DNA of 64,000 nt from an uncultured Methylophaga sp. (GCA_963975785.1 CAXBIM010000006.1:7448-71447), one strand, 5' to 3'. Positions 1 through 64,000 are shown, counted from the stretch's first letter. Translations and numbers: made by a program. The notes: generated by a model from the sequence alone, not told the origin.

Positions 1-2147
1 TCTGTGGCGCTTCAAATGTCCGTTTAGATTTGAAGATTCCCGTTGCAGTTATTGGATCAGTTTTACCGGGTAACTTTAAAATCAAAAAAGCCAAATTACG
101 TGGTATTGAATCATTTGGTATGTTGTGCTCAGCAAAAGAGCTTGGCATGGCAGAAAATGCTGATGGTTTAATGGAGCTAGCTAGTGACGCGCCAGTAGGT
201 GAAGATTTCAGAAAATATTTAGATCTCGATGATGTATCGATTGATGTCGATCTGACACCTAACCGCAGTGATTGTTTAGGCATCGCAGGTATCGCTCGTG
301 AAGTCGGAGTGTTAACGGGATGTGATCTTACAACTTGGCCACAAGAAGAGGTCAATGAACAAAGCTCGGTACGCGTTAATGTTGAGATTGAAGCGGCGAG
401 TGCTTGTCCACGCTATGTAGGTCGAGTGATTGAGAGTATTGATGTTAAAGCAACAACACCAATATGGATGCAAGAAAAATTACGTCGTAGTGGCTTACGT
501 TCAATCAGTCCCGTAGTCGATATCACGAACTATGTGATGTTAGAGCTAGGGCAACCGATGCATGCTTTTGACTTAAATACCTTAAATGGTGACATTAAAG
601 TCAGAATGGCCAAACAAGGTGAAAAATTAACCTTATTAGACGGTCAAGAAGTGACAATTAATGAAACTACTTTAATCATTGCTGATCAAGCATCACCACT
701 TGCACTCGCAGGAATTATGGGGGGGCAGGCTTCAAGTGTAGGTAATGAAACGAACAGTATATTTTTAGAAGCAGCCTTTTTTAATCCCTTAGCGATTGCT
801 GGTCGTGCACGTGAATATGGTTTACATACTGATTCATCACATCGTTTTGAGCGTGGCGTTGATCCTGAGTTAGCTAAATTAGCAATCGAACGAGCTACCT
901 CTTTGTTACTAGATATTGTAGGTGGTCAAGCGGGTGTTATTACCGAAGTTGTATCTGAATCAGCTCTACCGCAAGCACGAGTAATAACATTACGAGCAGC
1001 TAGAATTAAACGAGTGTTAGGGATTCATATTGATGCAGAACAGGTCGAAGACCAACTCACTCGTCTAGGTCTAACCGTTGTAGCTAATGATGAGGGTTGG
1101 CAAGTTGCAGCACCAAGTTTTCGTTTTGATATTGCGATTGAAGTTGATTTGATTGAAGAGCTAGGTCGTTTATATGGCTACGACAAATTACCTAAAACGC
1201 GTCCGCAAGGAACTGTTTTAAGCGCTGATATTTCAGAATATACGTTAGCGACTCATCGATTACAGGCATTACTTGTTGACCGAGGTTATCAAGAAGCCAT
1301 TACCTACAGTTTTGTTGACCCAACAATTCAACAACATTTAGCGATTGAAGGTGAGCAGGCGATAGCTTTGGCTAATCCAATTTCTGCTGATTTGTCTGTA
1401 ATGCGAACATCACTGTGGCCGGGACTGATACAAGCGATGGCTTACAACTTAAATAGACAGCATGAACGTGTACGTTTATTTGAAGTTGGTCGTATTTTTA
1501 CTGGCACCAGCGATAATGTTGAACAACACCGCCAAATTGGTGGTGTACTGTGTGGCAGTCGTTATGCTGAACAATGGTCAGAAAAACAACGTCCGGTTGA
1601 TTTTTTTGACGCAAAAGCAGATGTTGAAGCCTTATTAGATTTGGGAAATGAAGATAATATTCATTTTGTTTCAGAATCACATCCAGCACTTCATCCGGGA
1701 CAATCAGCGCGTATCTATAAAAATGGACAAGCAATTGGTTGGATAGGCGCACTGCATCCACGACTGAACAAGCCTTTGGATATCAATTGTAGGGTTTATG
1801 TCTTTGAGTTGGCATTGTCCGCAGTACTTGCTGCGACAGTACCTTATTTTTCACCTTTATCACGTTTTCCAGCACTTCGTCGAGACTTAGCATTAGTTGT
1901 AGATGATAAGACAAGCGCCGGTGAAATTGAACATTGCTTGAATGGCATAGAATCTGATATTCTTGTGTCAATTCAACTGTTTGACGTTTATAGCGGAGCA
2001 GGTGTCGAGGTTGGTAAGAAGAGTATTGCTGTCGCATTTCAGCTTCAACATGCTGAACGCACATTAACTGATGAAGATGTTGATGCGTTGATGCGTACAG
2101 TCACACAAAAGTTAGAACAACACGTCGGTGCAACGATTAGATCGTAA
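1..2147 (+). CDS. pheT: phenylalanine--tRNA ligase beta subunit (5' end outside window)
   Basis: Frame is open from the window edge, so the track Met at 30 is internal. The 705 aa have PheT-like content throughout. It is followed by ihfA, as in the conserved pheST-ihfA arrangement. Confidence 0.95.
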   Translation, partial: CGASNVRLDLKIPVAVIGSVLPGNFKIKKAKLRGIESFGMLCSAKELGMAENADGLMELASDAPVGEDFRKYLDLDDVSIDVDLTPNRSDCLGIAGIAREVGVLTGCDLTTWPQEEVNEQSSVRVNVEIEAASACPRYVGRVIESIDVKATTPIWMQEKLRRSGLRSISPVVDITNYVMLELGQPMHAFDLNTLNGDIKVRMAKQGEKLTLLDGQEVTINETTLIIADQASPLALAGIMGGQASSVGNETNSIFLEAAFFNPLAIAGRAREYGLHTDSSHRFERGVDPELAKLAIERATSLLLDIVGGQAGVITEVVSESALPQARVITLRAARIKRVLGIHIDAEQVEDQLTRLGLTVVANDEGWQVAAPSFRFDIAIEVDLIEELGRLYGYDKLPKTRPQGTVLSADISEYTLATHRLQALLVDRGYQEAITYSFVDPTIQQHLAIEGEQAIALANPISADLSVMRTSLWPGLIQAMAYNLNRQHERVRLFEVGRIFTGTSDNVEQHRQIGGVLCGSRYAEQWSEKQRPVDFFDAKADVEALLDLGNEDNIHFVSESHPALHPGQSARIYKNGQAIGWIGALHPRLNKPLDINCRVYVFELALSAVLAATVPYFSPLSRFPALRRDLALVVDDKTSAGEIEHCLNGIESDILVSIQLFDVYSGAGVEVGKKSIAVAFQLQHAERTLTDEDVDALMRTVTQKLEQHVGATIRS

Positions 2148-2181
2148 GCTGGATAGAAAAAAGAAATATTAGAGGGTAACC

Positions 2182-2478
2182 ATGGCACTGACAAAAGCCG
2201 ACATGACAGAACAATTATATGACGAGTTGGGATTTAACAAACGTGAAGCTAAAGAATTAGTAGAAATGTTTTTTGAAGAAATTCGTGGTGCTTTAGAATC
2301 TGGTGAGCATGTAAAACTATCTGGATTCGGTAACTTTGAGTTGAGAGACAAAAGTGAACGACCAGGCAGAAATCCAAAAACAGGTGAAGAAATTCCAATT
2401 TCAGCACGCCGCGTAGTCACCTTTCGTCCAGGGCAAAAACTAAAAGCTAGGGTGGATAATTATGTTAGAAGCGAGTAA
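2182..2478 (+). CDS. ihfA: integration host factor alpha subunit
   Basis: 98 aa with the HU/IHF fold signature ([41 protein letters not shown]). A gaggg RBS lies upstream and the position after pheT fits. Confidence 0.97.
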
Positions 2479-2824
2479 CAATAACGAATTACCAGTTATA
2501 CCAGGTAAACGCTACTTTGCCATCGGGGAAGTGAGCGACTTGTGTGGTGTTAAACCGCATGTTTTGCGTTATTGGGAACAAGAGTTCTCGCAGCTTAAGC
2601 CCGTCAAACGTCGAGGTAATAGACGATATTATCAACGACATGATGTGGTATTAATTCGTGAAATTCGTGAATTATTATACGAACAAGGCTTTACTATCGG
2701 TGGTGCTCGTCAGCGCCTAGAAGCAGAAGTGAAAGTAAAACCAGTACCCGCACAAAGTGATAAAAAGAACGTTATTCACGAAATGCTCGATGAGCTCGAA
2801 CAAATTCGTGCTTTATTAGCATAA
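2462..2824 (+). CDS. MerR-family HTH transcriptional regulator
   Basis: N-terminal MerR-type HTH ([25 protein letters not shown]). The start overlaps the ihfA end. Confidence 0.85.
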
Positions 2825-2862
2825 AGATCACTTAGACAAGCAGTGCAATTACATTTTATTAC

Positions 2863-2896
2863 AACTAGTGAGGCGTAAGCTTTAGTCTCACTAGTT
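2863..2896 (+). terminator. hairpin after the MerR-like gene (possible terminator)
   Basis: Perfect 10-bp stem aactagtgag / ctcactagtt with a 14-nt loop. There is no clear T-run, so terminator function is uncertain. Confidence 0.35.
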
Positions 2897-3113
2897 AGTG
2901 ATATCCCTCCTACTAGATTAGCTACTGTCATTATTAAACCTTAACTAAGCATGTAGCGTAGTGTTCCCAATCCATTTCATCTCTTCTATTCTATATATTT
3001 CTACTCCATTGCATTCAGCCGATGTATAATTACTCCTTCTTAACCTTCGTTGTACTGGCTAATAATGCTTTTATAATCCGTTAAGATAGTAACCGTTTTG
3101 ATTTTATTACAGT

Positions 3114-3190
3114 CGGGGCATGGCGCAGTCTGGTAGCGCACTTGTCTGGGGGACAAGGGGTCGCAGGTTCAAATCCTGCTGTTCCGACCA
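3114..3190 (+). tRNA. tRNA-Pro (anticodon GGG)
   Basis: 77-nt cloverleaf: acceptor cggggca...tccgacca, anticodon stem cttgt/acaag with loop ctggggg (GGG), T-arm gcagg-ttcaaat-cctgc. The 3' half is repeated twice downstream as an att-like direct repeat. Confidence 0.9.
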
Positions 3191-3273
3191 ATAAAATCAA
3201 TAGCTTAGATGTTGTTAAGTTGTGAAAATTAAGGTTTTCATAAAACCTTTCATAAAACAACGTGCTTTTTGGC

Positions 3274-4269
3274 TTAGCGAGTAGGCTTAACTTTATTTTT
3301 CTTCCTGTCATATACCTTAAGCATTTTGGCATCATGGTGACCTGATGCTTTAAGTTTGTCTCCAGTGGTGTCACTGATGCCTGCTGCTTTAAGATCATGG
3401 AAGTTAAATGGTTCAATTCCTGCGTCAATCATTAATTTTTTGAGTCTAGTCCACGCAGATTTAAATGCACTCTCCGTAATGCGCTGGCCTTGTTTATCAT
3501 GAATAACATATATACCTGTTACTTTAGCGTCAGCCTTAACTGCTTTACGTAGTCTAGTTGACCACAAGGTTATTGCGTCGCGACTACCTTTCGCACGAAG
3601 AGTATCAAAACCCTCTGATAAGATCTGTTTTCGTGTCGCTCCTAGGATTTCACACCTACGCATACGACATAGATATGCAAGCTCCATTGCTGGTTGGAGA
3701 TAAGGATATTTTTCGGCTAACCTATACGCTATTTGATACTCTTCTTCTGTAACATAGCGTGTACGTGCCTTTTCTTCATTTCTCTTCACTAGTGCGCACG
3801 GGTTGCTATATTTTATTATGTCACGCTCTAATGCCCAGTTCCAAGCAGCAGAAATCAATGATACTTCACGATTAGCAGAAACAGCGGCAATCTTAGCTCT
3901 TGAATCAGAATATTTACGCAATACACCGGGGGTAATATTCTTTAGCTCAGCTGTCCCGAATATATTGCCCTTCCCCCGCGGGTAATTAATTATTCTCAGC
4001 ATCATTTCAGATTGATATTTGATAGTTCTTGTTGCATTTTTATGGAATATATCACTTTTCTGGTACTCCATAAGTAACCAGTCAAGATTCATTATATTTT
4101 GAGAATGGACAAGTTCATAAGCACGCCATATTTCTGACATTGGTGTATCAATGTCACACAATCTAATAACTTGTCTTGGTAATCCTTTACCATTGTAGAT
4201 ATGAAGATCATAAGCAGAACGACCACGGTACACATAAGGGGGGAGACCATTAGTTCTTTTCCTTGGCAT
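3274..4269 (-). CDS. int: tyrosine-type site-specific integrase
   Basis: 331 aa, adjacent to the tRNA and reading toward it. C-terminal catalytic-domain motifs are present (LCRMRRCEIL, FHDLKAAG, GHHDAKMLKVYD). Confidence 0.88.
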   Translation of the reverse strand: MPRKRTNGLPPYVYRGRSAYDLHIYNGKGLPRQVIRLCDIDTPMSEIWRAYELVHSQNIMNLDWLLMEYQKSDIFHKNATRTIKYQSEMMLRIINYPRGKGNIFGTAELKNITPGVLRKYSDSRAKIAAVSANREVSLISAAWNWALERDIIKYSNPCALVKRNEEKARTRYVTEEEYQIAYRLAEKYPYLQPAMELAYLCRMRRCEILGATRKQILSEGFDTLRAKGSRDAITLWSTRLRKAVKADAKVTGIYVIHDKQGQRITESAFKSAWTRLKKLMIDAGIEPFNFHDLKAAGISDTTGDKLKASGHHDAKMLKVYDRKKNKVKPTR

Positions 4270-4278
4270 AAAAATTCC

Positions 4279-4470
4279 TCACTCAAATATAAATTCGTCT
4301 GTTATTAATTCCTTGAAACCGTTATTGACAGCTTCTAATGTTGTTATCGGAGTGCCGCTAGCTGAAATCCAATAGTTAATTCTATTGGACTTGAGCCAAC
4401 GTTCTAACCTTACTTTTTGTCTACAGCCACACCATTCATAAAGTGTTTCAGTATCTAGTAATCCATTCAT
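4279..4470 (-). CDS. small excisionase/AlpA-like DNA-binding protein (putative)
   Basis: 63-aa ORF directly upstream of int on the same strand, the size and position typical of xis. Sequence similarity is only weakly recognisable. Confidence 0.5.
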   Translation of the reverse strand: MNGLLDTETLYEWCGCRQKVRLERWLKSNRINYWISASGTPITTLEAVNNGFKELITDEFIFE

Positions 4471-4673
4471 ATATTGACTCCCATTTCAGCAAGTCGATGT
4501 GAGTAGGTTATACAGGGCGGCGGCCAGATCAAACTGGGTATTGAGTACTTATTATCAAACAGCCCAGAACCTATCAAGTTGCAATATTGTTGAAATAAAC
4601 TGTGCAAGGCCTGTGTGAGAAAATCTGTTGCACATAGTCTTAAACTTTTTACCGTTATCAATAAACTATACAT
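4467..4673 (-). CDS. hypothetical small protein
   Basis: 68-aa ORF whose stop overlaps the start of the xis-like ORF (ATGA overlap). I recognise no family. Confidence 0.3.
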   Translation of the reverse strand: MYSLLITVKSLRLCATDFLTQALHSLFQQYCNLIGSGLFDNKYSIPSLIWPPPCITYSHRLAEMGVNI

Positions 4674-4721
4674 ATTAAAACCTCATTAAAAAATAAATAC
4701 TTGCGTGAATACTATTTTTAT

Positions 4722-4779
4722 ACTACACTTTGAATTTACTACTTGTCAACTACTTTTATAATATTTACTTACACTACTT
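4722..4779 (+). promoter_or_regulatory. ACTACTT direct repeats in the divergent promoter region of the XRE-like gene
   Basis: ACTACTT at 4738..4744, 4749..4755 (11-bp phasing) and 4773..4779, plus actacac at 4722..4728. The motif is the reverse complement of the AGTAGT heptads in the 38-bp palindromes. Confidence 0.45.
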
Positions 4780-4792
4780 ATGGGAAGTCAAC

Positions 4793-5464
4793 ATGACCTT
4801 CATACAAAGCTTGTCAAAAGCGCTTATTAACTTAAAGAAAATAAAGCAAACAGAACTTGCAATATTATCGGGCGTTCACAAAGGGAATCTGTCTATTTGG
4901 TTACAGGGGAAACGTAAATTAAGTGATGAGGCTGAACAGAATATTCTTAAGGCGTTAGGTGTGGTAAATGGTCAACTGGACGAGACCATGGTTCATGTCT
5001 GGACTGTGGGGCGGGATTTATCCGATCTGAACTTTGTTTTAAAAGGACTATGCCCTCAACCAGAATTACAACATTTAATGTCGACTGAATTGTTGAAAAA
5101 AGTGACTCACTACCCACTCACAGCCATCAAAAACAGGGCAGGGATTAAAATTATCGTCAAGCAAAAACCGACGATGGCAGAAAGTCTGAACTCAACAGCT
5201 AAAGACATTACCGTTACCAAGTCGACTATTGATGGTAGTAAATGGATGATTGATAGACAACCAGAGCCAGTAGAGGCAAAAGTTTATGGTAACTGGCAAA
5301 AAGGTATCGCGACCATAGCTGAGTTTGATGAGTTCGTCACCAGTGATGATATCGCATGGACTTGGTCTGATGTAATCGACAGGGTACATAATCAGGATAT
5401 CAATATTAGCCCTTCAGAAGTAATGAATGCAATCGACATTTTGGTCAACAATAAAAAGAAATAA
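4793..5464 (+). CDS. XRE-family HTH regulator with C-terminal unknown domain
   Basis: I prefer the internal Met at 4793, preceded by a gggaag RBS. The N-terminus is an XRE-like HTH (KQTELAILSGVHKGNLSIWLQGKRKLS). It is divergent from the xis/int module. Confidence 0.7.
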   Translation: MTFIQSLSKALINLKKIKQTELAILSGVHKGNLSIWLQGKRKLSDEAEQNILKALGVVNGQLDETMVHVWTVGRDLSDLNFVLKGLCPQPELQHLMSTELLKKVTHYPLTAIKNRAGIKIIVKQKPTMAESLNSTAKDITVTKSTIDGSKWMIDRQPEPVEAKVYGNWQKGIATIAEFDEFVTSDDIAWTWSDVIDRVHNQDINISPSEVMNAIDILVNNKKK

Positions 5465-5504
5465 GTTTAATTATGAAAAATAAACTGACGGCCTTTTAAG
5501 CTTA

Positions 5505-5542
5505 AGTAGTGCGTAGTAGTGAAATCACTACTACGCACTACT
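5505..5542. repeat. 38-bp perfect palindrome P1 (AGTAGTG-cgt-AGTAGTGA aa inverted copy)
   Basis: agtagtgcgtagtagtga-aa-tcactactacgcactact. It lies 35 bp upstream of the KfrA-like start. Confidence 0.9.
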
Positions 5543-5576
5543 CCAGATTTGAAAGAACTTACTAGGGAGTAGGACA

Positions 5577-6545
5577 ATGGGAGATACAACAGAAACTAAA
5601 GAACGCGGCGCAGCCATTACTGAGCAACAAGTATTTGCAACCTGTGATAGCTACTTTGAAGAGCATAATAAAGCACCATCACAACAATACATCAGAGATC
5701 TCATTGGCGGTTCAGCGAGCACGATCGGTCGATTCCTAAGACAGTGGAAAGAAAACAAGCCTAATGAAGCTCAGGTGACATTGTCGATGCCGGACCACAT
5801 TCGAGATAGTGGTCTAACCTTTATTGCTAACTTGTGGCAAAGTATTCAGCCGACGATTAACGGCATGATTAGTACTGCTCAAGAATTGGCCGATCAAAAA
5901 GTCAGTGCTGCTGAGCAAGAAGTTAATGATGCCATCGCCAATCAAGTTTGGTTAGAACAAGAAAATGAACGCTTAGTAACAGATGCCGAAACTACTAAGC
6001 ATGATCATCAAAAAAAGATTAAAAATTTACAAGTGCAACTCAACCAAAGCCAGCTTGAAAGGACACAAGCAAATCAACAGGCTCATACCGAAAGAGAAAT
6101 TATGATCGCTAAATTAGCCAGGATCACCGGTGAGCGTGATGCCCTCAAGTTACAAATTTCTCAGCATAATACTGCGATAAATAATGTACAAGAAAGCTGT
6201 AAAAAACAGCTTGAACAAGCCGGTAAGGAAGAAACCAGACTATCTTCTGAACTAAGTAAGCTTAAAGATAGTAACAGCGATTTGGCTAAAGACAACAAAA
6301 TCATTGTAAACAAACTATCAGATCTAAAATCAGCTACCGCTAAAATAGAAGGTGAATTAAGTTCAACTCAACAACACCTAAAAATGCTGAATACCGACAT
6401 TAAAGCTGAGCGTATAGAGTTTAAAAACGAGCTGGCTCTTGCTCAAAAAGATAAGACGAAGGCCGAAGAAAAATTAAAAGCTCAGATTGAACTCTGGCAG
6501 TTAACAGCAAGTAGCACAGTAACTGAAAAAAGTGGAGGCGAGTAA
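5577..6545 (+). CDS. KfrA-like DNA-binding coiled-coil protein
   Basis: The N-terminal approx 60 aa resemble the KfrA N-terminal DNA-binding module (QQVFATCDSYFEEHNKAPSQQYIRDLIGGSASTIGRFLRQWK). The rest is Q/E/K-rich coiled coil. Confidence 0.6.
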   Translation: MGDTTETKERGAAITEQQVFATCDSYFEEHNKAPSQQYIRDLIGGSASTIGRFLRQWKENKPNEAQVTLSMPDHIRDSGLTFIANLWQSIQPTINGMISTAQELADQKVSAAEQEVNDAIANQVWLEQENERLVTDAETTKHDHQKKIKNLQVQLNQSQLERTQANQQAHTEREIMIAKLARITGERDALKLQISQHNTAINNVQESCKKQLEQAGKEETRLSSELSKLKDSNSDLAKDNKIIVNKLSDLKSATAKIEGELSSTQQHLKMLNTDIKAERIEFKNELALAQKDKTKAEEKLKAQIELWQLTASSTVTEKSGGE

Positions 6546-7006
6546 TGGTCGCCAAAAAACTCAGCCAACAACAAGTCTTTGCCAGTGCTGATAAATTAAG
6601 CGAGCAGGGGATTGCCCCCACCGCGAAAAAACTCTTAGCCGACATTGGTATGGGTAGCCTTACGACCCATACCAACTACTTAAAACAATGGCAGCAGCTT
6701 CATGATAACGATGATAACCAACCAGCGAGGTTATCATCCACCGTAACCCCATTATCATCAGACATTACGAACTTGTTTGATGGCGCCATCACGCAGTGCT
6801 GGCAGCAAGGTTTTGAAGCAGGCCAACACGCGATGGCAAGTGAGCTTCATACTCTCAAGACCACTCTTGCAGAAAAAACGGCAGCATTAGAAAAAGCTGA
6901 GCAGGCACTGCTTGAGCAACAGCAAAAACTTAAGTTAACACCACAAAAAGCGGACTTTAAGAAGAAGATCCCTATTGTTCATTACCTTAATCAGCAAGGT
7001 GGCTAA
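6545..7006 (+). CDS. second KfrA_N-like protein
   Basis: Same N-terminal module (QQVFASADKLSEQGIAPTAKKLLADIGMGSLTTHTNYLKQWQ) plus a short coiled coil. TAATG stop/start overlap with the upstream gene. Confidence 0.55.
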   Translation: MVAKKLSQQQVFASADKLSEQGIAPTAKKLLADIGMGSLTTHTNYLKQWQQLHDNDDNQPARLSSTVTPLSSDITNLFDGAITQCWQQGFEAGQHAMASELHTLKTTLAEKTAALEKAEQALLEQQQKLKLTPQKADFKKKIPIVHYLNQQGG

Positions 7007-7185
7007 GCTGTTTATCAAGATAACGTTCTATACTTTATTGGCCTCGCAACTATGCGACCGATAAAGTTAGAGGGAAGTTTATTTTGGGAGAAATCAGTGA
7101 GGATTTTTCACTCAATAAACGCAGCCTTTGAACAGCGTGAAAGAGCTTCCCGACTAAGTTATCTTCTTATAGATTATAGCCACCT

Positions 7186-8403
7186 ATGAATCGTATTACT
7201 CAAGACAACTATATTAAAAAAGCAGAACGCTTCTTTGAAACGTTTGACCTGCCAGAAGATAAAAGAACACCGACTAATATTAGTGCCGCCTTACAACGTG
7301 CTGCCCGTGATAAAGAAGACAAACACCGAGCTGATGGCGACATCAAAGATAAAAAAGTCATCCAAAATATTAAGCAATACGGCTATGCAAAAAGCAGTTG
7401 GCAACAACTCAAAACAGCGCTACGTTATTATTGTAAATATCATGGTGATGATAACAGCGTACGTGCCATAGAAAACACGATGCTTGATGTTAAGCCTGCT
7501 CTATTACATAAGCCGACTAAGAAAATAAAAAAGATAACTGAGCAACAAATAGTAGACTTAGCCACGGGGCTTCATCAGCAAGCCATCGCCCATAGCAAAC
7601 ATCCGGCTAACTGGAACCAGCTTAATGACTGTGCAAAAGCAGCTATCACTAACAAGAAAAATAACCACATCAATACGATAAGAGGGCTGCTGTCTGTTAT
7701 CAATATTTTAAGTATTACCGGTTGCCGTCCGATCGAAATTGCCACCATGCAATGCAGAGAAAATAATACCGTCTTTATTCAAGGCGCTAAGAAATCAACC
7801 AGCATGAACAATGGACAAGATGGCATTGAAGATAGCGATCGAGGCGCCGACCGCATGTTGCAATTTTCAGCGGCGGACCACGAAAAATTGAATGAAGCAT
7901 TAGCGACCTTACGACAGGTAGCTTGGTTACCTGAACATAAAGCGTCGGCCAACCAGCAAACGGACATAACGACAGAATCAGACTATCAGCCGATCAATCT
8001 CACCGACGATGAAGTGGTCCAATTTCAAAGCTACTTGAATCTCAGTAGAAAACGACTGGCTAGATTATCAGTCAAAGTACTCAACCTAAAAAAAGGGATC
8101 TGTCTTTATACCTTTAGGCATCAGTTAAGTTCTGACTTGAAAGGAGATGGCGACCATTATACTCGCCAACAAATGGCCTATATCCTAGGCCACCTTGGGA
8201 CTAAATCACTCGATGCTTACGGCCATAAAAACTCAGCAAAAACTAAACGACAGATTGGCATAGCTGATCAGAAAGCCGTTAACAATGTCAGACTCACGCA
8301 TACCACTGTTGAGTTTGATCACGCTGGCAAGGTGATAATAAGCAGTCGACGTAAAGCTAACAAAACCTTAGGTAAGCAACCATTAGCACCGACGGGTAAC
8401 TAA
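7186..8403 (+). CDS. second tyrosine recombinase-like protein
   Basis: 405 aa. The C-terminal half has recombinase-like boxes (ITGCRPIEIA, YTFRHQLSSDL, ILGHLGTKSLDAYGH). Confidence 0.6.
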   Translation: MNRITQDNYIKKAERFFETFDLPEDKRTPTNISAALQRAARDKEDKHRADGDIKDKKVIQNIKQYGYAKSSWQQLKTALRYYCKYHGDDNSVRAIENTMLDVKPALLHKPTKKIKKITEQQIVDLATGLHQQAIAHSKHPANWNQLNDCAKAAITNKKNNHINTIRGLLSVINILSITGCRPIEIATMQCRENNTVFIQGAKKSTSMNNGQDGIEDSDRGADRMLQFSAADHEKLNEALATLRQVAWLPEHKASANQQTDITTESDYQPINLTDDEVVQFQSYLNLSRKRLARLSVKVLNLKKGICLYTFRHQLSSDLKGDGDHYTRQQMAYILGHLGTKSLDAYGHKNSAKTKRQIGIADQKAVNNVRLTHTTVEFDHAGKVIISSRRKANKTLGKQPLAPTGN

Positions 8404-8790
8404 GAACACCGTTACGTTCATTGCTACGTTTAGTATTGACGCTGTCGTGATGTCACGCGTGTTCATCAATAAGCGAAACTCACACGTGTGAGCGGCCTAT
8501 TTGTCAGTCAAAAAAGATCCTGTAACTAATTTCTATAATACCTCGGATCTAATCAATTAAATCTAACCCTATTGGTCCGTGCTGATGTCAGTACTGTTCA
8601 GTATTAGACGCTAACTATGATCGTGTCCCTTGATTAGACTATTAGCCGTAGCATCATATTCCTAATCATGGCATCTGTTTTGCGCAAAAAGCATGCGTTA
8701 CGACAAGCATTATTTTTCTGTAGCGATTTTATTGTAAACGCCCGGCTGGCGAAGCCTGTGGCCCGGTTGGCCCTTTCATTTTTTAGGGCC

Positions 8791-8820
8791 TTGACATGCG
8801 ACTGGCCCGCTCGATGTAAT
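8791..8820 (+). promoter_or_regulatory. sigma70-like promoter for 8853 ORF
   Basis: TTGACA (8791..8796), an 18-nt spacer, then TGTAAT (8815..8820), about 30 nt upstream of the start. Confidence 0.4.
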
Positions 8821-8852
8821 AGTTAAAACCAACTATTTATCGAGGAAAAGTT

Positions 8853-9239
8853 ATGTCACATATCATTCGAACAAGCATGCTCTCACTGTTCATCGTCGAA
8901 GCCGACGAATGGTTTGGAGACGATGAACCACCATTACGTATTATTTTGCAGGTTGATACTATTCAAGAGTTACTCTGCTTAGTTCAGCAAACAACAATGA
9001 TGACTATCAAATCGGCCTATCACATTTCAAAAACCAACTTAGATGAGAAAAAGAATTTAAAAATGAGAAAAGTGTCATCAATTTATTCTGGGATCGACAG
9101 CCGATATAAACACACGCTCTACTTTTATTCAGAAGAGGGTAATGATCGCCACGCGTTTTATATAGACAACATAGATAATTTCAATAGTCGGGATATCAGC
9201 CATACACGCTCGTTATATGTATTTCCTCCATCGGAATAA
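8853..9239 (+). CDS. hypothetical protein
   Basis: 128-aa ORF with a gaggaaaag RBS and the predicted promoter. I recognise no family. Confidence 0.5.
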   Translation: MSHIIRTSMLSLFIVEADEWFGDDEPPLRIILQVDTIQELLCLVQQTTMMTIKSAYHISKTNLDEKKNLKMRKVSSIYSGIDSRYKHTLYFYSEEGNDRHAFYIDNIDNFNSRDISHTRSLYVFPPSE

Positions 9240-9283
9240 ATGAAGCTTAAATTTAAGCAGTATTCAACATAAAAGGAGATAGC

Positions 9284-9580
9284 ATGATTAGCTATTTACG
9301 CGCAGGGGAAGTGATATTGACTCAGTGGAACATCATTGAAATTATTCAAACTGGCGAGCAACACTTTGTCGGTTACAGTGAGCTTGACCAGTTGGGCCGT
9401 GTGAGTACACCCATCTTAACGTTTGATGAACAAGCCGGTGCCGGTGAAACGGAATCCGGTTCTCAGTACAAAGTAATAGGTAAGCCTGGACGGCTGCATT
9501 CAGATGCACGCTATGTTTTAGAACGCGTTTGTCCGATTGATATCATTGCGTATCGTTTTCGCTATCCTATAGACCAGTAG
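9284..9580 (+). CDS. hypothetical protein
   Basis: 98-aa ORF with an aaggag RBS 6 nt upstream. I recognise no family. Confidence 0.55.
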   Translation: MISYLRAGEVILTQWNIIEIIQTGEQHFVGYSELDQLGRVSTPILTFDEQAGAGETESGSQYKVIGKPGRLHSDARYVLERVCPIDIIAYRFRYPIDQ

Positions 9581-9661
9581 GGTGCAAGCGCACTTGTTAA
9601 CTGATCTCACGTCAACTATCTTGGCCAGTATCGTGACTTAATTGGATGATTTTTGAAATGA

Positions 9662-9699
9662 AGTAGTGGCAAGTAGTGAAATCACTACTTGCCACTACT
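9662..9699. repeat. 38-bp perfect palindrome P2 (AGTAGTG-gca-AGTAGTGA aa inverted copy)
   Basis: agtagtggcaagtagtga-aa-tcactacttgccactact. It is identical to P1 except for the 3-nt variable block in each arm. Confidence 0.9.
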
Positions 9700-9978
9700 G
9701 CCTCAAAAACAGCAGCGTATTTTTCATGGTTGTTCATCAGCACAAAGGAACTGCCCGTTTCAGCATCGCACTTTCCAGTTGTAATTATTGGCTAATAAAT
9801 ACAGTGTCTAAGGGTAATGATTGTGTTAATCAGCATCAAAAAATTACCAGTTTCAGCTTAAATTTTTCCCATTTCAATAATTAATCATCAATAAATTCAT
9901 GGGGGTAGATGCCTGTATCAGTGCTGACATGTGGAAACTATTGGTTGCTATATGGGACACTTTGGCAATAAATATTAG

Positions 9979-10656
9979 TATCAGCTGATAGATAGGTACT
10001 CCAAGAAATCGACAGGAATATGTACTGCACGGGAAGCACTAAGAAGGGTTAAATTCTTTTCAGAAGATTATCTAAATAAAGAGTTTGATATTTTTTTAAG
10101 TTTATCTAGTGACGTATATCTGGATAAATTTTATAAGCAATATATTAATTTCGTGCCTAATCATAAATGGTCAACCCATGGGAATAGCGGACTGTTTGAA
10201 TATAGCACAGAGCTAACTGCCATGTTCATGGATAATTTGGCTTACAATCATGATTCAAATATTCTTGTGGCTAATGAGTTGAAGCTTAATGGTAAAAAGA
10301 ACCCAGATCAAATACTGAAGTATTCCCTTATGTACAACTATCTAGAAAACAAAGATTTTATAAAGCCGAAATCAGATTTTTTACTCTTATTCATCGGTGG
10401 CAATGAAGTTCAATATGATCTTACATCTGAAATTGAAAAAGAAATTAAGTATTGTGAGAATAAGGGGAGGCATAAGCTTATAACTGATGAAATATTGCAA
10501 ACCGCCGAGAGCCTATGCCAAAAAGTATCACCTGGATGGAAATGGCAGACTTTAATATGTCATACCTAAATAGTCTGAGTGATGAAAGTCAAGTTGAGAG
10601 AAAACTTCTGATAGGATTTAATCAAAGTTTAGAAGAAAAGTCTTTTATGCAAAATT
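9979..10656 (+). pseudogene. decayed gene, possible PD-(D/E)XK-type nuclease fold
   Basis: The frame is open from 9979 with no ATG. The track ORF 10153..10569 starts at GTG. After about 10525 the reading continues sensibly in another frame (..WMEMADFNMSYLNSLSDESQVERKLLIGFNQSLEEKSFMQN). A D...ELK motif (NHDSNILVANELK) is present. Confidence 0.4.
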
Positions 10657-10745
10657 AAGTCTGATGAAAAAACATAACAAATCATTAATCTAGGTAGGTG
10701 AAAAAGATGCGGCCCCTAGTTAACTTAAACGTTGGACATGCTACA

Positions 10746-10812
10746 CGAATGATCGCCTTTCGCCGTTATTGACGAATAGTTCAAAGGTCGCCTCTCGACC
10801 CAAAGCAGACGC
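10746..10812 (+). repeat. intergenic repeat family copy A
   Basis: cgAATGAtCGcctTTcGcc..GAcGAatAGTTCAAAGGTCGCc. It shares its core with the copies at 12067, 50981 and 54246. Confidence 0.6.
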
Positions 10813-10933
10813 ATGGGAATAATTAGTCTTCCACATTAATGGGGACGCTCCTCTTTAATTAATGATTATGAGCTAAAAGAAGGGTAGCATCTCCTTTTAC
10901 ATCGTAAATATACTGTTATATAAAAGGGTAACT

Positions 10934-12001
10934 ATGAGTTTCTGCTCAATACAAGAAGATGGGACGGTAGAAGACCGAGATGGGAACATCGTGTTCTTTA
11001 GTGTTGAGAGCTTTAAAGACAGGATATGTGAAGGTAATGACTGTTTTCTCTGTGGTGCAAAACGAGAAGAGACAGTTTTTAACGATGAACATGTGATTCC
11101 TAAATGGATATTAAGAAAGTATAAGTTGTTTGATGTAAGTATAACTTTGCCAAATGACGTAAAAATTAGATACGACAAGTATGTGATTCCTTGTTGTACG
11201 GAATGTAACTCCTGGCTAGGAGAAAAAGTAGAAGAAGATATATGCCGCGCTGTGGATGGAGGCTTAGCTGGTGTGAATGCCTTTGTTACAGACGTAGGTC
11301 CATTAAAGGTGTTTCTGTGGCTAAGTCTTATATTTCTAAAAACTCATCTCAAAGACTCCTTGCTAAGAAAGCATCTGGACGCTCGCAAGGGCCTAGAGAC
11401 AATAGGTTCGGATTATGATTGGGGGCTGCTGCATCATATCCATTGCATGGTTAGAGCCTTAAAAACAGGAGCGGTTATAGAACCGAGGTGCATGGGATCT
11501 CTTATAATTTTGCCCGCAAAACAAGCTGAACATTATGGTGACTATGATTATCGAGATATCTATGGTGCGAACACTATATTGCTTCAATTAGGAGAGGTGG
11601 CATTTTTAGCAGTTCTTGATGATTCGTGTGCGGCTCTAAATTTGTTTTCTAATCAGATGAAGAGAATTACAGGCCCTTTGTCACCAATTCAACTTAGAGA
11701 AGTTATTTCCCACCTTGCGTTCTTAAATATAAAACTTAAATATAGGCCAACTTTCAGTACCAAAGTAAACCCAAGCGAATGTCGTGTTTATATAGCCGCA
11801 CACATACCAGACTCCTTAGAGCTTGAGGAGTACACCGCTGAAGAATTCGGAGAATATTTATATTCAAATGTTTCTCAGATTAATATCCCAGAGTTACTAG
11901 ACAATATGGAAAACATCAAGCTAGGTTACTATCACTTCCTGTTTGATGAAAATGGCAAATTTATAGAAAACTCGATGGATATTCTTGATGAAAGCAAGTA
12001 A
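10934..12001 (+). CDS. HNH (His-Me finger) nuclease domain protein
   Basis: The N-terminus has CFLCG...NDEHVIPKW...CCTECNSWLG (CxxC / DEH / CxxCN), the classical HNH zinc-finger layout. The C-terminal approx 230 aa are unassigned. Confidence 0.7.
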   Translation: MSFCSIQEDGTVEDRDGNIVFFSVESFKDRICEGNDCFLCGAKREETVFNDEHVIPKWILRKYKLFDVSITLPNDVKIRYDKYVIPCCTECNSWLGEKVEEDICRAVDGGLAGVNAFVTDVGPLKVFLWLSLIFLKTHLKDSLLRKHLDARKGLETIGSDYDWGLLHHIHCMVRALKTGAVIEPRCMGSLIILPAKQAEHYGDYDYRDIYGANTILLQLGEVAFLAVLDDSCAALNLFSNQMKRITGPLSPIQLREVISHLAFLNIKLKYRPTFSTKVNPSECRVYIAAHIPDSLELEEYTAEEFGEYLYSNVSQINIPELLDNMENIKLGYYHFLFDENGKFIENSMDILDESK

Positions 12002-12066
12002 AGACATTAAATAGCCAGTCAGAGAGGAGCAGCCAAACTCAACCCGCTACGCGCCCTGCAGGCGAA

Positions 12067-12100
12067 GTTAAATGAATGACCGTTGTTGGCACAAATCAGA
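12067..12100 (+). repeat. intergenic repeat family copy B (short)
   Basis: GTTAAATGAATGACCGtTGTTGGCaCAaAT is near-identical to the start of copy D (54246). Confidence 0.6.
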
Positions 12101-12380
12101 CTATTATATTGATACATGTGTCCATACGTGCTTGTTTGAATCTGAAACAGTGAAAAATGCCTCATAAATGCCACCGTAGGCCTATAAGCCTTTAAAAATA
12201 AGACCAGAACGGGGGGCGATTTATCTCTTATGATTTATACGAAAACTCAAAAATCCGAATAACTACTGCGGGTATTTTGCGTGGATCAGTTGTGCATTGT
12301 CATGTATTGTCGTGAAAAATAGCGTAACGGGCGTTACAGTATTATTGTTTACAATCAATGTGTTAGGTTGTTAGTAGGGT

Positions 12381-12444
12381 TCTGGGGGACAAGGGGTCGA
12401 AGGTTCAAATCCTACTGTTCCGACCAATAAATTCAAAGGCTTAG
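12381..12444 (+). repeat. direct repeat of tRNA-Pro 3' half (attR of island 1 / attL of island 2)
   Basis: tctgggggacaaggggtcgAaggttcaaatcctActgttccgaccaataaaTtcaaAGgcttag compared with 3145..3208 shows a few substitutions. Confidence 0.85.
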
Positions 12445-12586
12445 GTTCTTACGCAATCCCTCGATATGCTCTCGGCGAGAACCTTGGGGAAAACAAATAT
12501 TATTCGGTGGCTTTTACCGACATTTTTTACGATCGTAAACTTTTCAGTATCTTGACATCTTTATGATCAGATATGGCTATGTCAGA

Positions 12587-12626
12587 TTCAATCATTAGTT
12601 TTTTGAGTCTAGTCCACGCAGATTTA
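12587..12626 (-). pseudogene. integrase gene remnant
   Basis: ttcaatcattagttttttgagtctagtccacgcagattta matches the interior of the intact int (3424..3463) with 2 mismatches. No ORF remains. Confidence 0.7.
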
Positions 12627-12696
12627 GTGATGTTTTGTGCTGTTATGGTGAAATATAGTTTTATCATGGAACAATTTCTAATTAGATAATTAAAAG

Positions 12697-13671
12697 TCAA
12701 AAATCATCTCGTTCGATTTGCAAAAAGACCAAACTAATATTTTTCCCTAAACCAGTATTAAAACCCTGCCAAGCTGAAAATTGTTTTAGTGACTCACTAA
12801 TGACCTCTTTCATTTCAAAATCTGTCAGACCTTGATCATAGTGGTATTTAACAGCGTCATATAGCTTAGTTAAATACTCTAGATATGCGATTGGAACGGT
12901 TTTATTACCAGAAGGGCCATGGCCAGGAATAAAATATTGACCGTCACTAGTTAGTATCATTTCTATTGCGCGTATATTTCCGACTATATCACTACTATCC
13001 AAATTGGGAAGTCGCTTATTTAATACATTATCGCCGAAGAATATGGCCTTTAATTCGACTACTTCTACAATAATGTCATTTTTAGTATGACTAGTTCCAG
13101 AGTGATGAACCTTAAATGTTAAGTTATCAAAAACAACTTCATCTCCATCGCTCACTGCTTGGTTAGGAGAGATAACAGTTGTATTTTTAAGCTCATTTTT
13201 TGTTAATTGTTGCATGAGTTGCAGCCAGTGCTTGCCTGTACCTTCTTTAATCGACTGGATCATATTGGCATGTGCATAAATTGGAATATTGGGATAAGCA
13301 GACAAAATAGTTTGGTTTGCTAACCAGTGATCGCCATGCTCATGTGTATTAAAGATAGCAATTACAGGTAGAGCTGTTACCTGTTTTATGCGTTTAAGCA
13401 GCATCTCTCCAATGGCAGCGCTACTACCTGGATCAATAATAATGACACCCGTGTTAGCAATTACAAATCCAGGGTTGTTAATAAAACCACCATTATCAGG
13501 ATTTGGGTCGTCCAGTGAACCATGAATCACAAATACATTATCTGTCACCATTTCTGTTGGAAATTTATCAAAAAACTTATTTTCGTTGCTCACTAAGTCG
13601 CTGTTTGCATGGGATATCGTGAAGAAAAATCCATTGATAATAAAAAGTATTACTAAAGATAAATATTTCAT
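12697..13671 (-). CDS. periplasmic metallo-beta-lactamase-fold protein (SoxH-like)
   Basis: Signal peptide plus the HEHGDHW (HxHxDH) motif. It is divergent from soxC. Confidence 0.65.
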   Translation of the reverse strand: MKYLSLVILFIINGFFFTISHANSDLVSNENKFFDKFPTEMVTDNVFVIHGSLDDPNPDNGGFINNPGFVIANTGVIIIDPGSSAAIGEMLLKRIKQVTALPVIAIFNTHEHGDHWLANQTILSAYPNIPIYAHANMIQSIKEGTGKHWLQLMQQLTKNELKNTTVISPNQAVSDGDEVVFDNLTFKVHHSGTSHTKNDIIVEVVELKAIFFGDNVLNKRLPNLDSSDIVGNIRAIEMILTSDGQYFIPGHGPSGNKTVPIAYLEYLTKLYDAVKYHYDQGLTDFEMKEVISESLKQFSAWQGFNTGLGKNISLVFLQIERDDF

Positions 13672-13698
13672 AGTTATTAGACTTTTCCTGTTTCGTTT

Positions 13699-13744
13699 AG
13701 GGATAAATACGTATTTTCAAAAATGTTAATGAGGATAGTATCGT
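13699..13744 (+). promoter_or_regulatory. TACGTA-box M1 + shared downstream promoter element (soxH-like / soxC divergent region)
   Basis: AGGGAT-aa-ATACGTAT-TTTcAAAAAtg..GGATAGTATcGTA. The same bipartite arrangement occurs at 42727..42770. Confidence 0.55.
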
Positions 13745-13786
13745 ACCTAATGACAATCTTGATATAAGTATAAATACAGGTGAAGT

Positions 13787-15106
13787 GTGAAAGATATAAC
13801 TGCCAAAACTAGCGAATTACTGAAAGAAATAAAAGCTGAAGCTGCAGAGTTGCCTGAGTTAAAAAGACGTAATTTTCTTTTAAATGGTATTAAGTTAACA
13901 GCGGGTACAGCACTAGCAGCAAGTGTTGGTAGGGTATTAGCCTCAGAGCAGTCTTTACCACCTAATGTGCCAGCATGGACAAAATCACTTGGTAGGGGGG
14001 TTGTATCAGTACCTTATGGTATGCCTTCCAAATTTGAAAGTGATGTCGTTCGTCGTACCGTTTCTTGGTTGACTGCAGACCCGATATCCTCCATTAGTAT
14101 GACTCCGATACATGAAATGAAAGGAATTATCACACCAAGCGGGCTAGTGTTTGAACGCTACCATGCCGGTGTACCAGAAATAAACCCCGATGAACATCGC
14201 TTAATGATTCATGGGATGGTTGATAGACCATTAATTCTTACTATGGATGAGTTAATGGCCTTTCCATCTGAATCAGTTATTCATTTCCTAGAATGCCCCG
14301 CGAATGGAGGAATGGAATGGCGTGGTACACAGATGGAAGCCCTACAGTTTACTCATGGCATGCTGAGTTGTTGTGAATGGACAGGAGTTAAATTATCTAC
14401 CTTACTAGATGAAGTAGGTTTAAGTAAAAATGCTAAGTGGGTTCTGGCTGAAGGTGCTGATGGTGCAGCAATGACTAGGAGTATACCCATTGAGAAAGCA
14501 CTGGATGATACCTTGGTTGTTTATGCACAAAATGGTGAAATGTTACGTCCAGAGCAAGGTTATCCCGTTAGATTATTCAATCCTGGCTGGGAAGGAAATA
14601 CCAGTATTAAATGGCTACGCCGTCTAGAAATAGGAGATAAACCATGGTATCAACGAGAAGAAACCTCTAAATATACTGATCTACTCCCTGATGGCACAGC
14701 AAGAAAATTTAGTTTTATTCAAGAAACAAATTCAGTCATCACCTCTCCATGCCCAGAGCGGCCTATGTTGAGAAGAGGTGTTCACGAGCTTGAAGGCATT
14801 GCATGGTCAGGACGAGGGAAAATTAAACGTGTTGATGTGTCGCTTGATGGTGGTGTGACTTGGCAACAAGCAAGACTGAAAGGTCTGGTTTTATCTAAAG
14901 CACTTACTCGATTTAGCTTGCCTATAAATTGGCAAGGACAATCACTTTTATTGCAAAGCAGATCTATCGATGAAACGGGATATGTTCAACCAACGCTCAG
15001 TCAATTGCGAGCAGTAAGGGGTAGTAATTCTATCTATCATAAAAATTCAATACACACTTGGAAACTAGATCCAGATGGGACGGTGAGCAATGTACAGTTG
15101 GCATAA
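13787..15106 (+). CDS. soxC: sulfane dehydrogenase molybdopterin subunit SoxC
   Basis: Tat-type RRNFL signal and sulfite-oxidase-family content. The stop overlaps soxD. Confidence 0.85.
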   Translation: MKDITAKTSELLKEIKAEAAELPELKRRNFLLNGIKLTAGTALAASVGRVLASEQSLPPNVPAWTKSLGRGVVSVPYGMPSKFESDVVRRTVSWLTADPISSISMTPIHEMKGIITPSGLVFERYHAGVPEINPDEHRLMIHGMVDRPLILTMDELMAFPSESVIHFLECPANGGMEWRGTQMEALQFTHGMLSCCEWTGVKLSTLLDEVGLSKNAKWVLAEGADGAAMTRSIPIEKALDDTLVVYAQNGEMLRPEQGYPVRLFNPGWEGNTSIKWLRRLEIGDKPWYQREETSKYTDLLPDGTARKFSFIQETNSVITSPCPERPMLRRGVHELEGIAWSGRGKIKRVDVSLDGGVTWQQARLKGLVLSKALTRFSLPINWQGQSLLLQSRSIDETGYVQPTLSQLRAVRGSNSIYHKNSIHTWKLDPDGTVSNVQLA

Positions 15107-16052
15107 AAAATTAGCTTTTATTGCTATAGCTGGCCTATCTCAGCTAGGTATATCTTATACGGTCTATTCGCAAGAACCAGGCTATTATAATTTGGGACGT
15201 ACAGCAACAGAAGTCGAAATTGCAGGCTGGGATATTGATGTTAGACCTGATGGCAAAGGGCTACCTCCTGGAAGTGGTTCAGTATCACATGGTGAAGTTG
15301 TATATGAAGCAAAATGTGCTGCATGCCATGGCCCATTTGGTGAGGGTGCAGGTCGTTGGCCAAAATTGGCTGGTGGATTTGGAACATTGACAGCAGAACG
15401 ACCTGAAAAGACCGTGGGTAGTTATTGGCCTTATGCAAGTACGCTTTGGGACTATATTCATAGAGCAATGCCTTTTACTGCACCACAGTCATTAACGGAC
15501 GATGAAACCTATGCATTAACAGCATATGTTTTATACCTTAACGACATAGTTGAGGACGACTTTGAATTAACTCAATCTAATTTTGTAGAGATAGAAATGC
15601 CAAATAAAGATGGCTTTTTTGTCGACACACGTCCAGATGTCAAAAATACTGCTTGCATGGAAAATTGTAAAGACCCTGCAAGCATTAAAGTTACTTCGGC
15701 AATCAAGGGTATTACACCTCTACAACATGTAGAAAAACGTCAGAAAATTAATGAGACCAATACTACTTCAATAGAAGACTCCACTAGTTTAGAAACAATA
15801 AATCAAGGGGAAACGATTTATAAAAATGCCTGTTTAGTTTGCCATGGCCAAGGTGTAGCCGGAGCTCCAAAACTGGGTGAGAAGGCTATGTGGGAAAAAA
15901 GGATATCTCAAGGTATCGAGGTATTAGAAAAGCATGCCATAAATGGTTTTTCAGGAGAGTCTGGAACTATGCCTGCTAAGGGTGGTAATCAAGATTTAAC
16001 TGAAGAGGAAGTCAAATCTGCCGTTGCATATATGGTCGAAAAAAGTCAGTGA
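15090..16052 (+). CDS. soxD: di-haem cytochrome c SoxD
   Basis: Two CxxCH sites (CAACH, CLVCH), a signal sequence, and a position after soxC. Confidence 0.8.
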   Translation: MYSWHKKLAFIAIAGLSQLGISYTVYSQEPGYYNLGRTATEVEIAGWDIDVRPDGKGLPPGSGSVSHGEVVYEAKCAACHGPFGEGAGRWPKLAGGFGTLTAERPEKTVGSYWPYASTLWDYIHRAMPFTAPQSLTDDETYALTAYVLYLNDIVEDDFELTQSNFVEIEMPNKDGFFVDTRPDVKNTACMENCKDPASIKVTSAIKGITPLQHVEKRQKINETNTTSIEDSTSLETINQGETIYKNACLVCHGQGVAGAPKLGEKAMWEKRISQGIEVLEKHAINGFSGESGTMPAKGGNQDLTEEEVKSAVAYMVEKSQ

Positions 16053-16074
16053 GTGTAACTATTGATGTCGTCCA

Positions 16075-16443
16075 ATGAGGAAGTCGCATATGAATAAAAT
16101 AGTAATTAAATTAATGACGATAATAGCATTAATGCCCCTTGGAATAACCTGTGTGATTGCAGCAGATAGTAGTGTGATTATGCAAGGGAAAGAACTTACA
16201 TTTGATAGAAAAAAGGGTAATTGTCTAGCTTGTCATGCAATAGATGATGGAGAGCTGAGCGGTGAGGTTGGGCCAGCCCTAATTGATATGAAAAGTCGTT
16301 ATCCACAAAAATCAGCACTTAAAGATCAAATTTGGGATGCAACAAAACGCAATCCTGCTACGTCAATGCCACCATTTGGAAAACACAGAATGTTAACTGA
16401 TGAAGAGATCGATAAGGTCGTTGAATATATTTATTCTTTATAA
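16075..16443 (+). CDS. soxX: mono-haem cytochrome c SoxX
   Basis: A CLACH haem site and a signal peptide. An alternative start is at 16090. Confidence 0.8.
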   Translation: MRKSHMNKIVIKLMTIIALMPLGITCVIAADSSVIMQGKELTFDRKKGNCLACHAIDDGELSGEVGPALIDMKSRYPQKSALKDQIWDATKRNPATSMPPFGKHRMLTDEEIDKVVEYIYSL

Positions 16444-16472
16444 AGATTTGTACAAAATAACGAGAGGTAAAC

Positions 16473-16934
16473 ATGTTACAAAAAAGAAGATTAATGCTGA
16501 AAAGCATACTGGGAATGGCGACACTATTGGGTGGGATAGCCGTGATGCCAAGACTCGCTTTTGCCAAATGGTCAAAAGCATTTGATGCAAAATCTGCTGA
16601 CAGCGCATTGATGGGACTGTATGACAAGACAGAGTTGCAGAAAACTGAACGTATTCAATTAAAAGTACCAGAGATTGCAGAAAATGGTGCTGTAGTACCG
16701 GTGAATGTAACAACAGATCTAGAAAATGTGAAAACGATAAGCATTATAGGCGTAAAAAACCCACAGCCATTGGCTTGTTGTTTCACCATTCCAGAAGGAA
16801 CAGATGCAGATGTGTCTATCAGGATAAGGTTGTTTGAAACTATGGATGTCCAAGCAATTGTTGAGACAACTGACGGCACACTACATAGTGTTCAACAAGA
16901 AGTAAAAGTAACCATTGGTGGTTGTGGCGGTTAA
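16473..16934 (+). CDS. soxY: sulfur carrier protein SoxY
   Basis: Tat-like signal (KRRLML) and the diagnostic C-terminal GGCGG swinging-arm motif. Confidence 0.92.
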   Translation: MLQKRRLMLKSILGMATLLGGIAVMPRLAFAKWSKAFDAKSADSALMGLYDKTELQKTERIQLKVPEIAENGAVVPVNVTTDLENVKTISIIGVKNPQPLACCFTIPEGTDADVSIRIRLFETMDVQAIVETTDGTLHSVQQEVKVTIGGCGG

Positions 16935-16955
16935 AGATAATTTGAGGGCGGAAAC

Positions 16956-17258
16956 ATGAAAGTTAAAGCAACAATGAAAGCAGACAAGGTGCTAGTGAAA
17001 CTATTGGCTAAACATCCAATGGAAACTGGACTACGTAAAGACAAAGGTACGGGGGATTTAATTCCAGCGAAATATATTCAAGAACTAACCTGTAAGCATA
17101 AAGATAAATTTGTATTTATAGCTGATTTTGGGCGTTCAGTTTCTAAAGACCCATATCTATCATTTACATTTTCAGGTGGACAATCTGGAGAGACATTGAC
17201 GTTAGCATGGATAGACAGCATGGGTGATAGTGAAACTGTAGATGCCGTTATTAAATAA
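16956..17258 (+). CDS. soxZ: SoxZ
   Basis: 100 aa immediately after soxY, with typical SoxZ size and content. Confidence 0.85.
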   Translation: MKVKATMKADKVLVKLLAKHPMETGLRKDKGTGDLIPAKYIQELTCKHKDKFVFIADFGRSVSKDPYLSFTFSGGQSGETLTLAWIDSMGDSETVDAVIK

Positions 17259-17273
17259 CAAAAGGCTAGACAT

Positions 17274-18110
17274 ATGAAATTATATTCCTATTATGCTATG
17301 ACCGTACTATGTTGTTCTTTATCCGTTACTACAAGCTATGCTGAACCACAAACGGATAATGAAACGGTAAGAAGTTATTTTCAGGATCTTTTCCCTGATC
17401 TGGCTCTCGACCAGTATGTTGATGGCGTTTATGCAATTGATGAAAATTCACGATCTCAATGGTTAGAAATGGAAGAGTTTCCACCATATGATGCCGCCAT
17501 TGAAAAAGGTGAAACTCTATTTTCAACCCCTTTTGCAAATGGGAAATCTTATGCTGATTGTTTTGAAAATAAAGGAATAGCCATAAAGCAAAATTATCCC
17601 TATTTTGACACTGACAAAGGTCAAGTCGTTACGCTTGAGTTGGCTATAAACGACTGCCGTATCCTGAATGGTGAGCAAGCCCTGAAATATGGGAAGGGAG
17701 ATTTAGCTTATATTTCATCATATATGGCTTCTACTTCACGAGATCAAAAAATAAACATCACTATTCCTGATGACCCACGAGCAAAAGAAGCCTACGAAGA
17801 AGGTAAACAGTTCTTTTATTCTCGACGAGGTCAACTAAATATGGCTTGTGCGACTTGTCATATCTCCAATGCTGGCAAGCGTTTGCGAGCAGATACTCTA
17901 AGTCCAGCGTTAGGTCAAGTTTCACACTTCCCAGCCTTTAGATTCAAATGGGACGATGTTGGCACGTTACAACGTCGTTATGCTGGTTGTAATACACAAA
18001 TAAGATCAAAACCTTTCGGCTTACAAAGCCAACAGTACCGTAATTTAGAGTACTTCCATACTTATATGAGTAACGGCCTACCGTTAAATGGCCCAGGTTC
18101 AAGGAAATAA
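17274..18110 (+). CDS. soxA: cytochrome c SoxA
   Basis: Signal peptide, a CATCH haem site and a conserved Cys in RRYAGCN. Confidence 0.85.
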   Translation: MKLYSYYAMTVLCCSLSVTTSYAEPQTDNETVRSYFQDLFPDLALDQYVDGVYAIDENSRSQWLEMEEFPPYDAAIEKGETLFSTPFANGKSYADCFENKGIAIKQNYPYFDTDKGQVVTLELAINDCRILNGEQALKYGKGDLAYISSYMASTSRDQKINITIPDDPRAKEAYEEGKQFFYSRRGQLNMACATCHISNAGKRLRADTLSPALGQVSHFPAFRFKWDDVGTLQRRYAGCNTQIRSKPFGLQSQQYRNLEYFHTYMSNGLPLNGPGSRK

Positions 18111-18114
18111 TATT

Positions 18115-18546
18115 ATGGTTAATACAAATGGTTTAGCAAAAATATTTTTATTAATTGCACCGATGATTTTGTCAGCTTGTACTGATGAAGAGCAAGCTGC
18201 TAATAATGTAAAAAATTCGGTACAGCAATCACCGTCAGATAATTCAAACCAACAACTTCAGTCAGAGGGTTCAAATTTAGATAAATTGATAAACACGGAA
18301 GATGATGTTGACCTGCATGAGCTTATGCATCAAGTCGCTCAGGCAAGACGGTATGCTGAAAAAGAAGGATTTGTATGGAGTACAACTGAGCCATTGATTG
18401 TAAAAGGCTATGCAGCCGCAAAAGCAGGAAATGATGTTCAAGCTAAAGCTTTTTTCCAAGAAGCCAAGAAGCAATTCAAGCTTTCAATAGTGCAAGCAAG
18501 ATATGCAGAGAAGCATTGGGAATTACTAATACCCAAAGAAGGATAA
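18115..18546 (+). CDS. hypothetical lipoprotein within the sox operon
   Basis: I prefer the internal Met at 18115. Lipobox ILSAC is present. I recognise no family. Confidence 0.55.
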   Translation: MVNTNGLAKIFLLIAPMILSACTDEEQAANNVKNSVQQSPSDNSNQQLQSEGSNLDKLINTEDDVDLHELMHQVAQARRYAEKEGFVWSTTEPLIVKGYAAAKAGNDVQAKAFFQEAKKQFKLSIVQARYAEKHWELLIPKEG

Positions 18547-18576
18547 TTAACTATTTCAACAAATAGGAGAACAACA

Positions 18577-19227
18577 TTGAAAAAAATATTACTAAACACT
18601 GTAATCTTATTATCATCGTTAATTTTAATAGGACCCGCTAATGCATTAGATGTCCAAATCTCTCCTGATTTGGCCTCAGTTGATGTTATTCATAACGGTA
18701 AGAAAGTTACTATTATGCGAAATCAAGATACTACTAATACTATCAATCAAGATTATGCAAAGACCTCTAGAAAATGTCCTCCGTTTTGTATTAGACCTAT
18801 AAAAATTGCAGAAGGTGTAGAGACACTAGGTGAACTAGAAATAATTAACTATCTGAAAATGAAAAGCGATGGCGATGATTCTATTCTTGTTATAGATTCA
18901 CGTACGCCTGATTGGGTTGAAAAAGGCACAATACCTGGCTCAATAAATCTACCATGGGATAAATTAGATGTTGAATCTGGAGCCGATCCTTTCAGTATTG
19001 CTGATATTTTACAAAAACAATTTGGTGTAATAGAGCGAGAAGGTTTATGGGATTTTTCAAAAGCAAGAACCCTAGTACTATTTTGTAATGGTATGTGGTG
19101 TGGCCAGTCACCAAGAAACATACATACATTATTACAATTTGGTTATCCAGCAGAAAAAATAAAATGGTATCGCGGCGGCATGCAAAATTGGGAAGCGCTA
19201 GGTTTAGCCACTGTCAAGTCTATGTAA
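18577..19227 (+). CDS. periplasmic rhodanese-domain sulfurtransferase
   Basis: Signal peptide and active-site loop FCNGMWCGQS. TTG start. Confidence 0.75.
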   Translation: MKKILLNTVILLSSLILIGPANALDVQISPDLASVDVIHNGKKVTIMRNQDTTNTINQDYAKTSRKCPPFCIRPIKIAEGVETLGELEIINYLKMKSDGDDSILVIDSRTPDWVEKGTIPGSINLPWDKLDVESGADPFSIADILQKQFGVIEREGLWDFSKARTLVLFCNGMWCGQSPRNIHTLLQFGYPAEKIKWYRGGMQNWEALGLATVKSM

Positions 19228-19249
19228 TTTAGCAACTTTTCACTTCACC

Positions 19250-19306
19250 GCTGCCCTTGATATATTCACCCTATCACGGAGGATATAATCAAGGGCAGCG
19301 TTTTTT
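19250..19306 (+). terminator. rho-independent terminator-like hairpin
   Basis: gctgcccttgatata ... tataatcaagggcagc followed by gtttttt. Confidence 0.7.
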
Positions 19307-19329
19307 AAACCTTATATTTCTGGTTAGTT

Positions 19330-21087
19330 ATGAATAGACGTGAATTCTCACAAATACTTGCGATTGCAGGTATGGCTAATATTTTCCCTACTGCTGCATT
19401 TTCAAAAACTCAAGACAATGGCAGTAATATGTATCAAGTGCCTAGTTTTGGCAATGCACGTTTATTACATATAACTGACAGTCATGCCCAATTACTGCCC
19501 GTTTATTTTAGAGAGCCATCTGTCAACCTAGGTGTTGCATCAGAAAATGGTAGGCCTCCACATTTAGTTGGCCAATATTTTTTAGATTACTATGGTATTC
19601 AATCAGGTAGTGTCTCTGCCCATGCATTTACAGCGTTAGATTTTGTCGATGGAGCTGAACAGTTTGGCAAAGTGGGTGGTTATGCCTATTTAGCAACATT
19701 GATAAAACAGTTACGACAAAGCTATGGCGCAAATGACCAATCTTTATTACTTGATGGTGGTGATACATGGCAAGGGTCAGCAACAGCATACTGGACACGA
19801 GGTAAAGACATGGTCGAAGCCTCAAATATATTAGGTGTTGATGTGATGACAGGCCATTGGGAGTTCACCTATCAAGCTGACGAAATATTAGAAAATATTT
19901 CAGAATTTAAAGGTGAGTTCTTAGCTCAAAATGTGAAAGTTAGTCAAGATGCCTTATTTGAAGGTTCTCCAGCTTATGATGAAGAAACTGGCCATGCCTT
20001 CAAACCATATACAATTAAAGAAATTGGTGGTGGACGCGTTGCCATTATAGGGCAGGCATTTCCATATACTCCTATTGCTAATCCCAGCCGTTTTATTCCT
20101 GACTGGACCTTCGGCATTCAGGCACAAGAACTACAAGGTTTAATCGACAAAGTGCGTAATACAGAAAAACCTGATGCTGTGATTTTATTGTCACATAATG
20201 GAATGGATGTAGATTTAAAGTTAGCTGCAACAGTCACAGGGCTTGATGCGATATTGGGTGGCCATACACATGATGGTATTCCCAAACCAGTTGAAGTTAA
20301 AAATCAGTCTGGTATGACTTTAGTAACGAACGCTGGTTCCAATGGTAAATATATAGGTGTACTTGATTTAGAACTAGGTCAAGGTTATGTAAAATCTTAT
20401 CGATACCATCTACTGCCTGTATTTTCAAATTTTATCGATCCTGACTCTGAAATGGAAAGCTTTATTAACGATGTCCGAGCTCCTTATGAAGGTATATTAT
20501 ATGAAAAGTTAGCCGTCTCTGATGAGTTACTTTATAGACGTGGTAACTTTAATGGCACATTTGATCAGGTGATTTGTGATGCATTAAGAGCCGTTAACGG
20601 TGCTGATATTTCCTTATCTCCAGGATTCAGATGGGGAACGACTGTTTTACCAAACCAAGTCATCACGATGGAGCATGTGATGGATCAGACTTGTATTACA
20701 TATCCAGAAACATATACACGTGAAATGACCGGGGCTCAGATTCGAGCAATCCTAGAAGATGTGTGTGACAATATTTTTAATGCCGATCCTTTCTATAGAC
20801 AAGGAGGTGATATGGTAAGGCTAGGTGGTATGGACTATGAGTGCGATCCAACTGCACAGTTTGGCAAACGTATTTCCAATATGACTCTAGATAATGGGAA
20901 ATCAATTCAAGCAAACAAAAGTTACAAAGTGGCTGGTTGGGCTACTGTAAACTCACAATCAGACGGGGCACCTATATGGGATGTCGTTGCAGATTACCTA
21001 CGTGATAACAAAGAATTTTCTATTAAAAAAATGAACACACCTATCTTAAAAAACAGTGATAATAATAAAGGTATTATTAAGAGGTAG
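19330..21087 (+). CDS. soxB: thiosulfohydrolase SoxB
   Basis: Tat signal (NRREFSQ), a metallophosphoesterase/5'-nucleotidase-like protein (HITDSHAQ, GHWEF, GGHTHD), 585 aa. Confidence 0.9.
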   Translation: MNRREFSQILAIAGMANIFPTAAFSKTQDNGSNMYQVPSFGNARLLHITDSHAQLLPVYFREPSVNLGVASENGRPPHLVGQYFLDYYGIQSGSVSAHAFTALDFVDGAEQFGKVGGYAYLATLIKQLRQSYGANDQSLLLDGGDTWQGSATAYWTRGKDMVEASNILGVDVMTGHWEFTYQADEILENISEFKGEFLAQNVKVSQDALFEGSPAYDEETGHAFKPYTIKEIGGGRVAIIGQAFPYTPIANPSRFIPDWTFGIQAQELQGLIDKVRNTEKPDAVILLSHNGMDVDLKLAATVTGLDAILGGHTHDGIPKPVEVKNQSGMTLVTNAGSNGKYIGVLDLELGQGYVKSYRYHLLPVFSNFIDPDSEMESFINDVRAPYEGILYEKLAVSDELLYRRGNFNGTFDQVICDALRAVNGADISLSPGFRWGTTVLPNQVITMEHVMDQTCITYPETYTREMTGAQIRAILEDVCDNIFNADPFYRQGGDMVRLGGMDYECDPTAQFGKRISNMTLDNGKSIQANKSYKVAGWATVNSQSDGAPIWDVVADYLRDNKEFSIKKMNTPILKNSDNNKGIIKR

Positions 21088-21247
21088 CGTCGCATTTAGG
21101 CAATAATGCCTTCACCTTCGCAAATAAAAGACTAATGCTGGTGGACATGATTAAAGCATTCTGAAAACATTATTATCACAATGCCTATAATTCACCAGAG
21201 CGGTTTGATAAAACAGTCTAACCCTTCCTAAATATCGTCATTTGATG

Positions 21248-23008
21248 TTAATCAACTAGCTTAATGTACATTTTGACTGCATCTGATGTCTGAAAAAAAA
21301 CCTTACCTGGGGATAATTCTTTAAGAAAATCTACCTTCTCGAATATATCTAAGACAGGACCTTTGACTTCAGCAAGGTTTAGCGTTGCACCTTGATTTTT
21401 GAGGTTAGTTATTAATTGACGAAGATAGACGACAGCAGTGGTGTCAATATAGCTTACAGATGAAAAAATTAGCACAATGTTTTGGGGAGAATGAAGTTGA
21501 TATTCGTGCTCAATAAATTCGGAAATATAATTAATGTTCGCGAATGTTATATTTTCATCGATCCTTATTAGCAACAATCCATCCCATGTTTGTACTGTAT
21601 GGCGCTTGATATTACGAAAGTGCTCTGTATCTTTAATTTTCCCGACAACGGCGATATGAGGATTTCCTGTTCTTCTTATATAGCTGAGAATAGTTGCTAA
21701 TACTCCTAGAACAATACCTTCTTCTATACCAAGAACTAGTACACCCATGAGTGTAATAAGCTGACTGATGCCATCTGACTTATCATGTTTCCAAGTGCTA
21801 ATAATGTTTTTTACTTTTATCAAAGGAAAAACAGCAATAATAATGATTGCTGCTAAGACAGCCTTCGGTATGGATTCTATTGTTTGAGAGACGGTATAAA
21901 GAAGGGTTGATAAAACAATAACAGCAATCAACATTGCAATTTGTGTTTGAGCACCAGCAGCATAATTTACCATTGTTCTACTGAAGCCACCTGCTACGGG
22001 CATTCCTCCAGTAAACGATGATGCTAAATTAGCAACGCCTAAGCCCACGAGTTCTTGATTAGTATTTAGTTTTTCATTTCTAACTGATGCAATAAATTTA
22101 GCAATAGCGACGCTTTCTACATACGCGATTAAGCTAATAAAAATTGCACTAGGTAGCAATGTAAGCATATGAGTTAATGAAACATTAAGAAACTCAAAAC
22201 TAAACGAAGGAAAACCTTGGGGAATGGAGCCTACTATTGGTACACCTTGGTTTTCATTTAACGAGAATTGGGTAACTAATATAGTGCCTACAATAATAGT
22301 CAATAATGGTGCGGATTTTGTTATTGCTGTGACAAAAGATTTTTTGATCTGAAGTTTTGTCAACAAGCTATTTAGTGGGCTACCCATCAATACTAAGAGC
22401 ATAATGGCAAGTAACCCTAATCCCATGGTATAGATATTGTACTGAATAGATGAGTCAAATAAACAGGTAGTTAATAAGTCACAGCTGGCGGTCTCTATTC
22501 CGAGCATTTTGGGTAACTGGCTGATAACAATTATGATAGCAGCGCCAGATGTGAATCCAGTCAAAACGGGTTGACTTATATAATTCACCAAACTGCCCAT
22601 TCTCAATACTGACATAATGCACAATATGAGCCCACCTTCTACGGCTAATATCATTGCATTTTGTGTAGGTGTGCCCATCGATAATAATTCAGTTGATGAC
22701 AATGCACTAGCCACCATAATAGCGGCGATAGACACAGGGCCAACTGATAAAACTCTACTTGAACCCAGAACAACATAAACCAATGCGGGTAAAAGGCTTG
22801 AATAGATACCCACTTCGGCCGGTAGCCCAGCTAAGAAGGCATAAGCTATTCCTTGTGGTACTAATAATATGGCAGTAATAATACCTGCAAAAATATCGCT
22901 ATGAAGTAGCTGTGAATTGTATGACTTCATCCAAGTTAAAGCAGGTATAAGTTGCTTTAAGTTTTGAATTAAATGATTAGTAGGCGCTTTATTAAGCATA
23001 TATTTCAA
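21248..23008 (-). CDS. SulP-family anion transporter with C-terminal STAS domain
   Basis: 586 aa polytopic membrane protein. The C-terminus is STAS-like (IDTTAVVYLRQLITNLKNQG). Confidence 0.85.
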   Translation of the reverse strand: MKYMLNKAPTNHLIQNLKQLIPALTWMKSYNSQLLHSDIFAGIITAILLVPQGIAYAFLAGLPAEVGIYSSLLPALVYVVLGSSRVLSVGPVSIAAIMVASALSSTELLSMGTPTQNAMILAVEGGLILCIMSVLRMGSLVNYISQPVLTGFTSGAAIIIVISQLPKMLGIETASCDLLTTCLFDSSIQYNIYTMGLGLLAIMLLVLMGSPLNSLLTKLQIKKSFVTAITKSAPLLTIIVGTILVTQFSLNENQGVPIVGSIPQGFPSFSFEFLNVSLTHMLTLLPSAIFISLIAYVESVAIAKFIASVRNEKLNTNQELVGLGVANLASSFTGGMPVAGGFSRTMVNYAAGAQTQIAMLIAVIVLSTLLYTVSQTIESIPKAVLAAIIIIAVFPLIKVKNIISTWKHDKSDGISQLITLMGVLVLGIEEGIVLGVLATILSYIRRTGNPHIAVVGKIKDTEHFRNIKRHTVQTWDGLLLIRIDENITFANINYISEFIEHEYQLHSPQNIVLIFSSVSYIDTTAVVYLRQLITNLKNQGATLNLAEVKGPVLDIFEKVDFLKELSPGKVFFQTSDAVKMYIKLVD

Positions 23009-23088
23009 GTCTTAACCTTACGATCAATTTTGTTGTATGAGCAGTGAACAGACCACATTAATAAATAAGCTGTGTAAGAAAAATATGT

Positions 23089-24339
23089 TTATTGTTCGAC
23101 ATATTTTTTTGCATAGCTTGCTTTACTGGGTAAATCGATACGACGACCTTTTAACATGATGCTCCAATATAACCATGGGAGACCGACGCGTTTAACTAGC
23201 CACCAAATATATCGGTTTTTTCTAGGATCGAGCATCGGAAAAGAAGGCGTGACTTCACCACCATATGAAAATTCAGCAAGCATCACACTGGAAAGTGACG
23301 TGGTTAACGGACATGAACCATATCCTGTGTATTTAGCGTTTAGAGACTTATTGGCGATCAGGCTAAGTATATTATCTGCAACAACGGGGACTTGTTTTCT
23401 GACAGCAGCCGCTGTCTTGGCATTAGGGGTGCCTATGACATCACCTAAACCAAAGACATTATTATAATTTGTGTGCTGTAGGGTTGCAGGATCAACATCT
23501 AACCAACCTGAATCGTTACTTAATGGGCTTTCTTTGATAAAGTCTGGAGCGCTTTGAGGTGGCGTGACATGAATCATATCAAAGTACTTAGTGATGAGTG
23601 TTATATTTCCATCTGGGTCTTTGACCTCAAATATGGCTTTTTTAGCAGGGCCATCTATTTCTATGAGGTTGGATGTGTAATTGGTTGTTATCCCGTAATC
23701 AGCAATAACTTTTTCTAGAGCTTTTGCAAAAAATGGAACACCAAATAAACCCGGTCCAGCATTAAAAAATTCAACATTTATTTTATCTAGATAGCCGTAT
23801 ATTCTAAAATGATCCGCAGCTAGGTACATCGCTTTTTGTGGTGCACCTGCACACTTTATTGGCATCGGTGGTTGAGTGAACAAAGCATTTCCAGTGGTCA
23901 TCTTTTGTATTGTTTGCCATGTGTATTCAACGTGTTTTGGTGAGTAGTTGCAACACACACCGTTCTGCCCCAAAGTGTTTTCTAATCCTTTTATCTTGTG
24001 AAAGTCCAGTTGTAATCCCGGACATACTACTAAATAGTCATAACTGACTTCATCGGCTGTATCTAAAGTAATTTTGTTTTGATCGGGTGAAAAAGAGCTA
24101 GCATAATTTTTTAGCCAAGTAATACCATCGGGCAGCAAGTCTTTTTGTTCTCGAGTCGCATTTTTTAAGGTATATGCACCAGCTCCAACAAGTGTAAAGG
24201 CTGGCTGATAGTAATGTAGGCTTGATGGTTCAATCAATGCTATTTCTAAGGATGCGTTCTGTTTTTTTAAATCGTTCGCAATGGAGGTGCCTGCTGCACC
24301 CCCACCAATAATAACAACGCTATAATGATTACTTTTCAT
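23089..24339 (-). CDS. sqr: sulfide:quinone oxidoreductase (type II-like)
   Basis: FAD fold VVIIGGGAAGTS plus redox cysteines in KCAGAPQK and GSCPLT. Confidence 0.85.
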   Translation of the reverse strand: MKSNHYSVVIIGGGAAGTSIANDLKKQNASLEIALIEPSSLHYYQPAFTLVGAGAYTLKNATREQKDLLPDGITWLKNYASSFSPDQNKITLDTADEVSYDYLVVCPGLQLDFHKIKGLENTLGQNGVCCNYSPKHVEYTWQTIQKMTTGNALFTQPPMPIKCAGAPQKAMYLAADHFRIYGYLDKINVEFFNAGPGLFGVPFFAKALEKVIADYGITTNYTSNLIEIDGPAKKAIFEVKDPDGNITLITKYFDMIHVTPPQSAPDFIKESPLSNDSGWLDVDPATLQHTNYNNVFGLGDVIGTPNAKTAAAVRKQVPVVADNILSLIANKSLNAKYTGYGSCPLTTSLSSVMLAEFSYGGEVTPSFPMLDPRKNRYIWWLVKRVGLPWLYWSIMLKGRRIDLPSKASYAKKYVEQ

Positions 24340-24378
24340 AGATTTCTCTTTTTTGTGAATTATGTATGTGTTAGAAAT

Positions 24379-25458
24379 TTATTTTCCCCACGCCTCGTAA
24401 CCACCAATCATGGACATCACGTTCATGAAGCCCATTTTTTTCAAACTAGCGGTAGCAAGAGCTGAGCGGTTGCCCGAACGACAGTACAAAATGATCTTAT
24501 TTTCAGGATCAATTATGTGTTCAAGATCCATGATCTTGAATTCAAGTACACCACGAGGGATTAGATGGGCACCAGGTATAAAGCTTTTTTCATATTCACT
24601 AGGTTCGCGAATATCGATGAGAACTACATTTTCATTAGTTAGCATGGATGCTACTTCTGATGGTGAAATTTCGGTGATATCTGTTTTTATTTGAGCAACG
24701 AGTTGTAAGGCAGAGAGTAAGCTACCCTTATTAATACTTAAATTTATATCGGAAGCTTGTATCGCCTCATCTTCATCAATGCCACAATAACGATTAGCTG
24801 GTACAGCAATATCGATCAGTTTTGGCTTGGGAAGATTTAGATTATTCATCATTATGATGAACTCATCACGTGATTTGCCAGCCAATCGTGGGTTGAGTAT
24901 TTTTTCTTGTCCGATGGAGCTTACCCTGAAACCTTTATAATCGTGGCCTGGGTAGACTAATGTTTCGTCAGTAAGCTTAAACAGTTTTTGAGTAATGCTA
25001 TCAAAAAGCTGCCCAGCATCGCCTCCCTGAAAGTCAGTTCTTCCACAGCCATTAATCAATAAGCTGTCACCTGTAAAAACTTTGTCTCTCCAAAAAAAAG
25101 ACATGCTACCGATGGTGTGACCCGGTGTTGAAATAGCCGTAACCGTCTCATTTACTCCAAGTTGAAAACGGTCACATTCTTTGATTTGTATATCGGCAAG
25201 CTTGGAATCGCAGTGCTGACTCACCCCTGTCTGGCAGTGTAAACTCTGCCTTAGTCGCCCACTTGCTGTGATGTGATCTGCATGTATATGCGTTTCTAAA
25301 GAAAACTTTAATGTAAGTCCATATTCAGCCAATAATGCTTTGTATGTTTCTATTTCGGTAATAACGGGATCTATTATGAGTGTTTCAGTCGATTCTAAGT
25401 CAGCAATAATATAAGTGAACGTGCTGCTTTCAGAATCATATAGTTGTCTAAAAAACAT
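24379..25458 (-). CDS. persulfide dioxygenase (ETHE1-like MBL) fused to rhodanese
   Basis: N-terminal MBL motif HIHADH and C-terminal rhodanese loop YCRSGNRS. Confidence 0.85.
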   Translation of the reverse strand: MFFRQLYDSESSTFTYIIADLESTETLIIDPVITEIETYKALLAEYGLTLKFSLETHIHADHITASGRLRQSLHCQTGVSQHCDSKLADIQIKECDRFQLGVNETVTAISTPGHTIGSMSFFWRDKVFTGDSLLINGCGRTDFQGGDAGQLFDSITQKLFKLTDETLVYPGHDYKGFRVSSIGQEKILNPRLAGKSRDEFIIMMNNLNLPKPKLIDIAVPANRYCGIDEDEAIQASDINLSINKGSLLSALQLVAQIKTDITEISPSEVASMLTNENVVLIDIREPSEYEKSFIPGAHLIPRGVLEFKIMDLEHIIDPENKIILYCRSGNRSALATASLKKMGFMNVMSMIGGYEAWGK

Positions 25459-25473
25459 ATTATTACCTCTTAA

Positions 25474-25992
25474 TTATTGTGTAGTTGCAAGTGGGATAGC
25501 AGCTGAAGAGCTGATTAATGATTGCAGCTGTTCATAGTTCCACTCACGAGGTCCTAATGCTTTAAACACTATTTCACCTTGTGGGTTAATTAAGTAAGTC
25601 ATGGGTAATGCTGGAACATCCCATCCTTTAAGACTAGTATCTGCGTCAACAACAATAGGGAAGCTGATGTTGAAGTGCCTGACAAACTCAGCTGCTTGGT
25701 CATTGAAATCACCGGCATGAATACCAATAATTTCAAAATTATCTTTATCCGCTTGATCATAGAGCTTTTGCATATCAGGAAACTCTTTAATGCAAGGTGA
25801 GCACCAATGAGCCCAAAAGTTAACGAGGACATATTTTCCTCGATAGTCGCTTAGGCTCATCATTTGTCCGTCTGGTGTTGCCAAAGTAAAGTCATTTACT
25901 TTCTGACTTGGTGTGACTGCCGTCATTAATGATTCTTGGGCTGATACGACAGAAGACGATAGCAGTAAAAAGTAACACAGTATTTTTTTCAT
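25474..25992 (-). CDS. periplasmic TlpA/ResA-like thiol:disulfide oxidoreductase
   Basis: Signal peptide and the WAHWCSPC thioredoxin motif. Confidence 0.85.
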   Translation of the reverse strand: MKKILCYFLLLSSSVVSAQESLMTAVTPSQKVNDFTLATPDGQMMSLSDYRGKYVLVNFWAHWCSPCIKEFPDMQKLYDQADKDNFEIIGIHAGDFNDQAAEFVRHFNISFPIVVDADTSLKGWDVPALPMTYLINPQGEIVFKALGPREWNYEQLQSLISSSAAIPLATTQ

Positions 25993-26007
25993 TTTAGATC
26001 CTAAAAT

Positions 26008-28014
26008 TTACAATTGATTAGTGTGGTCGCCAATGGGAGTGGCAAAAGAATCTGAAATTATTTCTGCCACATTGTCGCCATTTAGAGAGTGTAAAAATGC
26101 TACCAAGTCATCCATCTCCACTCGAGTGAGGTTGAGAGGATTGATAAGTGGAGATTGTGTTTCATTTGGAATACCACCATGGTTATAGAAGGTAACTACT
26201 TCTTCTAGTGAGCTCATTGAACCGTCATGCATGTAGGGAGCAGTGAGCGCTACATTTCTTAAACTCGGAGTTCTATATTTCCAACGGTCATCAGGATTTT
26301 GTGTTACTTCGTAATTCCCCAGATCTCCTTCTGGTTGATTTCCTACAGAGTTAATTATTGATTTTTTAACATCAAGATACCTGCCGGGTGCAACCTGTAC
26401 CCGTTGAGTTTCAGGATCTTTTCGCATTGACCTATCCCAACCAATACCTGTGTTATGTAGGCCGTTATCAGTAAAAAGTGCATGTTTGCTTGTTACCGTG
26501 TGGCAACTTATACAATTTGCCTTACCTGAAAATAAGTTAAAGCCTCTTATTGCTGACTCAGTCATCGTGTTTTGTTCTTTTGCGTAATGCCAGCGATCAA
26601 AAGATGAGTTAGCTGAGTTTAATGTTCTTTCATAGGTTGCAATTGCTTTTGGAATTGTCTCTAAACTTGCCTGTTGTCCATCAAATGCTTCTTCGAAAAG
26701 TCCCTTGTAATCTTCAAGCTGCCGTAATTTTTCTATAACAACACCAAAGGAGGGATTAGCCATTTCATTATGAGCTAGCATTGGTTGCCAGGCTTGTTGT
26801 TCCAGTGTCGTTTCACGACCATCATGGAACAGCTTCGTAAGATAAGCAGTATTGTAAATAGTCGGGGCATTTCTTTTAACAGAACGTCCTTCAAAGCCAA
26901 TAGCGGTTAGTAGCTCATGATTGGTGAAACCTTGTTCTGGAACATGACAGATTGCACATGAAATCGTATTATTTAGCGATAACCTGCGGTCAAAAAATAA
27001 TTTTTTCCCTAGTTTTATTTTTGCTTCAGTAACAGGGTTATCTTCTGGTACAGGTACTTGAGGTAAACCAAGAGGTGGATTTTCTACAAACTTTAGTAGA
27101 TTCGTTTCTCTACCTTTACGGCTCTCAATACTTAGAGAGTTAGTAATGTAGTTTGTACTTTCATAGCCGACTTTAGAATCGCCAGCACCAATTCTAATGT
27201 CCTGAAGATGTTTAGTTTGGGTGGTTTCTTCTGTGATGCCATATTCCATCATGAGAGTCTTTAAATCATTAATGATGATGTCAGGATGAAGAAAAGAAAC
27301 GCTGTAAATATTACGTATTTTTAGGTCGGGATCAATTAAAAATACACGTAATATATGTGAGAAATTGCCGTCATCTTCACCATCGGTATTTGATTTTGAA
27401 ATAACAGATTGACCATAAGCTTCAAGAATAGGAGCTAATTCTTCATCTGTGTGTGTGGTGAGATATTTCCAATCAACGGTTTCTACTTTTTCACTCTGGT
27501 CCATATGATGTGTATCATGGTTCATTGAATGATCAGCGTGTCCAGAATGGTCCATATCCATATGTTGATCGTGTTCACCACCCTCAAGCTTTTTTAAAAT
27601 CTCAGGGGTATCATATTTTGGATCAAAACTCATACTAAGCATTTGTAAGTTTTGAGCGATAGTAGGATCTTTCTTGGCAAGATCTTTAATTCTATTAAAA
27701 ACGACATGCGTGAGTGGACAACCATTTACATCATCACATCGTGTATACATAAAGTTAAGAAGGGTATATTTGCCTCTTAATAATTCATGGTAGGAAACTG
27801 ACTCATTGTTAGTGTTTATCGCTTGTGCATTTTTAGCATAGCCTAGGGCAGGTAGCTTGTAGCTACCTGCCCTAGGTGCCTTGAAGTTTAACTCACCATA
27901 ACCAGGCGCAGGCATAATTATTTCTGGGCCTTTAGCACCATCAAATGATAGAACATTAGTTGATATAACTAAGCTGATAATAGCTGCTAATGTTTTAATA
28001 TTTACATGTGTCAT
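26008..28014 (-). CDS. fused SCO1/SenC copper chaperone - MauG/di-haem cytochrome c peroxidase
   Basis: N-terminal SCO1-like CDDVNGCP, a His/Asp/Met-rich linker (HDQHMDMDHSGHADHSMNHDTHHMDQ), and a C-terminal half with two CxxCH sites (CAICH, CISCH). Confidence 0.8.
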   Translation of the reverse strand: MTHVNIKTLAAIISLVISTNVLSFDGAKGPEIIMPAPGYGELNFKAPRAGSYKLPALGYAKNAQAINTNNESVSYHELLRGKYTLLNFMYTRCDDVNGCPLTHVVFNRIKDLAKKDPTIAQNLQMLSMSFDPKYDTPEILKKLEGGEHDQHMDMDHSGHADHSMNHDTHHMDQSEKVETVDWKYLTTHTDEELAPILEAYGQSVISKSNTDGEDDGNFSHILRVFLIDPDLKIRNIYSVSFLHPDIIINDLKTLMMEYGITEETTQTKHLQDIRIGAGDSKVGYESTNYITNSLSIESRKGRETNLLKFVENPPLGLPQVPVPEDNPVTEAKIKLGKKLFFDRRLSLNNTISCAICHVPEQGFTNHELLTAIGFEGRSVKRNAPTIYNTAYLTKLFHDGRETTLEQQAWQPMLAHNEMANPSFGVVIEKLRQLEDYKGLFEEAFDGQQASLETIPKAIATYERTLNSANSSFDRWHYAKEQNTMTESAIRGFNLFSGKANCISCHTVTSKHALFTDNGLHNTGIGWDRSMRKDPETQRVQVAPGRYLDVKKSIINSVGNQPEGDLGNYEVTQNPDDRWKYRTPSLRNVALTAPYMHDGSMSSLEEVVTFYNHGGIPNETQSPLINPLNLTRVEMDDLVAFLHSLNGDNVAEIISDSFATPIGDHTNQL

Positions 28015-28053
28015 GGTGAATTATCCTTAAAATTACTACTTTTTTCTTACTGC

Positions 28054-29460
28054 TTATTTAACGTCATTCAAACTAACTTTATTTGATTGATTGCTGTAAT
28101 GTGGATCAGCTTTCATACCGTAAAGAGAGTAAGCACCGAAACGCATTTGGTGAGCACGACCTAATTTTTCTTTATAGAAATCAAGTGTAAATTGCTCTTC
28201 CATATTTTTACCATCCCAATGGAATAACTTCAGAAATTGGACATCTTTTTCACCTTTGTGATCCCAGTTAGCTAGTAAAGAAGTGGTGTAATATAAACGT
28301 GAATTGTCCCAGCTTGATGAAACCATATTGATTTGTTTACCAATATATTGTTCGTGAACAAGTTTAGGATTGTGTGGATCTGTAATATCATAACCACGCG
28401 TAGTTCCATCCATGAAGGTATTCACCCAAATCATAGAATCATCACTTGAGATAGAGAAATCAACTGGAAGTGGCACATCTGAAGGGTTTGCAACTGTACC
28501 AACTACCTCAGCTTTCCAACCGCCTTTTCCTTTTCCATCTTCTTCAATAAGCACGATTTCTGCAGTTAGTGCAGTAACAGTGAAGCAGTAATTATGTTCA
28601 GAGCCCCAGGCACATCTAAGTTCAAGTGGTGCACCTGCTACATCTAGTACTTGTTTAGGTTGACGTGTATGTAAATCCCACACCACAACAGTATTACCAA
28701 AACGCTTCATAGCTTCTTTATCACCAAGCATTTTGCCGAAGTCCATCATGTAGTTAGACCAACCAGTAAATGAAGAGGTAAACATTACGTTACGACGTGG
28801 TAATACTTGAATGTCGTAGCCATAACCATCTGCGAACTGCCCCGTTTTTTCAGCACCTTGTAAATTGCTGTCAGTAGGGATCCAGTAAGTATCTACGTAT
28901 TCACCTTCGTTGGTATATTCAACAAGAGCAGTACGTCCGCCATGATCTTGGTTGTTTGATAATGCAGTCCAAAGCATACGACCAGGCAAAGCATAAGGTG
29001 TATGCGGTCCGACTACGCCACCCGATTTACTTACAAAGTCATCAATGGTTTTTACGAGTTTTGGTTTTGCTGGATCTGTATAGACGTCAAAAACAAAGAT
29101 TTTGTTAGTATCTAAACCGCCTGCCCAAAGAAATTTACGATCATCGGTAAAACCTGAGTGATGAGCTTCATTTCGGCCACCAACAGAGGTGGAATTACGT
29201 ACCTTACCGTAATCTGTTGCATCTGGATTTACGGATACGGTGACTAACTTATCTTGACCATCACCCATTCCTTCAACACCTAATGTCCATACATAAACAA
29301 AGTCTTCTTGTCCTTGAATTTTAGCCATATAGGGGGACATACAGGTTTCATCTGCACTGACATTTGGTGCACCCATAACCAAAAGTGAGCTTACTAATAT
29401 TGGACTTAATATCTTTAATGCGGGCTTGAGTCTTTTTTTAATAGATTCAGTAACGTTCAT
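28054..29460 (-). CDS. mtoX: selenium-binding-protein (SBP56) family methanethiol oxidase-like
   Basis: 468 aa with a signal peptide and SBP56-like content throughout. Adjacent SCO1 and MauG functions match the published mtoX neighbourhood. Confidence 0.8.
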   Translation of the reverse strand: MNVTESIKKRLKPALKILSPILVSSLLVMGAPNVSADETCMSPYMAKIQGQEDFVYVWTLGVEGMGDGQDKLVTVSVNPDATDYGKVRNSTSVGGRNEAHHSGFTDDRKFLWAGGLDTNKIFVFDVYTDPAKPKLVKTIDDFVSKSGGVVGPHTPYALPGRMLWTALSNNQDHGGRTALVEYTNEGEYVDTYWIPTDSNLQGAEKTGQFADGYGYDIQVLPRRNVMFTSSFTGWSNYMMDFGKMLGDKEAMKRFGNTVVVWDLHTRQPKQVLDVAGAPLELRCAWGSEHNYCFTVTALTAEIVLIEEDGKGKGGWKAEVVGTVANPSDVPLPVDFSISSDDSMIWVNTFMDGTTRGYDITDPHNPKLVHEQYIGKQINMVSSSWDNSRLYYTTSLLANWDHKGEKDVQFLKLFHWDGKNMEEQFTLDFYKEKLGRAHQMRFGAYSLYGMKADPHYSNQSNKVSLNDVK

Positions 29461-29667
29461 TTTTCTCTCCTAATATCTAATCACTTATTCTTTATAAATC
29501 TCTAGTGAGGTTTGAAAGTAAATTAGATTGGTTTTTAGATAATTACATTTAATTGTTTTGAATAAGCAGTTAAAAAGATATAAAGGTATACGGGACACTA
29601 ATTAGTAGGCTAAACCTAATTAACAATAGCCTAATTACAAATATTTTAAGTGTTCTTACCTACCTTC

Positions 29668-29678
29668 ATACGTATATC
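29668..29678 (-). promoter_or_regulatory. TACGTA-box M2 (oriented toward mtoX)
   Basis: Minus-strand GATATACGTAT, an 11/11 match with M3. Confidence 0.45.
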
Positions 29679-29863
29679 AGCAAATCATATAATCAACTGA
29701 CATATGTCTTGCACTGCCAGTGTAGTGTTTTTGGGTAATAGAGTATTTAGGTATATATACTTATATATCGCTTGTTTCACATAAATTTGTTTGATGTCTA
29801 ATAAACAAGCTTGATAACATTTTTTAAAAAATTATCAATTGACTAATTCAGCCCATTAATTTG

Positions 29864-29882
29864 AGGGAAGATATACGTATAT
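29864..29882 (+). promoter_or_regulatory. TACGTA-box M3 (upstream of the tandem small paralogs)
   Basis: AGGGAAg-ATATACGTATAT, containing a perfect 12-bp palindrome. Confidence 0.5.
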
Positions 29883-29960
29883 GTTGAAATTAATAACAAC
29901 ACTATAATCAGAAGTCGTTGGTCGAGATAACACCGGTTTTGTCAATTAGGAACTCAAAAT

Positions 29961-30365
29961 ATGTTCGGACTAGAACTTATAAAACACAAAAGAAAACTGA
30001 CACAAAATTTCTCATTTTGTTTTTCTATCATCCATGACAGTTTAGGAAATGTTCCTGCTACGATTCAAAACGATGCTTTTGTTAATGGTGCAATTGTGGG
30101 GATTTGTGAAGACTATCTTCAAAAAAAGGGAATTGAAAAAGTGTCTTCTAAAGCACTCATTATAGATGCGGTGTTTGAAGAGATATATCGACGGGAATCC
30201 GTAAATGTTCAGACTCAAGTTGATGAATGGATAAAACAAAAAGATATGGTGTTTTTACGCGGCAATCAACAGGCAAATGATTACAACAACCATGATGAGA
30301 AATTGAAATGGTTATCTTTCTATACCGAACAGAACTTTGCGCGAGAAAATAACTTAATGTTGTAG
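29961..30365 (+). CDS. hypothetical protein, paralog 1 of tandem pair
   Basis: 134 aa. It shares MFGL..IKH.R.L...FS.CF....LGNVP.T.Q, DAVFE.I.RRESV.VQT with the next ORF. Confidence 0.65.
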   Translation: MFGLELIKHKRKLTQNFSFCFSIIHDSLGNVPATIQNDAFVNGAIVGICEDYLQKKGIEKVSSKALIIDAVFEEIYRRESVNVQTQVDEWIKQKDMVFLRGNQQANDYNNHDEKLKWLSFYTEQNFARENNLML

Positions 30366-30394
30366 TATAAAGTTGTAAATGAAAAGGAGATGTC

Positions 30395-30802
30395 ATGTTT
30401 GGTCTATCTGTCATAAAACATACACGGGTTTTGAGGAAAGCTTTTTCGGATTGTTTCTTACCTGTAAAAAATGATCTCGGTAATGTGCCGGTCACTATGC
30501 AGACTAGCAAAGTGATAACGGCGTCGATATTAGGCGTCTGTCGTGGTTACGCAGAAGGTCGAATAGACTATGAACCTGACTTTGAACTAATCGTCGATGC
30601 CGTATTTGAAGATATCTTTAGGCGTGAATCAGTGGAGGTACAGACACTAACTGAAGTTTGGTTACAAAATAATGATGATGAATTTATGCAATATTATTAT
30701 CAAGCTAAATCTACTGCAGTAAAGAGCCTAAATCTTAGTTGGCTTCAAGATATCGTATTACAGTCTTTTAAACCCACGCACACAGTGGTTTTTCCGCTTT
30801 AA
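30395..30802 (+). CDS. hypothetical protein, paralog 2 of tandem pair
   Basis: 135 aa with an aaggag RBS. It is a paralog of 29961..30365. Confidence 0.65.
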   Translation: MFGLSVIKHTRVLRKAFSDCFLPVKNDLGNVPVTMQTSKVITASILGVCRGYAEGRIDYEPDFELIVDAVFEDIFRRESVEVQTLTEVWLQNNDDEFMQYYYQAKSTAVKSLNLSWLQDIVLQSFKPTHTVVFPL

Positions 30803-30821
30803 ATATGAAATTTAATATTTT

Positions 30822-31649
30822 TTAAAATATAGTATCGATCATTTCATGCAATAGTTTTTTGGTGTCGTCATCATCCGTGATAGCATCAGCTATGCCACAT
30901 TTACAGGCTAAATTAGCTTCAAAACCACGATAAATGAGCTTTGCTGTATGTACCAGCAAACGGGTACTCGCGCCTTCTTCTAGGCCATTGCCTACTAAGT
31001 TTCGGGTCAGATTAGCTAATTTAACAAGATGTTTGCATGTTTGTATGGGGAGTTTCGACTCTTCATGAACGATGGTGCTTTCAATTTCTTCATTAGGATA
31101 GTTGAAATCAATAGCGATGAAACGTTGCCTTGTACTGGGTTTTAGATCTTTAACCGCACTTTGATAGCCGGGGTTGTAAGACATTGTTAGACAAAAGTCA
31201 GGGTCGGCTTGTATCAGTTGACCCAGCTTTTCAAGAGGCAGTATTCTTCTATCATCACATAGCGGATGAATAACGACAGTTGTATCTTTTCGAGCTTCAA
31301 CGATCTCATCTAAATAGCAAATACAACCATTTCTAACAGCTGTGGTTAATGGTCCATCTTGCCAAACAGTGCTGTTATCTTTTATTAAGTAACGTCCTAC
31401 TAGATCTGATGTACTTAAATCATCATGGCAAGAAACTGTGATAAGAGGCCTTTTATGAAACCAACTCATGTATTCCATGAAACGGGTTTTACCGCAGCCT
31501 GTTGGGCCTTTTAGTAGAATAGGAATCTTTTCAGATAAGGCCGCATTGAAAATTTCGACTTCATTAGACGAAGGCAAGTAGTAAGGCTCATTCTGGATAA
31601 AATATTCAGAATTATTGATGATTTTATTGTGTTTATTCATAGATGTCAT
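30822..31649 (-). CDS. NorQ/CbbQ/NirQ-type MoxR AAA+ ATPase
   Basis: Walker A ILLKGPTGCGKTRF, Walker B CYLDEIVE, 275 aa. Its start overlaps the stop of the upstream VWA gene. Confidence 0.85.
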   Translation of the reverse strand: MTSMNKHNKIINNSEYFIQNEPYYLPSSNEVEIFNAALSEKIPILLKGPTGCGKTRFMEYMSWFHKRPLITVSCHDDLSTSDLVGRYLIKDNSTVWQDGPLTTAVRNGCICYLDEIVEARKDTTVVIHPLCDDRRILPLEKLGQLIQADPDFCLTMSYNPGYQSAVKDLKPSTRQRFIAIDFNYPNEEIESTIVHEESKLPIQTCKHLVKLANLTRNLVGNGLEEGASTRLLVHTAKLIYRGFEANLACKCGIADAITDDDDTKKLLHEMIDTIF

Positions 31650-33739
31650 AACGTTAATTGCTTATAAATTGTAGAAATTTGAATAGGTAACATTGAAATA
31701 TCAGAAATTAATTTGTAATTATTTTTTCCGATCATATGAGGCAAATAGTCTATGCACTCTCGATCAAAGGTTAATACGAAGGGATTAAGCGAAAGCGCTT
31801 TTGCTTCATTGAATGCACGCCGCGTATCTTCAATCCCATAATGACCACGATAACTATCGATATCATCTGGCTTACCATCTGTCAGCACAAATAAAATTTT
31901 GGTCTTAGCGTCATTAGAGTTAAGAATTTTACTTAAATGGCGAATCGCGGTGCCCATGCGGGTATATTGTTTAGCCGTAAGACTGGCTATTTTTTGCTGT
32001 GTAGTCGCACTATAGTTTTCATTAAATCGTTTAACAGGGTAAATATCACACTGCTCACGGCCTGATCCAGAAAAGGCGTAGATAGCATATTGATCGTTTA
32101 ATTTTGATAGTGTGCGTGATAAGAGTTCGATAGATTGTTGAATTATTTCATTTTTCCAACCAGCCGTTGAACCACTAATGTCAACGGCGAACATAATGGC
32201 AATACTACGACTATTTTTATTATTTCTGATATATATATTTTGAAAATCGTCTGCATGTTGTGTTTTATTTGATTTTGCGTGCACCCAAGCGTCGATATCA
32301 ATATCATCACCATCACTCTGATAGCGGATAAGGCGCTGACTATTCATGATCATATCCAAGGTTTTTTTTATCCGGTATTCAGCGGATCGTAAATCAACAT
32401 CGCCTAATGCCAATTTTTCGTTGGTGTTAGGAGTAATTGAAATTTCTTCGACACGGCACCAATCATGACGGTACTGTTGGAGTGAGGTATCCCATTCTGG
32501 ATATAGATATACGTTTTTTTGGTTTTTATGATTTTGGAGTTTTTCATGCTCATTATGATGTTTAACTAGCACTTCATCGAGTTGCTCCCAGATATCAGGA
32601 TATTGTTGCTCTAGACTAGAAAAGGAACTTGCGTTGGAACTATGCCTTAAAGAAATACGATCAGCATTTTTGTTATCGATATTATTTTTACTATCATCCT
32701 TCTGAAGTTCGTCATTGTTATTAAAAAGATTCATTAAAATAGAAGGTTGTGTCTGTTCCTCATACTGAAAATGCAATAGTTTTTCAGGTGAAAAATCGCA
32801 TTGATAAGGAAGTGGTTCACAAAGTGTAATCTCAGTATTGGCATGCTCAACAATTTCTAGACTATGAAAAACACTGGGTTGAGCATGACCTTTGAAAACA
32901 TGATGAGGATATGGGGCAAGTTCTAACTTGTTGTGTAGATAAAGGATGTTATTCCAGATGCCTGGAAACTCATGCTTCAGATAATGATTGATTCTTAACG
33001 TCTCTATAGTACTGAAGTGATCTAGAAAATGATCATCATTAGTATGAATATCTTGTTTAATACGCTCTATGGCTAGGCCCGTATCACACTCAAGTTGCCC
33101 TAGAAGCTGAAAAATAATCACTTTAAACACTAAGTAATTATCAGCGAAATCATCAAATATGCTAATAGTTATGGGTAGGAATAGCTGCTTACCATCTGTA
33201 TATGCCTGTTGCTTGTCATTGGTATTAATAGGCAGGACTGTAAGTGATTGCCCTGAGATGGTGGAAGCAAGTTTCTCTAAGATTTCTGATACCTCAGAAA
33301 ACTCTGCCGCAGATGTATCCAATTGTGAAATAAAGTCATGGTAGTTATTAATTAGTGCGTCAGCGTTAGCGAATTCTTTATTAACTAATGCTTGTTTAAT
33401 TTGAGAAATCCAAGACTGATTATCTATGCTTTTCATTAAACTCAATGCAGGCGCGTAAATCCACAGTATCGAATAAGCATGAGTCACAGAAAGATCAGCA
33501 AGATCTGCAAGTTGAATCAGAAACTCTGACTGTAAGGAGTGGCTGAGAGCTGCTAACTCAGTGACGGGCTCAATAATATTTCGAGTATCAACGCCATCAA
33601 GTATCAATTCAATACGAATCTTTAGCTCAGTTGTACTCATGCCGCCACAAGAGCCCGTTTGCTTTGATTCTAGTGAGACGGTTTTCTTGATTCGTTTTTG
33701 TTCCAACCAGGTTGTCAGCCTTGAACTAATGGAATTCAT
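31646..33739 (-). CDS. NorD/CbbO-like von Willebrand factor A protein
   Basis: C-terminal VWA with MIDAS DISGS. The YPEWD...YRHDWCRVEE motif is typical of NorD-type proteins. 697 aa. Confidence 0.8.
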   Translation of the reverse strand: MNSISSRLTTWLEQKRIKKTVSLESKQTGSCGGMSTTELKIRIELILDGVDTRNIIEPVTELAALSHSLQSEFLIQLADLADLSVTHAYSILWIYAPALSLMKSIDNQSWISQIKQALVNKEFANADALINNYHDFISQLDTSAAEFSEVSEILEKLASTISGQSLTVLPINTNDKQQAYTDGKQLFLPITISIFDDFADNYLVFKVIIFQLLGQLECDTGLAIERIKQDIHTNDDHFLDHFSTIETLRINHYLKHEFPGIWNNILYLHNKLELAPYPHHVFKGHAQPSVFHSLEIVEHANTEITLCEPLPYQCDFSPEKLLHFQYEEQTQPSILMNLFNNNDELQKDDSKNNIDNKNADRISLRHSSNASSFSSLEQQYPDIWEQLDEVLVKHHNEHEKLQNHKNQKNVYLYPEWDTSLQQYRHDWCRVEEISITPNTNEKLALGDVDLRSAEYRIKKTLDMIMNSQRLIRYQSDGDDIDIDAWVHAKSNKTQHADDFQNIYIRNNKNSRSIAIMFAVDISGSTAGWKNEIIQQSIELLSRTLSKLNDQYAIYAFSGSGREQCDIYPVKRFNENYSATTQQKIASLTAKQYTRMGTAIRHLSKILNSNDAKTKILFVLTDGKPDDIDSYRGHYGIEDTRRAFNEAKALSLNPFVLTFDRECIDYLPHMIGKNNYKLISDISMLPIQISTIYKQLTL

Positions 33740-33901
33740 TAGGAAAATCCCGTGAAAAATATTCTTACAAAGGATTCTAGAGCAGTGTGCTGAGTAAACG
33801 TTATTAGTATTTGTACTATGAACAATAAAGGGTAAATCAGGGTAATGGTGTTTATAAATAAGGGATTAGTCGAAGTTTGCAGAAGAGAAAGGTTTATGTG
33901 T

Positions 33902-33919
33902 AGGGATATATACGTATTT
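33902..33919 (+). promoter_or_regulatory. TACGTA-box M4 (norD-like / alkB-like divergent region)
   Basis: AGGGAT-at-ATACGTAT-TT. Confidence 0.5.
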
Positions 33920-34043
33920 CAATAATGATTACAGAAACATAAAGTTTTAGTCAGTTGGAATATTTTCGACTACAGCATTTTGGTGGTGAAACCCAACAAA
34001 ATAAGTACGTTTATAAAAATAGAAGGCAGAACGGAGAGAGAAT

Positions 34044-35225
34044 ATGAAAAAAATATTAATTAATATTCGGTATTTTATGGCACCGATACTCATTCTGGTG
34101 AGTATGGTCGGTGTACTTATCGGCGGGCCATTAGTATGGACCGGTGTTGTGTTATTCGGCGTAGGTATTTTACTAGATACTCTCAGTATGCCACTGCATA
34201 CTAAAGGTGCAGGATTTGATGACAATGGAGAGACAAACGGCTTCGCAGGATTACAAAATGCAGTGATGTACATAATGTTACCTGTATTTGCACTTTTGCA
34301 AATTGCAATGGCATGGCGTGTATTTCAGTACGTAAATGGAGTTCCAATTGAACCTGGTATGTTTATGGGTATTCCAATTCAAATGGGAATTTCAGGTGCA
34401 GAATTAATTGGCGCAACGCTATCTACGGGTATATTCGCAGGTATCGGCATTATCTACGGACATGAGCTAGCTCATACCAAAGGTTTTAGTTTCGTTATCT
34501 CTAGACTGATGATGGGATTAAGTGGCTCTGCACATTTTTGCTACGCACATGTATACAACCACCATTTAGAACTAGCTCATCAAGATGATCCAGCAACATC
34601 TCCACGTGGACGTAGTATCTATAAACATTTTTGGCTATCACATATGGGGCAGTCAAAGTTTTTATACAAAATGGAAGAGAAACGTCTAAAAAAACTTGGT
34701 AAATCATTTATTTCATTAGAGAACCGTTGGATACGTGGTTACTTCATGAGTTTGCCAACTATGATTTTATTCACATGGGTTGGTGGACCAATTGGGATTG
34801 CTTGCGTATTTCTAATTTGGACAGTATCAAACTTTGAATTAGAAGCGTTGAACTACATGGAACATTATGGCCTTATTCGTGAAAAAGGTCAGCCTATCGA
34901 TTATCGCCATTCATGGGATAACGACAACCTTTTCACTAGCTGGTTCTTTATTGAAATTGGTCGCCAAGGTGATCACCACGACCGAGGCGAAACGCACTTT
35001 TGGGAATTAGATGAAGTGGGCTCTCCAAATCCTGGTTGGGGCTACTTTACAGAACTAACCGTCGCATTAATTCCACCTTTATGGCACTCCGTTTACAAGA
35101 GAAAATTAGCTACTTGGGATAGAGATTTTGCCTCTGAAGGTGAACGGGCGATAGCTGCTCGTATCAATGCCGAAGTGGGGTATGAAGTAAACGACACCCC
35201 AGGATCCTACGCAAAAATAGGATAA
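34044..35225 (+). CDS. AlkB/XylM-family integral-membrane non-haem di-iron monooxygenase
   Basis: His boxes HELAH, HVYNHH and GDHHD, the NYMEHYG motif, and DPATSPRGRSIY after box 2. Multiple TM segments. Confidence 0.88.
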   Translation: MKKILINIRYFMAPILILVSMVGVLIGGPLVWTGVVLFGVGILLDTLSMPLHTKGAGFDDNGETNGFAGLQNAVMYIMLPVFALLQIAMAWRVFQYVNGVPIEPGMFMGIPIQMGISGAELIGATLSTGIFAGIGIIYGHELAHTKGFSFVISRLMMGLSGSAHFCYAHVYNHHLELAHQDDPATSPRGRSIYKHFWLSHMGQSKFLYKMEEKRLKKLGKSFISLENRWIRGYFMSLPTMILFTWVGGPIGIACVFLIWTVSNFELEALNYMEHYGLIREKGQPIDYRHSWDNDNLFTSWFFIEIGRQGDHHDRGETHFWELDEVGSPNPGWGYFTELTVALIPPLWHSVYKRKLATWDRDFASEGERAIAARINAEVGYEVNDTPGSYAKIG

Positions 35226-35241
35226 GTCTAAAAGCATACTT

Positions 35242-35270
35242 GGTTGAGGCAGAAACGTGCCTCAACCATT
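35242..35270 (+). terminator. hairpin after alkB-like gene (attenuator/terminator-like)
   Basis: ggttgaggc-agaaacgt-gcctcaacc with a weak T tract. Confidence 0.35.
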
Positions 35271-35295
35271 TACCTAAAAATTCAGGAGAACAGCG

Positions 35296-35658
35296 ATGAG
35301 TGATGAAGTTTTATATGACAGATTAGGTGGGCATGACGCCATAGCGAAATTAGCACGCACTGTTTTCAACAATCACTGTGCTAACGAAGTAATTAAAAAC
35401 AGGTATGTAAAAAGCGATCCAGAAAATGTTGTACAAAAAGTTACCGAGTTCATGTGTGCAGGGTTTGGCGGAAAAGAAGCGTACACCGGTGAAGATATGT
35501 TAACTGCACATACAGGAATGAATATTTCTGATGAGGAGTTTAATGCAGTTATCGAAGATGTAATGAAAGCATTGGATACGCATAGTGCTGGGCAAAGAGA
35601 GAAAGATGAAATCTTAGCCGCACTATGGTCTATGCGTGCTGAAATTGTTCATGTCTAA
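35296..35658 (+). CDS. truncated (2-on-2) globin, cytoplasmic
   Basis: LYDRLGG start and a proximal His in MLTAHTGMNISDEEF. 120 aa. Confidence 0.8.
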   Translation: MSDEVLYDRLGGHDAIAKLARTVFNNHCANEVIKNRYVKSDPENVVQKVTEFMCAGFGGKEAYTGEDMLTAHTGMNISDEEFNAVIEDVMKALDTHSAGQREKDEILAALWSMRAEIVHV

Positions 35659-35678
35659 ATTAATTTAAGGGGAATAAC

Positions 35679-35858
35679 GTGAAAGTAAATTGGGATGAAA
35701 ACGTATGTCAACATGCCGGAGTATGCGTCACTAATTACTCATCATTATACAAGATTGAAGATGGTCAGTTTGTGATTACTACCGAAAATGCGACCGAAGA
35801 ATTAATAAGAGAAAGTATCTCAAACTGTCCATCAGGTGCACTAAAAATCGAAGATTAA
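35679..35858 (+). CDS. small divergent mono-cluster ferredoxin-like protein (not in ORF track)
   Basis: 59 aa, GTG start after an aagggg RBS: VKVNWDENVCQHAGVCV...SNCPSGALKIED. It has the CxHxxxC...CP pattern. Confidence 0.6.
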   Translation: MKVNWDENVCQHAGVCVTNYSSLYKIEDGQFVITTENATEELIRESISNCPSGALKIED

Positions 35859-35906
35859 AACATTTTAAACCTAAAAATATAAAAAATAAAAATAGGAGAG
35901 AGAGCA

Positions 35907-36593
35907 ATGGCGATAGGCGATCATTTAGCAGACGTAAAAGTTTTATATGGTGTAGCAGGTTGTTCTAATACAAGTAAAAGCTTGTTTGCTGCAGCGGAAA
36001 AAGGAATGGATATCGAAGGTAAAGCTGTAGATGTTAATTCAGAAGCAGAAATGGCTGCAATTAAGGCTATTTCACCTTTCAGTACATTACCCGTATTAAA
36101 AGATGTCGATTTTTATGTGTTTGGTATTGAGGCAATATTATCTTATATAGATGATAAGGGGTTTGGTAACTCCTTAGTCCCTAGGAATGGTGTTGCTAGA
36201 GCTCAGCAATACCAATGGATACATATTGCCCAGCATGTATTGTCACCTGCAGTAAAAAAACTTAGTGAAGGCAGCTCTGACACAGCAGATTTAGAAGCAA
36301 TTAAAGGTATTTTGTCCATGCTCGAAGAGCAACTGAATACTCGGGGTAAACGTGGTGACTACATTGTTGGTGAACTCAGCTTAGCAGACATTCATTGGGC
36401 ACCCTATATCCACAATTGTTGCTTGTATGGCCACGAGGCATTAATTGATTCTTTGCCTGGCGTTAAATCTTGGTGGTCAAAAATGAAAGTAAGAAAAAGT
36501 ACAAGTAAAGAAAATTATGTCGCTTTCACTGTCATGCCATCACTTGATGAAATTAAAAACAATAAATTACGTTCGGTCAGCATTAATAACTGA
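35907..36593 (+). CDS. divergent GST-fold protein (paralog 1 of 3)
   Basis: Thioredoxin-like N-domain (FSTLPVLKDVDFYVFGIEAILSYID) and a helical C-domain (ELSLADIHWAPYIH). Confidence 0.65.
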   Translation: MAIGDHLADVKVLYGVAGCSNTSKSLFAAAEKGMDIEGKAVDVNSEAEMAAIKAISPFSTLPVLKDVDFYVFGIEAILSYIDDKGFGNSLVPRNGVARAQQYQWIHIAQHVLSPAVKKLSEGSSDTADLEAIKGILSMLEEQLNTRGKRGDYIVGELSLADIHWAPYIHNCCLYGHEALIDSLPGVKSWWSKMKVRKSTSKENYVAFTVMPSLDEIKNNKLRSVSINN

Positions 36594-36632
36594 TCTTCTG
36601 CTACGTAAATTTCAATAGGTAAAATAAAAATC

Positions 36633-37718
36633 ATGTTTGGATTCTTCAAAAATAAAAAGCAAGACTACGAAGTTAAAATAAATTCGGTAGACACGCTGAT
36701 TGTTAGGGCAGGCGATAATTTATTGAAAGCAGCATTAGAAGCCGATATCGCTTGGCCACATGATTGCCGCGTTGGTAGTTGTGGAAAGTGTAAATGTAAG
36801 TTAATTGATGGAAAAATAAAACCACTCGCAGATTTTAGTTATGTATTGGAAGGTGAAGATATCAGAGAAGGCTACATTTTGGCCTGCCAAACACAATTAA
36901 AATCAGATATTTCTATTGATGTTGAATTACTCAGTGATAGTGAAAAGCAGAGTCACTGGGAAGCGGATGCTGTTATCACAGAAATCAATGATCTTACGCA
37001 CGACATTAAAGAGATTATTGTCGTGATTGATGCAGCCGACTTGCCTCAAGGAGTAGAACTCTACAAGGCTGGTCAGTACGCAGACCTTAAAGTACCGGAA
37101 GTAGAAACGGGTAGGAATTATTCATTTGCGTCTGCACCAAAGTCGGGCCAGAACAAATTTAGGTTTTATATCAGAGAAGTACCTGGTGGCGAGTTTACCG
37201 GTTGGCTATTTAAGCAAGACCGTACCGGTCAAGCTTTAAAAATGTCTGGACCATATGGCTTGTTTGGTTTGAAAGAAGATCCTGTTGCAATGACATGTGT
37301 TGCTGGTGGCAGTGGAATGAGTGCGATTATTAGTGTCTTAGAGCAGGCATTAATATCCGGATTGAAGAGAGATGTACGTTTCTTATTTGGGGCAAGAACG
37401 CAAGCAGATCTTTATTGTGAAGACTTAATTCAGCAACTTGCAACCCATTGGGAAAAACAAAATCTCGGTTCATTCCAATATATTCCATGTTTATCACAAG
37501 AGCCAGAAGATAGCTCTTGGCAGGGTAGGAGAGGCTCCTGTATTGAGTACATTGTTGAAGACAATATTGAACTTTCAGGCCAAGCCTATCTTTGTGGGCC
37601 ACCAGGAATGATAGACGCAGCAATAGACGTTTTTGTAAACAACGGCATAACTGATGATGGAATATTTTTTGATAAATTTCTTGATAAAAGTAATACCCAC
37701 CCAGTTACAAATGCCTAG
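36633..37718 (+). CDS. XylA/MmoC-type oxidoreductase ([2Fe-2S] ferredoxin + FNR-like FAD/NAD domains)
   Basis: CRVGSCGKCKC...ACQT plant-type cluster, RNYSFAS FAD motif, AGGSGMSA NAD motif. Confidence 0.88.
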   Translation: MFGFFKNKKQDYEVKINSVDTLIVRAGDNLLKAALEADIAWPHDCRVGSCGKCKCKLIDGKIKPLADFSYVLEGEDIREGYILACQTQLKSDISIDVELLSDSEKQSHWEADAVITEINDLTHDIKEIIVVIDAADLPQGVELYKAGQYADLKVPEVETGRNYSFASAPKSGQNKFRFYIREVPGGEFTGWLFKQDRTGQALKMSGPYGLFGLKEDPVAMTCVAGGSGMSAIISVLEQALISGLKRDVRFLFGARTQADLYCEDLIQQLATHWEKQNLGSFQYIPCLSQEPEDSSWQGRRGSCIEYIVEDNIELSGQAYLCGPPGMIDAAIDVFVNNGITDDGIFFDKFLDKSNTHPVTNA

Positions 37719-45431: not shown

Positions 45432-47384
45432 ATGAGTAGCCGAATTTCATTATTTCTATGTGATGATGGCGACTTACTGGATTATTTAAATTTAAATTTA
45501 AGTGCTGGTGTGTATTTAGAACACATAGCCTCATCCGAAGAGCTTTACCAACGTTTAGAGAATAAAATTGGCGCGCCAGACATACTTGTTTTAGGTAGAA
45601 GTGTTCAAGAGCCTATTAGAATGGCCGAACATATTCTTGTTCTACATGAAGGCATTAAAATTATCTTGCTTTGTGACGATAATCAAAAAGACACGTTTAA
45701 AAAGTCCATTCTTTTTTCCCCCTTCTTGAGCTCTGATGTCTCTGCATATGTCTATGATACGAAAGCAATTTTTTTAGACCTCCTTCAAGAAAAAGTAGAT
45801 GGTATCGAGAGCCAACGGAGTTATGAAACAACCATAGCACAAATGGAAAAAGAACGGTTAGCAACGATGACAGGACATCCGTTGGTCACTAATTATTTAG
45901 ATAAACTACTCGATAGAATACCCATTGGCATTTTGAATCTAGACTCTAAAGGTAAAATTTTAAACCTAAATGCCAGTGCCTATAGGTTACTTGAGTACGG
46001 TAAACGTGACTTGCTCAATACTTATATATATAACATCTTTCCAGGAAAGTATGCTTATCAAATCAAAGATATGATTACCGCAGTGTTGAATGCGAAAGAT
46101 ACCAGTTTCAGTAGCAATCAGATTATCGATTTTCATGGGCCAAAGGGTAAGGGCTATTTTGATATGATAATATCGTCATTGGCCAAATCTGCTTCAGAAC
46201 CGATACTTACCGTTATATTGCAAGAAGTCACCCTCAAGGTTCAAGAGGAAAATAAACGTCGCAAAATCGAACAAGCTCTACATCAAAGTGAGCAGCAATT
46301 ATTGTTAGTTATTAATGCAATACCTGAGCTAATTGCTTATGTTGATAAGAATCTTAGATATCAATTTAATAACCAAGCATTCGAAAAGTGGTTTGGTTTA
46401 TCTCGTCAGGCGATTTGTGGTCGAGAAATTTGGGACGTCATTGGTGAGTCGTCATACAAAATTGTTGAAAAATATGTTCATCAGGCAATGGCTGGTAAGA
46501 CAGTGACATTTGAAGAAAAAATCAGTTACCCAAGCTCTGGGATTGTTTATATTCGAAGCACTTATGTTCCTAACTTCTCCGAGACAGGTGAAGTTACAGG
46601 GTTTATTGTTTTAACTTCTGATATTACACAGTCAAAAAGTGATGAAGATCTTGAAAAGAAACATTTGCTTGAATTAGCGCATACTTCAAGAATGATCACC
46701 ATTGGGGAGATGAGCTCTCAACTAGCACATGAACTATCGCAGCCGCTCACATCAATAGATGCCTACAGTCGAGCTTGCATCACCTTGATTAAAAAGGATA
46801 AAACAACCAAAGAAGAAATTCTAAACGCACTGGAAAATGTTTCTAGTCAGGCTATTCGAGCTCAAGAAATCATGCATGAGCTTCGAAATTTTGTAAAAAA
46901 AGATGATTCAAGGAAAAATATTTGCGTAAATGGTTTGATTAACTCAGCTATAAAACTGTTGCGGTTGGAGTTTCAAGATCAGGATCCTGAAGTTGAACTC
47001 AAACTATCTGATAGCCTCCCTCAAGTGTTTGCAGATCGAATTTTGATTGAGCAGATATTGATCAACTTGATTAAGAATGCAATAGAAGCTATGAGGACAC
47101 TTGCCGTTGACAGCAGGCGGTTAATTATAGAGTCAAACAATCACAATCAGGAAGTATCAGTATCTATTCATGATAGTGGCCCTGGGCTATCTGAATATGA
47201 AATAAATAAAATTTTTGAACCATTCTATACAACAAAACCAGAAGGAATGGGCATGGGACTAGCTATTACACGCTCGATTATCTACTCGCATGGAGGGCAT
47301 TTGACAGTGGATCAGAATTTATATGGTGGCACGACATTTAAGTTCACTTTACCACTAGAAGACATTAAGTTTATTGAGGATTAA
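45432..47384 (+). CDS. PAS-domain sensor histidine kinase with N-terminal receiver-like (pseudo-receiver) region
   Basis: I prefer the start at 45432, just after the ACAD stop. It has two PAS-like blocks, the HisKA H-box AHELSQPL, and HATPase motifs (NLIKNAIEA, DSGPG, GMGMGL). Confidence 0.85.
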   Translation: MSSRISLFLCDDGDLLDYLNLNLSAGVYLEHIASSEELYQRLENKIGAPDILVLGRSVQEPIRMAEHILVLHEGIKIILLCDDNQKDTFKKSILFSPFLSSDVSAYVYDTKAIFLDLLQEKVDGIESQRSYETTIAQMEKERLATMTGHPLVTNYLDKLLDRIPIGILNLDSKGKILNLNASAYRLLEYGKRDLLNTYIYNIFPGKYAYQIKDMITAVLNAKDTSFSSNQIIDFHGPKGKGYFDMIISSLAKSASEPILTVILQEVTLKVQEENKRRKIEQALHQSEQQLLLVINAIPELIAYVDKNLRYQFNNQAFEKWFGLSRQAICGREIWDVIGESSYKIVEKYVHQAMAGKTVTFEEKISYPSSGIVYIRSTYVPNFSETGEVTGFIVLTSDITQSKSDEDLEKKHLLELAHTSRMITIGEMSSQLAHELSQPLTSIDAYSRACITLIKKDKTTKEEILNALENVSSQAIRAQEIMHELRNFVKKDDSRKNICVNGLINSAIKLLRLEFQDQDPEVELKLSDSLPQVFADRILIEQILINLIKNAIEAMRTLAVDSRRLIIESNNHNQEVSVSIHDSGPGLSEYEINKIFEPFYTTKPEGMGMGLAITRSIIYSHGGHLTVDQNLYGGTTFKFTLPLEDIKFIED

Positions 47385-47387
47385 AAA

Positions 47388-48029
47388 ATGAAACATGTAT
47401 ATATAGTTGATGATGACGATGCTGTAAGAAGCTCTTTAACCATGCTGCTACGCTCAGAAGACTTTAGTGTCATGCCCTTTGGAAATCCATCAGATTTTAT
47501 ATCACAGGTATCAGATCTAGAAGGCGGCTGTGTTGTACTAGACTTATGTATGCCCGAAATATCAGGTATGGAGGTCATGGAGGAATTGCAAAAACGAGAT
47601 ATAAAAATGCCCATTATTTGTATTACAGGACATGGCGATATTCCGACTGCTGTCAAAGCATTAAAAGTGGGCGCCTATGACTTTCTCGAGAAACCTTTTG
47701 ATTCAACGATGCTTATTCAAATAATAAAAGAATGTATCGCAGAGCGAATGGACAAACAAAATATAGAAGTATTTGAATCTAACGCTAAAGAAGCCGTTTC
47801 CAGTCTTACACCTAGAGAGCATGAGGTCTTAAAAGGTATGGTTGATGGCTTAAGAAACAAACAAATTGCTTTTTACATGGATATTAGTATCCGGACAGTA
47901 GAGCTACATCGAGTTCATGTAATGGAAAAACTCGGAGCAAAATCATTATCGGATGTTTTAAAAATAGCGATAGCAGCAGGTTTTGACTATATGGGTTTAT
48001 CAATAATTAACGAGCCACAACAGCATTAA
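47388..48029 (+). CDS. FixJ/TodT/StyR-type response regulator (REC + LuxR HTH)
   Basis: VDDDD, the LDLCMP phospho-Asp context, ITGHGDIPTAVKALKVGAYDFLEKPF, and a C-terminal LuxR HTH (LTPREHEVLKGMVDGLRNKQIA). Confidence 0.92.
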   Translation: MKHVYIVDDDDAVRSSLTMLLRSEDFSVMPFGNPSDFISQVSDLEGGCVVLDLCMPEISGMEVMEELQKRDIKMPIICITGHGDIPTAVKALKVGAYDFLEKPFDSTMLIQIIKECIAERMDKQNIEVFESNAKEAVSSLTPREHEVLKGMVDGLRNKQIAFYMDISIRTVELHRVHVMEKLGAKSLSDVLKIAIAAGFDYMGLSIINEPQQH

Positions 48030-48185
48030 ATTAAGAATATTTAGCACGATTAATGTTTAGGAAGGTAGTAGTAAGAACTATTCAAGATAGCCTTCCCTTA
48101 CTACACCTGTCCTTTAAACCTTAGCTTAGATTTACTTCTACACTTAGTTCATTTGATTATGTAATATTTTTTACCCATATATGAA

Positions 48186-48226
48186 TAATTACGTACATAT
48201 ATTTTCACCAAAAATGGTTATTGTTT
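48186..48226 (+). promoter_or_regulatory. TACGTA-box M7 + shared A/T element upstream of GST-fold genes
   Basis: aaTTACGTAcat-ATATTTTCAccAAAAATGgTTA. Compare M1 ...gTATTTTCAAAAATGTTA. Confidence 0.4.
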
Positions 48227-48344
48227 AACCTAACTAATAAATCACTCATGTGCAGATGTCGTTAATTTTAAACAACGAAAGCATTTAGGAGTCGATGCTA
48301 TTTAGTTTGATTGCAGAAACTAATTATTAATAAAAGGTGGGACG

Positions 48345-48995
48345 ATGGGGTTTTTTAGCAGAAAAAAGAATAATAGTAGCCAAGAAATAGTGTTGCTCGG
48401 AATAAAAGGGCAAGTTGCCACAATGAAATGTCTGCTGATGGCTAGCATTAAAGACGTTTCATTAAAAACGACTGTTACTTCACCTGAAAGTGATATCGAT
48501 CAAATCAATAGCTATCAATATATAGGAGAAGTCGATAAAACGCCCACTCTAACGCAGGGTGACTTTTCAATTTCAGGTGCACGAGCAATTCTTACTTTCC
48601 TTGATGTTCGTGGTAAGGGGGCTTCATTAGAGCCTAAAAAAGCCAGAACATTAGGAATACAAAATTACTGGATTGATATTTGTTATCAAACTTTAGCACC
48701 AGCGACAGAGGCTGTAATTCAAGGTGAAATAACAGAGCAGTCTCAAGCTTGCCTAAAAAAAGTACTCACAAGCCTAAATGCTATTCTAGCCGAGAGTCAA
48801 TATATTGTAGGCCAACTGAGTCTTGCCGAGCCGAATGTTGCTGCTTATATCTATCTACTTCGCTGCTGCGATTATGATATGACGATATACCCCAATATTG
48901 GCAAATGGATTTCACGATTAGAAGAAACTATGTCTGGTCCATTAAATATAGGCTATCTACCCACGCCGATGAAATCAGCTAGTCAAGTAGCATAA
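48345..48995 (+). CDS. divergent GST-fold protein (paralog 2 of 3)
   Basis: TPTLTQGDFSISGARAILTFLD, QLSLAEPNVAAYIY. Confidence 0.6.
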   Translation: MGFFSRKKNNSSQEIVLLGIKGQVATMKCLLMASIKDVSLKTTVTSPESDIDQINSYQYIGEVDKTPTLTQGDFSISGARAILTFLDVRGKGASLEPKKARTLGIQNYWIDICYQTLAPATEAVIQGEITEQSQACLKKVLTSLNAILAESQYIVGQLSLAEPNVAAYIYLLRCCDYDMTIYPNIGKWISRLEETMSGPLNIGYLPTPMKSASQVA

Positions 48996-49024
48996 ATATC
49001 AAAGCACGAAATTTAGAGGAAACT

Positions 49025-49807
49025 ATGATGGATATATTTGAACAACGAGCACCAATGAACGCAGATGGTGGTTACGGTAGCACGGGTGAAATGAAAAAAA
49101 ACCAATACATGTTACAACTACTTGGTACTCCATGGGATATGGATACGCTTAAATGTATCATTACTGCTGCAGAGCAGGGAATGGAAATGCGTACAGGATA
49201 CCTTGATACTTTGAGTGGAGAGCAAGATCAGGCTGCGTACCGTGATATTTTTGAGTTTGGAACCTATCCAGGCTTGAAGGAAGCTGATTACAATATTGCT
49301 GGTGCGAATGGCATCATGGCGTTTATTAATGCAAGGGGATTAGGTTATTCACTCGTGCCTAAGAATGTGACGGAAGCAGCAACTCAGGATTTCTGGATTG
49401 ATATTGCGATCACTGAAGCGACGCCTAACGTAAACGTGTTAGTTCAAGAACAAATAGTTAAGCGATTAGCTGATACAAGTTACAACACTGACAATATTGT
49501 ATGTAATCATGCCAAGGAAAAATTAAATAGCATACTAGATGCACTCGATAAACAGTTAACCGGTAAAGCTTACATTATCGGCAAGTACTCATTTTCTGAT
49601 ATTCATTGGACGGCAGTGATTCATTTGTTAATGTTGACTGATGCTGCAACGATGGTAAGTCAACGCCCACAGATTTTACGCTGGTATAATTCATTAGCCT
49701 CGAGGAAAAGTAATTGTGGCCAAGATATAGTGTCGTTTTCCTTATTGCCACGCTTAGAAAATGTTCAACGAAAACAGCTTTCATCTGTAGTTATTGATGA
49801 TTTTTAG
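49025..49807 (+). CDS. divergent GST-fold protein (paralog 3 of 3)
   Basis: YPGLKEADYNIAGANGIMAFIN, KYSFSDIHWTAVIH. Confidence 0.6.
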   Translation: MMDIFEQRAPMNADGGYGSTGEMKKNQYMLQLLGTPWDMDTLKCIITAAEQGMEMRTGYLDTLSGEQDQAAYRDIFEFGTYPGLKEADYNIAGANGIMAFINARGLGYSLVPKNVTEAATQDFWIDIAITEATPNVNVLVQEQIVKRLADTSYNTDNIVCNHAKEKLNSILDALDKQLTGKAYIIGKYSFSDIHWTAVIHLLMLTDAATMVSQRPQILRWYNSLASRKSNCGQDIVSFSLLPRLENVQRKQLSSVVIDDF

Positions 49808-49964
49808 CCTATATAATAATTAAACACTCATAATTATTTCGTAATATTTTTCAGCGTATTCTCCTTTCATAAAACCCATACATAGATATAGTGAAAACGC
49901 GAGCTTATTAATTGTGTTATTTATGAATAATGTTAGTAAGTCTTTGAAAAATTACACATTACCC

Positions 49965-50030
49965 CTTGTCTTGGGGACGAGGGGTCGCAGGTCCGAGTCC
50001 TGCTATTCCGACCAATAAAATCAATTGCTT
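49965..50030 (+). repeat. third direct repeat of tRNA-Pro 3' part (more divergent)
   Basis: cttgtctTggggacGaggggtcgcaggtCcGaGtcctgctAttccgaccaataaaatcaatTgctt, compared with 3141..3206. Confidence 0.8.
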
Positions 50031-50054
50031 GCTGTTATTAAGTTGTTTTATGGT

Positions 50055-50092
50055 TTAACGAGTAGGCTTAACTTTATTTTTCTTCCTGTCAT
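50055..50092 (-). pseudogene. integrase 3'-end remnant
   Basis: cgagtaggcttaactttatttttcttcctgtcat is identical to the 3' end of the intact int (about 3278..3311). The rest of the gene is absent. Confidence 0.75.
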
Positions 50093-50359
50093 TATATCTT
50101 TGCGTCGTCTCTAGTGGTCAGTCGCTCGTTAGATACATAATCCTATACTCACCATTTATTAATTGATTAAACTAAGTATCACTCAATGACAAGCCGAGAT
50201 GGTTTCTATATCTTTTGCTCTAAGCGAATGTAATGAGGCAATACTATGATCTGTAGTGAAAAATAAAGTTGCCCTAATCACGCTAAAAATGTTTAATCGC
50301 CGAAAATGTCGAACCCATTAAACATCCTGTTGTTCATAATAATTAAAACGGGGGAAGCT

Positions 50360-50980
50360 ATGAAATCAAGTAGTAAACATTGGAATTTAATTTTTTCAGG
50401 TGCAGAAGATTCGAAATTAGGATGGTATGAACAGGATGCTTCAAGAACATTTGAACTACTAAATCATGTGCCAGACTTAAAAGGTTCCACTGTATTTTTA
50501 CCTGGTGCAGGAACTACAGTTTTGATAGACCAGCTTCTTTCTAAAGGTGCAAAATTAGTCCTTAATGATATTAGTATAGAGGCTTTAAATAAGGTCAAGA
50601 GACGGATACAAGTTGATCTCGATAAAACTTATTGGCTTTGCCAAGACGTATCTAAACCTATTACAGCTGCTATACCTAATCTAGATATTTGGATTGATAG
50701 GGCTGTTTTACATTTTCTTACCGATGAAGAAGATATAAAGGGATATTTCAATAACATTCAATCCAAATTAAAAGTCGGTGGCTACGCCATATTTGCTGAG
50801 TTTTCAAAAATAGGATCACCCAAATGTGCCGGGTTAACAGTGCATCGGTATAGTATTGAGGAATTATCAGAAAGATTGAGTTCATCATTTAAATTGATAA
50901 CATCATTCAATCACACCTACATAAATCCCAATGGGGACCCAAGACCATACATTTATGGATTATACAAACGGACAGCTTAA
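50360..50980 (+). CDS. class I SAM-dependent methyltransferase
   Basis: I prefer the internal Met at 50360, after a gggga RBS. Motif I-like VFLPGAGTTVLIDQL with an acidic LNDIS. Confidence 0.7.
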   Translation: MKSSSKHWNLIFSGAEDSKLGWYEQDASRTFELLNHVPDLKGSTVFLPGAGTTVLIDQLLSKGAKLVLNDISIEALNKVKRRIQVDLDKTYWLCQDVSKPITAAIPNLDIWIDRAVLHFLTDEEDIKGYFNNIQSKLKVGGYAIFAEFSKIGSPKCAGLTVHRYSIEELSERLSSSFKLITSFNHTYINPNGDPRPYIYGLYKRTA

Positions 50981-51060
50981 AACCAACGACCGCTTTTGGC
51001 ACGTAAGCGACGGATAGTTCAAAGGTCGCTTGTCTACTTAAACCGGACAGTAAGATTATT
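50981..51060 (+). repeat. intergenic repeat family copy C
   Basis: AAcGAcCGcttTTgGCaCgtaAGCGAcGgATAGTTCAAAGGTCGCt. Confidence 0.6.
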
Positions 51061-51395
51061 AAATTTCATAAATAATAGGGTATAAACTGCTACAGGATCA
51101 TTAGTCTATTACATTATTGTTTGGTTATATTTCTCCTATGTAAAAATGGCTGAATATAAAATATGTTCAGTACACAGCTCATAGAAAAATAGGCTAACTG
51201 TATAGCATAGCCTATGCGGGCCTAAATCAGTCTTGTCGATATAAACTGTTTTATCAATATAATCCCCTCTAGAGTAACAGACCGGTTGCGGTCACAAATG
51301 GCATGCAGGGTGCTACCATTAATCACTTCCAGTTATGAAGCCAGAAGCTTATGTTCGTTATAAAGAGCAAATGGCAACTGATTGACGATAAGAAT

Positions 51396-51413
51396 AATTC
51401 AGCTTGGTTTAAG
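51396..51413 (+). promoter_or_regulatory. shared upstream box of PepSY genes (copy 1)
   Basis: AATTCAGCTTGGTTTAAG, ending 59 bp before the 51472 start. A near-identical copy in gene orientation lies at 54165..54182. Confidence 0.45.
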
Positions 51414-51471
51414 TTAACTTCTTTAACATGGAAACCGTTGACACATTGTTAACTCAAACGGAGAGGTTAAT

Positions 51472-51789
51472 ATGAAAACTACAGCAGTATTTGCTCTAAC
51501 TGGGATGATGACACTAATGTTAAATGTTGCACCGGCTTATGCAGATGATGATATTCGTAACATTCAAGCTTTTTCAGAGGGATTGGGACTGATTTCCCTT
51601 GAACAAGCTAAAGCCAAAGCGCTTCAAGCTAAGCCAGGTATGATTGATGATGTTGATTTAGAAAATCGTAACTTTAGTAAAGGTTGGGATTATGAGTTCG
51701 AAATCATAGATATCGATGGTAAAGAGTGGGAGGTGATGATTGATGCCAAAACGGGTGAAGTTCACAAAATATCACGTGACTGGTTTTAA
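51472..51789 (+). CDS. periplasmic PepSY-domain protein
   Basis: Signal peptide and a C-terminal PepSY-like region (WDYEFEIIDIDGKEWEVMIDAKTGEV). Confidence 0.75.
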   Translation: MKTTAVFALTGMMTLMLNVAPAYADDDIRNIQAFSEGLGLISLEQAKAKALQAKPGMIDDVDLENRNFSKGWDYEFEIIDIDGKEWEVMIDAKTGEVHKISRDWF

Positions 51790-51809
51790 TCTAACTAATA
51801 ACTTTGTGG

Positions 51810-53126
51810 CTACAGGTATATTTTCACCTGTAGTCCACCCATTTTCTCAGAGTTGTAAAAAGCCATGCTTCCATCGTAGCTATCGACAATATCGAAAACA
51901 ATAGCTAGTCCCAAGCCGCTGCCTGGACGTGATTCGTCAGCGCGGAATCCTCGTCTTGTAAGGAGTGATAAGTCATCGATGTCACAGCTTGGCCCGTCAT
52001 CTTCTACTGTAATTACTAAGCCATCTTCCATCTCAAGCCTTAATTGAACTTGGCTGTCACACCATTTACATGCGTTATCTAACAGATTACCAAGTACCTC
52101 AAGCATATCTTCACGATCACCCTTGAAGTTAACATCCTTAGAGATATGCCAGTCAATGCTTATTGCTTTGTCTTGATATATTAGTCTTAAGGTTTCGACT
52201 AATTGATTAATCAGATCCTCTAAATTTATACCTTTACCAAGCATCGTCACGCCCGATAGTCTTGCTCGTTTCAATTCTCGGTCAATAATCTGTTTTATTT
52301 TAGCTGTCTGTTGGAGAATGGTGCCTCGGCTAGTGTTCTCGTCATGGAATGTATCGGACTCTGCTACCTGATTAAGTACCGCTAGTGGCGTCTTAAGCCT
52401 ATGTGCTAGATTACCTATGGACTGGCGAGATCGACGTGATTTTTCCAGCATACTGAACGTGAGTCGGTTCAACTCATTCAGTAATGGTTTGATTTCATCG
52501 GGAGCACTATTGTTTATACGATCGATTTGACCTTGCTCAAGTTGTTTAAGCTGGCTTTGAGCATTAGTGAGCGGTTGTAATGCTTGCTTAACTAACCAGG
52601 CTTGTATGAATACTAACAAGAGTAAACCCATTGCAGAAAGGGCTGTGAAAACGTATTGTATCTGACGTTTATCTGCCAACATTGATGAAGCGTCCTCTGC
52701 GACAGCAATAGTAATTAATTTTCCCTGTTTTAAGTAAGCCGCAGAGACGGCGAGTAAAGGCTGCTTTTGAGGGCCAGCTAGATACATGATTTTCTGTTCG
52801 CCTTTCTTTAGCGTTGGAATGACTAAATCAAAGTCCCATAATGAACGAGATAACAGTGTTTTATGTTGTGTTTGTACTATAAAGTACAACCCAGAAAATG
52901 CGCGTTGATAGCCGCTATTAAGTGGCTGCTGATCTAGTTGAATATTGCTTTTATGATCGATTGCAATATTAGCTAATATGCTTTCCGTTTCTTTTTGTAG
53001 CTGGGTAATAACTTGTTTTTCGATGAAACGATCAATGGTCAAGGTTAGCCATAACCACTGACCGACTAATAAAATGGTTATGATGATAGTCAATCCAACT
53101 AAAAGCCTAATTCGTAGTGATCTCAT
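51810..53126 (-). CDS. sensor histidine kinase (OmpR-partner type)
   Basis: 2 TM segments, an H-box NLAHRLKTPL, and HATPase motifs (NLLDNACKW, DDGP, GSGLGLAIV). Confidence 0.88.
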   Translation of the reverse strand: MRSLRIRLLVGLTIIITILLVGQWLWLTLTIDRFIEKQVITQLQKETESILANIAIDHKSNIQLDQQPLNSGYQRAFSGLYFIVQTQHKTLLSRSLWDFDLVIPTLKKGEQKIMYLAGPQKQPLLAVSAAYLKQGKLITIAVAEDASSMLADKRQIQYVFTALSAMGLLLLVFIQAWLVKQALQPLTNAQSQLKQLEQGQIDRINNSAPDEIKPLLNELNRLTFSMLEKSRRSRQSIGNLAHRLKTPLAVLNQVAESDTFHDENTSRGTILQQTAKIKQIIDRELKRARLSGVTMLGKGINLEDLINQLVETLRLIYQDKAISIDWHISKDVNFKGDREDMLEVLGNLLDNACKWCDSQVQLRLEMEDGLVITVEDDGPSCDIDDLSLLTRRGFRADESRPGSGLGLAIVFDIVDSYDGSMAFYNSEKMGGLQVKIYL

Positions 53127-53791
53127 CGATTAGAATTGCCAAAAATATAACCTTGCCCACGGCGAGTTTGTATGATTTTCGCACCGAGTTTATGCCGAAG
53201 GCGGTTGACATAAACTTCCATCACATTACTGTCTTTATCACTGTCAAACTGATAAATATGATCTGTCAACGTCGACTTGGAGAGTAGTTTTCCTTCGTGC
53301 ATCATGAAGTAGCGTAGTAATTTAAACTCAGTTCCAGTCAATGATAATTTTTCACCAGATGACAATGTCACGTTTTGTTCTGTTTCATCCAGCTTTAGTC
53401 CTCCAGTCATAAGAGTACCCGTATTTCGTCCAGAAAAACGTCTTAACACCGCGTTGATTCTGACGAGTAATTCCTCAAACTGAAATGGCTTAGCCAGATA
53501 ATCATCTGCCCCAGCTTTAAAACCACACACCTTATCTTCCCACGAGTCCCTCGCAGTAAGAATAATCACTGGAATGGTATTATCGCGCTCTCGCCATCTA
53601 CTTAGGACATCTAAACCAGATTGTCCTGGTAAACCTAAATCAAGCACTACTAAGTCATAGGGCTCAATATCACCTAAAGCAGCAGCGTCAATACCATCAA
53701 TTGATAAATCAGCTGCATATCCTGACTTATTCAGTTTGGATTGCAACTGAGGCCCTAAAATAGGATCATCCTCAACCAACAATAAGCGCAT
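53123..53791 (-). CDS. OmpR/PhoB-family response regulator
   Basis: REC domain (LLVEDD, VVLDLGLPG) plus a winged-helix domain (RRGQGYIF). Confidence 0.92.
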   Translation of the reverse strand: MRLLLVEDDPILGPQLQSKLNKSGYAADLSIDGIDAAALGDIEPYDLVVLDLGLPGQSGLDVLSRWRERDNTIPVIILTARDSWEDKVCGFKAGADDYLAKPFQFEELLVRINAVLRRFSGRNTGTLMTGGLKLDETEQNVTLSSGEKLSLTGTEFKLLRYFMMHEGKLLSKSTLTDHIYQFDSDKDSNVMEVYVNRLRHKLGAKIIQTRRGQGYIFGNSNR

Positions 53792-53793
53792 AT

Positions 53794-54114
53794 TCAGTCT
53801 TCTTCAATTTCCATAAGATCGCCAGTTTGGGCATCAAACTCTAGCTCCCACACCTGACCGTTACTATCAAGAATTTCTAATTCATAGACATAGCGATCAT
53901 TTTCTTGATCCAATTCTGTTTCTAATACCTTGCCTGATTTTATAGCCATAGCCTTATCGATAATGTGACTAAGAGGTAAAATGATTTCTTGTTGCTGCAG
54001 TGCTCGGGCTTTTTTGGGGCCGATATCAGCCATCACTATATCAACAGATGCAAACATCACAAGACAGGCAGCTACTACTATAAAAGTAAATGTACGTTTG
54101 TTCGATAGCCTCAT
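53794..54114 (-). CDS. periplasmic PepSY-domain protein
   Basis: Signal/TM anchor and YVYELEILDSNGQVWELEFDAQTGDL. Confidence 0.75.
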   Translation of the reverse strand: MRLSNKRTFTFIVVAACLVMFASVDIVMADIGPKKARALQQQEIILPLSHIIDKAMAIKSGKVLETELDQENDRYVYELEILDSNGQVWELEFDAQTGDLMEIEED

Positions 54115-54164
54115 AGCCTCATTCCTGTTTTTTATTTATTGCTAACCTATTCTAAACCAGAATG

Positions 54165-54182
54165 CTTAAACCAAACTGAATT
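54165..54182 (-). promoter_or_regulatory. shared upstream box of PepSY genes (copy 2)
   Basis: Minus-strand AATTCAGTTTGGTTTAAG, 51 bp upstream of the 54114 start. 17/18 identical to 51396..51413. Confidence 0.45.
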
Positions 54183-54245
54183 TATCAATGAGTTTTATCG
54201 TGTACAAGTGGTGGGGGAGGGCCCTAGGTATCATTAACCTAGGCT

Positions 54246-54305
54246 GTTAAATGAATGACCGCTGTTGGCCACATTAGCGACAAATAGTTTCAATGTCAGA
54301 CCCTA
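54246..54305 (+). repeat. intergenic repeat family copy D
   Basis: GTTAAATGAATGACCGcTGTTGGCcaCAttAGCGAcaaATAGTTtCAAtGTCagacc. Confidence 0.6.
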
Positions 54306-54559
54306 GATCTAAAAGCTCGTAGACCTTAAGTATAGTGATTTTCGAGATTTGTTATTAACTAAGTGATTAAAAATAAAAGGTGCAGGTTATTCGTAATTAA
54401 CGAAAGCTGAGTGAAGGTCTGTCATGGTATGAGCCAATCAAGTAATACTGTAGAAGATAAGTAGAGTAGCAAGTAGTTAAATATAATTCTAAGCGTGCAG
54501 CCGCTGACATTTTTCTTACCCCAAATACTATAAGTTAGACGTTCTACGTTCAGTTTTGT

Positions 54560-54922
54560 TTATGTGATTCTCTTGCAGAGTAGTTGATGTACTTTGAGTA
54601 GAGGTTGGGTTAGATATTCGATCATTTCCATCACGATGGTCATCATGATACAGGTAAGAACAAAAAACTTTTTATTGCTCCCATCCAAAGGTAAAGATGG
54701 AACGTCACCAGTGAGAAATCGTTGACCTTTTATTTGTTTAAATTGTTCGCATGGGACAGCACAAGGTCTGACTGAAACAGAGTGGTAAGGCATTGGTTTT
54801 TTTGGGGGCGTTGTCGAGCCTCTTCTTTTGGGTATTGGCTGATCAACGTCTACATGAGATTTTTTAATAAAAACCCAAAAAACAATTACTAATAATATAA
54901 TAAATAGTAGAACTGGGATCAT
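54560..54922 (-). CDS. hypothetical protein with N-terminal TM segment
   Basis: 120-aa ORF supported only by its N-terminal hydrophobic helix. I recognise no family. Confidence 0.3.
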   Translation of the reverse strand: MIPVLLFIILLVIVFWVFIKKSHVDVDQPIPKRRGSTTPPKKPMPYHSVSVRPCAVPCEQFKQIKGQRFLTGDVPSLPLDGSNKKFFVLTCIMMTIVMEMIEYLTQPLLKVHQLLCKRIT

Positions 54923-55223
54923 TATGTGAATCTTATAAAATGAGGTGGATTTACATCATAACGTAATAAACTTGGGCACATTTCCCTCTCTATTTGATGA
55001 AAAATTGGGCCCAAGGAATGAAAGGCTAAAAGGGATCGTTCCTGTAGACAAATGGTCAAACTACAAAGAAAGTAAACTTGTCATAATATAGAAGCAGAAT
55101 CAAGAAAAATAAAAGGTAACTAGCCCAAATATAACAGTAGTATTTGATCTTGGAGCAAAAATTATGACAAGCAAAACAGTTCAAACCTGCCAGCCGAACC
55201 AAGCACAGGTTTAATTTATTATT

Positions 55224-55607
55224 ATGACTACCATTAGCAACGTTGCCAAAGAGCTCAGAATCAATGTTGAAACTGTGCGTTTCTATGAGCGGAAGGGATT
55301 AATTCAGCAGCCACCGAAACCTGAAGTCGGTTACAGGCATTATCCTAAAAATACTATCGACCGTATTAGCTTTATTAAGCGCTCTCAAGGCTTGGGCTTT
55401 ACCTTAGATGAGATTGCAAATCTGCTGACCCTGAACGATGAACCGTGTCATCAGGTACAAGAATTAGCCCAGCATAAACTTTTATCAGTCCAAAAAAAGT
55501 TATCAGATTTACAGCTGTTAGAAAAGACACTGCAAAGCCTTGTAAACCAATGCGAGCATAATCAAGATGTCTTACATTGCCCAATCATCGACTCACTGCA
55601 ATTATAA
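55224..55607 (+). CDS. merR: Hg(II)-responsive MerR regulator
   Basis: MerR HTH (ISNVAKELRINVETVRFYERKGL) plus the three-Cys pattern: one Cys in EPCHQ, then C-x8-CP (CEHNQDVLHCP). Confidence 0.85.
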   Translation: MTTISNVAKELRINVETVRFYERKGLIQQPPKPEVGYRHYPKNTIDRISFIKRSQGLGFTLDEIANLLTLNDEPCHQVQELAQHKLLSVQKKLSDLQLLEKTLQSLVNQCEHNQDVLHCPIIDSLQL

Positions 55608-55615
55608 AATAAATC

Positions 55616-55647
55616 TTGACTCCGTATATCAGTACGGAGTTTAAGCT
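55616..55647 (+). promoter_or_regulatory. mer operator/promoter
   Basis: TTGACT-ccgtatatcagtacgga-gtt-TAAGCT. The dyad is TCCGTA-N6-TACGGA, with an over-long 19-20 bp spacer, closely resembling the Tn501/Tn21 merOP. Confidence 0.85.
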
Positions 55648-55679
55648 GACCTCCATACGATAAATATGGAGTGTTAAGC

Positions 55680-56102
55680 ATGAAAAATCCAGTTACTATT
55701 ATTGCCCGTATTGGCGATAAAGCCAGCACGTTAGGTGCCGTTACCGCAACAATGGGCTGCGCAATGTGTTTTCCAGCTATTGCAAGTCTAGGCGCGGCTT
55801 TCGGTATGGGATTTTTAAGTCAGTGGGAGTGGGTGTTTATTGAAACTATTTTACCCTTCTTTGTTACTCTCGCACTGTTCGCAAACGCGTTAGGTTGGTT
55901 TAGTCATAGGCAATGGCACCGTAGCCTGCTGGGCGTGATTGGACCCATCTTAGTATTGGTATCCTTGTATCCTTTATTTCCGTACGCATGGAGTGCTTAT
56001 GTAACCTATCTAGGCTTGGCTATTATGATAATTGTTTCTATTTGGGACTTGCTTTATCCAGCAAATAAAATATGTGATGTATCAACTGGGATTAAACCAT
56101 GA
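55680..56102 (+). CDS. merC: mercury transporter MerC
   Basis: I prefer the Met at 55680 (a ggag lies 8 nt upstream). GCAMCFPA..FLSQWE..ANALGWFSHRQWHRSLLG closely parallels Tn21 MerC. Confidence 0.88.
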   Translation: MKNPVTIIARIGDKASTLGAVTATMGCAMCFPAIASLGAAFGMGFLSQWEWVFIETILPFFVTLALFANALGWFSHRQWHRSLLGVIGPILVLVSLYPLFPYAWSAYVTYLGLAIMIIVSIWDLLYPANKICDVSTGIKP

Positions 56103-56353
56103 ACGAACATACAACATCAGACATGTCTTTAATTATGCAATCCACAATTACTTGCCCTGAATGTGGACATGCTGAAAATGAATTTATGCCTACCGATGCG
56201 TGTCAATTTTTTTATGAGTGCAAATCGTGTGGTGCCTTGTTGAGGCCAAATCAAGGAGACTGTTGCGTTTACTGCTCTTTTGGTTCGGTCTCTTGTCCAC
56301 CAATGCAAGTAGCAGAGCATGGTAAGACTGCTTCGAAAGACTGTTGTGACTGA
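56099..56353 (+). CDS. GDCCVxC-domain metal-binding protein
   Basis: CPECGH...CKSCG...GDCCVYCSFGSVSCPP. ATGA overlap with merC. Confidence 0.8.
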   Translation: MNEHTTSDMSLIMQSTITCPECGHAENEFMPTDACQFFYECKSCGALLRPNQGDCCVYCSFGSVSCPPMQVAEHGKTASKDCCD

Positions 56354-56702
56354 CTAAATCTACAATTAATATGTCTGAACGATTAACTTCCAACAAAAAT
56401 GTTCAAGTTAAGACTTATGCTTCTCAGATAATGAAGTATCAATTTGATTGAGCCTGATTTTTGGTGTTAGCTGATGTGTCTTAATGCTACTTTTGCCTAT
56501 TAAGCTTTGTATTTATTTTTGGTTAAATTTTAAGTACTTCTAATATTTAACATTTCTTTCCGTCGATATTTTCCTCTAAATCTCATAGATTAAAAACAAT
56601 AATGTTGTTGCATGACAGTAAATTTTGTTGCATAGTTGTAGGGGTTTACATACTAAATTAGTTTGCCTTTAATAATTAAAATTGAGCGGTAGAGAGAGCA
56701 AG

Positions 56703-58730
56703 ATGGAAGAGAACAAAATATCATTTTTGGCTAGCTTACAAGGACGTATTCTATTGTTCTTAGTTACTCCAACTATCTTAATCATATGTAGTATTGTCAC
56801 GATAACAGCGATAAATTCTTTTTCGTCGGCGAAGGCACAAGCCGAACTGGCTATTCAACAGGCAGCAACACTAACAGCACTGGAAATAGAACGACGAAAT
56901 GCCAATGCAATTCGGGCAGCTAAGATTATGTCCTTAGCCCAAGAAGAGGGCATGTTTGGTAATCGAGTAGCTTCCAGCAAGTTTGCTCGTCGTGTTTTAG
57001 CTGAGCATCCTGATTATACAGGGGCTTATTTTGGTTATGACATTAATGCTGATCAACAAGATGCCCAATATACTGGTGATATGTACAGTGGAAAAATATC
57101 CGACCAAGCTGGACGTTTTCTGCCGTATTGGTATCGCGATGGAAACTCTATTGCTCTTGCGCCTTTGACTCTAATGGAAACAGGCCTGTATTACGATGGG
57201 CTTAGAAAACGTTATGATTTGAATAATGAAGCTCAAGGCTTGGTCACAGAACCTTATCTGTATGACGGTAAAATGCTTGTTGAGCAAACTTATCCAATTA
57301 CAAAAAATGGAAAATTTATCGGTATTGCCGGCGTTGATAGATCTTTAAACGATTTGATCCAATTACTTGAGTCAATTAAGCAAGATACCGGTCGTGATTT
57401 GTTCTTAATTAGCCGAGAAGGTAAATTTATTGCATCCACGGTCGCCAGCGATGAATTAACGACTAAGGAGGTTGCGTCTAGTGTATATTCTGAAATATTT
57501 AAACCTTTAGAAAGCAAGCAGAAAAGTAGATTGCAACGAACACTAGATCCTATAGATAGTCATGATTATTACTTTGTCAGCCATGCGATTGAAACAGGTG
57601 AATGGGTTTTAGTACTTCGTCAATCCGAACATGATGTAATGGCCCCCCTGCTTGTGGAATTGCGTAATACACTTATCGTTGCTGGCTTTGGTATTTTTGT
57701 AATCATCGTTCTATCTATTAGGTTCGCTCGTTCTACAAGTCGTCGAATTCAGCACATCATGCACAAGGCTGATCTCATCGCTCAAGGTGATACGAGTAAG
57801 CAGTCAAAATTACCAAGCAAGATTCATGATGAAATTGCTGTGCTGGATATCAGTTTAGACAAAGTACTCCAATCTTATGATGAAATATCAACGGCATGTG
57901 GAGCTATCGCTGAAGGCGACTTTAGCAAGAAAATGAACAAGCGAAGCGCTAGCGATACGGTGATGACGTCAATTAACCTTATGGCACAAAAACGTCAAGA
58001 AATTGAAGCGTTACTAAAAGACCGTAACGCCCGTATTATTGATAGTACACACACGCAAAATAATGACCTTGACCTTGTCGCTACCGCCATGACTCAAATG
58101 TCAGCGGCGACCAGAGAAGTGTCTTCATTGGCAGCAAGCTCTGCACAAAATGCCCAGCAAGCCGTTAGTTCAATAGATAAGACTAAATCTGAGCTGATAA
58201 CTGCAGTTAATGAGGTGAAGTTACAATCGACAGATATTTCTTCTGCCAGTAATGCGATCACAAAAGTGTTCGAGAGCAGCAATAATATTAGCGGTATTGT
58301 CGAAGTGATTAACATGATTGCAGAGCAAACTAATTTGTTGGCATTAAATGCGGCAATTGAAGCAGCACGAGCAGGAGAGCAAGGCCGTGGTTTTGCTGTT
58401 GTAGCGGATGAAGTACGGAGCTTGGCTTCAAAAACACGTGATTCGACTCAAGAAATTAGCAGTTTAATTGCTCAATTACAAAACCAGGTCGAAGAAACGG
58501 TAAGCACGGTCGGTCAAAGTGAGCAACGTAGTCAGTATGTGGTTGATAAAAGTGAAGTTGCTCTCAATTCGTTAGCTAATGTCGCAGACTTAATCAGTAA
58601 GATAAGTAGTAGCATGACCCAAGTTGCTGCAGCTGTTGAAGAGCAAAGCTGCACCACGGCTGAAATGACGAGTAATATTTCCTCTGTGAGTAATGCCGCA
58701 ACTGCTCTGGCAAGTTTTACTGCACAATAA
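56703..58730 (+). CDS. methyl-accepting chemotaxis protein with periplasmic Cache-like sensor
   Basis: I prefer the Met at 56703. It has 2 TM segments, a HAMP-like region, and the conserved signalling hairpin [35 protein letters not shown]. Confidence 0.9.
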
Positions 58731-59076
58731 AGGCAAAGAATATAAAGCCATAGTGTTAGTCTCTATACTTCATTTATAAATGAGTATTGAGCAAGCATAG
58801 TTGAGCATGAATTATCTCTAGGATGGAATCATATCCTACTAAGTGATGTTCGGGAGCGAGTATGCACGGTACGCTAGATCAAGATTTTTTTAGAGTCCAT
58901 ACAGCCATTGACTCGAGATATGAATAAGGACTGTACTTGCGTGCATATCAATCTATAAGTCTAAACGGTGAAATTAACTAATCATATTGATTTTATTAAT
59001 AAAAAAGTATAAGTTAGAGTAGCCTTAATACGGTAGTTATTAACATTCTTGTTAATATTTTTTAAGGGGGAAGCTT

Positions 59077-59670
59077 ATGTATTCTCGTCATAAAAAACAT
59101 TTTTTTGGTTTGTTCTCCGTTCCACGAGTCGAGTGGAAATCTATCAGCGAGGAGAAAACTGATCTGACTCAATTCGGTCTCACACGATTAATCTTTTTTG
59201 CCGCAGTGCCTGCCGTCTCATTTCTTATAGGGCTTAGTCAGGTTGGCTGGAGTTTATCGGGCACAGATTTTAATAAAGTAGCAATGAATTATGCCTTTCT
59301 TATGGCAGTGGCTTTCTATGTACTTATCGCCGTTGCAACATTATTAATGGCTTATTTTACCTTTGCAATGGAAAGAGCTTTTGGAACGGAAGCCAGTTTT
59401 GAACGTTGTCTCATCTTTGTAACTTATACGGCTACACCTATGTATATGGCAGGATTAGTTGGCTTATTACCGATTGTATGGTTATGTATGATAGTGCTGA
59501 TGGCGGCGGTATTCTATAGCTTATATTTATTATATGTAGGTATACCTATCTATATGAATATACCTGAAGGTAAAGGTTTTATTGTCGCTACATCGATAAT
59601 TTCAGCAGGACTATGCATGATGGTTTGCTTTAATGTCGCTACGGTGATTATCTGGAGTATGGTCGTCTAG
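59077..59670 (+). CDS. Yip1-like polytopic membrane protein
   Basis: 197 aa with about 5 TM segments and Yip1-type topology. Confidence 0.6.
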   Translation: MYSRHKKHFFGLFSVPRVEWKSISEEKTDLTQFGLTRLIFFAAVPAVSFLIGLSQVGWSLSGTDFNKVAMNYAFLMAVAFYVLIAVATLLMAYFTFAMERAFGTEASFERCLIFVTYTATPMYMAGLVGLLPIVWLCMIVLMAAVFYSLYLLYVGIPIYMNIPEGKGFIVATSIISAGLCMMVCFNVATVIIWSMVV

Positions 59671-59735
59671 CTACGCGTTTGCATGGGCTTGATGAAAATA
59701 TTTTATATTACGATGTTGTTTGTCACACACCAGTG

Positions 59736-60038
59736 TTAACTGACTGGAAAGTGGTCTGCGCGTAAAATTTGTAATTTATTTTCATGAGCAAAGTCAGTGA
59801 GAAATTCAAAGAGCATTTCATCTTCTTCTTCGAGAGATGCATCAATCACGACACATTTAATGCCTTCCATTGCCGCTAATTTTACGTTGGGATGAAAGAT
59901 AATTCGTCGCCCAGGACCATAGCTTGCCACCGCACCACATAGGCGCTCAGCCCAATCACTGGGACGGAACGTACCACCGCTCTCAGTAATGCCTTGGATA
60001 ATGACTTTGCCAGAAATACTCATGGTGGGCGTGCTCAT
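59736..60038 (-). CDS. conserved hypothetical small protein
   Basis: 100-aa ORF downstream of mfd on the same strand. The family is not confidently recognised. Confidence 0.55.
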   Translation of the reverse strand: MSTPTMSISGKVIIQGITESGGTFRPSDWAERLCGAVASYGPGRRIIFHPNVKLAAMEGIKCVVIDASLEEEDEMLFEFLTDFAHENKLQILRADHFPVS

Positions 60039-60090
60039 CTCAGTCTAAATTAGGGTGTATTGTACTGTATAAAGGCTTCACTATCATAGC

Positions 60091-63000
60091 TTATAGCTGG
60101 TGGGCTGGGGCAAGTAGGTCAAGTAAAGTATTTAAAGCTATCAGTCGACTATCTGCATCTGGCATATTTTCTATAAAGCGCAATTTATCTTGACCATCGA
60201 GTTTATATTTTGCCGCTTGTGTTTGAATTAATTGAATAATCACAATGGGTTCAATATTAGGTGTTTTGTCAAAGATTATACGACCACCTTGATCGTAAAC
60301 ATCAATTTTACGAATGCCGATCGCTTTGGCTTTGAAACGTAGTTCATGAATGGCAAATAAGGTATTAACTTGTTCCGGCAATAGACCAAAACGATCAATC
60401 ATCTCAACTTGTAATTCGCGCAATGCCTCATTATCCGTGGCCGCTGAAATACGTTTATACAAGACAAGTCGGCTGTGAACATCAGGTAGATAATCACTTG
60501 GAATTAGCGCCGGTACATGTAAGTCGATTTCTATAAAGTGACGATCGGTTAGATTTAGACTTGGATCTTGGCCTGATTTCAGTGCTTTAACCGCACGTTC
60601 TAACAGTTCATTATATAAACCAAAGCCGATTTCCTGCATTTGACCACTTTGATCGTCACCTAATAACTCGCCTGCACCGCGAATTTCCATGTCATGAGTT
60701 GCCAGTGTGAAGCCGGCACCTAAGTCTTCGAGGGATTCAATCGCCTCAAGTCGTTTAATGGCATCTTTAGTCATCGCATTTTGTGGCGGCACAATCAGGT
60801 AGGCATAAGCACGATGATGGGAACGACCTACGCGTCCACGAATTTGATAAAGTTGAGCAAGCCCTAACTTATCAGCGCGGTCTATGAAGATGGTGTTGGC
60901 AGATGGAATATCGATACCAGTTTCAATAATAGTGGTGCAGACCAGCACATTAAAACGTTGATGGTAAAAGTCGAGCATGACTTGTTCCAACTCACGTTCA
61001 CGCATTTGACCATGAGCGACGGTCACTTTAGCTTCAGGCACAAGTAATTCAATATCGCGTGCCACGCGGTCAATATCATCCACTTTATTGTGCAAGAAAT
61101 AGACTTGGCCACCCCGTTTAATTTCACGCAACATGCCTTCACGAATGTTATCTGGCTTCCACTCTTGTACAAAGGTTTTAATGGCGAGCCGACGTGCTGG
61201 CGGTGTGGCGATAATGGATAAGTCACGAATACCCGAAATTGACATATTTAAAGTGCGAGGTATAGGGGTAGCCGTTAGAGTGAGAATATCAATTTCACTG
61301 CGATACTTTTTGATCTGTTCTTTTTGAGTCACACCAAAGCGATGTTCTTCATCTAAAATAAATAGGCCTAGACGTTTAGGATCAATGTCTTGCTGCAACA
61401 GTTTATGTGTGCCGATAATAATGTCGGCCGTGCCATCACTCATGGATGATTTAACGGTATCGAGTTGTTTTTTTGACCTAAACCGTGACATTACTTCAAC
61501 GTGAACAGGCCAGTCGGCAAAGCGATCTTTGAAGTTTTCGTAATGTTGCTGGGCCAATAATGTCGTAGGCACTAATACCATAACTTGCTTGCCAGATTGA
61601 GTGGCGAGGAAGGCAGCGCGCATGGCGACTTCTGTTTTACCAAAGCCTACATCACCACAAACAAGACGATCCATCGGTTTATCTGATGTCATATCTTTGA
61701 TGACATCATCAATAGCATCTTGTTGATCGGGTGTAGTTTCGAAAGGAAAAGCAGCCGTAAATGCTGCGTATTGTTCATCAGGATCATCCATGGGCGGTTT
61801 TTTATGGGCAGCTCGTTGAGCATAAATGTCGAGTAATTCTGCGGCGACATCTCGCACTTTTTCAGAGGCTTTACGTTTCGCTTTTTCCCATTGTCCTGAA
61901 CCTAGTTTATGGAGTGGGGCAAGCTCAGGGGCTGCGCCAGAATAACGACTGATTAAATCTAATGCGGCGACAGGTACATAGAGCTTGTCGCCTTTAGCAT
62001 ATTCAAGGCTTACATATTCGGTATGAATATCACCGATATCTAAGGTTTGTAGACCAAGGTAGCGGCCTACCCCATGATCTTCATGGACAACGGCATCACC
62101 GATATTTAGTTCTGCCAGATTGCGAATAACAGCATCGGCATCACGCTTTTTACGACTTCGGCGGCGGCGTTGCATGACCTGTTGACCAAATAACTGCGGT
62201 TCAGCAATAAGCGCAATATTATTGTGCTGTAAAATAAGGCCATGTTCGAGTGGGGCAACGGTGATACCTAATGGCGCATCACCTTGAAGAAAGTCATCCC
62301 AGTTTTTATATTTTTGTGGCTGTATCGCATTCTCGTGTAATAAAGACAACAAGGTTTCACGACGACCTGCTGTTTCAGCAGCGAATAAAATACGACCATC
62401 GAAGTTATTAATAAACTGAATTAGGGCATCACAAGGATGATCATGACGGGCATTTAAGGTGAGCTGCGGTGGGATGGCGGTGTTGTAGTTATGCGTACCT
62501 TGCTTTGATTCAAGCTCAAAAGTTTGGATGTTAAGACGTTGGTAGTTTTTAAAGCGGGCAAACAATTCTTCAACGGGAAAAAACATTTCATTGGGAGCGA
62601 GTAAGGGGCGCTCTTTATCAACATGGTGCTGTTGGTAACGTTGGTTTATTTCTTGCCAAAAGGATGCCGCTGCATGATGGGGATCATTGATATTGAAAAG
62701 TAGCGTGTCACTCGGTAAATAATCGATTAAACCCTGTGTTTTTTCAAAAAATAATGGCAAATAATATTCGATACCGCCAGGCATATTGCCTTCAGTCACT
62801 TCACGATAGATAAAACTACGCTGCGGATCCCCTTCAAAATGGCGGCGAAATTGTTGGCGAAAAAGTTGAATACTGTCATCGGTTACCGGGAATTCGCGTG
62901 CCGGTAATAATTGGATAGTATTAATCGTATCGATAGAACGCTGTGTTTCTGGATCGAATGTTCTTAAAGTATCGATCTCGTCATCAAACAAATCGATGCG

Positions 63001-63564
63001 ATAGGGATGCTTACTACCCATAGGGAATAGATCGATAATTGCCCCACGCACGGCAAACTCACCGTGTTCCATTACTTGGGAAACGTAACGATATCCCGCT
63101 TTCTCTAGCTTAAGGCGCCAGGACTCAATATCAAACTGATCGCCTGTAGAAACCATTAAGGTATTGCCAGCTAAAAAGTCACGTGGCGCGATGCGGTGCA
63201 TTAATGTGGCGATGGGCACCAATAAAATACCCCGTTTAAAATCGGGTAGTTTATGTAAGGCTTCTAAGCGCTCAGAGATAATATCTTGATGCGGTGAGAA
63301 CGTGTCGTAAGGTAGGGTTTCCCAATCGGGAAAATGAATAATTGGTAAGGGGTTTTCGCCGAAATAAAACTTGGCTTCCAACTCTAAACGATGGGCTGTC
63401 GCTGTATCGTCGGTTAATACTAAAATAGGCCCTGAATGCTGCTGTGCCGTTTTAGCCAATAACAAGCCTTGTGAACTACCATAAAGCTGTCCTGCTTGAA
63501 ACAAGTCGCTGGAGCGAGTTGGCAATTGTGGTGCGAGCGGATTTGATAATTCTGATAAGGCCAT
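60091..63564 (-). CDS. mfd: transcription-repair coupling factor
   Basis: UvrB-homology N-terminus, RNAP-interacting domain, and superfamily 2 helicase motifs (GDVGFGKTEVA, DEEHRFG, TATPIPRT, QLYQIRGRVGRS). I prefer the Met at 63564 (MALSEL..). Confidence 0.95.
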   Translation of the reverse strand: MALSELSNPLAPQLPTRSSDLFQAGQLYGSSQGLLLAKTAQQHSGPILVLTDDTATAHRLELEAKFYFGENPLPIIHFPDWETLPYDTFSPHQDIISERLEALHKLPDFKRGILLVPIATLMHRIAPRDFLAGNTLMVSTGDQFDIESWRLKLEKAGYRYVSQVMEHGEFAVRGAIIDLFPMGSKHPYRIDLFDDEIDTLRTFDPETQRSIDTINTIQLLPAREFPVTDDSIQLFRQQFRRHFEGDPQRSFIYREVTEGNMPGGIEYYLPLFFEKTQGLIDYLPSDTLLFNINDPHHAAASFWQEINQRYQQHHVDKERPLLAPNEMFFPVEELFARFKNYQRLNIQTFELESKQGTHNYNTAIPPQLTLNARHDHPCDALIQFINNFDGRILFAAETAGRRETLLSLLHENAIQPQKYKNWDDFLQGDAPLGITVAPLEHGLILQHNNIALIAEPQLFGQQVMQRRRRSRKKRDADAVIRNLAELNIGDAVVHEDHGVGRYLGLQTLDIGDIHTEYVSLEYAKGDKLYVPVAALDLISRYSGAAPELAPLHKLGSGQWEKAKRKASEKVRDVAAELLDIYAQRAAHKKPPMDDPDEQYAAFTAAFPFETTPDQQDAIDDVIKDMTSDKPMDRLVCGDVGFGKTEVAMRAAFLATQSGKQVMVLVPTTLLAQQHYENFKDRFADWPVHVEVMSRFRSKKQLDTVKSSMSDGTADIIIGTHKLLQQDIDPKRLGLFILDEEHRFGVTQKEQIKKYRSEIDILTLTATPIPRTLNMSISGIRDLSIIATPPARRLAIKTFVQEWKPDNIREGMLREIKRGGQVYFLHNKVDDIDRVARDIELLVPEAKVTVAHGQMRERELEQVMLDFYHQRFNVLVCTTIIETGIDIPSANTIFIDRADKLGLAQLYQIRGRVGRSHHRAYAYLIVPPQNAMTKDAIKRLEAIESLEDLGAGFTLATHDMEIRGAGELLGDDQSGQMQEIGFGLYNELLERAVKALKSGQDPSLNLTDRHFIEIDLHVPALIPSDYLPDVHSRLVLYKRISAATDNEALRELQVEMIDRFGLLPEQVNTLFAIHELRFKAKAIGIRKIDVYDQGGRIIFDKTPNIEPIVIIQLIQTQAAKYKLDGQDKLRFIENMPDADSRLIALNTLLDLLAPAHQL

Positions 63565-63888
63565 GTGATTGATATATTTTAGTATAGACGTGACATTTTC
63601 ACACAAATCATGATTGAAAACACAGCCAAGTCAGTTGTGAGTGATTGCAGGTCGCTATATCGAAGATCATCAAAAATAATTTTAGGTTTAACTAGCATTA
63701 TTGCGTGTAACTATAAATTAATCGATTAAGGTTTAAGAAGATTAAATTTATTAGGAAACTTGGCAAGTTAAGCGATGCCAATCGGAGTCTAAATTTAGGG
63801 AAATAGGGTGTCTAGACATAATATGTATTAACCCTTTTATATGTGTGATAATAATCCGTTATATTCATCGTTAAAGAAGGGATAAAGA

Positions 63889-64000
63889 ATGAGAAGAATT
63901 GAAAACGTTATCTTATTAAAGGTGATTGGTAGTTGTGAATTATTGGCTGCTTTGGCCATGTTTTGGTTCTTTTACGAGGATGTACCTGCATTAATTGGCG
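63889..64000 (+). CDS. hypothetical membrane protein (3' end outside window)
   Basis: ATG after a gggataaag stretch. MRRIENVILLKVIGSCELLAALAMFWFF.. is hydrophobic and runs off the window. Confidence 0.3.
   Translation, partial: MRRIENVILLKVIGSCELLAALAMFWFFYEDVPALIG

What the first reader, a model, noticed from the sequence alone, without database searches (positions are those of the whole stretch)
13699..48226. Recurrent TACGTA-centred palindromic box in the promoter regions of island 2, implying one regulon linking sox, mtoX and the AlkB-like cluster
Seen in sequence: seven intergenic sites. M1 13699..13744 is AGGGAT-aa-ATACGTAT. M2 29668..29678 is minus-strand GATATACGTAT facing mtoX. M3 29864..29882 is AGGGAAg-ATATACGTATAT with a 12-bp perfect palindrome. 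M4 33902..33919 is AGGGAT-at-ATACGTAT, between the norD-like and alkB-like genes. M5 is 42727..42770, M6 is 42942..42958 (degenerate) and M7 is 48186..48226 (TTACGTAC). M1 and M5 share about 45 bp of architecture (ATACGTATTTT-AAAAA-..-GGATAGTAT-GTA), and M7 shares the ATTTTCA..AAAAATG.TTA tail. I found no such box in the intergenic regions of island 1, the region right of 50030, or the core flanks. I did not scan coding DNA exhaustively. Established knowledge, as I recall it: FixJ/NarL-type regulators of hydrocarbon oxidation bind palindromes of the type ATAAAC-N4-GTTTAT (StyR STY box, TodT boxes), and the half-site ATATAC here is similar. Inference: the island-encoded PAS kinase and FixJ/TodT-like regulator (45432..48029) is the candidate binder. 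That would co-regulate inorganic sulfur oxidation, methanethiol oxidation and the novel oxygenase.
Basis: partly seen in the sequence, partly recalled or inferred. Interest (0 to 1): 0.7.

Follow-up and report, generated by a model that had tools for sequence, protein, structure and literature searches.

The report
FixJ-type operator of a DMS/sulfur regulon
The recurring TACGTA box is real: it is one half of a conserved 16-bp binding site, most likely for the island's own FixJ-like response regulator. The site sits just upstream of the promoters of the AlkB-like oxygenase, methanethiol oxidase, sox, helper and regulator operons in Methylophaga-like marine bacteria.

Summary
ATACGTAT occurs 5 times (about 1 expected), always intergenic. 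A matrix trained only on other genomes finds 6 sites in the 2.8 kb of island-2 intergenic DNA. It finds none in 6.2 kb of other intergenic DNA and 1 in 54 kb of coding DNA.

M1, M4, M5, M6 and M7 are conserved upstream of the orthologous genes in Methylophaga thiooxydans, M. sulfidovorans and uncultured relatives. M3 keeps only its core. M2 is not conserved.

Two sites were missed: 29748-29763 (the real mtoX site) and 33803-33819 (norD).

The box is not centred on the CG. It is a 16-bp imperfect palindrome, TAnGkA-N4-TmCnTA, with TACGTA as one half-site, and it abuts a weak -35.

It closely resembles the experimentally defined S. meliloti FixJ site TAAGTAATTTCCCTTA. The island regulator (47388-48029) is closest to FixJ and keeps its recognition helix. 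Its operon travels with the AlkB-like gene in three lineages and carries its own site.

Published M. thiooxydans RNA-seq shows the AlkB-like and mtoX clusters induced more than 100-fold on DMS.

Binding itself is untested. I classify it as a new member of a known kind, with a biologically interesting regulon.

The parts
13698..13714 (+). M1: operator TAGGGA-TAAA-TACGTA(T) of the soxC(DXYZA..B) promoter. A -10-like TAGTAT lies at 13736-13741.
   Evidence: 24.3 bits with a matrix trained on other genomes. The same site, with the same spacing to a -10-like hexamer, lies upstream of soxC in L006, L007, L011 and L013.
29748..29763 (-). New site TAAGTA-TATA-TACCTA (read towards mtoX), the conserved operator of the mtoX-SCO1/MauG-trx-pdo-sqr-sulP promoter.
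   Evidence: 18.3 bits. In M. thiooxydans (L080 2667-2684) it is a perfect 16-bp palindrome, TAGGTATATATACCTA. In both genomes it is followed by AATACT-N17-TACACT/TAAACT.
29668..29675 (-). M2: isolated ATACGTAT with no partner half-site. Probably chance or a low-affinity half-site.
   Evidence: An exact match exists. The orthologous position in L080 reads GCTGATATCTGAATGG even though the flanks are conserved. It fails the matrix.
29864..29880 (+). M3: variant operator GAGGGA-AGATA-TACGTA (spacer 1 bp longer) upstream of two paralogous unknown genes (29961-30802). TATAAT lies at 29903-29908.
   Evidence: 7.7 bits in the N4 register. A TACGTA core is kept upstream of the orthologues in L080, L003 and L014, but the left half varies.
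33803..33819 (-). New site ATAGTA-CAAA-TACTAA(T) of the divergent norD-norQ promoter. TAGAAT lies at 33779-33774.
   Evidence: Orthologous sites lie 13-86 nt upstream of the longest norD ORF in 11 loci, for example TAAGTACAAATACGAGT and TAAGTAAAACTACGTAT. The window sequence was read.
33901..33917 (+). M4: operator TAGGGA-TATA-TACGTA(T) of the alkB-like operon promoter. A conserved -10-like TAAAGT lies at 33940-33945.
   Evidence: 24.8 bits. TAGGGATWTATACGTAT is nearly invariant upstream of 12 orthologues. The matrix score correlates with the presence of the regulator in the locus.
33953..33972 (+). Conserved hairpin or inverted repeat AGTTGGAA-tat-TTTCGACT at the predicted 5' end of the alkB-like transcript.
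   Evidence: It is the third conserved block in the alignment of 12 upstream regions. Pairs are kept through G-U and compensatory changes by my own inspection. I ran no formal test.
42723..42739 (+). M5: operator ATGGTA-AATA-TACGTA(T). TAGTAT lies at 42761-42766.
   Evidence: 16.4 bits. Orthologous TTSGTATATATACGTAT is present in L003, L014, L080 and L201.
42773..42885 (+). Candidate small RNA (or leader) driven by M5. It has a long terminal hairpin followed by a U-run and a conserved CU-rich loop, ACCUUCUCUC.
   Evidence: 13-pair consensus stem, 4 pairs with compensatory changes in 4 genomes. MFE -26 kcal/mol, z = -3.3. No Rfam family and no conserved ORF.
42946..42962 (+). M6: operator TACGTA-AAAA-TACGAG(T) of the abh-acad-HK-RR operon (autoregulation).
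   Evidence: 18.5 bits. The same bipartite site lies upstream of abh or acad in L003, L004, L006, L007, L009, L011, L013, L014, L015, L080 and L205, and as TACGTAGAAGTACGTAA in L017.
45432..47384 (+). PAS sensor histidine kinase with a FixL-type kinase core.
   Evidence: Pfam PAS, HisKA and HATPase_c. Best solved relative is the B. japonicum FixL kinase module (4gcz, 5e-48). No match to the FixL haem-PAS domain.
47388..48029 (+). FixJ-family response regulator (REC + GerE HTH), the proposed binder of the operator.
   Evidence: Pfam. FixJ 5xso 1.5e-47 and StyR 1yio 4e-39. C-terminal domain closest to S. meliloti FixJ 1x3u, with RTVExHR conserved. NCBIfam FixJ 217 bits, below the 255 cut-off.
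48180..48196 (+). M7: operator TATGAA-TAAT-TACGTA(C) upstream of two GST-like genes (48345-49807).
   Evidence: 12.6 bits. TAnGwA-N4-TACGTAC plus ATAwATTTTCAyCAAAAATGGTTATT is conserved upstream of orthologues in L201, L203 and L205, always downstream of abh-acad-HK-RR.

Best explanation
The boxes are operators of one two-component system. The phosphorylated FixJ-family response regulator encoded at 47388-48029, partnered by the PAS kinase at 45432-47384, probably binds as a dimer to a 16-bp imperfect palindrome, TAnGkA-N4-TmCnTA. TACGTA is the commonest half-site.

The site ends where a weak -35 hexamer begins, at roughly -52 to -36. There the regulator would recruit or contact RNA polymerase and activate transcription.

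Targets in this window:
- soxCD-XYZA-B (M1)
- mtoX-SCO1/MauG-trx-pdo-sqr-sulP (site at 29748)
- two unknown paralogues (M3)
- norD-norQ (site at 33803)
- the alkB-like oxygenase operon (M4)
- a small RNA (M5)
- its own abh-acad-HK-RR operon (M6, positive autoregulation)
- two GST-like genes (M7)

The likely physiological cue is growth on dimethylsulfide or a product of it.

Shown: the motif, its enrichment, its conservation, its synteny with the regulator, and co-induction of two target clusters in a relative.

Inferred: who binds, activation rather than repression, the promoter positions, and the signal.
For: 1. Enrichment and restriction to island-2 intergenic DNA, using a matrix trained on other genomes.

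2. Phylogenetic footprints. In alignments of otherwise diverged upstream regions, only the box, a -10-like hexamer 23-24 nt downstream and a 5' hairpin are conserved. The same holds for the soxC, abh/acad, norD and GST-like promoters.

3. Association. A regulator homologue lies within the locus in 8 of 16 loci whose alkB-like upstream region scores at least 11 bits, and in 0 of 61 below that. The 8 include two distant lineages (L017 and L021, RR 46-47% identical) that carry CACGTAT-N3-TACGTAT and CACGTAG-N3-TACGGAT upstream of alkB-like. L017 also carries TACGTAG-N3-TACGTAA upstream of its own acad-HK-RR operon.

4. An autoregulatory site is present upstream of the regulator operon in the Methylophagaceae loci that include it and in L017. 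L021 shows no site of at least 11.5 bits there.

5. The DNA-binding domain is closest to S. meliloti FixJ (1x3u, 9e-15) with the recognition helix ISxRTVExHR conserved. Published FixJ sites are TAAGTAATTTCCCTTA (reverse complement TAAGGGAAATTACTTA) and the SELEX classes GTAMGTAG and GTAGTTTCCC, with footprints from -69 to -31 (PMC4999443). These show the same two half-site types (GGGA and [A/C]GTA) and the same 16-bp length as TAGGGATATATACGTA.

6. Non-self-complementary sites fit the inverted reading and not the direct one: TAGGTATATATACCTA in L080, ATAGTA-N4-TACTAA in the window and TAAGTAGATATACTTA in L065.

7. [quoted passage not shown] The L080 AlkB-like protein carries that same annotation.
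Against: - No binding, footprint or transcription-start data exist. The -35/-10 assignments are inferred from conserved hexamers, and a consensus sigma-70 scan finds no 9-of-12 promoter at M1 or M4.
- The regulator scores below NCBIfam's FixJ cut-off (217 against 255), so shared specificity with FixJ is an extrapolation.
- The box-and-regulator association is phylogenetically clustered: about three independent lineages, not 16 independent observations.
- L005, L010 and L065 have a box but no regulator within 10 kb. L021 has the regulator and the alkB-like site but no detectable site upstream of its own regulator operon.
- soxCD is barely induced by DMS in M. thiooxydans (57/37 and 74/37), and I could not check whether its sox promoter has a box.
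- Equating MDMS009_226 with the L080 gene rests on the annotation name, and the strand column of Table S6 is not fully consistent with it.
- M3 has an odd spacer and M2 fails.
Confidence: 0.72

Rival explanations
1. The sites are genuine operators, but they are bound by a different transcription factor encoded elsewhere in the genome, for example a sulfur- or thiol-responsive regulator such as the CysB-like LysR protein that is induced on DMS in M. thiooxydans. On this view the neighbouring HK-RR pair controls something else.
For: No binding data exist. cysB (MDMS009_120) is 669/11 on DMS against methanol. L005, L010 and L065 have a box but no regulator within 10 kb.
Against: The HK-RR operon is the only regulator that stays syntenic with the box in three lineages, and in two of them it carries its own site. 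The motif matches experimentally defined FixJ sites, and the recognition helix is conserved. LysR-type boxes (T-N11-A, ATAC-N7-GTAT, from my own knowledge) do not fit a 6-N4-6 palindrome.
Confidence: 0.15
2. The regulator binds the sites but acts as a repressor, or as a dual regulator, with induction caused by release rather than by recruitment of RNA polymerase.
For: Site positions relative to +1 are inferred, not measured. StyR has both activating and repressing sites on PstyA (PMC2442086). Several promoters carry extra half-site-like sequences near the -10 (GGATAGTAT in M1 and M5).
Against: All the conserved sites end exactly where a poor -35 begins, with a 16-18 bp spacer to a -10-like hexamer. 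This is the classic layout of activator-dependent promoters (my reading). FixJ, StyR at STY2 (about -40) and TodT act as activators from such positions.
Confidence: 0.08
3. The similarity reflects copied promoter modules (duplication or gene conversion of a roughly 45-bp promoter cassette within an island) or plain AT-rich promoter composition, and no dedicated factor reads it.
For: M1 and M5 share 30 of 39 positions including the -10 region (my count). The L006 sox and alkB-like promoters also resemble each other beyond the box. TACGTA alone is only mildly enriched.
Against: Between genomes everything around the box diverges while the 16-17 bp stay fixed. The box recurs with different flanks at eight promoters and in lineages with 58% GC. 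The Markov null built from intergenic DNA gives 0.3 sites against 6 observed.
Confidence: 0.04

Closest known systems
Sinorhizobium meliloti FixJ operator in the fixK promoter (TAAGTAATTTCCCTTA; SELEX classes GTAMGTAG and GTAGTTTCCC)
   Same: Both are 16-bp imperfect palindromes of two 6-bp half-sites around an AT-rich 4-bp centre. One half is of the [A/C]GTA type and one of the GGGA type: TAAGGG/TAAGTA there, TAGGGA/TACGTA here. The site lies upstream of and overlapping the -35 region. The regulator has REC + GerE domains with the RTVExHR recognition helix and a FixL-type kinase partner.
   Different: The regulator is not a FixJ equivalog (217 bits against a 255 cut-off). The kinase shows no detectable haem-PAS domain. 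The organism is a gammaproteobacterial methylotroph. The targets are organosulfur and sulfur oxidation genes, not fixK or nifA. The orientation of the GGGA half relative to the promoter appears inverted. [quoted passage not shown]
StyS/StyR (PstyA STY boxes) and TodS/TodT (PtodX) of Pseudomonas
   Same: A FixJ-subfamily regulator (StyR 1yio, 4e-39) controls an oxygenase operon. The high-affinity site lies about -40. The 6-N4-6 palindrome geometry is shared (box sequence from my memory: ATAAAC-N4-GTTTAT). A FadL/TodX-type outer-membrane channel is present in the regulated cluster.
   Different: The half-site sequence is unrelated: ATAAAC against TAnGkA. I saw no IHF-dependent multi-site architecture. 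The kinase here is a single-kinase PAS protein of about 650 aa, not the double-kinase StyS/TodS type (from my own knowledge).
TtrS/TtrR and other sulfur-compound two-component systems
   Same: The regulator has its second-best NCBIfam match to TtrR (159 bits). Both control sulfur-compound metabolism.
   Different: The score is far below the TtrR cut-off (290). The kinase has cytoplasmic PAS domains rather than a periplasmic sensor (TtrS architecture from my own knowledge). I could not retrieve any TtrR operator to compare.

Membership tests
FixJ/NarL (LuxR-type HTH) response-regulator operator | The candidate binder has a receiver domain plus a GerE/LuxR-type HTH domain. | tested here: met
   Pfam Response_reg 3.7e-29 and GerE 4.2e-18.
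FixJ/NarL (LuxR-type HTH) response-regulator operator | The operator is an inverted repeat of two roughly 6-7 bp half-sites sized for an HTH dimer. | tested here: met
   TAnGkA-N4-TmCnTA. Perfect palindromes are TAGGTATATATACCTA (L080) and TAAGTAGATATACTTA (L065). Non-self-complementary sites fit the inverted reading and not the direct one.
FixJ proper (FixL/FixJ oxygen system) | The regulator passes the curated FixJ equivalog threshold. | tested here: not met
   NF006900 scores 217.1 bits against a cut-off of 255.
FixJ proper (FixL/FixJ oxygen system) | The DNA-recognition helix and half-site sequence are like those of S. meliloti FixJ. | tested here: met
   ISIRTVELHRVHVM against ISPRTVEVHRANVM. 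Half-sites TAGGGA/TACGTA against TAAGGG/TAAGTA, and SELEX class GTAMGTAG.
FixJ proper (FixL/FixJ oxygen system) | The cognate kinase is a haem-PAS oxygen sensor. | tested here: inconclusive
   The kinase core is closest to BjFixL (4gcz, 5e-48), and the NCBIfam FixL model aligns over residues 172-653 at 219 bits (cut-off 850). No FixL haem-domain structure appears among PDB hits at 1e-8. I did not examine the haem-ligand residues.
FixJ proper (FixL/FixJ oxygen system) | It controls fixK/nifA-type targets. | tested here: not met
   The targets are sox, mtoX, alkB-like, norDQ, GST-like genes and its own operon.
StyR/TodT STY-box regulons | Half-site ATAAAC in a 6-N4-6 palindrome. | tested here: not met
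   The geometry is shared but the half-site is TAnGkA, and no site in the training set reads ATAAAC (count table). The STY sequence itself is recalled from memory.
Regulon (operational definition) | The same motif lies upstream of several operons and is conserved at orthologous promoters in other genomes. | tested here: met
   Eight promoters in the window. Conservation in L002-L015, L080 and L201-L206.
Regulon (operational definition) | The member operons are co-expressed. | tested here: inconclusive
   Published data for a relative show the alkB-like and mtoX clusters induced more than 100-fold on DMS, but soxCD only about 1.5-2-fold. There are no data for this organism.
Regulon (operational definition) | The regulator binds the sites directly. 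| not testable with these tools
   This needs EMSA, footprinting or DAP-seq.

The most novel reading that the evidence does not exclude
This FixL/FixJ-like pair is the master dimethylsulfide (or methanethiol) switch of marine Methylophagaceae and related sulfur oxidisers. Its regulon defines the complete and so far unknown DMS pathway. In that pathway the NorQ/NorD-matured AlkB-like di-iron membrane enzyme, with its reductase, ferredoxin, globins and FadL channel, is the missing DMS-demethylating oxygenase that feeds MtoX. A regulon-encoded small RNA with an anti-Shine-Dalgarno loop tunes translation of the same operons.
Probability: 0.3. Interest if true: 0.85.

Novelty: new member of a known kind. 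Interest (0 to 1): 0.58.

Why it matters
The enzyme that starts DMS breakdown in Methylophaga is unknown. The 2019 omics study still postulated an unidentified methyltransferase and read the induced 'fatty acid desaturase' as membrane repair (PMC6548844).

A conserved operator now ties that AlkB-like gene, its NorQ/NorD helpers, methanethiol oxidase, sulfide and sulfur oxidation genes and a dedicated sensor into one transcriptional unit. This turns a list of co-induced genes into a defined, testable pathway.

It also supplies a sensor-promoter pair that could be moved into E. coli as a DMS or methanethiol biosensor. The 16-bp motif can be used to predict the regulon in any related genome or metagenome bin. 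Finally, it adds a well-footprinted, multi-target example to the FixJ subfamily, whose binding motif has been hard to define.

Tried and rejected
1. Metagenome-wide scan for TAGGGATWWWTACGTAT. Only 3 carried island genes (L163, L167, L179). The rest are chance matches in unrelated DNA with 16-66% GC, so the scan was useless for regulon discovery.

2. A strict 28-bp matrix built from alkB-like sites only. It was over-fitted and found only M4 and M1.

3. Direct-repeat model (heptamers TASGKAT with a 10-bp period). It fits the sites containing TACGTA equally well. I rejected it because the non-self-complementary sites (mtoX, norD, L065) fit only the inverted reading.

4. Alternative-sigma -35 element. 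I rejected it because of the palindromic structure, the -35-like hexamers that follow the box, and the absence of a sigma gene in the island. An ECF sigma gene lies next to the cluster only in L201/L202.

5. LysR-type T-N11-A box. The geometry does not fit.

6. Rfam search for the M5-driven transcript. No family matched.

7. Consensus promoter and terminator scans. They recognise neither the weak promoters nor the long-loop terminator.

8. Exact look-up of the window's regulator protein in the contig index. It is not on record.

9. Literature searches for an AlkB-like DMS oxygenase or for this two-component system. Nothing was found in the held library.

Full report
**What is in the window.**
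- soxCD-XYZA-rhodanese-soxB lies at 13787-21087.
- On the minus strand lies mtoX (SBP56)-SCO1/MauG-thioredoxin-PDO/rhodanese-SQR-SulP (29460 down to 21248).
- Two paralogous unknown genes lie at 29961-30802.
- norQ-norD lies on the minus strand at 30822-33739.
- An AlkB-like FA_desaturase gene starts at 34044. It is followed by a globin, a small ferredoxin, GST, a ferredoxin reductase, FadL/TodX, a second globin, an SCO4226-like gene, NMO and an unknown gene.
- Then come a MetX-like hydrolase, an acyl-CoA-dehydrogenase-fold protein, a PAS histidine kinase and a REC-GerE response regulator (43056-48029), and two GST-like genes.

The window is identical, in every island protein compared, to a 483-kb TARA metagenome scaffold. 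Its AlkB-like protein is 92% identical to that of Methylophaga thiooxydans DMS010 and 89% to that of M. sulfidovorans, both of which degrade DMS.

ATACGTAT occurs 5 times against 0.99 expected, and no shuffle reaches 5. All five copies are intergenic, although my gene map makes intergenic DNA only about 15% of the window. TACGTA alone is weakly enriched (16 against 11) but half of its copies are intergenic.

For an independent test I fetched 80 loci that encode AlkB-like relatives from species-representative genomes. I collected sites from those genomes only, built a 17-bp matrix and then scanned the window.
- The top hits are M4 (24.8 bits), M1 (24.3), M6 (18.5), a new site at 29748 (18.3), M5 (16.4) and M7 (12.6).
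- That makes 6 distinct sites of at least 12 bits in 2,823 bp of island-2 intergenic DNA, none in 6,198 bp of other intergenic DNA, and one in 54 kb of coding DNA.
- A first-order Markov null trained on the intergenic DNA gives a mean of 0.3 and a maximum of 3 in 300 runs.

So the enrichment, and its restriction to island 2, are confirmed.

**Conservation.**
TAGGGATWTATACGTAT lies 125-160 nt upstream of the AlkB-like start codon in twelve loci: L002-L007, L009, L011, L013-L015 and L080. Variants lie there in L010 and L065.

An alignment of twelve upstream regions has only three conserved blocks:
- the box;
- a -10-like hexamer (TAAAGT, TAGAGT) 23-24 nt after TACGTA;
- a hairpin-forming block just downstream.

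The same box lies before soxC in L006, L007, L011 and L013 with the same spacing to TATAAT, TAGAAT, TAAAGT or TAGAGT.

M5 is conserved as TTSGTATATATACGTAT in L003, L014, L080 and L201.

M6 is conserved as TACGTAW-N3-TACGAST upstream of abh or acad in eleven loci.

M7 is conserved upstream of the GST-like orthologues, which always follow abh-acad-HK-RR.

M3 keeps a TACGTA core in L080, L003 and L014, but its left half and spacing vary.

M2 is not conserved. The orthologous stretch in M. thiooxydans reads GCTGATATCTGAATGG inside otherwise conserved flanks.

Two sites with AGTA or GGTA half-sites escaped a search based on TACGTA.
- The first is 29748-29763, TAGGTATATATACTTA. It is a perfect palindrome, TAGGTATATATACCTA, in M. 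thiooxydans. Read towards mtoX it is followed in both genomes by AATACT-N17-TACACT/TAAACT.
- The second is 33803-33819 on the minus strand, ATAGTACAAATACTAAT, followed after 23 nt by TAGAAT (33779-33774). Eleven loci have an equivalent site 13-86 nt upstream of the longest norD ORF.

M6 is a full site whose promoter-proximal half is TACGAG.

**Anatomy.**
Every conserved site can be written as 6-N4-6:
- TAGGGA-TATA-TACGTA (alkB-like)
- TAGGGA-TAAA-TACGTA (sox)
- TACGTA-AAAA-TACGAG (own operon)
- ATGGTA-AATA-TACGTA (small RNA)
- TATGAA-TAAT-TACGTA (GST-like)
- TAAGTA-TATA-TACCTA (mtoX)
- ATAGTA-CAAA-TACTAA (norD)

TACGTA is self-complementary, so sites that contain it fit a direct repeat (10-bp period) and an inverted repeat equally well. 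The sites without it fit only the inverted reading.

In all the conserved promoters the base after the site begins a poor -35-like hexamer (TTTCAA, TTTTCA, TTCACA, TTAGCA), followed by a 16-18 bp spacer and a -10-like hexamer. This is my reading. It places the site at about -52 to -36, an activator position. A consensus sigma-70 scan finds nothing at M1 or M4. That is consistent with activator-dependent promoters, but it also means the promoter assignment is inferred and not shown.

**Who binds?**
The only regulator that travels with the box is the HK-RR pair.
- In L006, L007, L009, L011, L013 and L015 the acad-HK-RR genes sit directly beside norQ-norD and the alkB-like gene.
- In L017 (Cocleimonas) and L021 (58% GC) acad-HK-RR directly precedes the alkB-like gene.
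- All 8 loci with a regulator homologue are among the 16 with an upstream score of at least 11 bits. None of the 61 lower-scoring loci has one. This amounts to about three independent lineages.
- L017 carries CACGTATTTCTACGTAT before the alkB-like gene and TACGTAGAAGTACGTAA before its own acad-HK-RR operon. L021 carries CACGTAGTAATACGGAT before the alkB-like gene, but I found no site upstream of its regulator operon.

The regulator's best solved relatives are FixJ (5xso, 1.5e-47) and StyR (1yio, 4e-39). Its C-terminal domain is closest to S. meliloti FixJ (1x3u), with the recognition helix conserved: ISIRTVELHRVHVM against ISPRTVEVHRANVM. That helix is invariant among the orthologues. The kinase core is closest to B. 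japonicum FixL.

The experimentally defined S. meliloti FixJ site in the fixK promoter is TAAGTAATTTCCCTTA. SELEX gave GTAMGTAG and GTAGTTTCCC, and the footprints span -69 to -31 (PMC4999443). Its reverse complement, TAAGGGAAATTACTTA, lines up with TAGGGATATATACGTA. Both are 16 bp, with one GGGA-type half and one [A/C]GTA-type half.

That box shares only the 6-N4-6 geometry and the position near -40.

**Co-expression.**
In M. thiooxydans DMS010, whose locus L080 keeps the alkB-like, norD, mtoX, M5 and M6 sites and a TACGTA core at M3, RNA levels on DMS against methanol are (PMC6548844 Table S6):

| Gene | DMS / methanol |
|---|---|
| mtoX | 4064 / 20 |
| SCO1-MauG | 1543 / 16 |
| NAD-binding oxidoreductase | 618 / 12 |
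| globin | 601 / 21 |
| FadL-like protein | 1469 / 18 |
| PDO-rhodanese | 1097 / 17 |
| sqr | 388 / 11 |
| soxC | 57 / 37 |
| soxD | 74 / 37 |

The L080 AlkB-like protein (EEF81234.1) carries exactly that desaturase annotation. I could not verify the locus tag. soxC and soxD barely change, so sox membership is probably specific to genomes, like this one, where sox carries the box.

**Verdict.**

The interpretation, one regulon read by the island's FixJ-like regulator, is supported by conservation, synteny, autoregulatory sites, family-level similarity of the operator and published co-induction. Binding and transcription starts remain untested.

It is a new member of a known kind (a FixJ-subfamily operator and regulon). 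Its interest lies in what it connects: an uncharacterised AlkB-like oxygenase with NorQ/NorD helpers, methanethiol oxidase, sulfur oxidation and a candidate small RNA, in organisms whose first DMS-degrading enzyme is still unknown.

Noticed in passing
window 42773-42885 (+); L080 18683-18781; L003 18698-18788; L014 15520-15609: Box M5 appears to drive a roughly 100-nt non-coding transcript, not the hydrolase gene, which has its own promoter at M6. It has a 13-pair terminal hairpin with 4 compensatory pairs followed by a U-run. Its conserved CU-rich loop, ACCUUCUCUC, has its best complements in the window at the ribosome-binding sites of abh (GAGAGAAG), the alkB-like gene and mtoX (GAGAGAA). 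There is no Rfam family and no conserved ORF.
   Followed up: partly
window 33953-33972 (+): A conserved inverted repeat or hairpin, AGTTGGAA-N3-TTTCGACT, starts about 8 nt after the -10-like hexamer of the alkB-like promoter. It is conserved in 11 of 12 genomes, with G-U and compensatory changes (G-C in the window against C-G in L009). It could be a 5'-UTR stem-loop or a second operator.
   Followed up: partly
window 34044-35225 with 30822-33739; L002-L081: The AlkB-like protein belongs to a very tightly conserved family: more than 1,200 relatives at E <= 1e-20 and 66-95% identity across Methylophaga, Thiothrix, Cocleimonas, sponge symbionts (Porisulfidus) and Rhodobiaceae. Some genomes carry 2-3 copies. 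It is paired with norQ/norD only in the Methylophagaceae-like clade. It is more than 100-fold DMS-induced in M. thiooxydans, where it was interpreted as a lipid desaturase. It is a candidate for the unidentified DMS oxygenase.
   Followed up: partly
window 35690-35706 (+); L080 11646-11662: TTGGGATGAAAACGTAT scores 12.2 bits and lies inside the small ferredoxin ORF (35679-35858, called in L001 but under the 90-aa ORF cut-off). It recurs as TTGGGATCAAAACGTAT in M. thiooxydans. It could be an internal site ahead of the GST and reductase genes, or simply conserved coding sequence.
   Followed up: no
window 13699-13744 against 42727-42770; L006 9849 against 19789: Within a genome, box-bearing promoters resemble each other beyond the operator. 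M1 and M5 share 30 of 39 positions including GGATAGTAT (my own count). The L006 sox and alkB-like promoters share GGATATTTACGTATTCACA..TTAATT. Orthologous promoters in other genomes differ in these flanks. This suggests promoter-module copying or co-evolution with the regulator and sigma contacts.
   Followed up: no
L016-L081 upstream of the alkB-like gene (for example L029-L038, L024/L032/L053): Distant AlkB-like loci lack the box but have other strongly conserved upstream blocks, for example CTTGTATAATCGAGCGTATCTAATGCCCCC and TGTACAAGACAA. The same enzyme family is therefore under different, unidentified control elsewhere.
   Followed up: no
L205/L206 7873-7915; L201/L202 7861-8440: In a related lineage a site, TACGTATAACTACCTCT, lies ahead of a separate pdo-sqr-sulP operon. 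In the M. sulfidovorans-like loci an ECF sigma factor gene sits between the GST-like genes and sulP. It is absent from this window.
   Followed up: no
window 3114-3187 and 3274-4269: A tRNA gene (61 bits) lies directly next to an ORF that the first-stage description treats as part of island 1, which fits an integration site. I did not scan that ORF. This is unrelated to the box.
   Followed up: no
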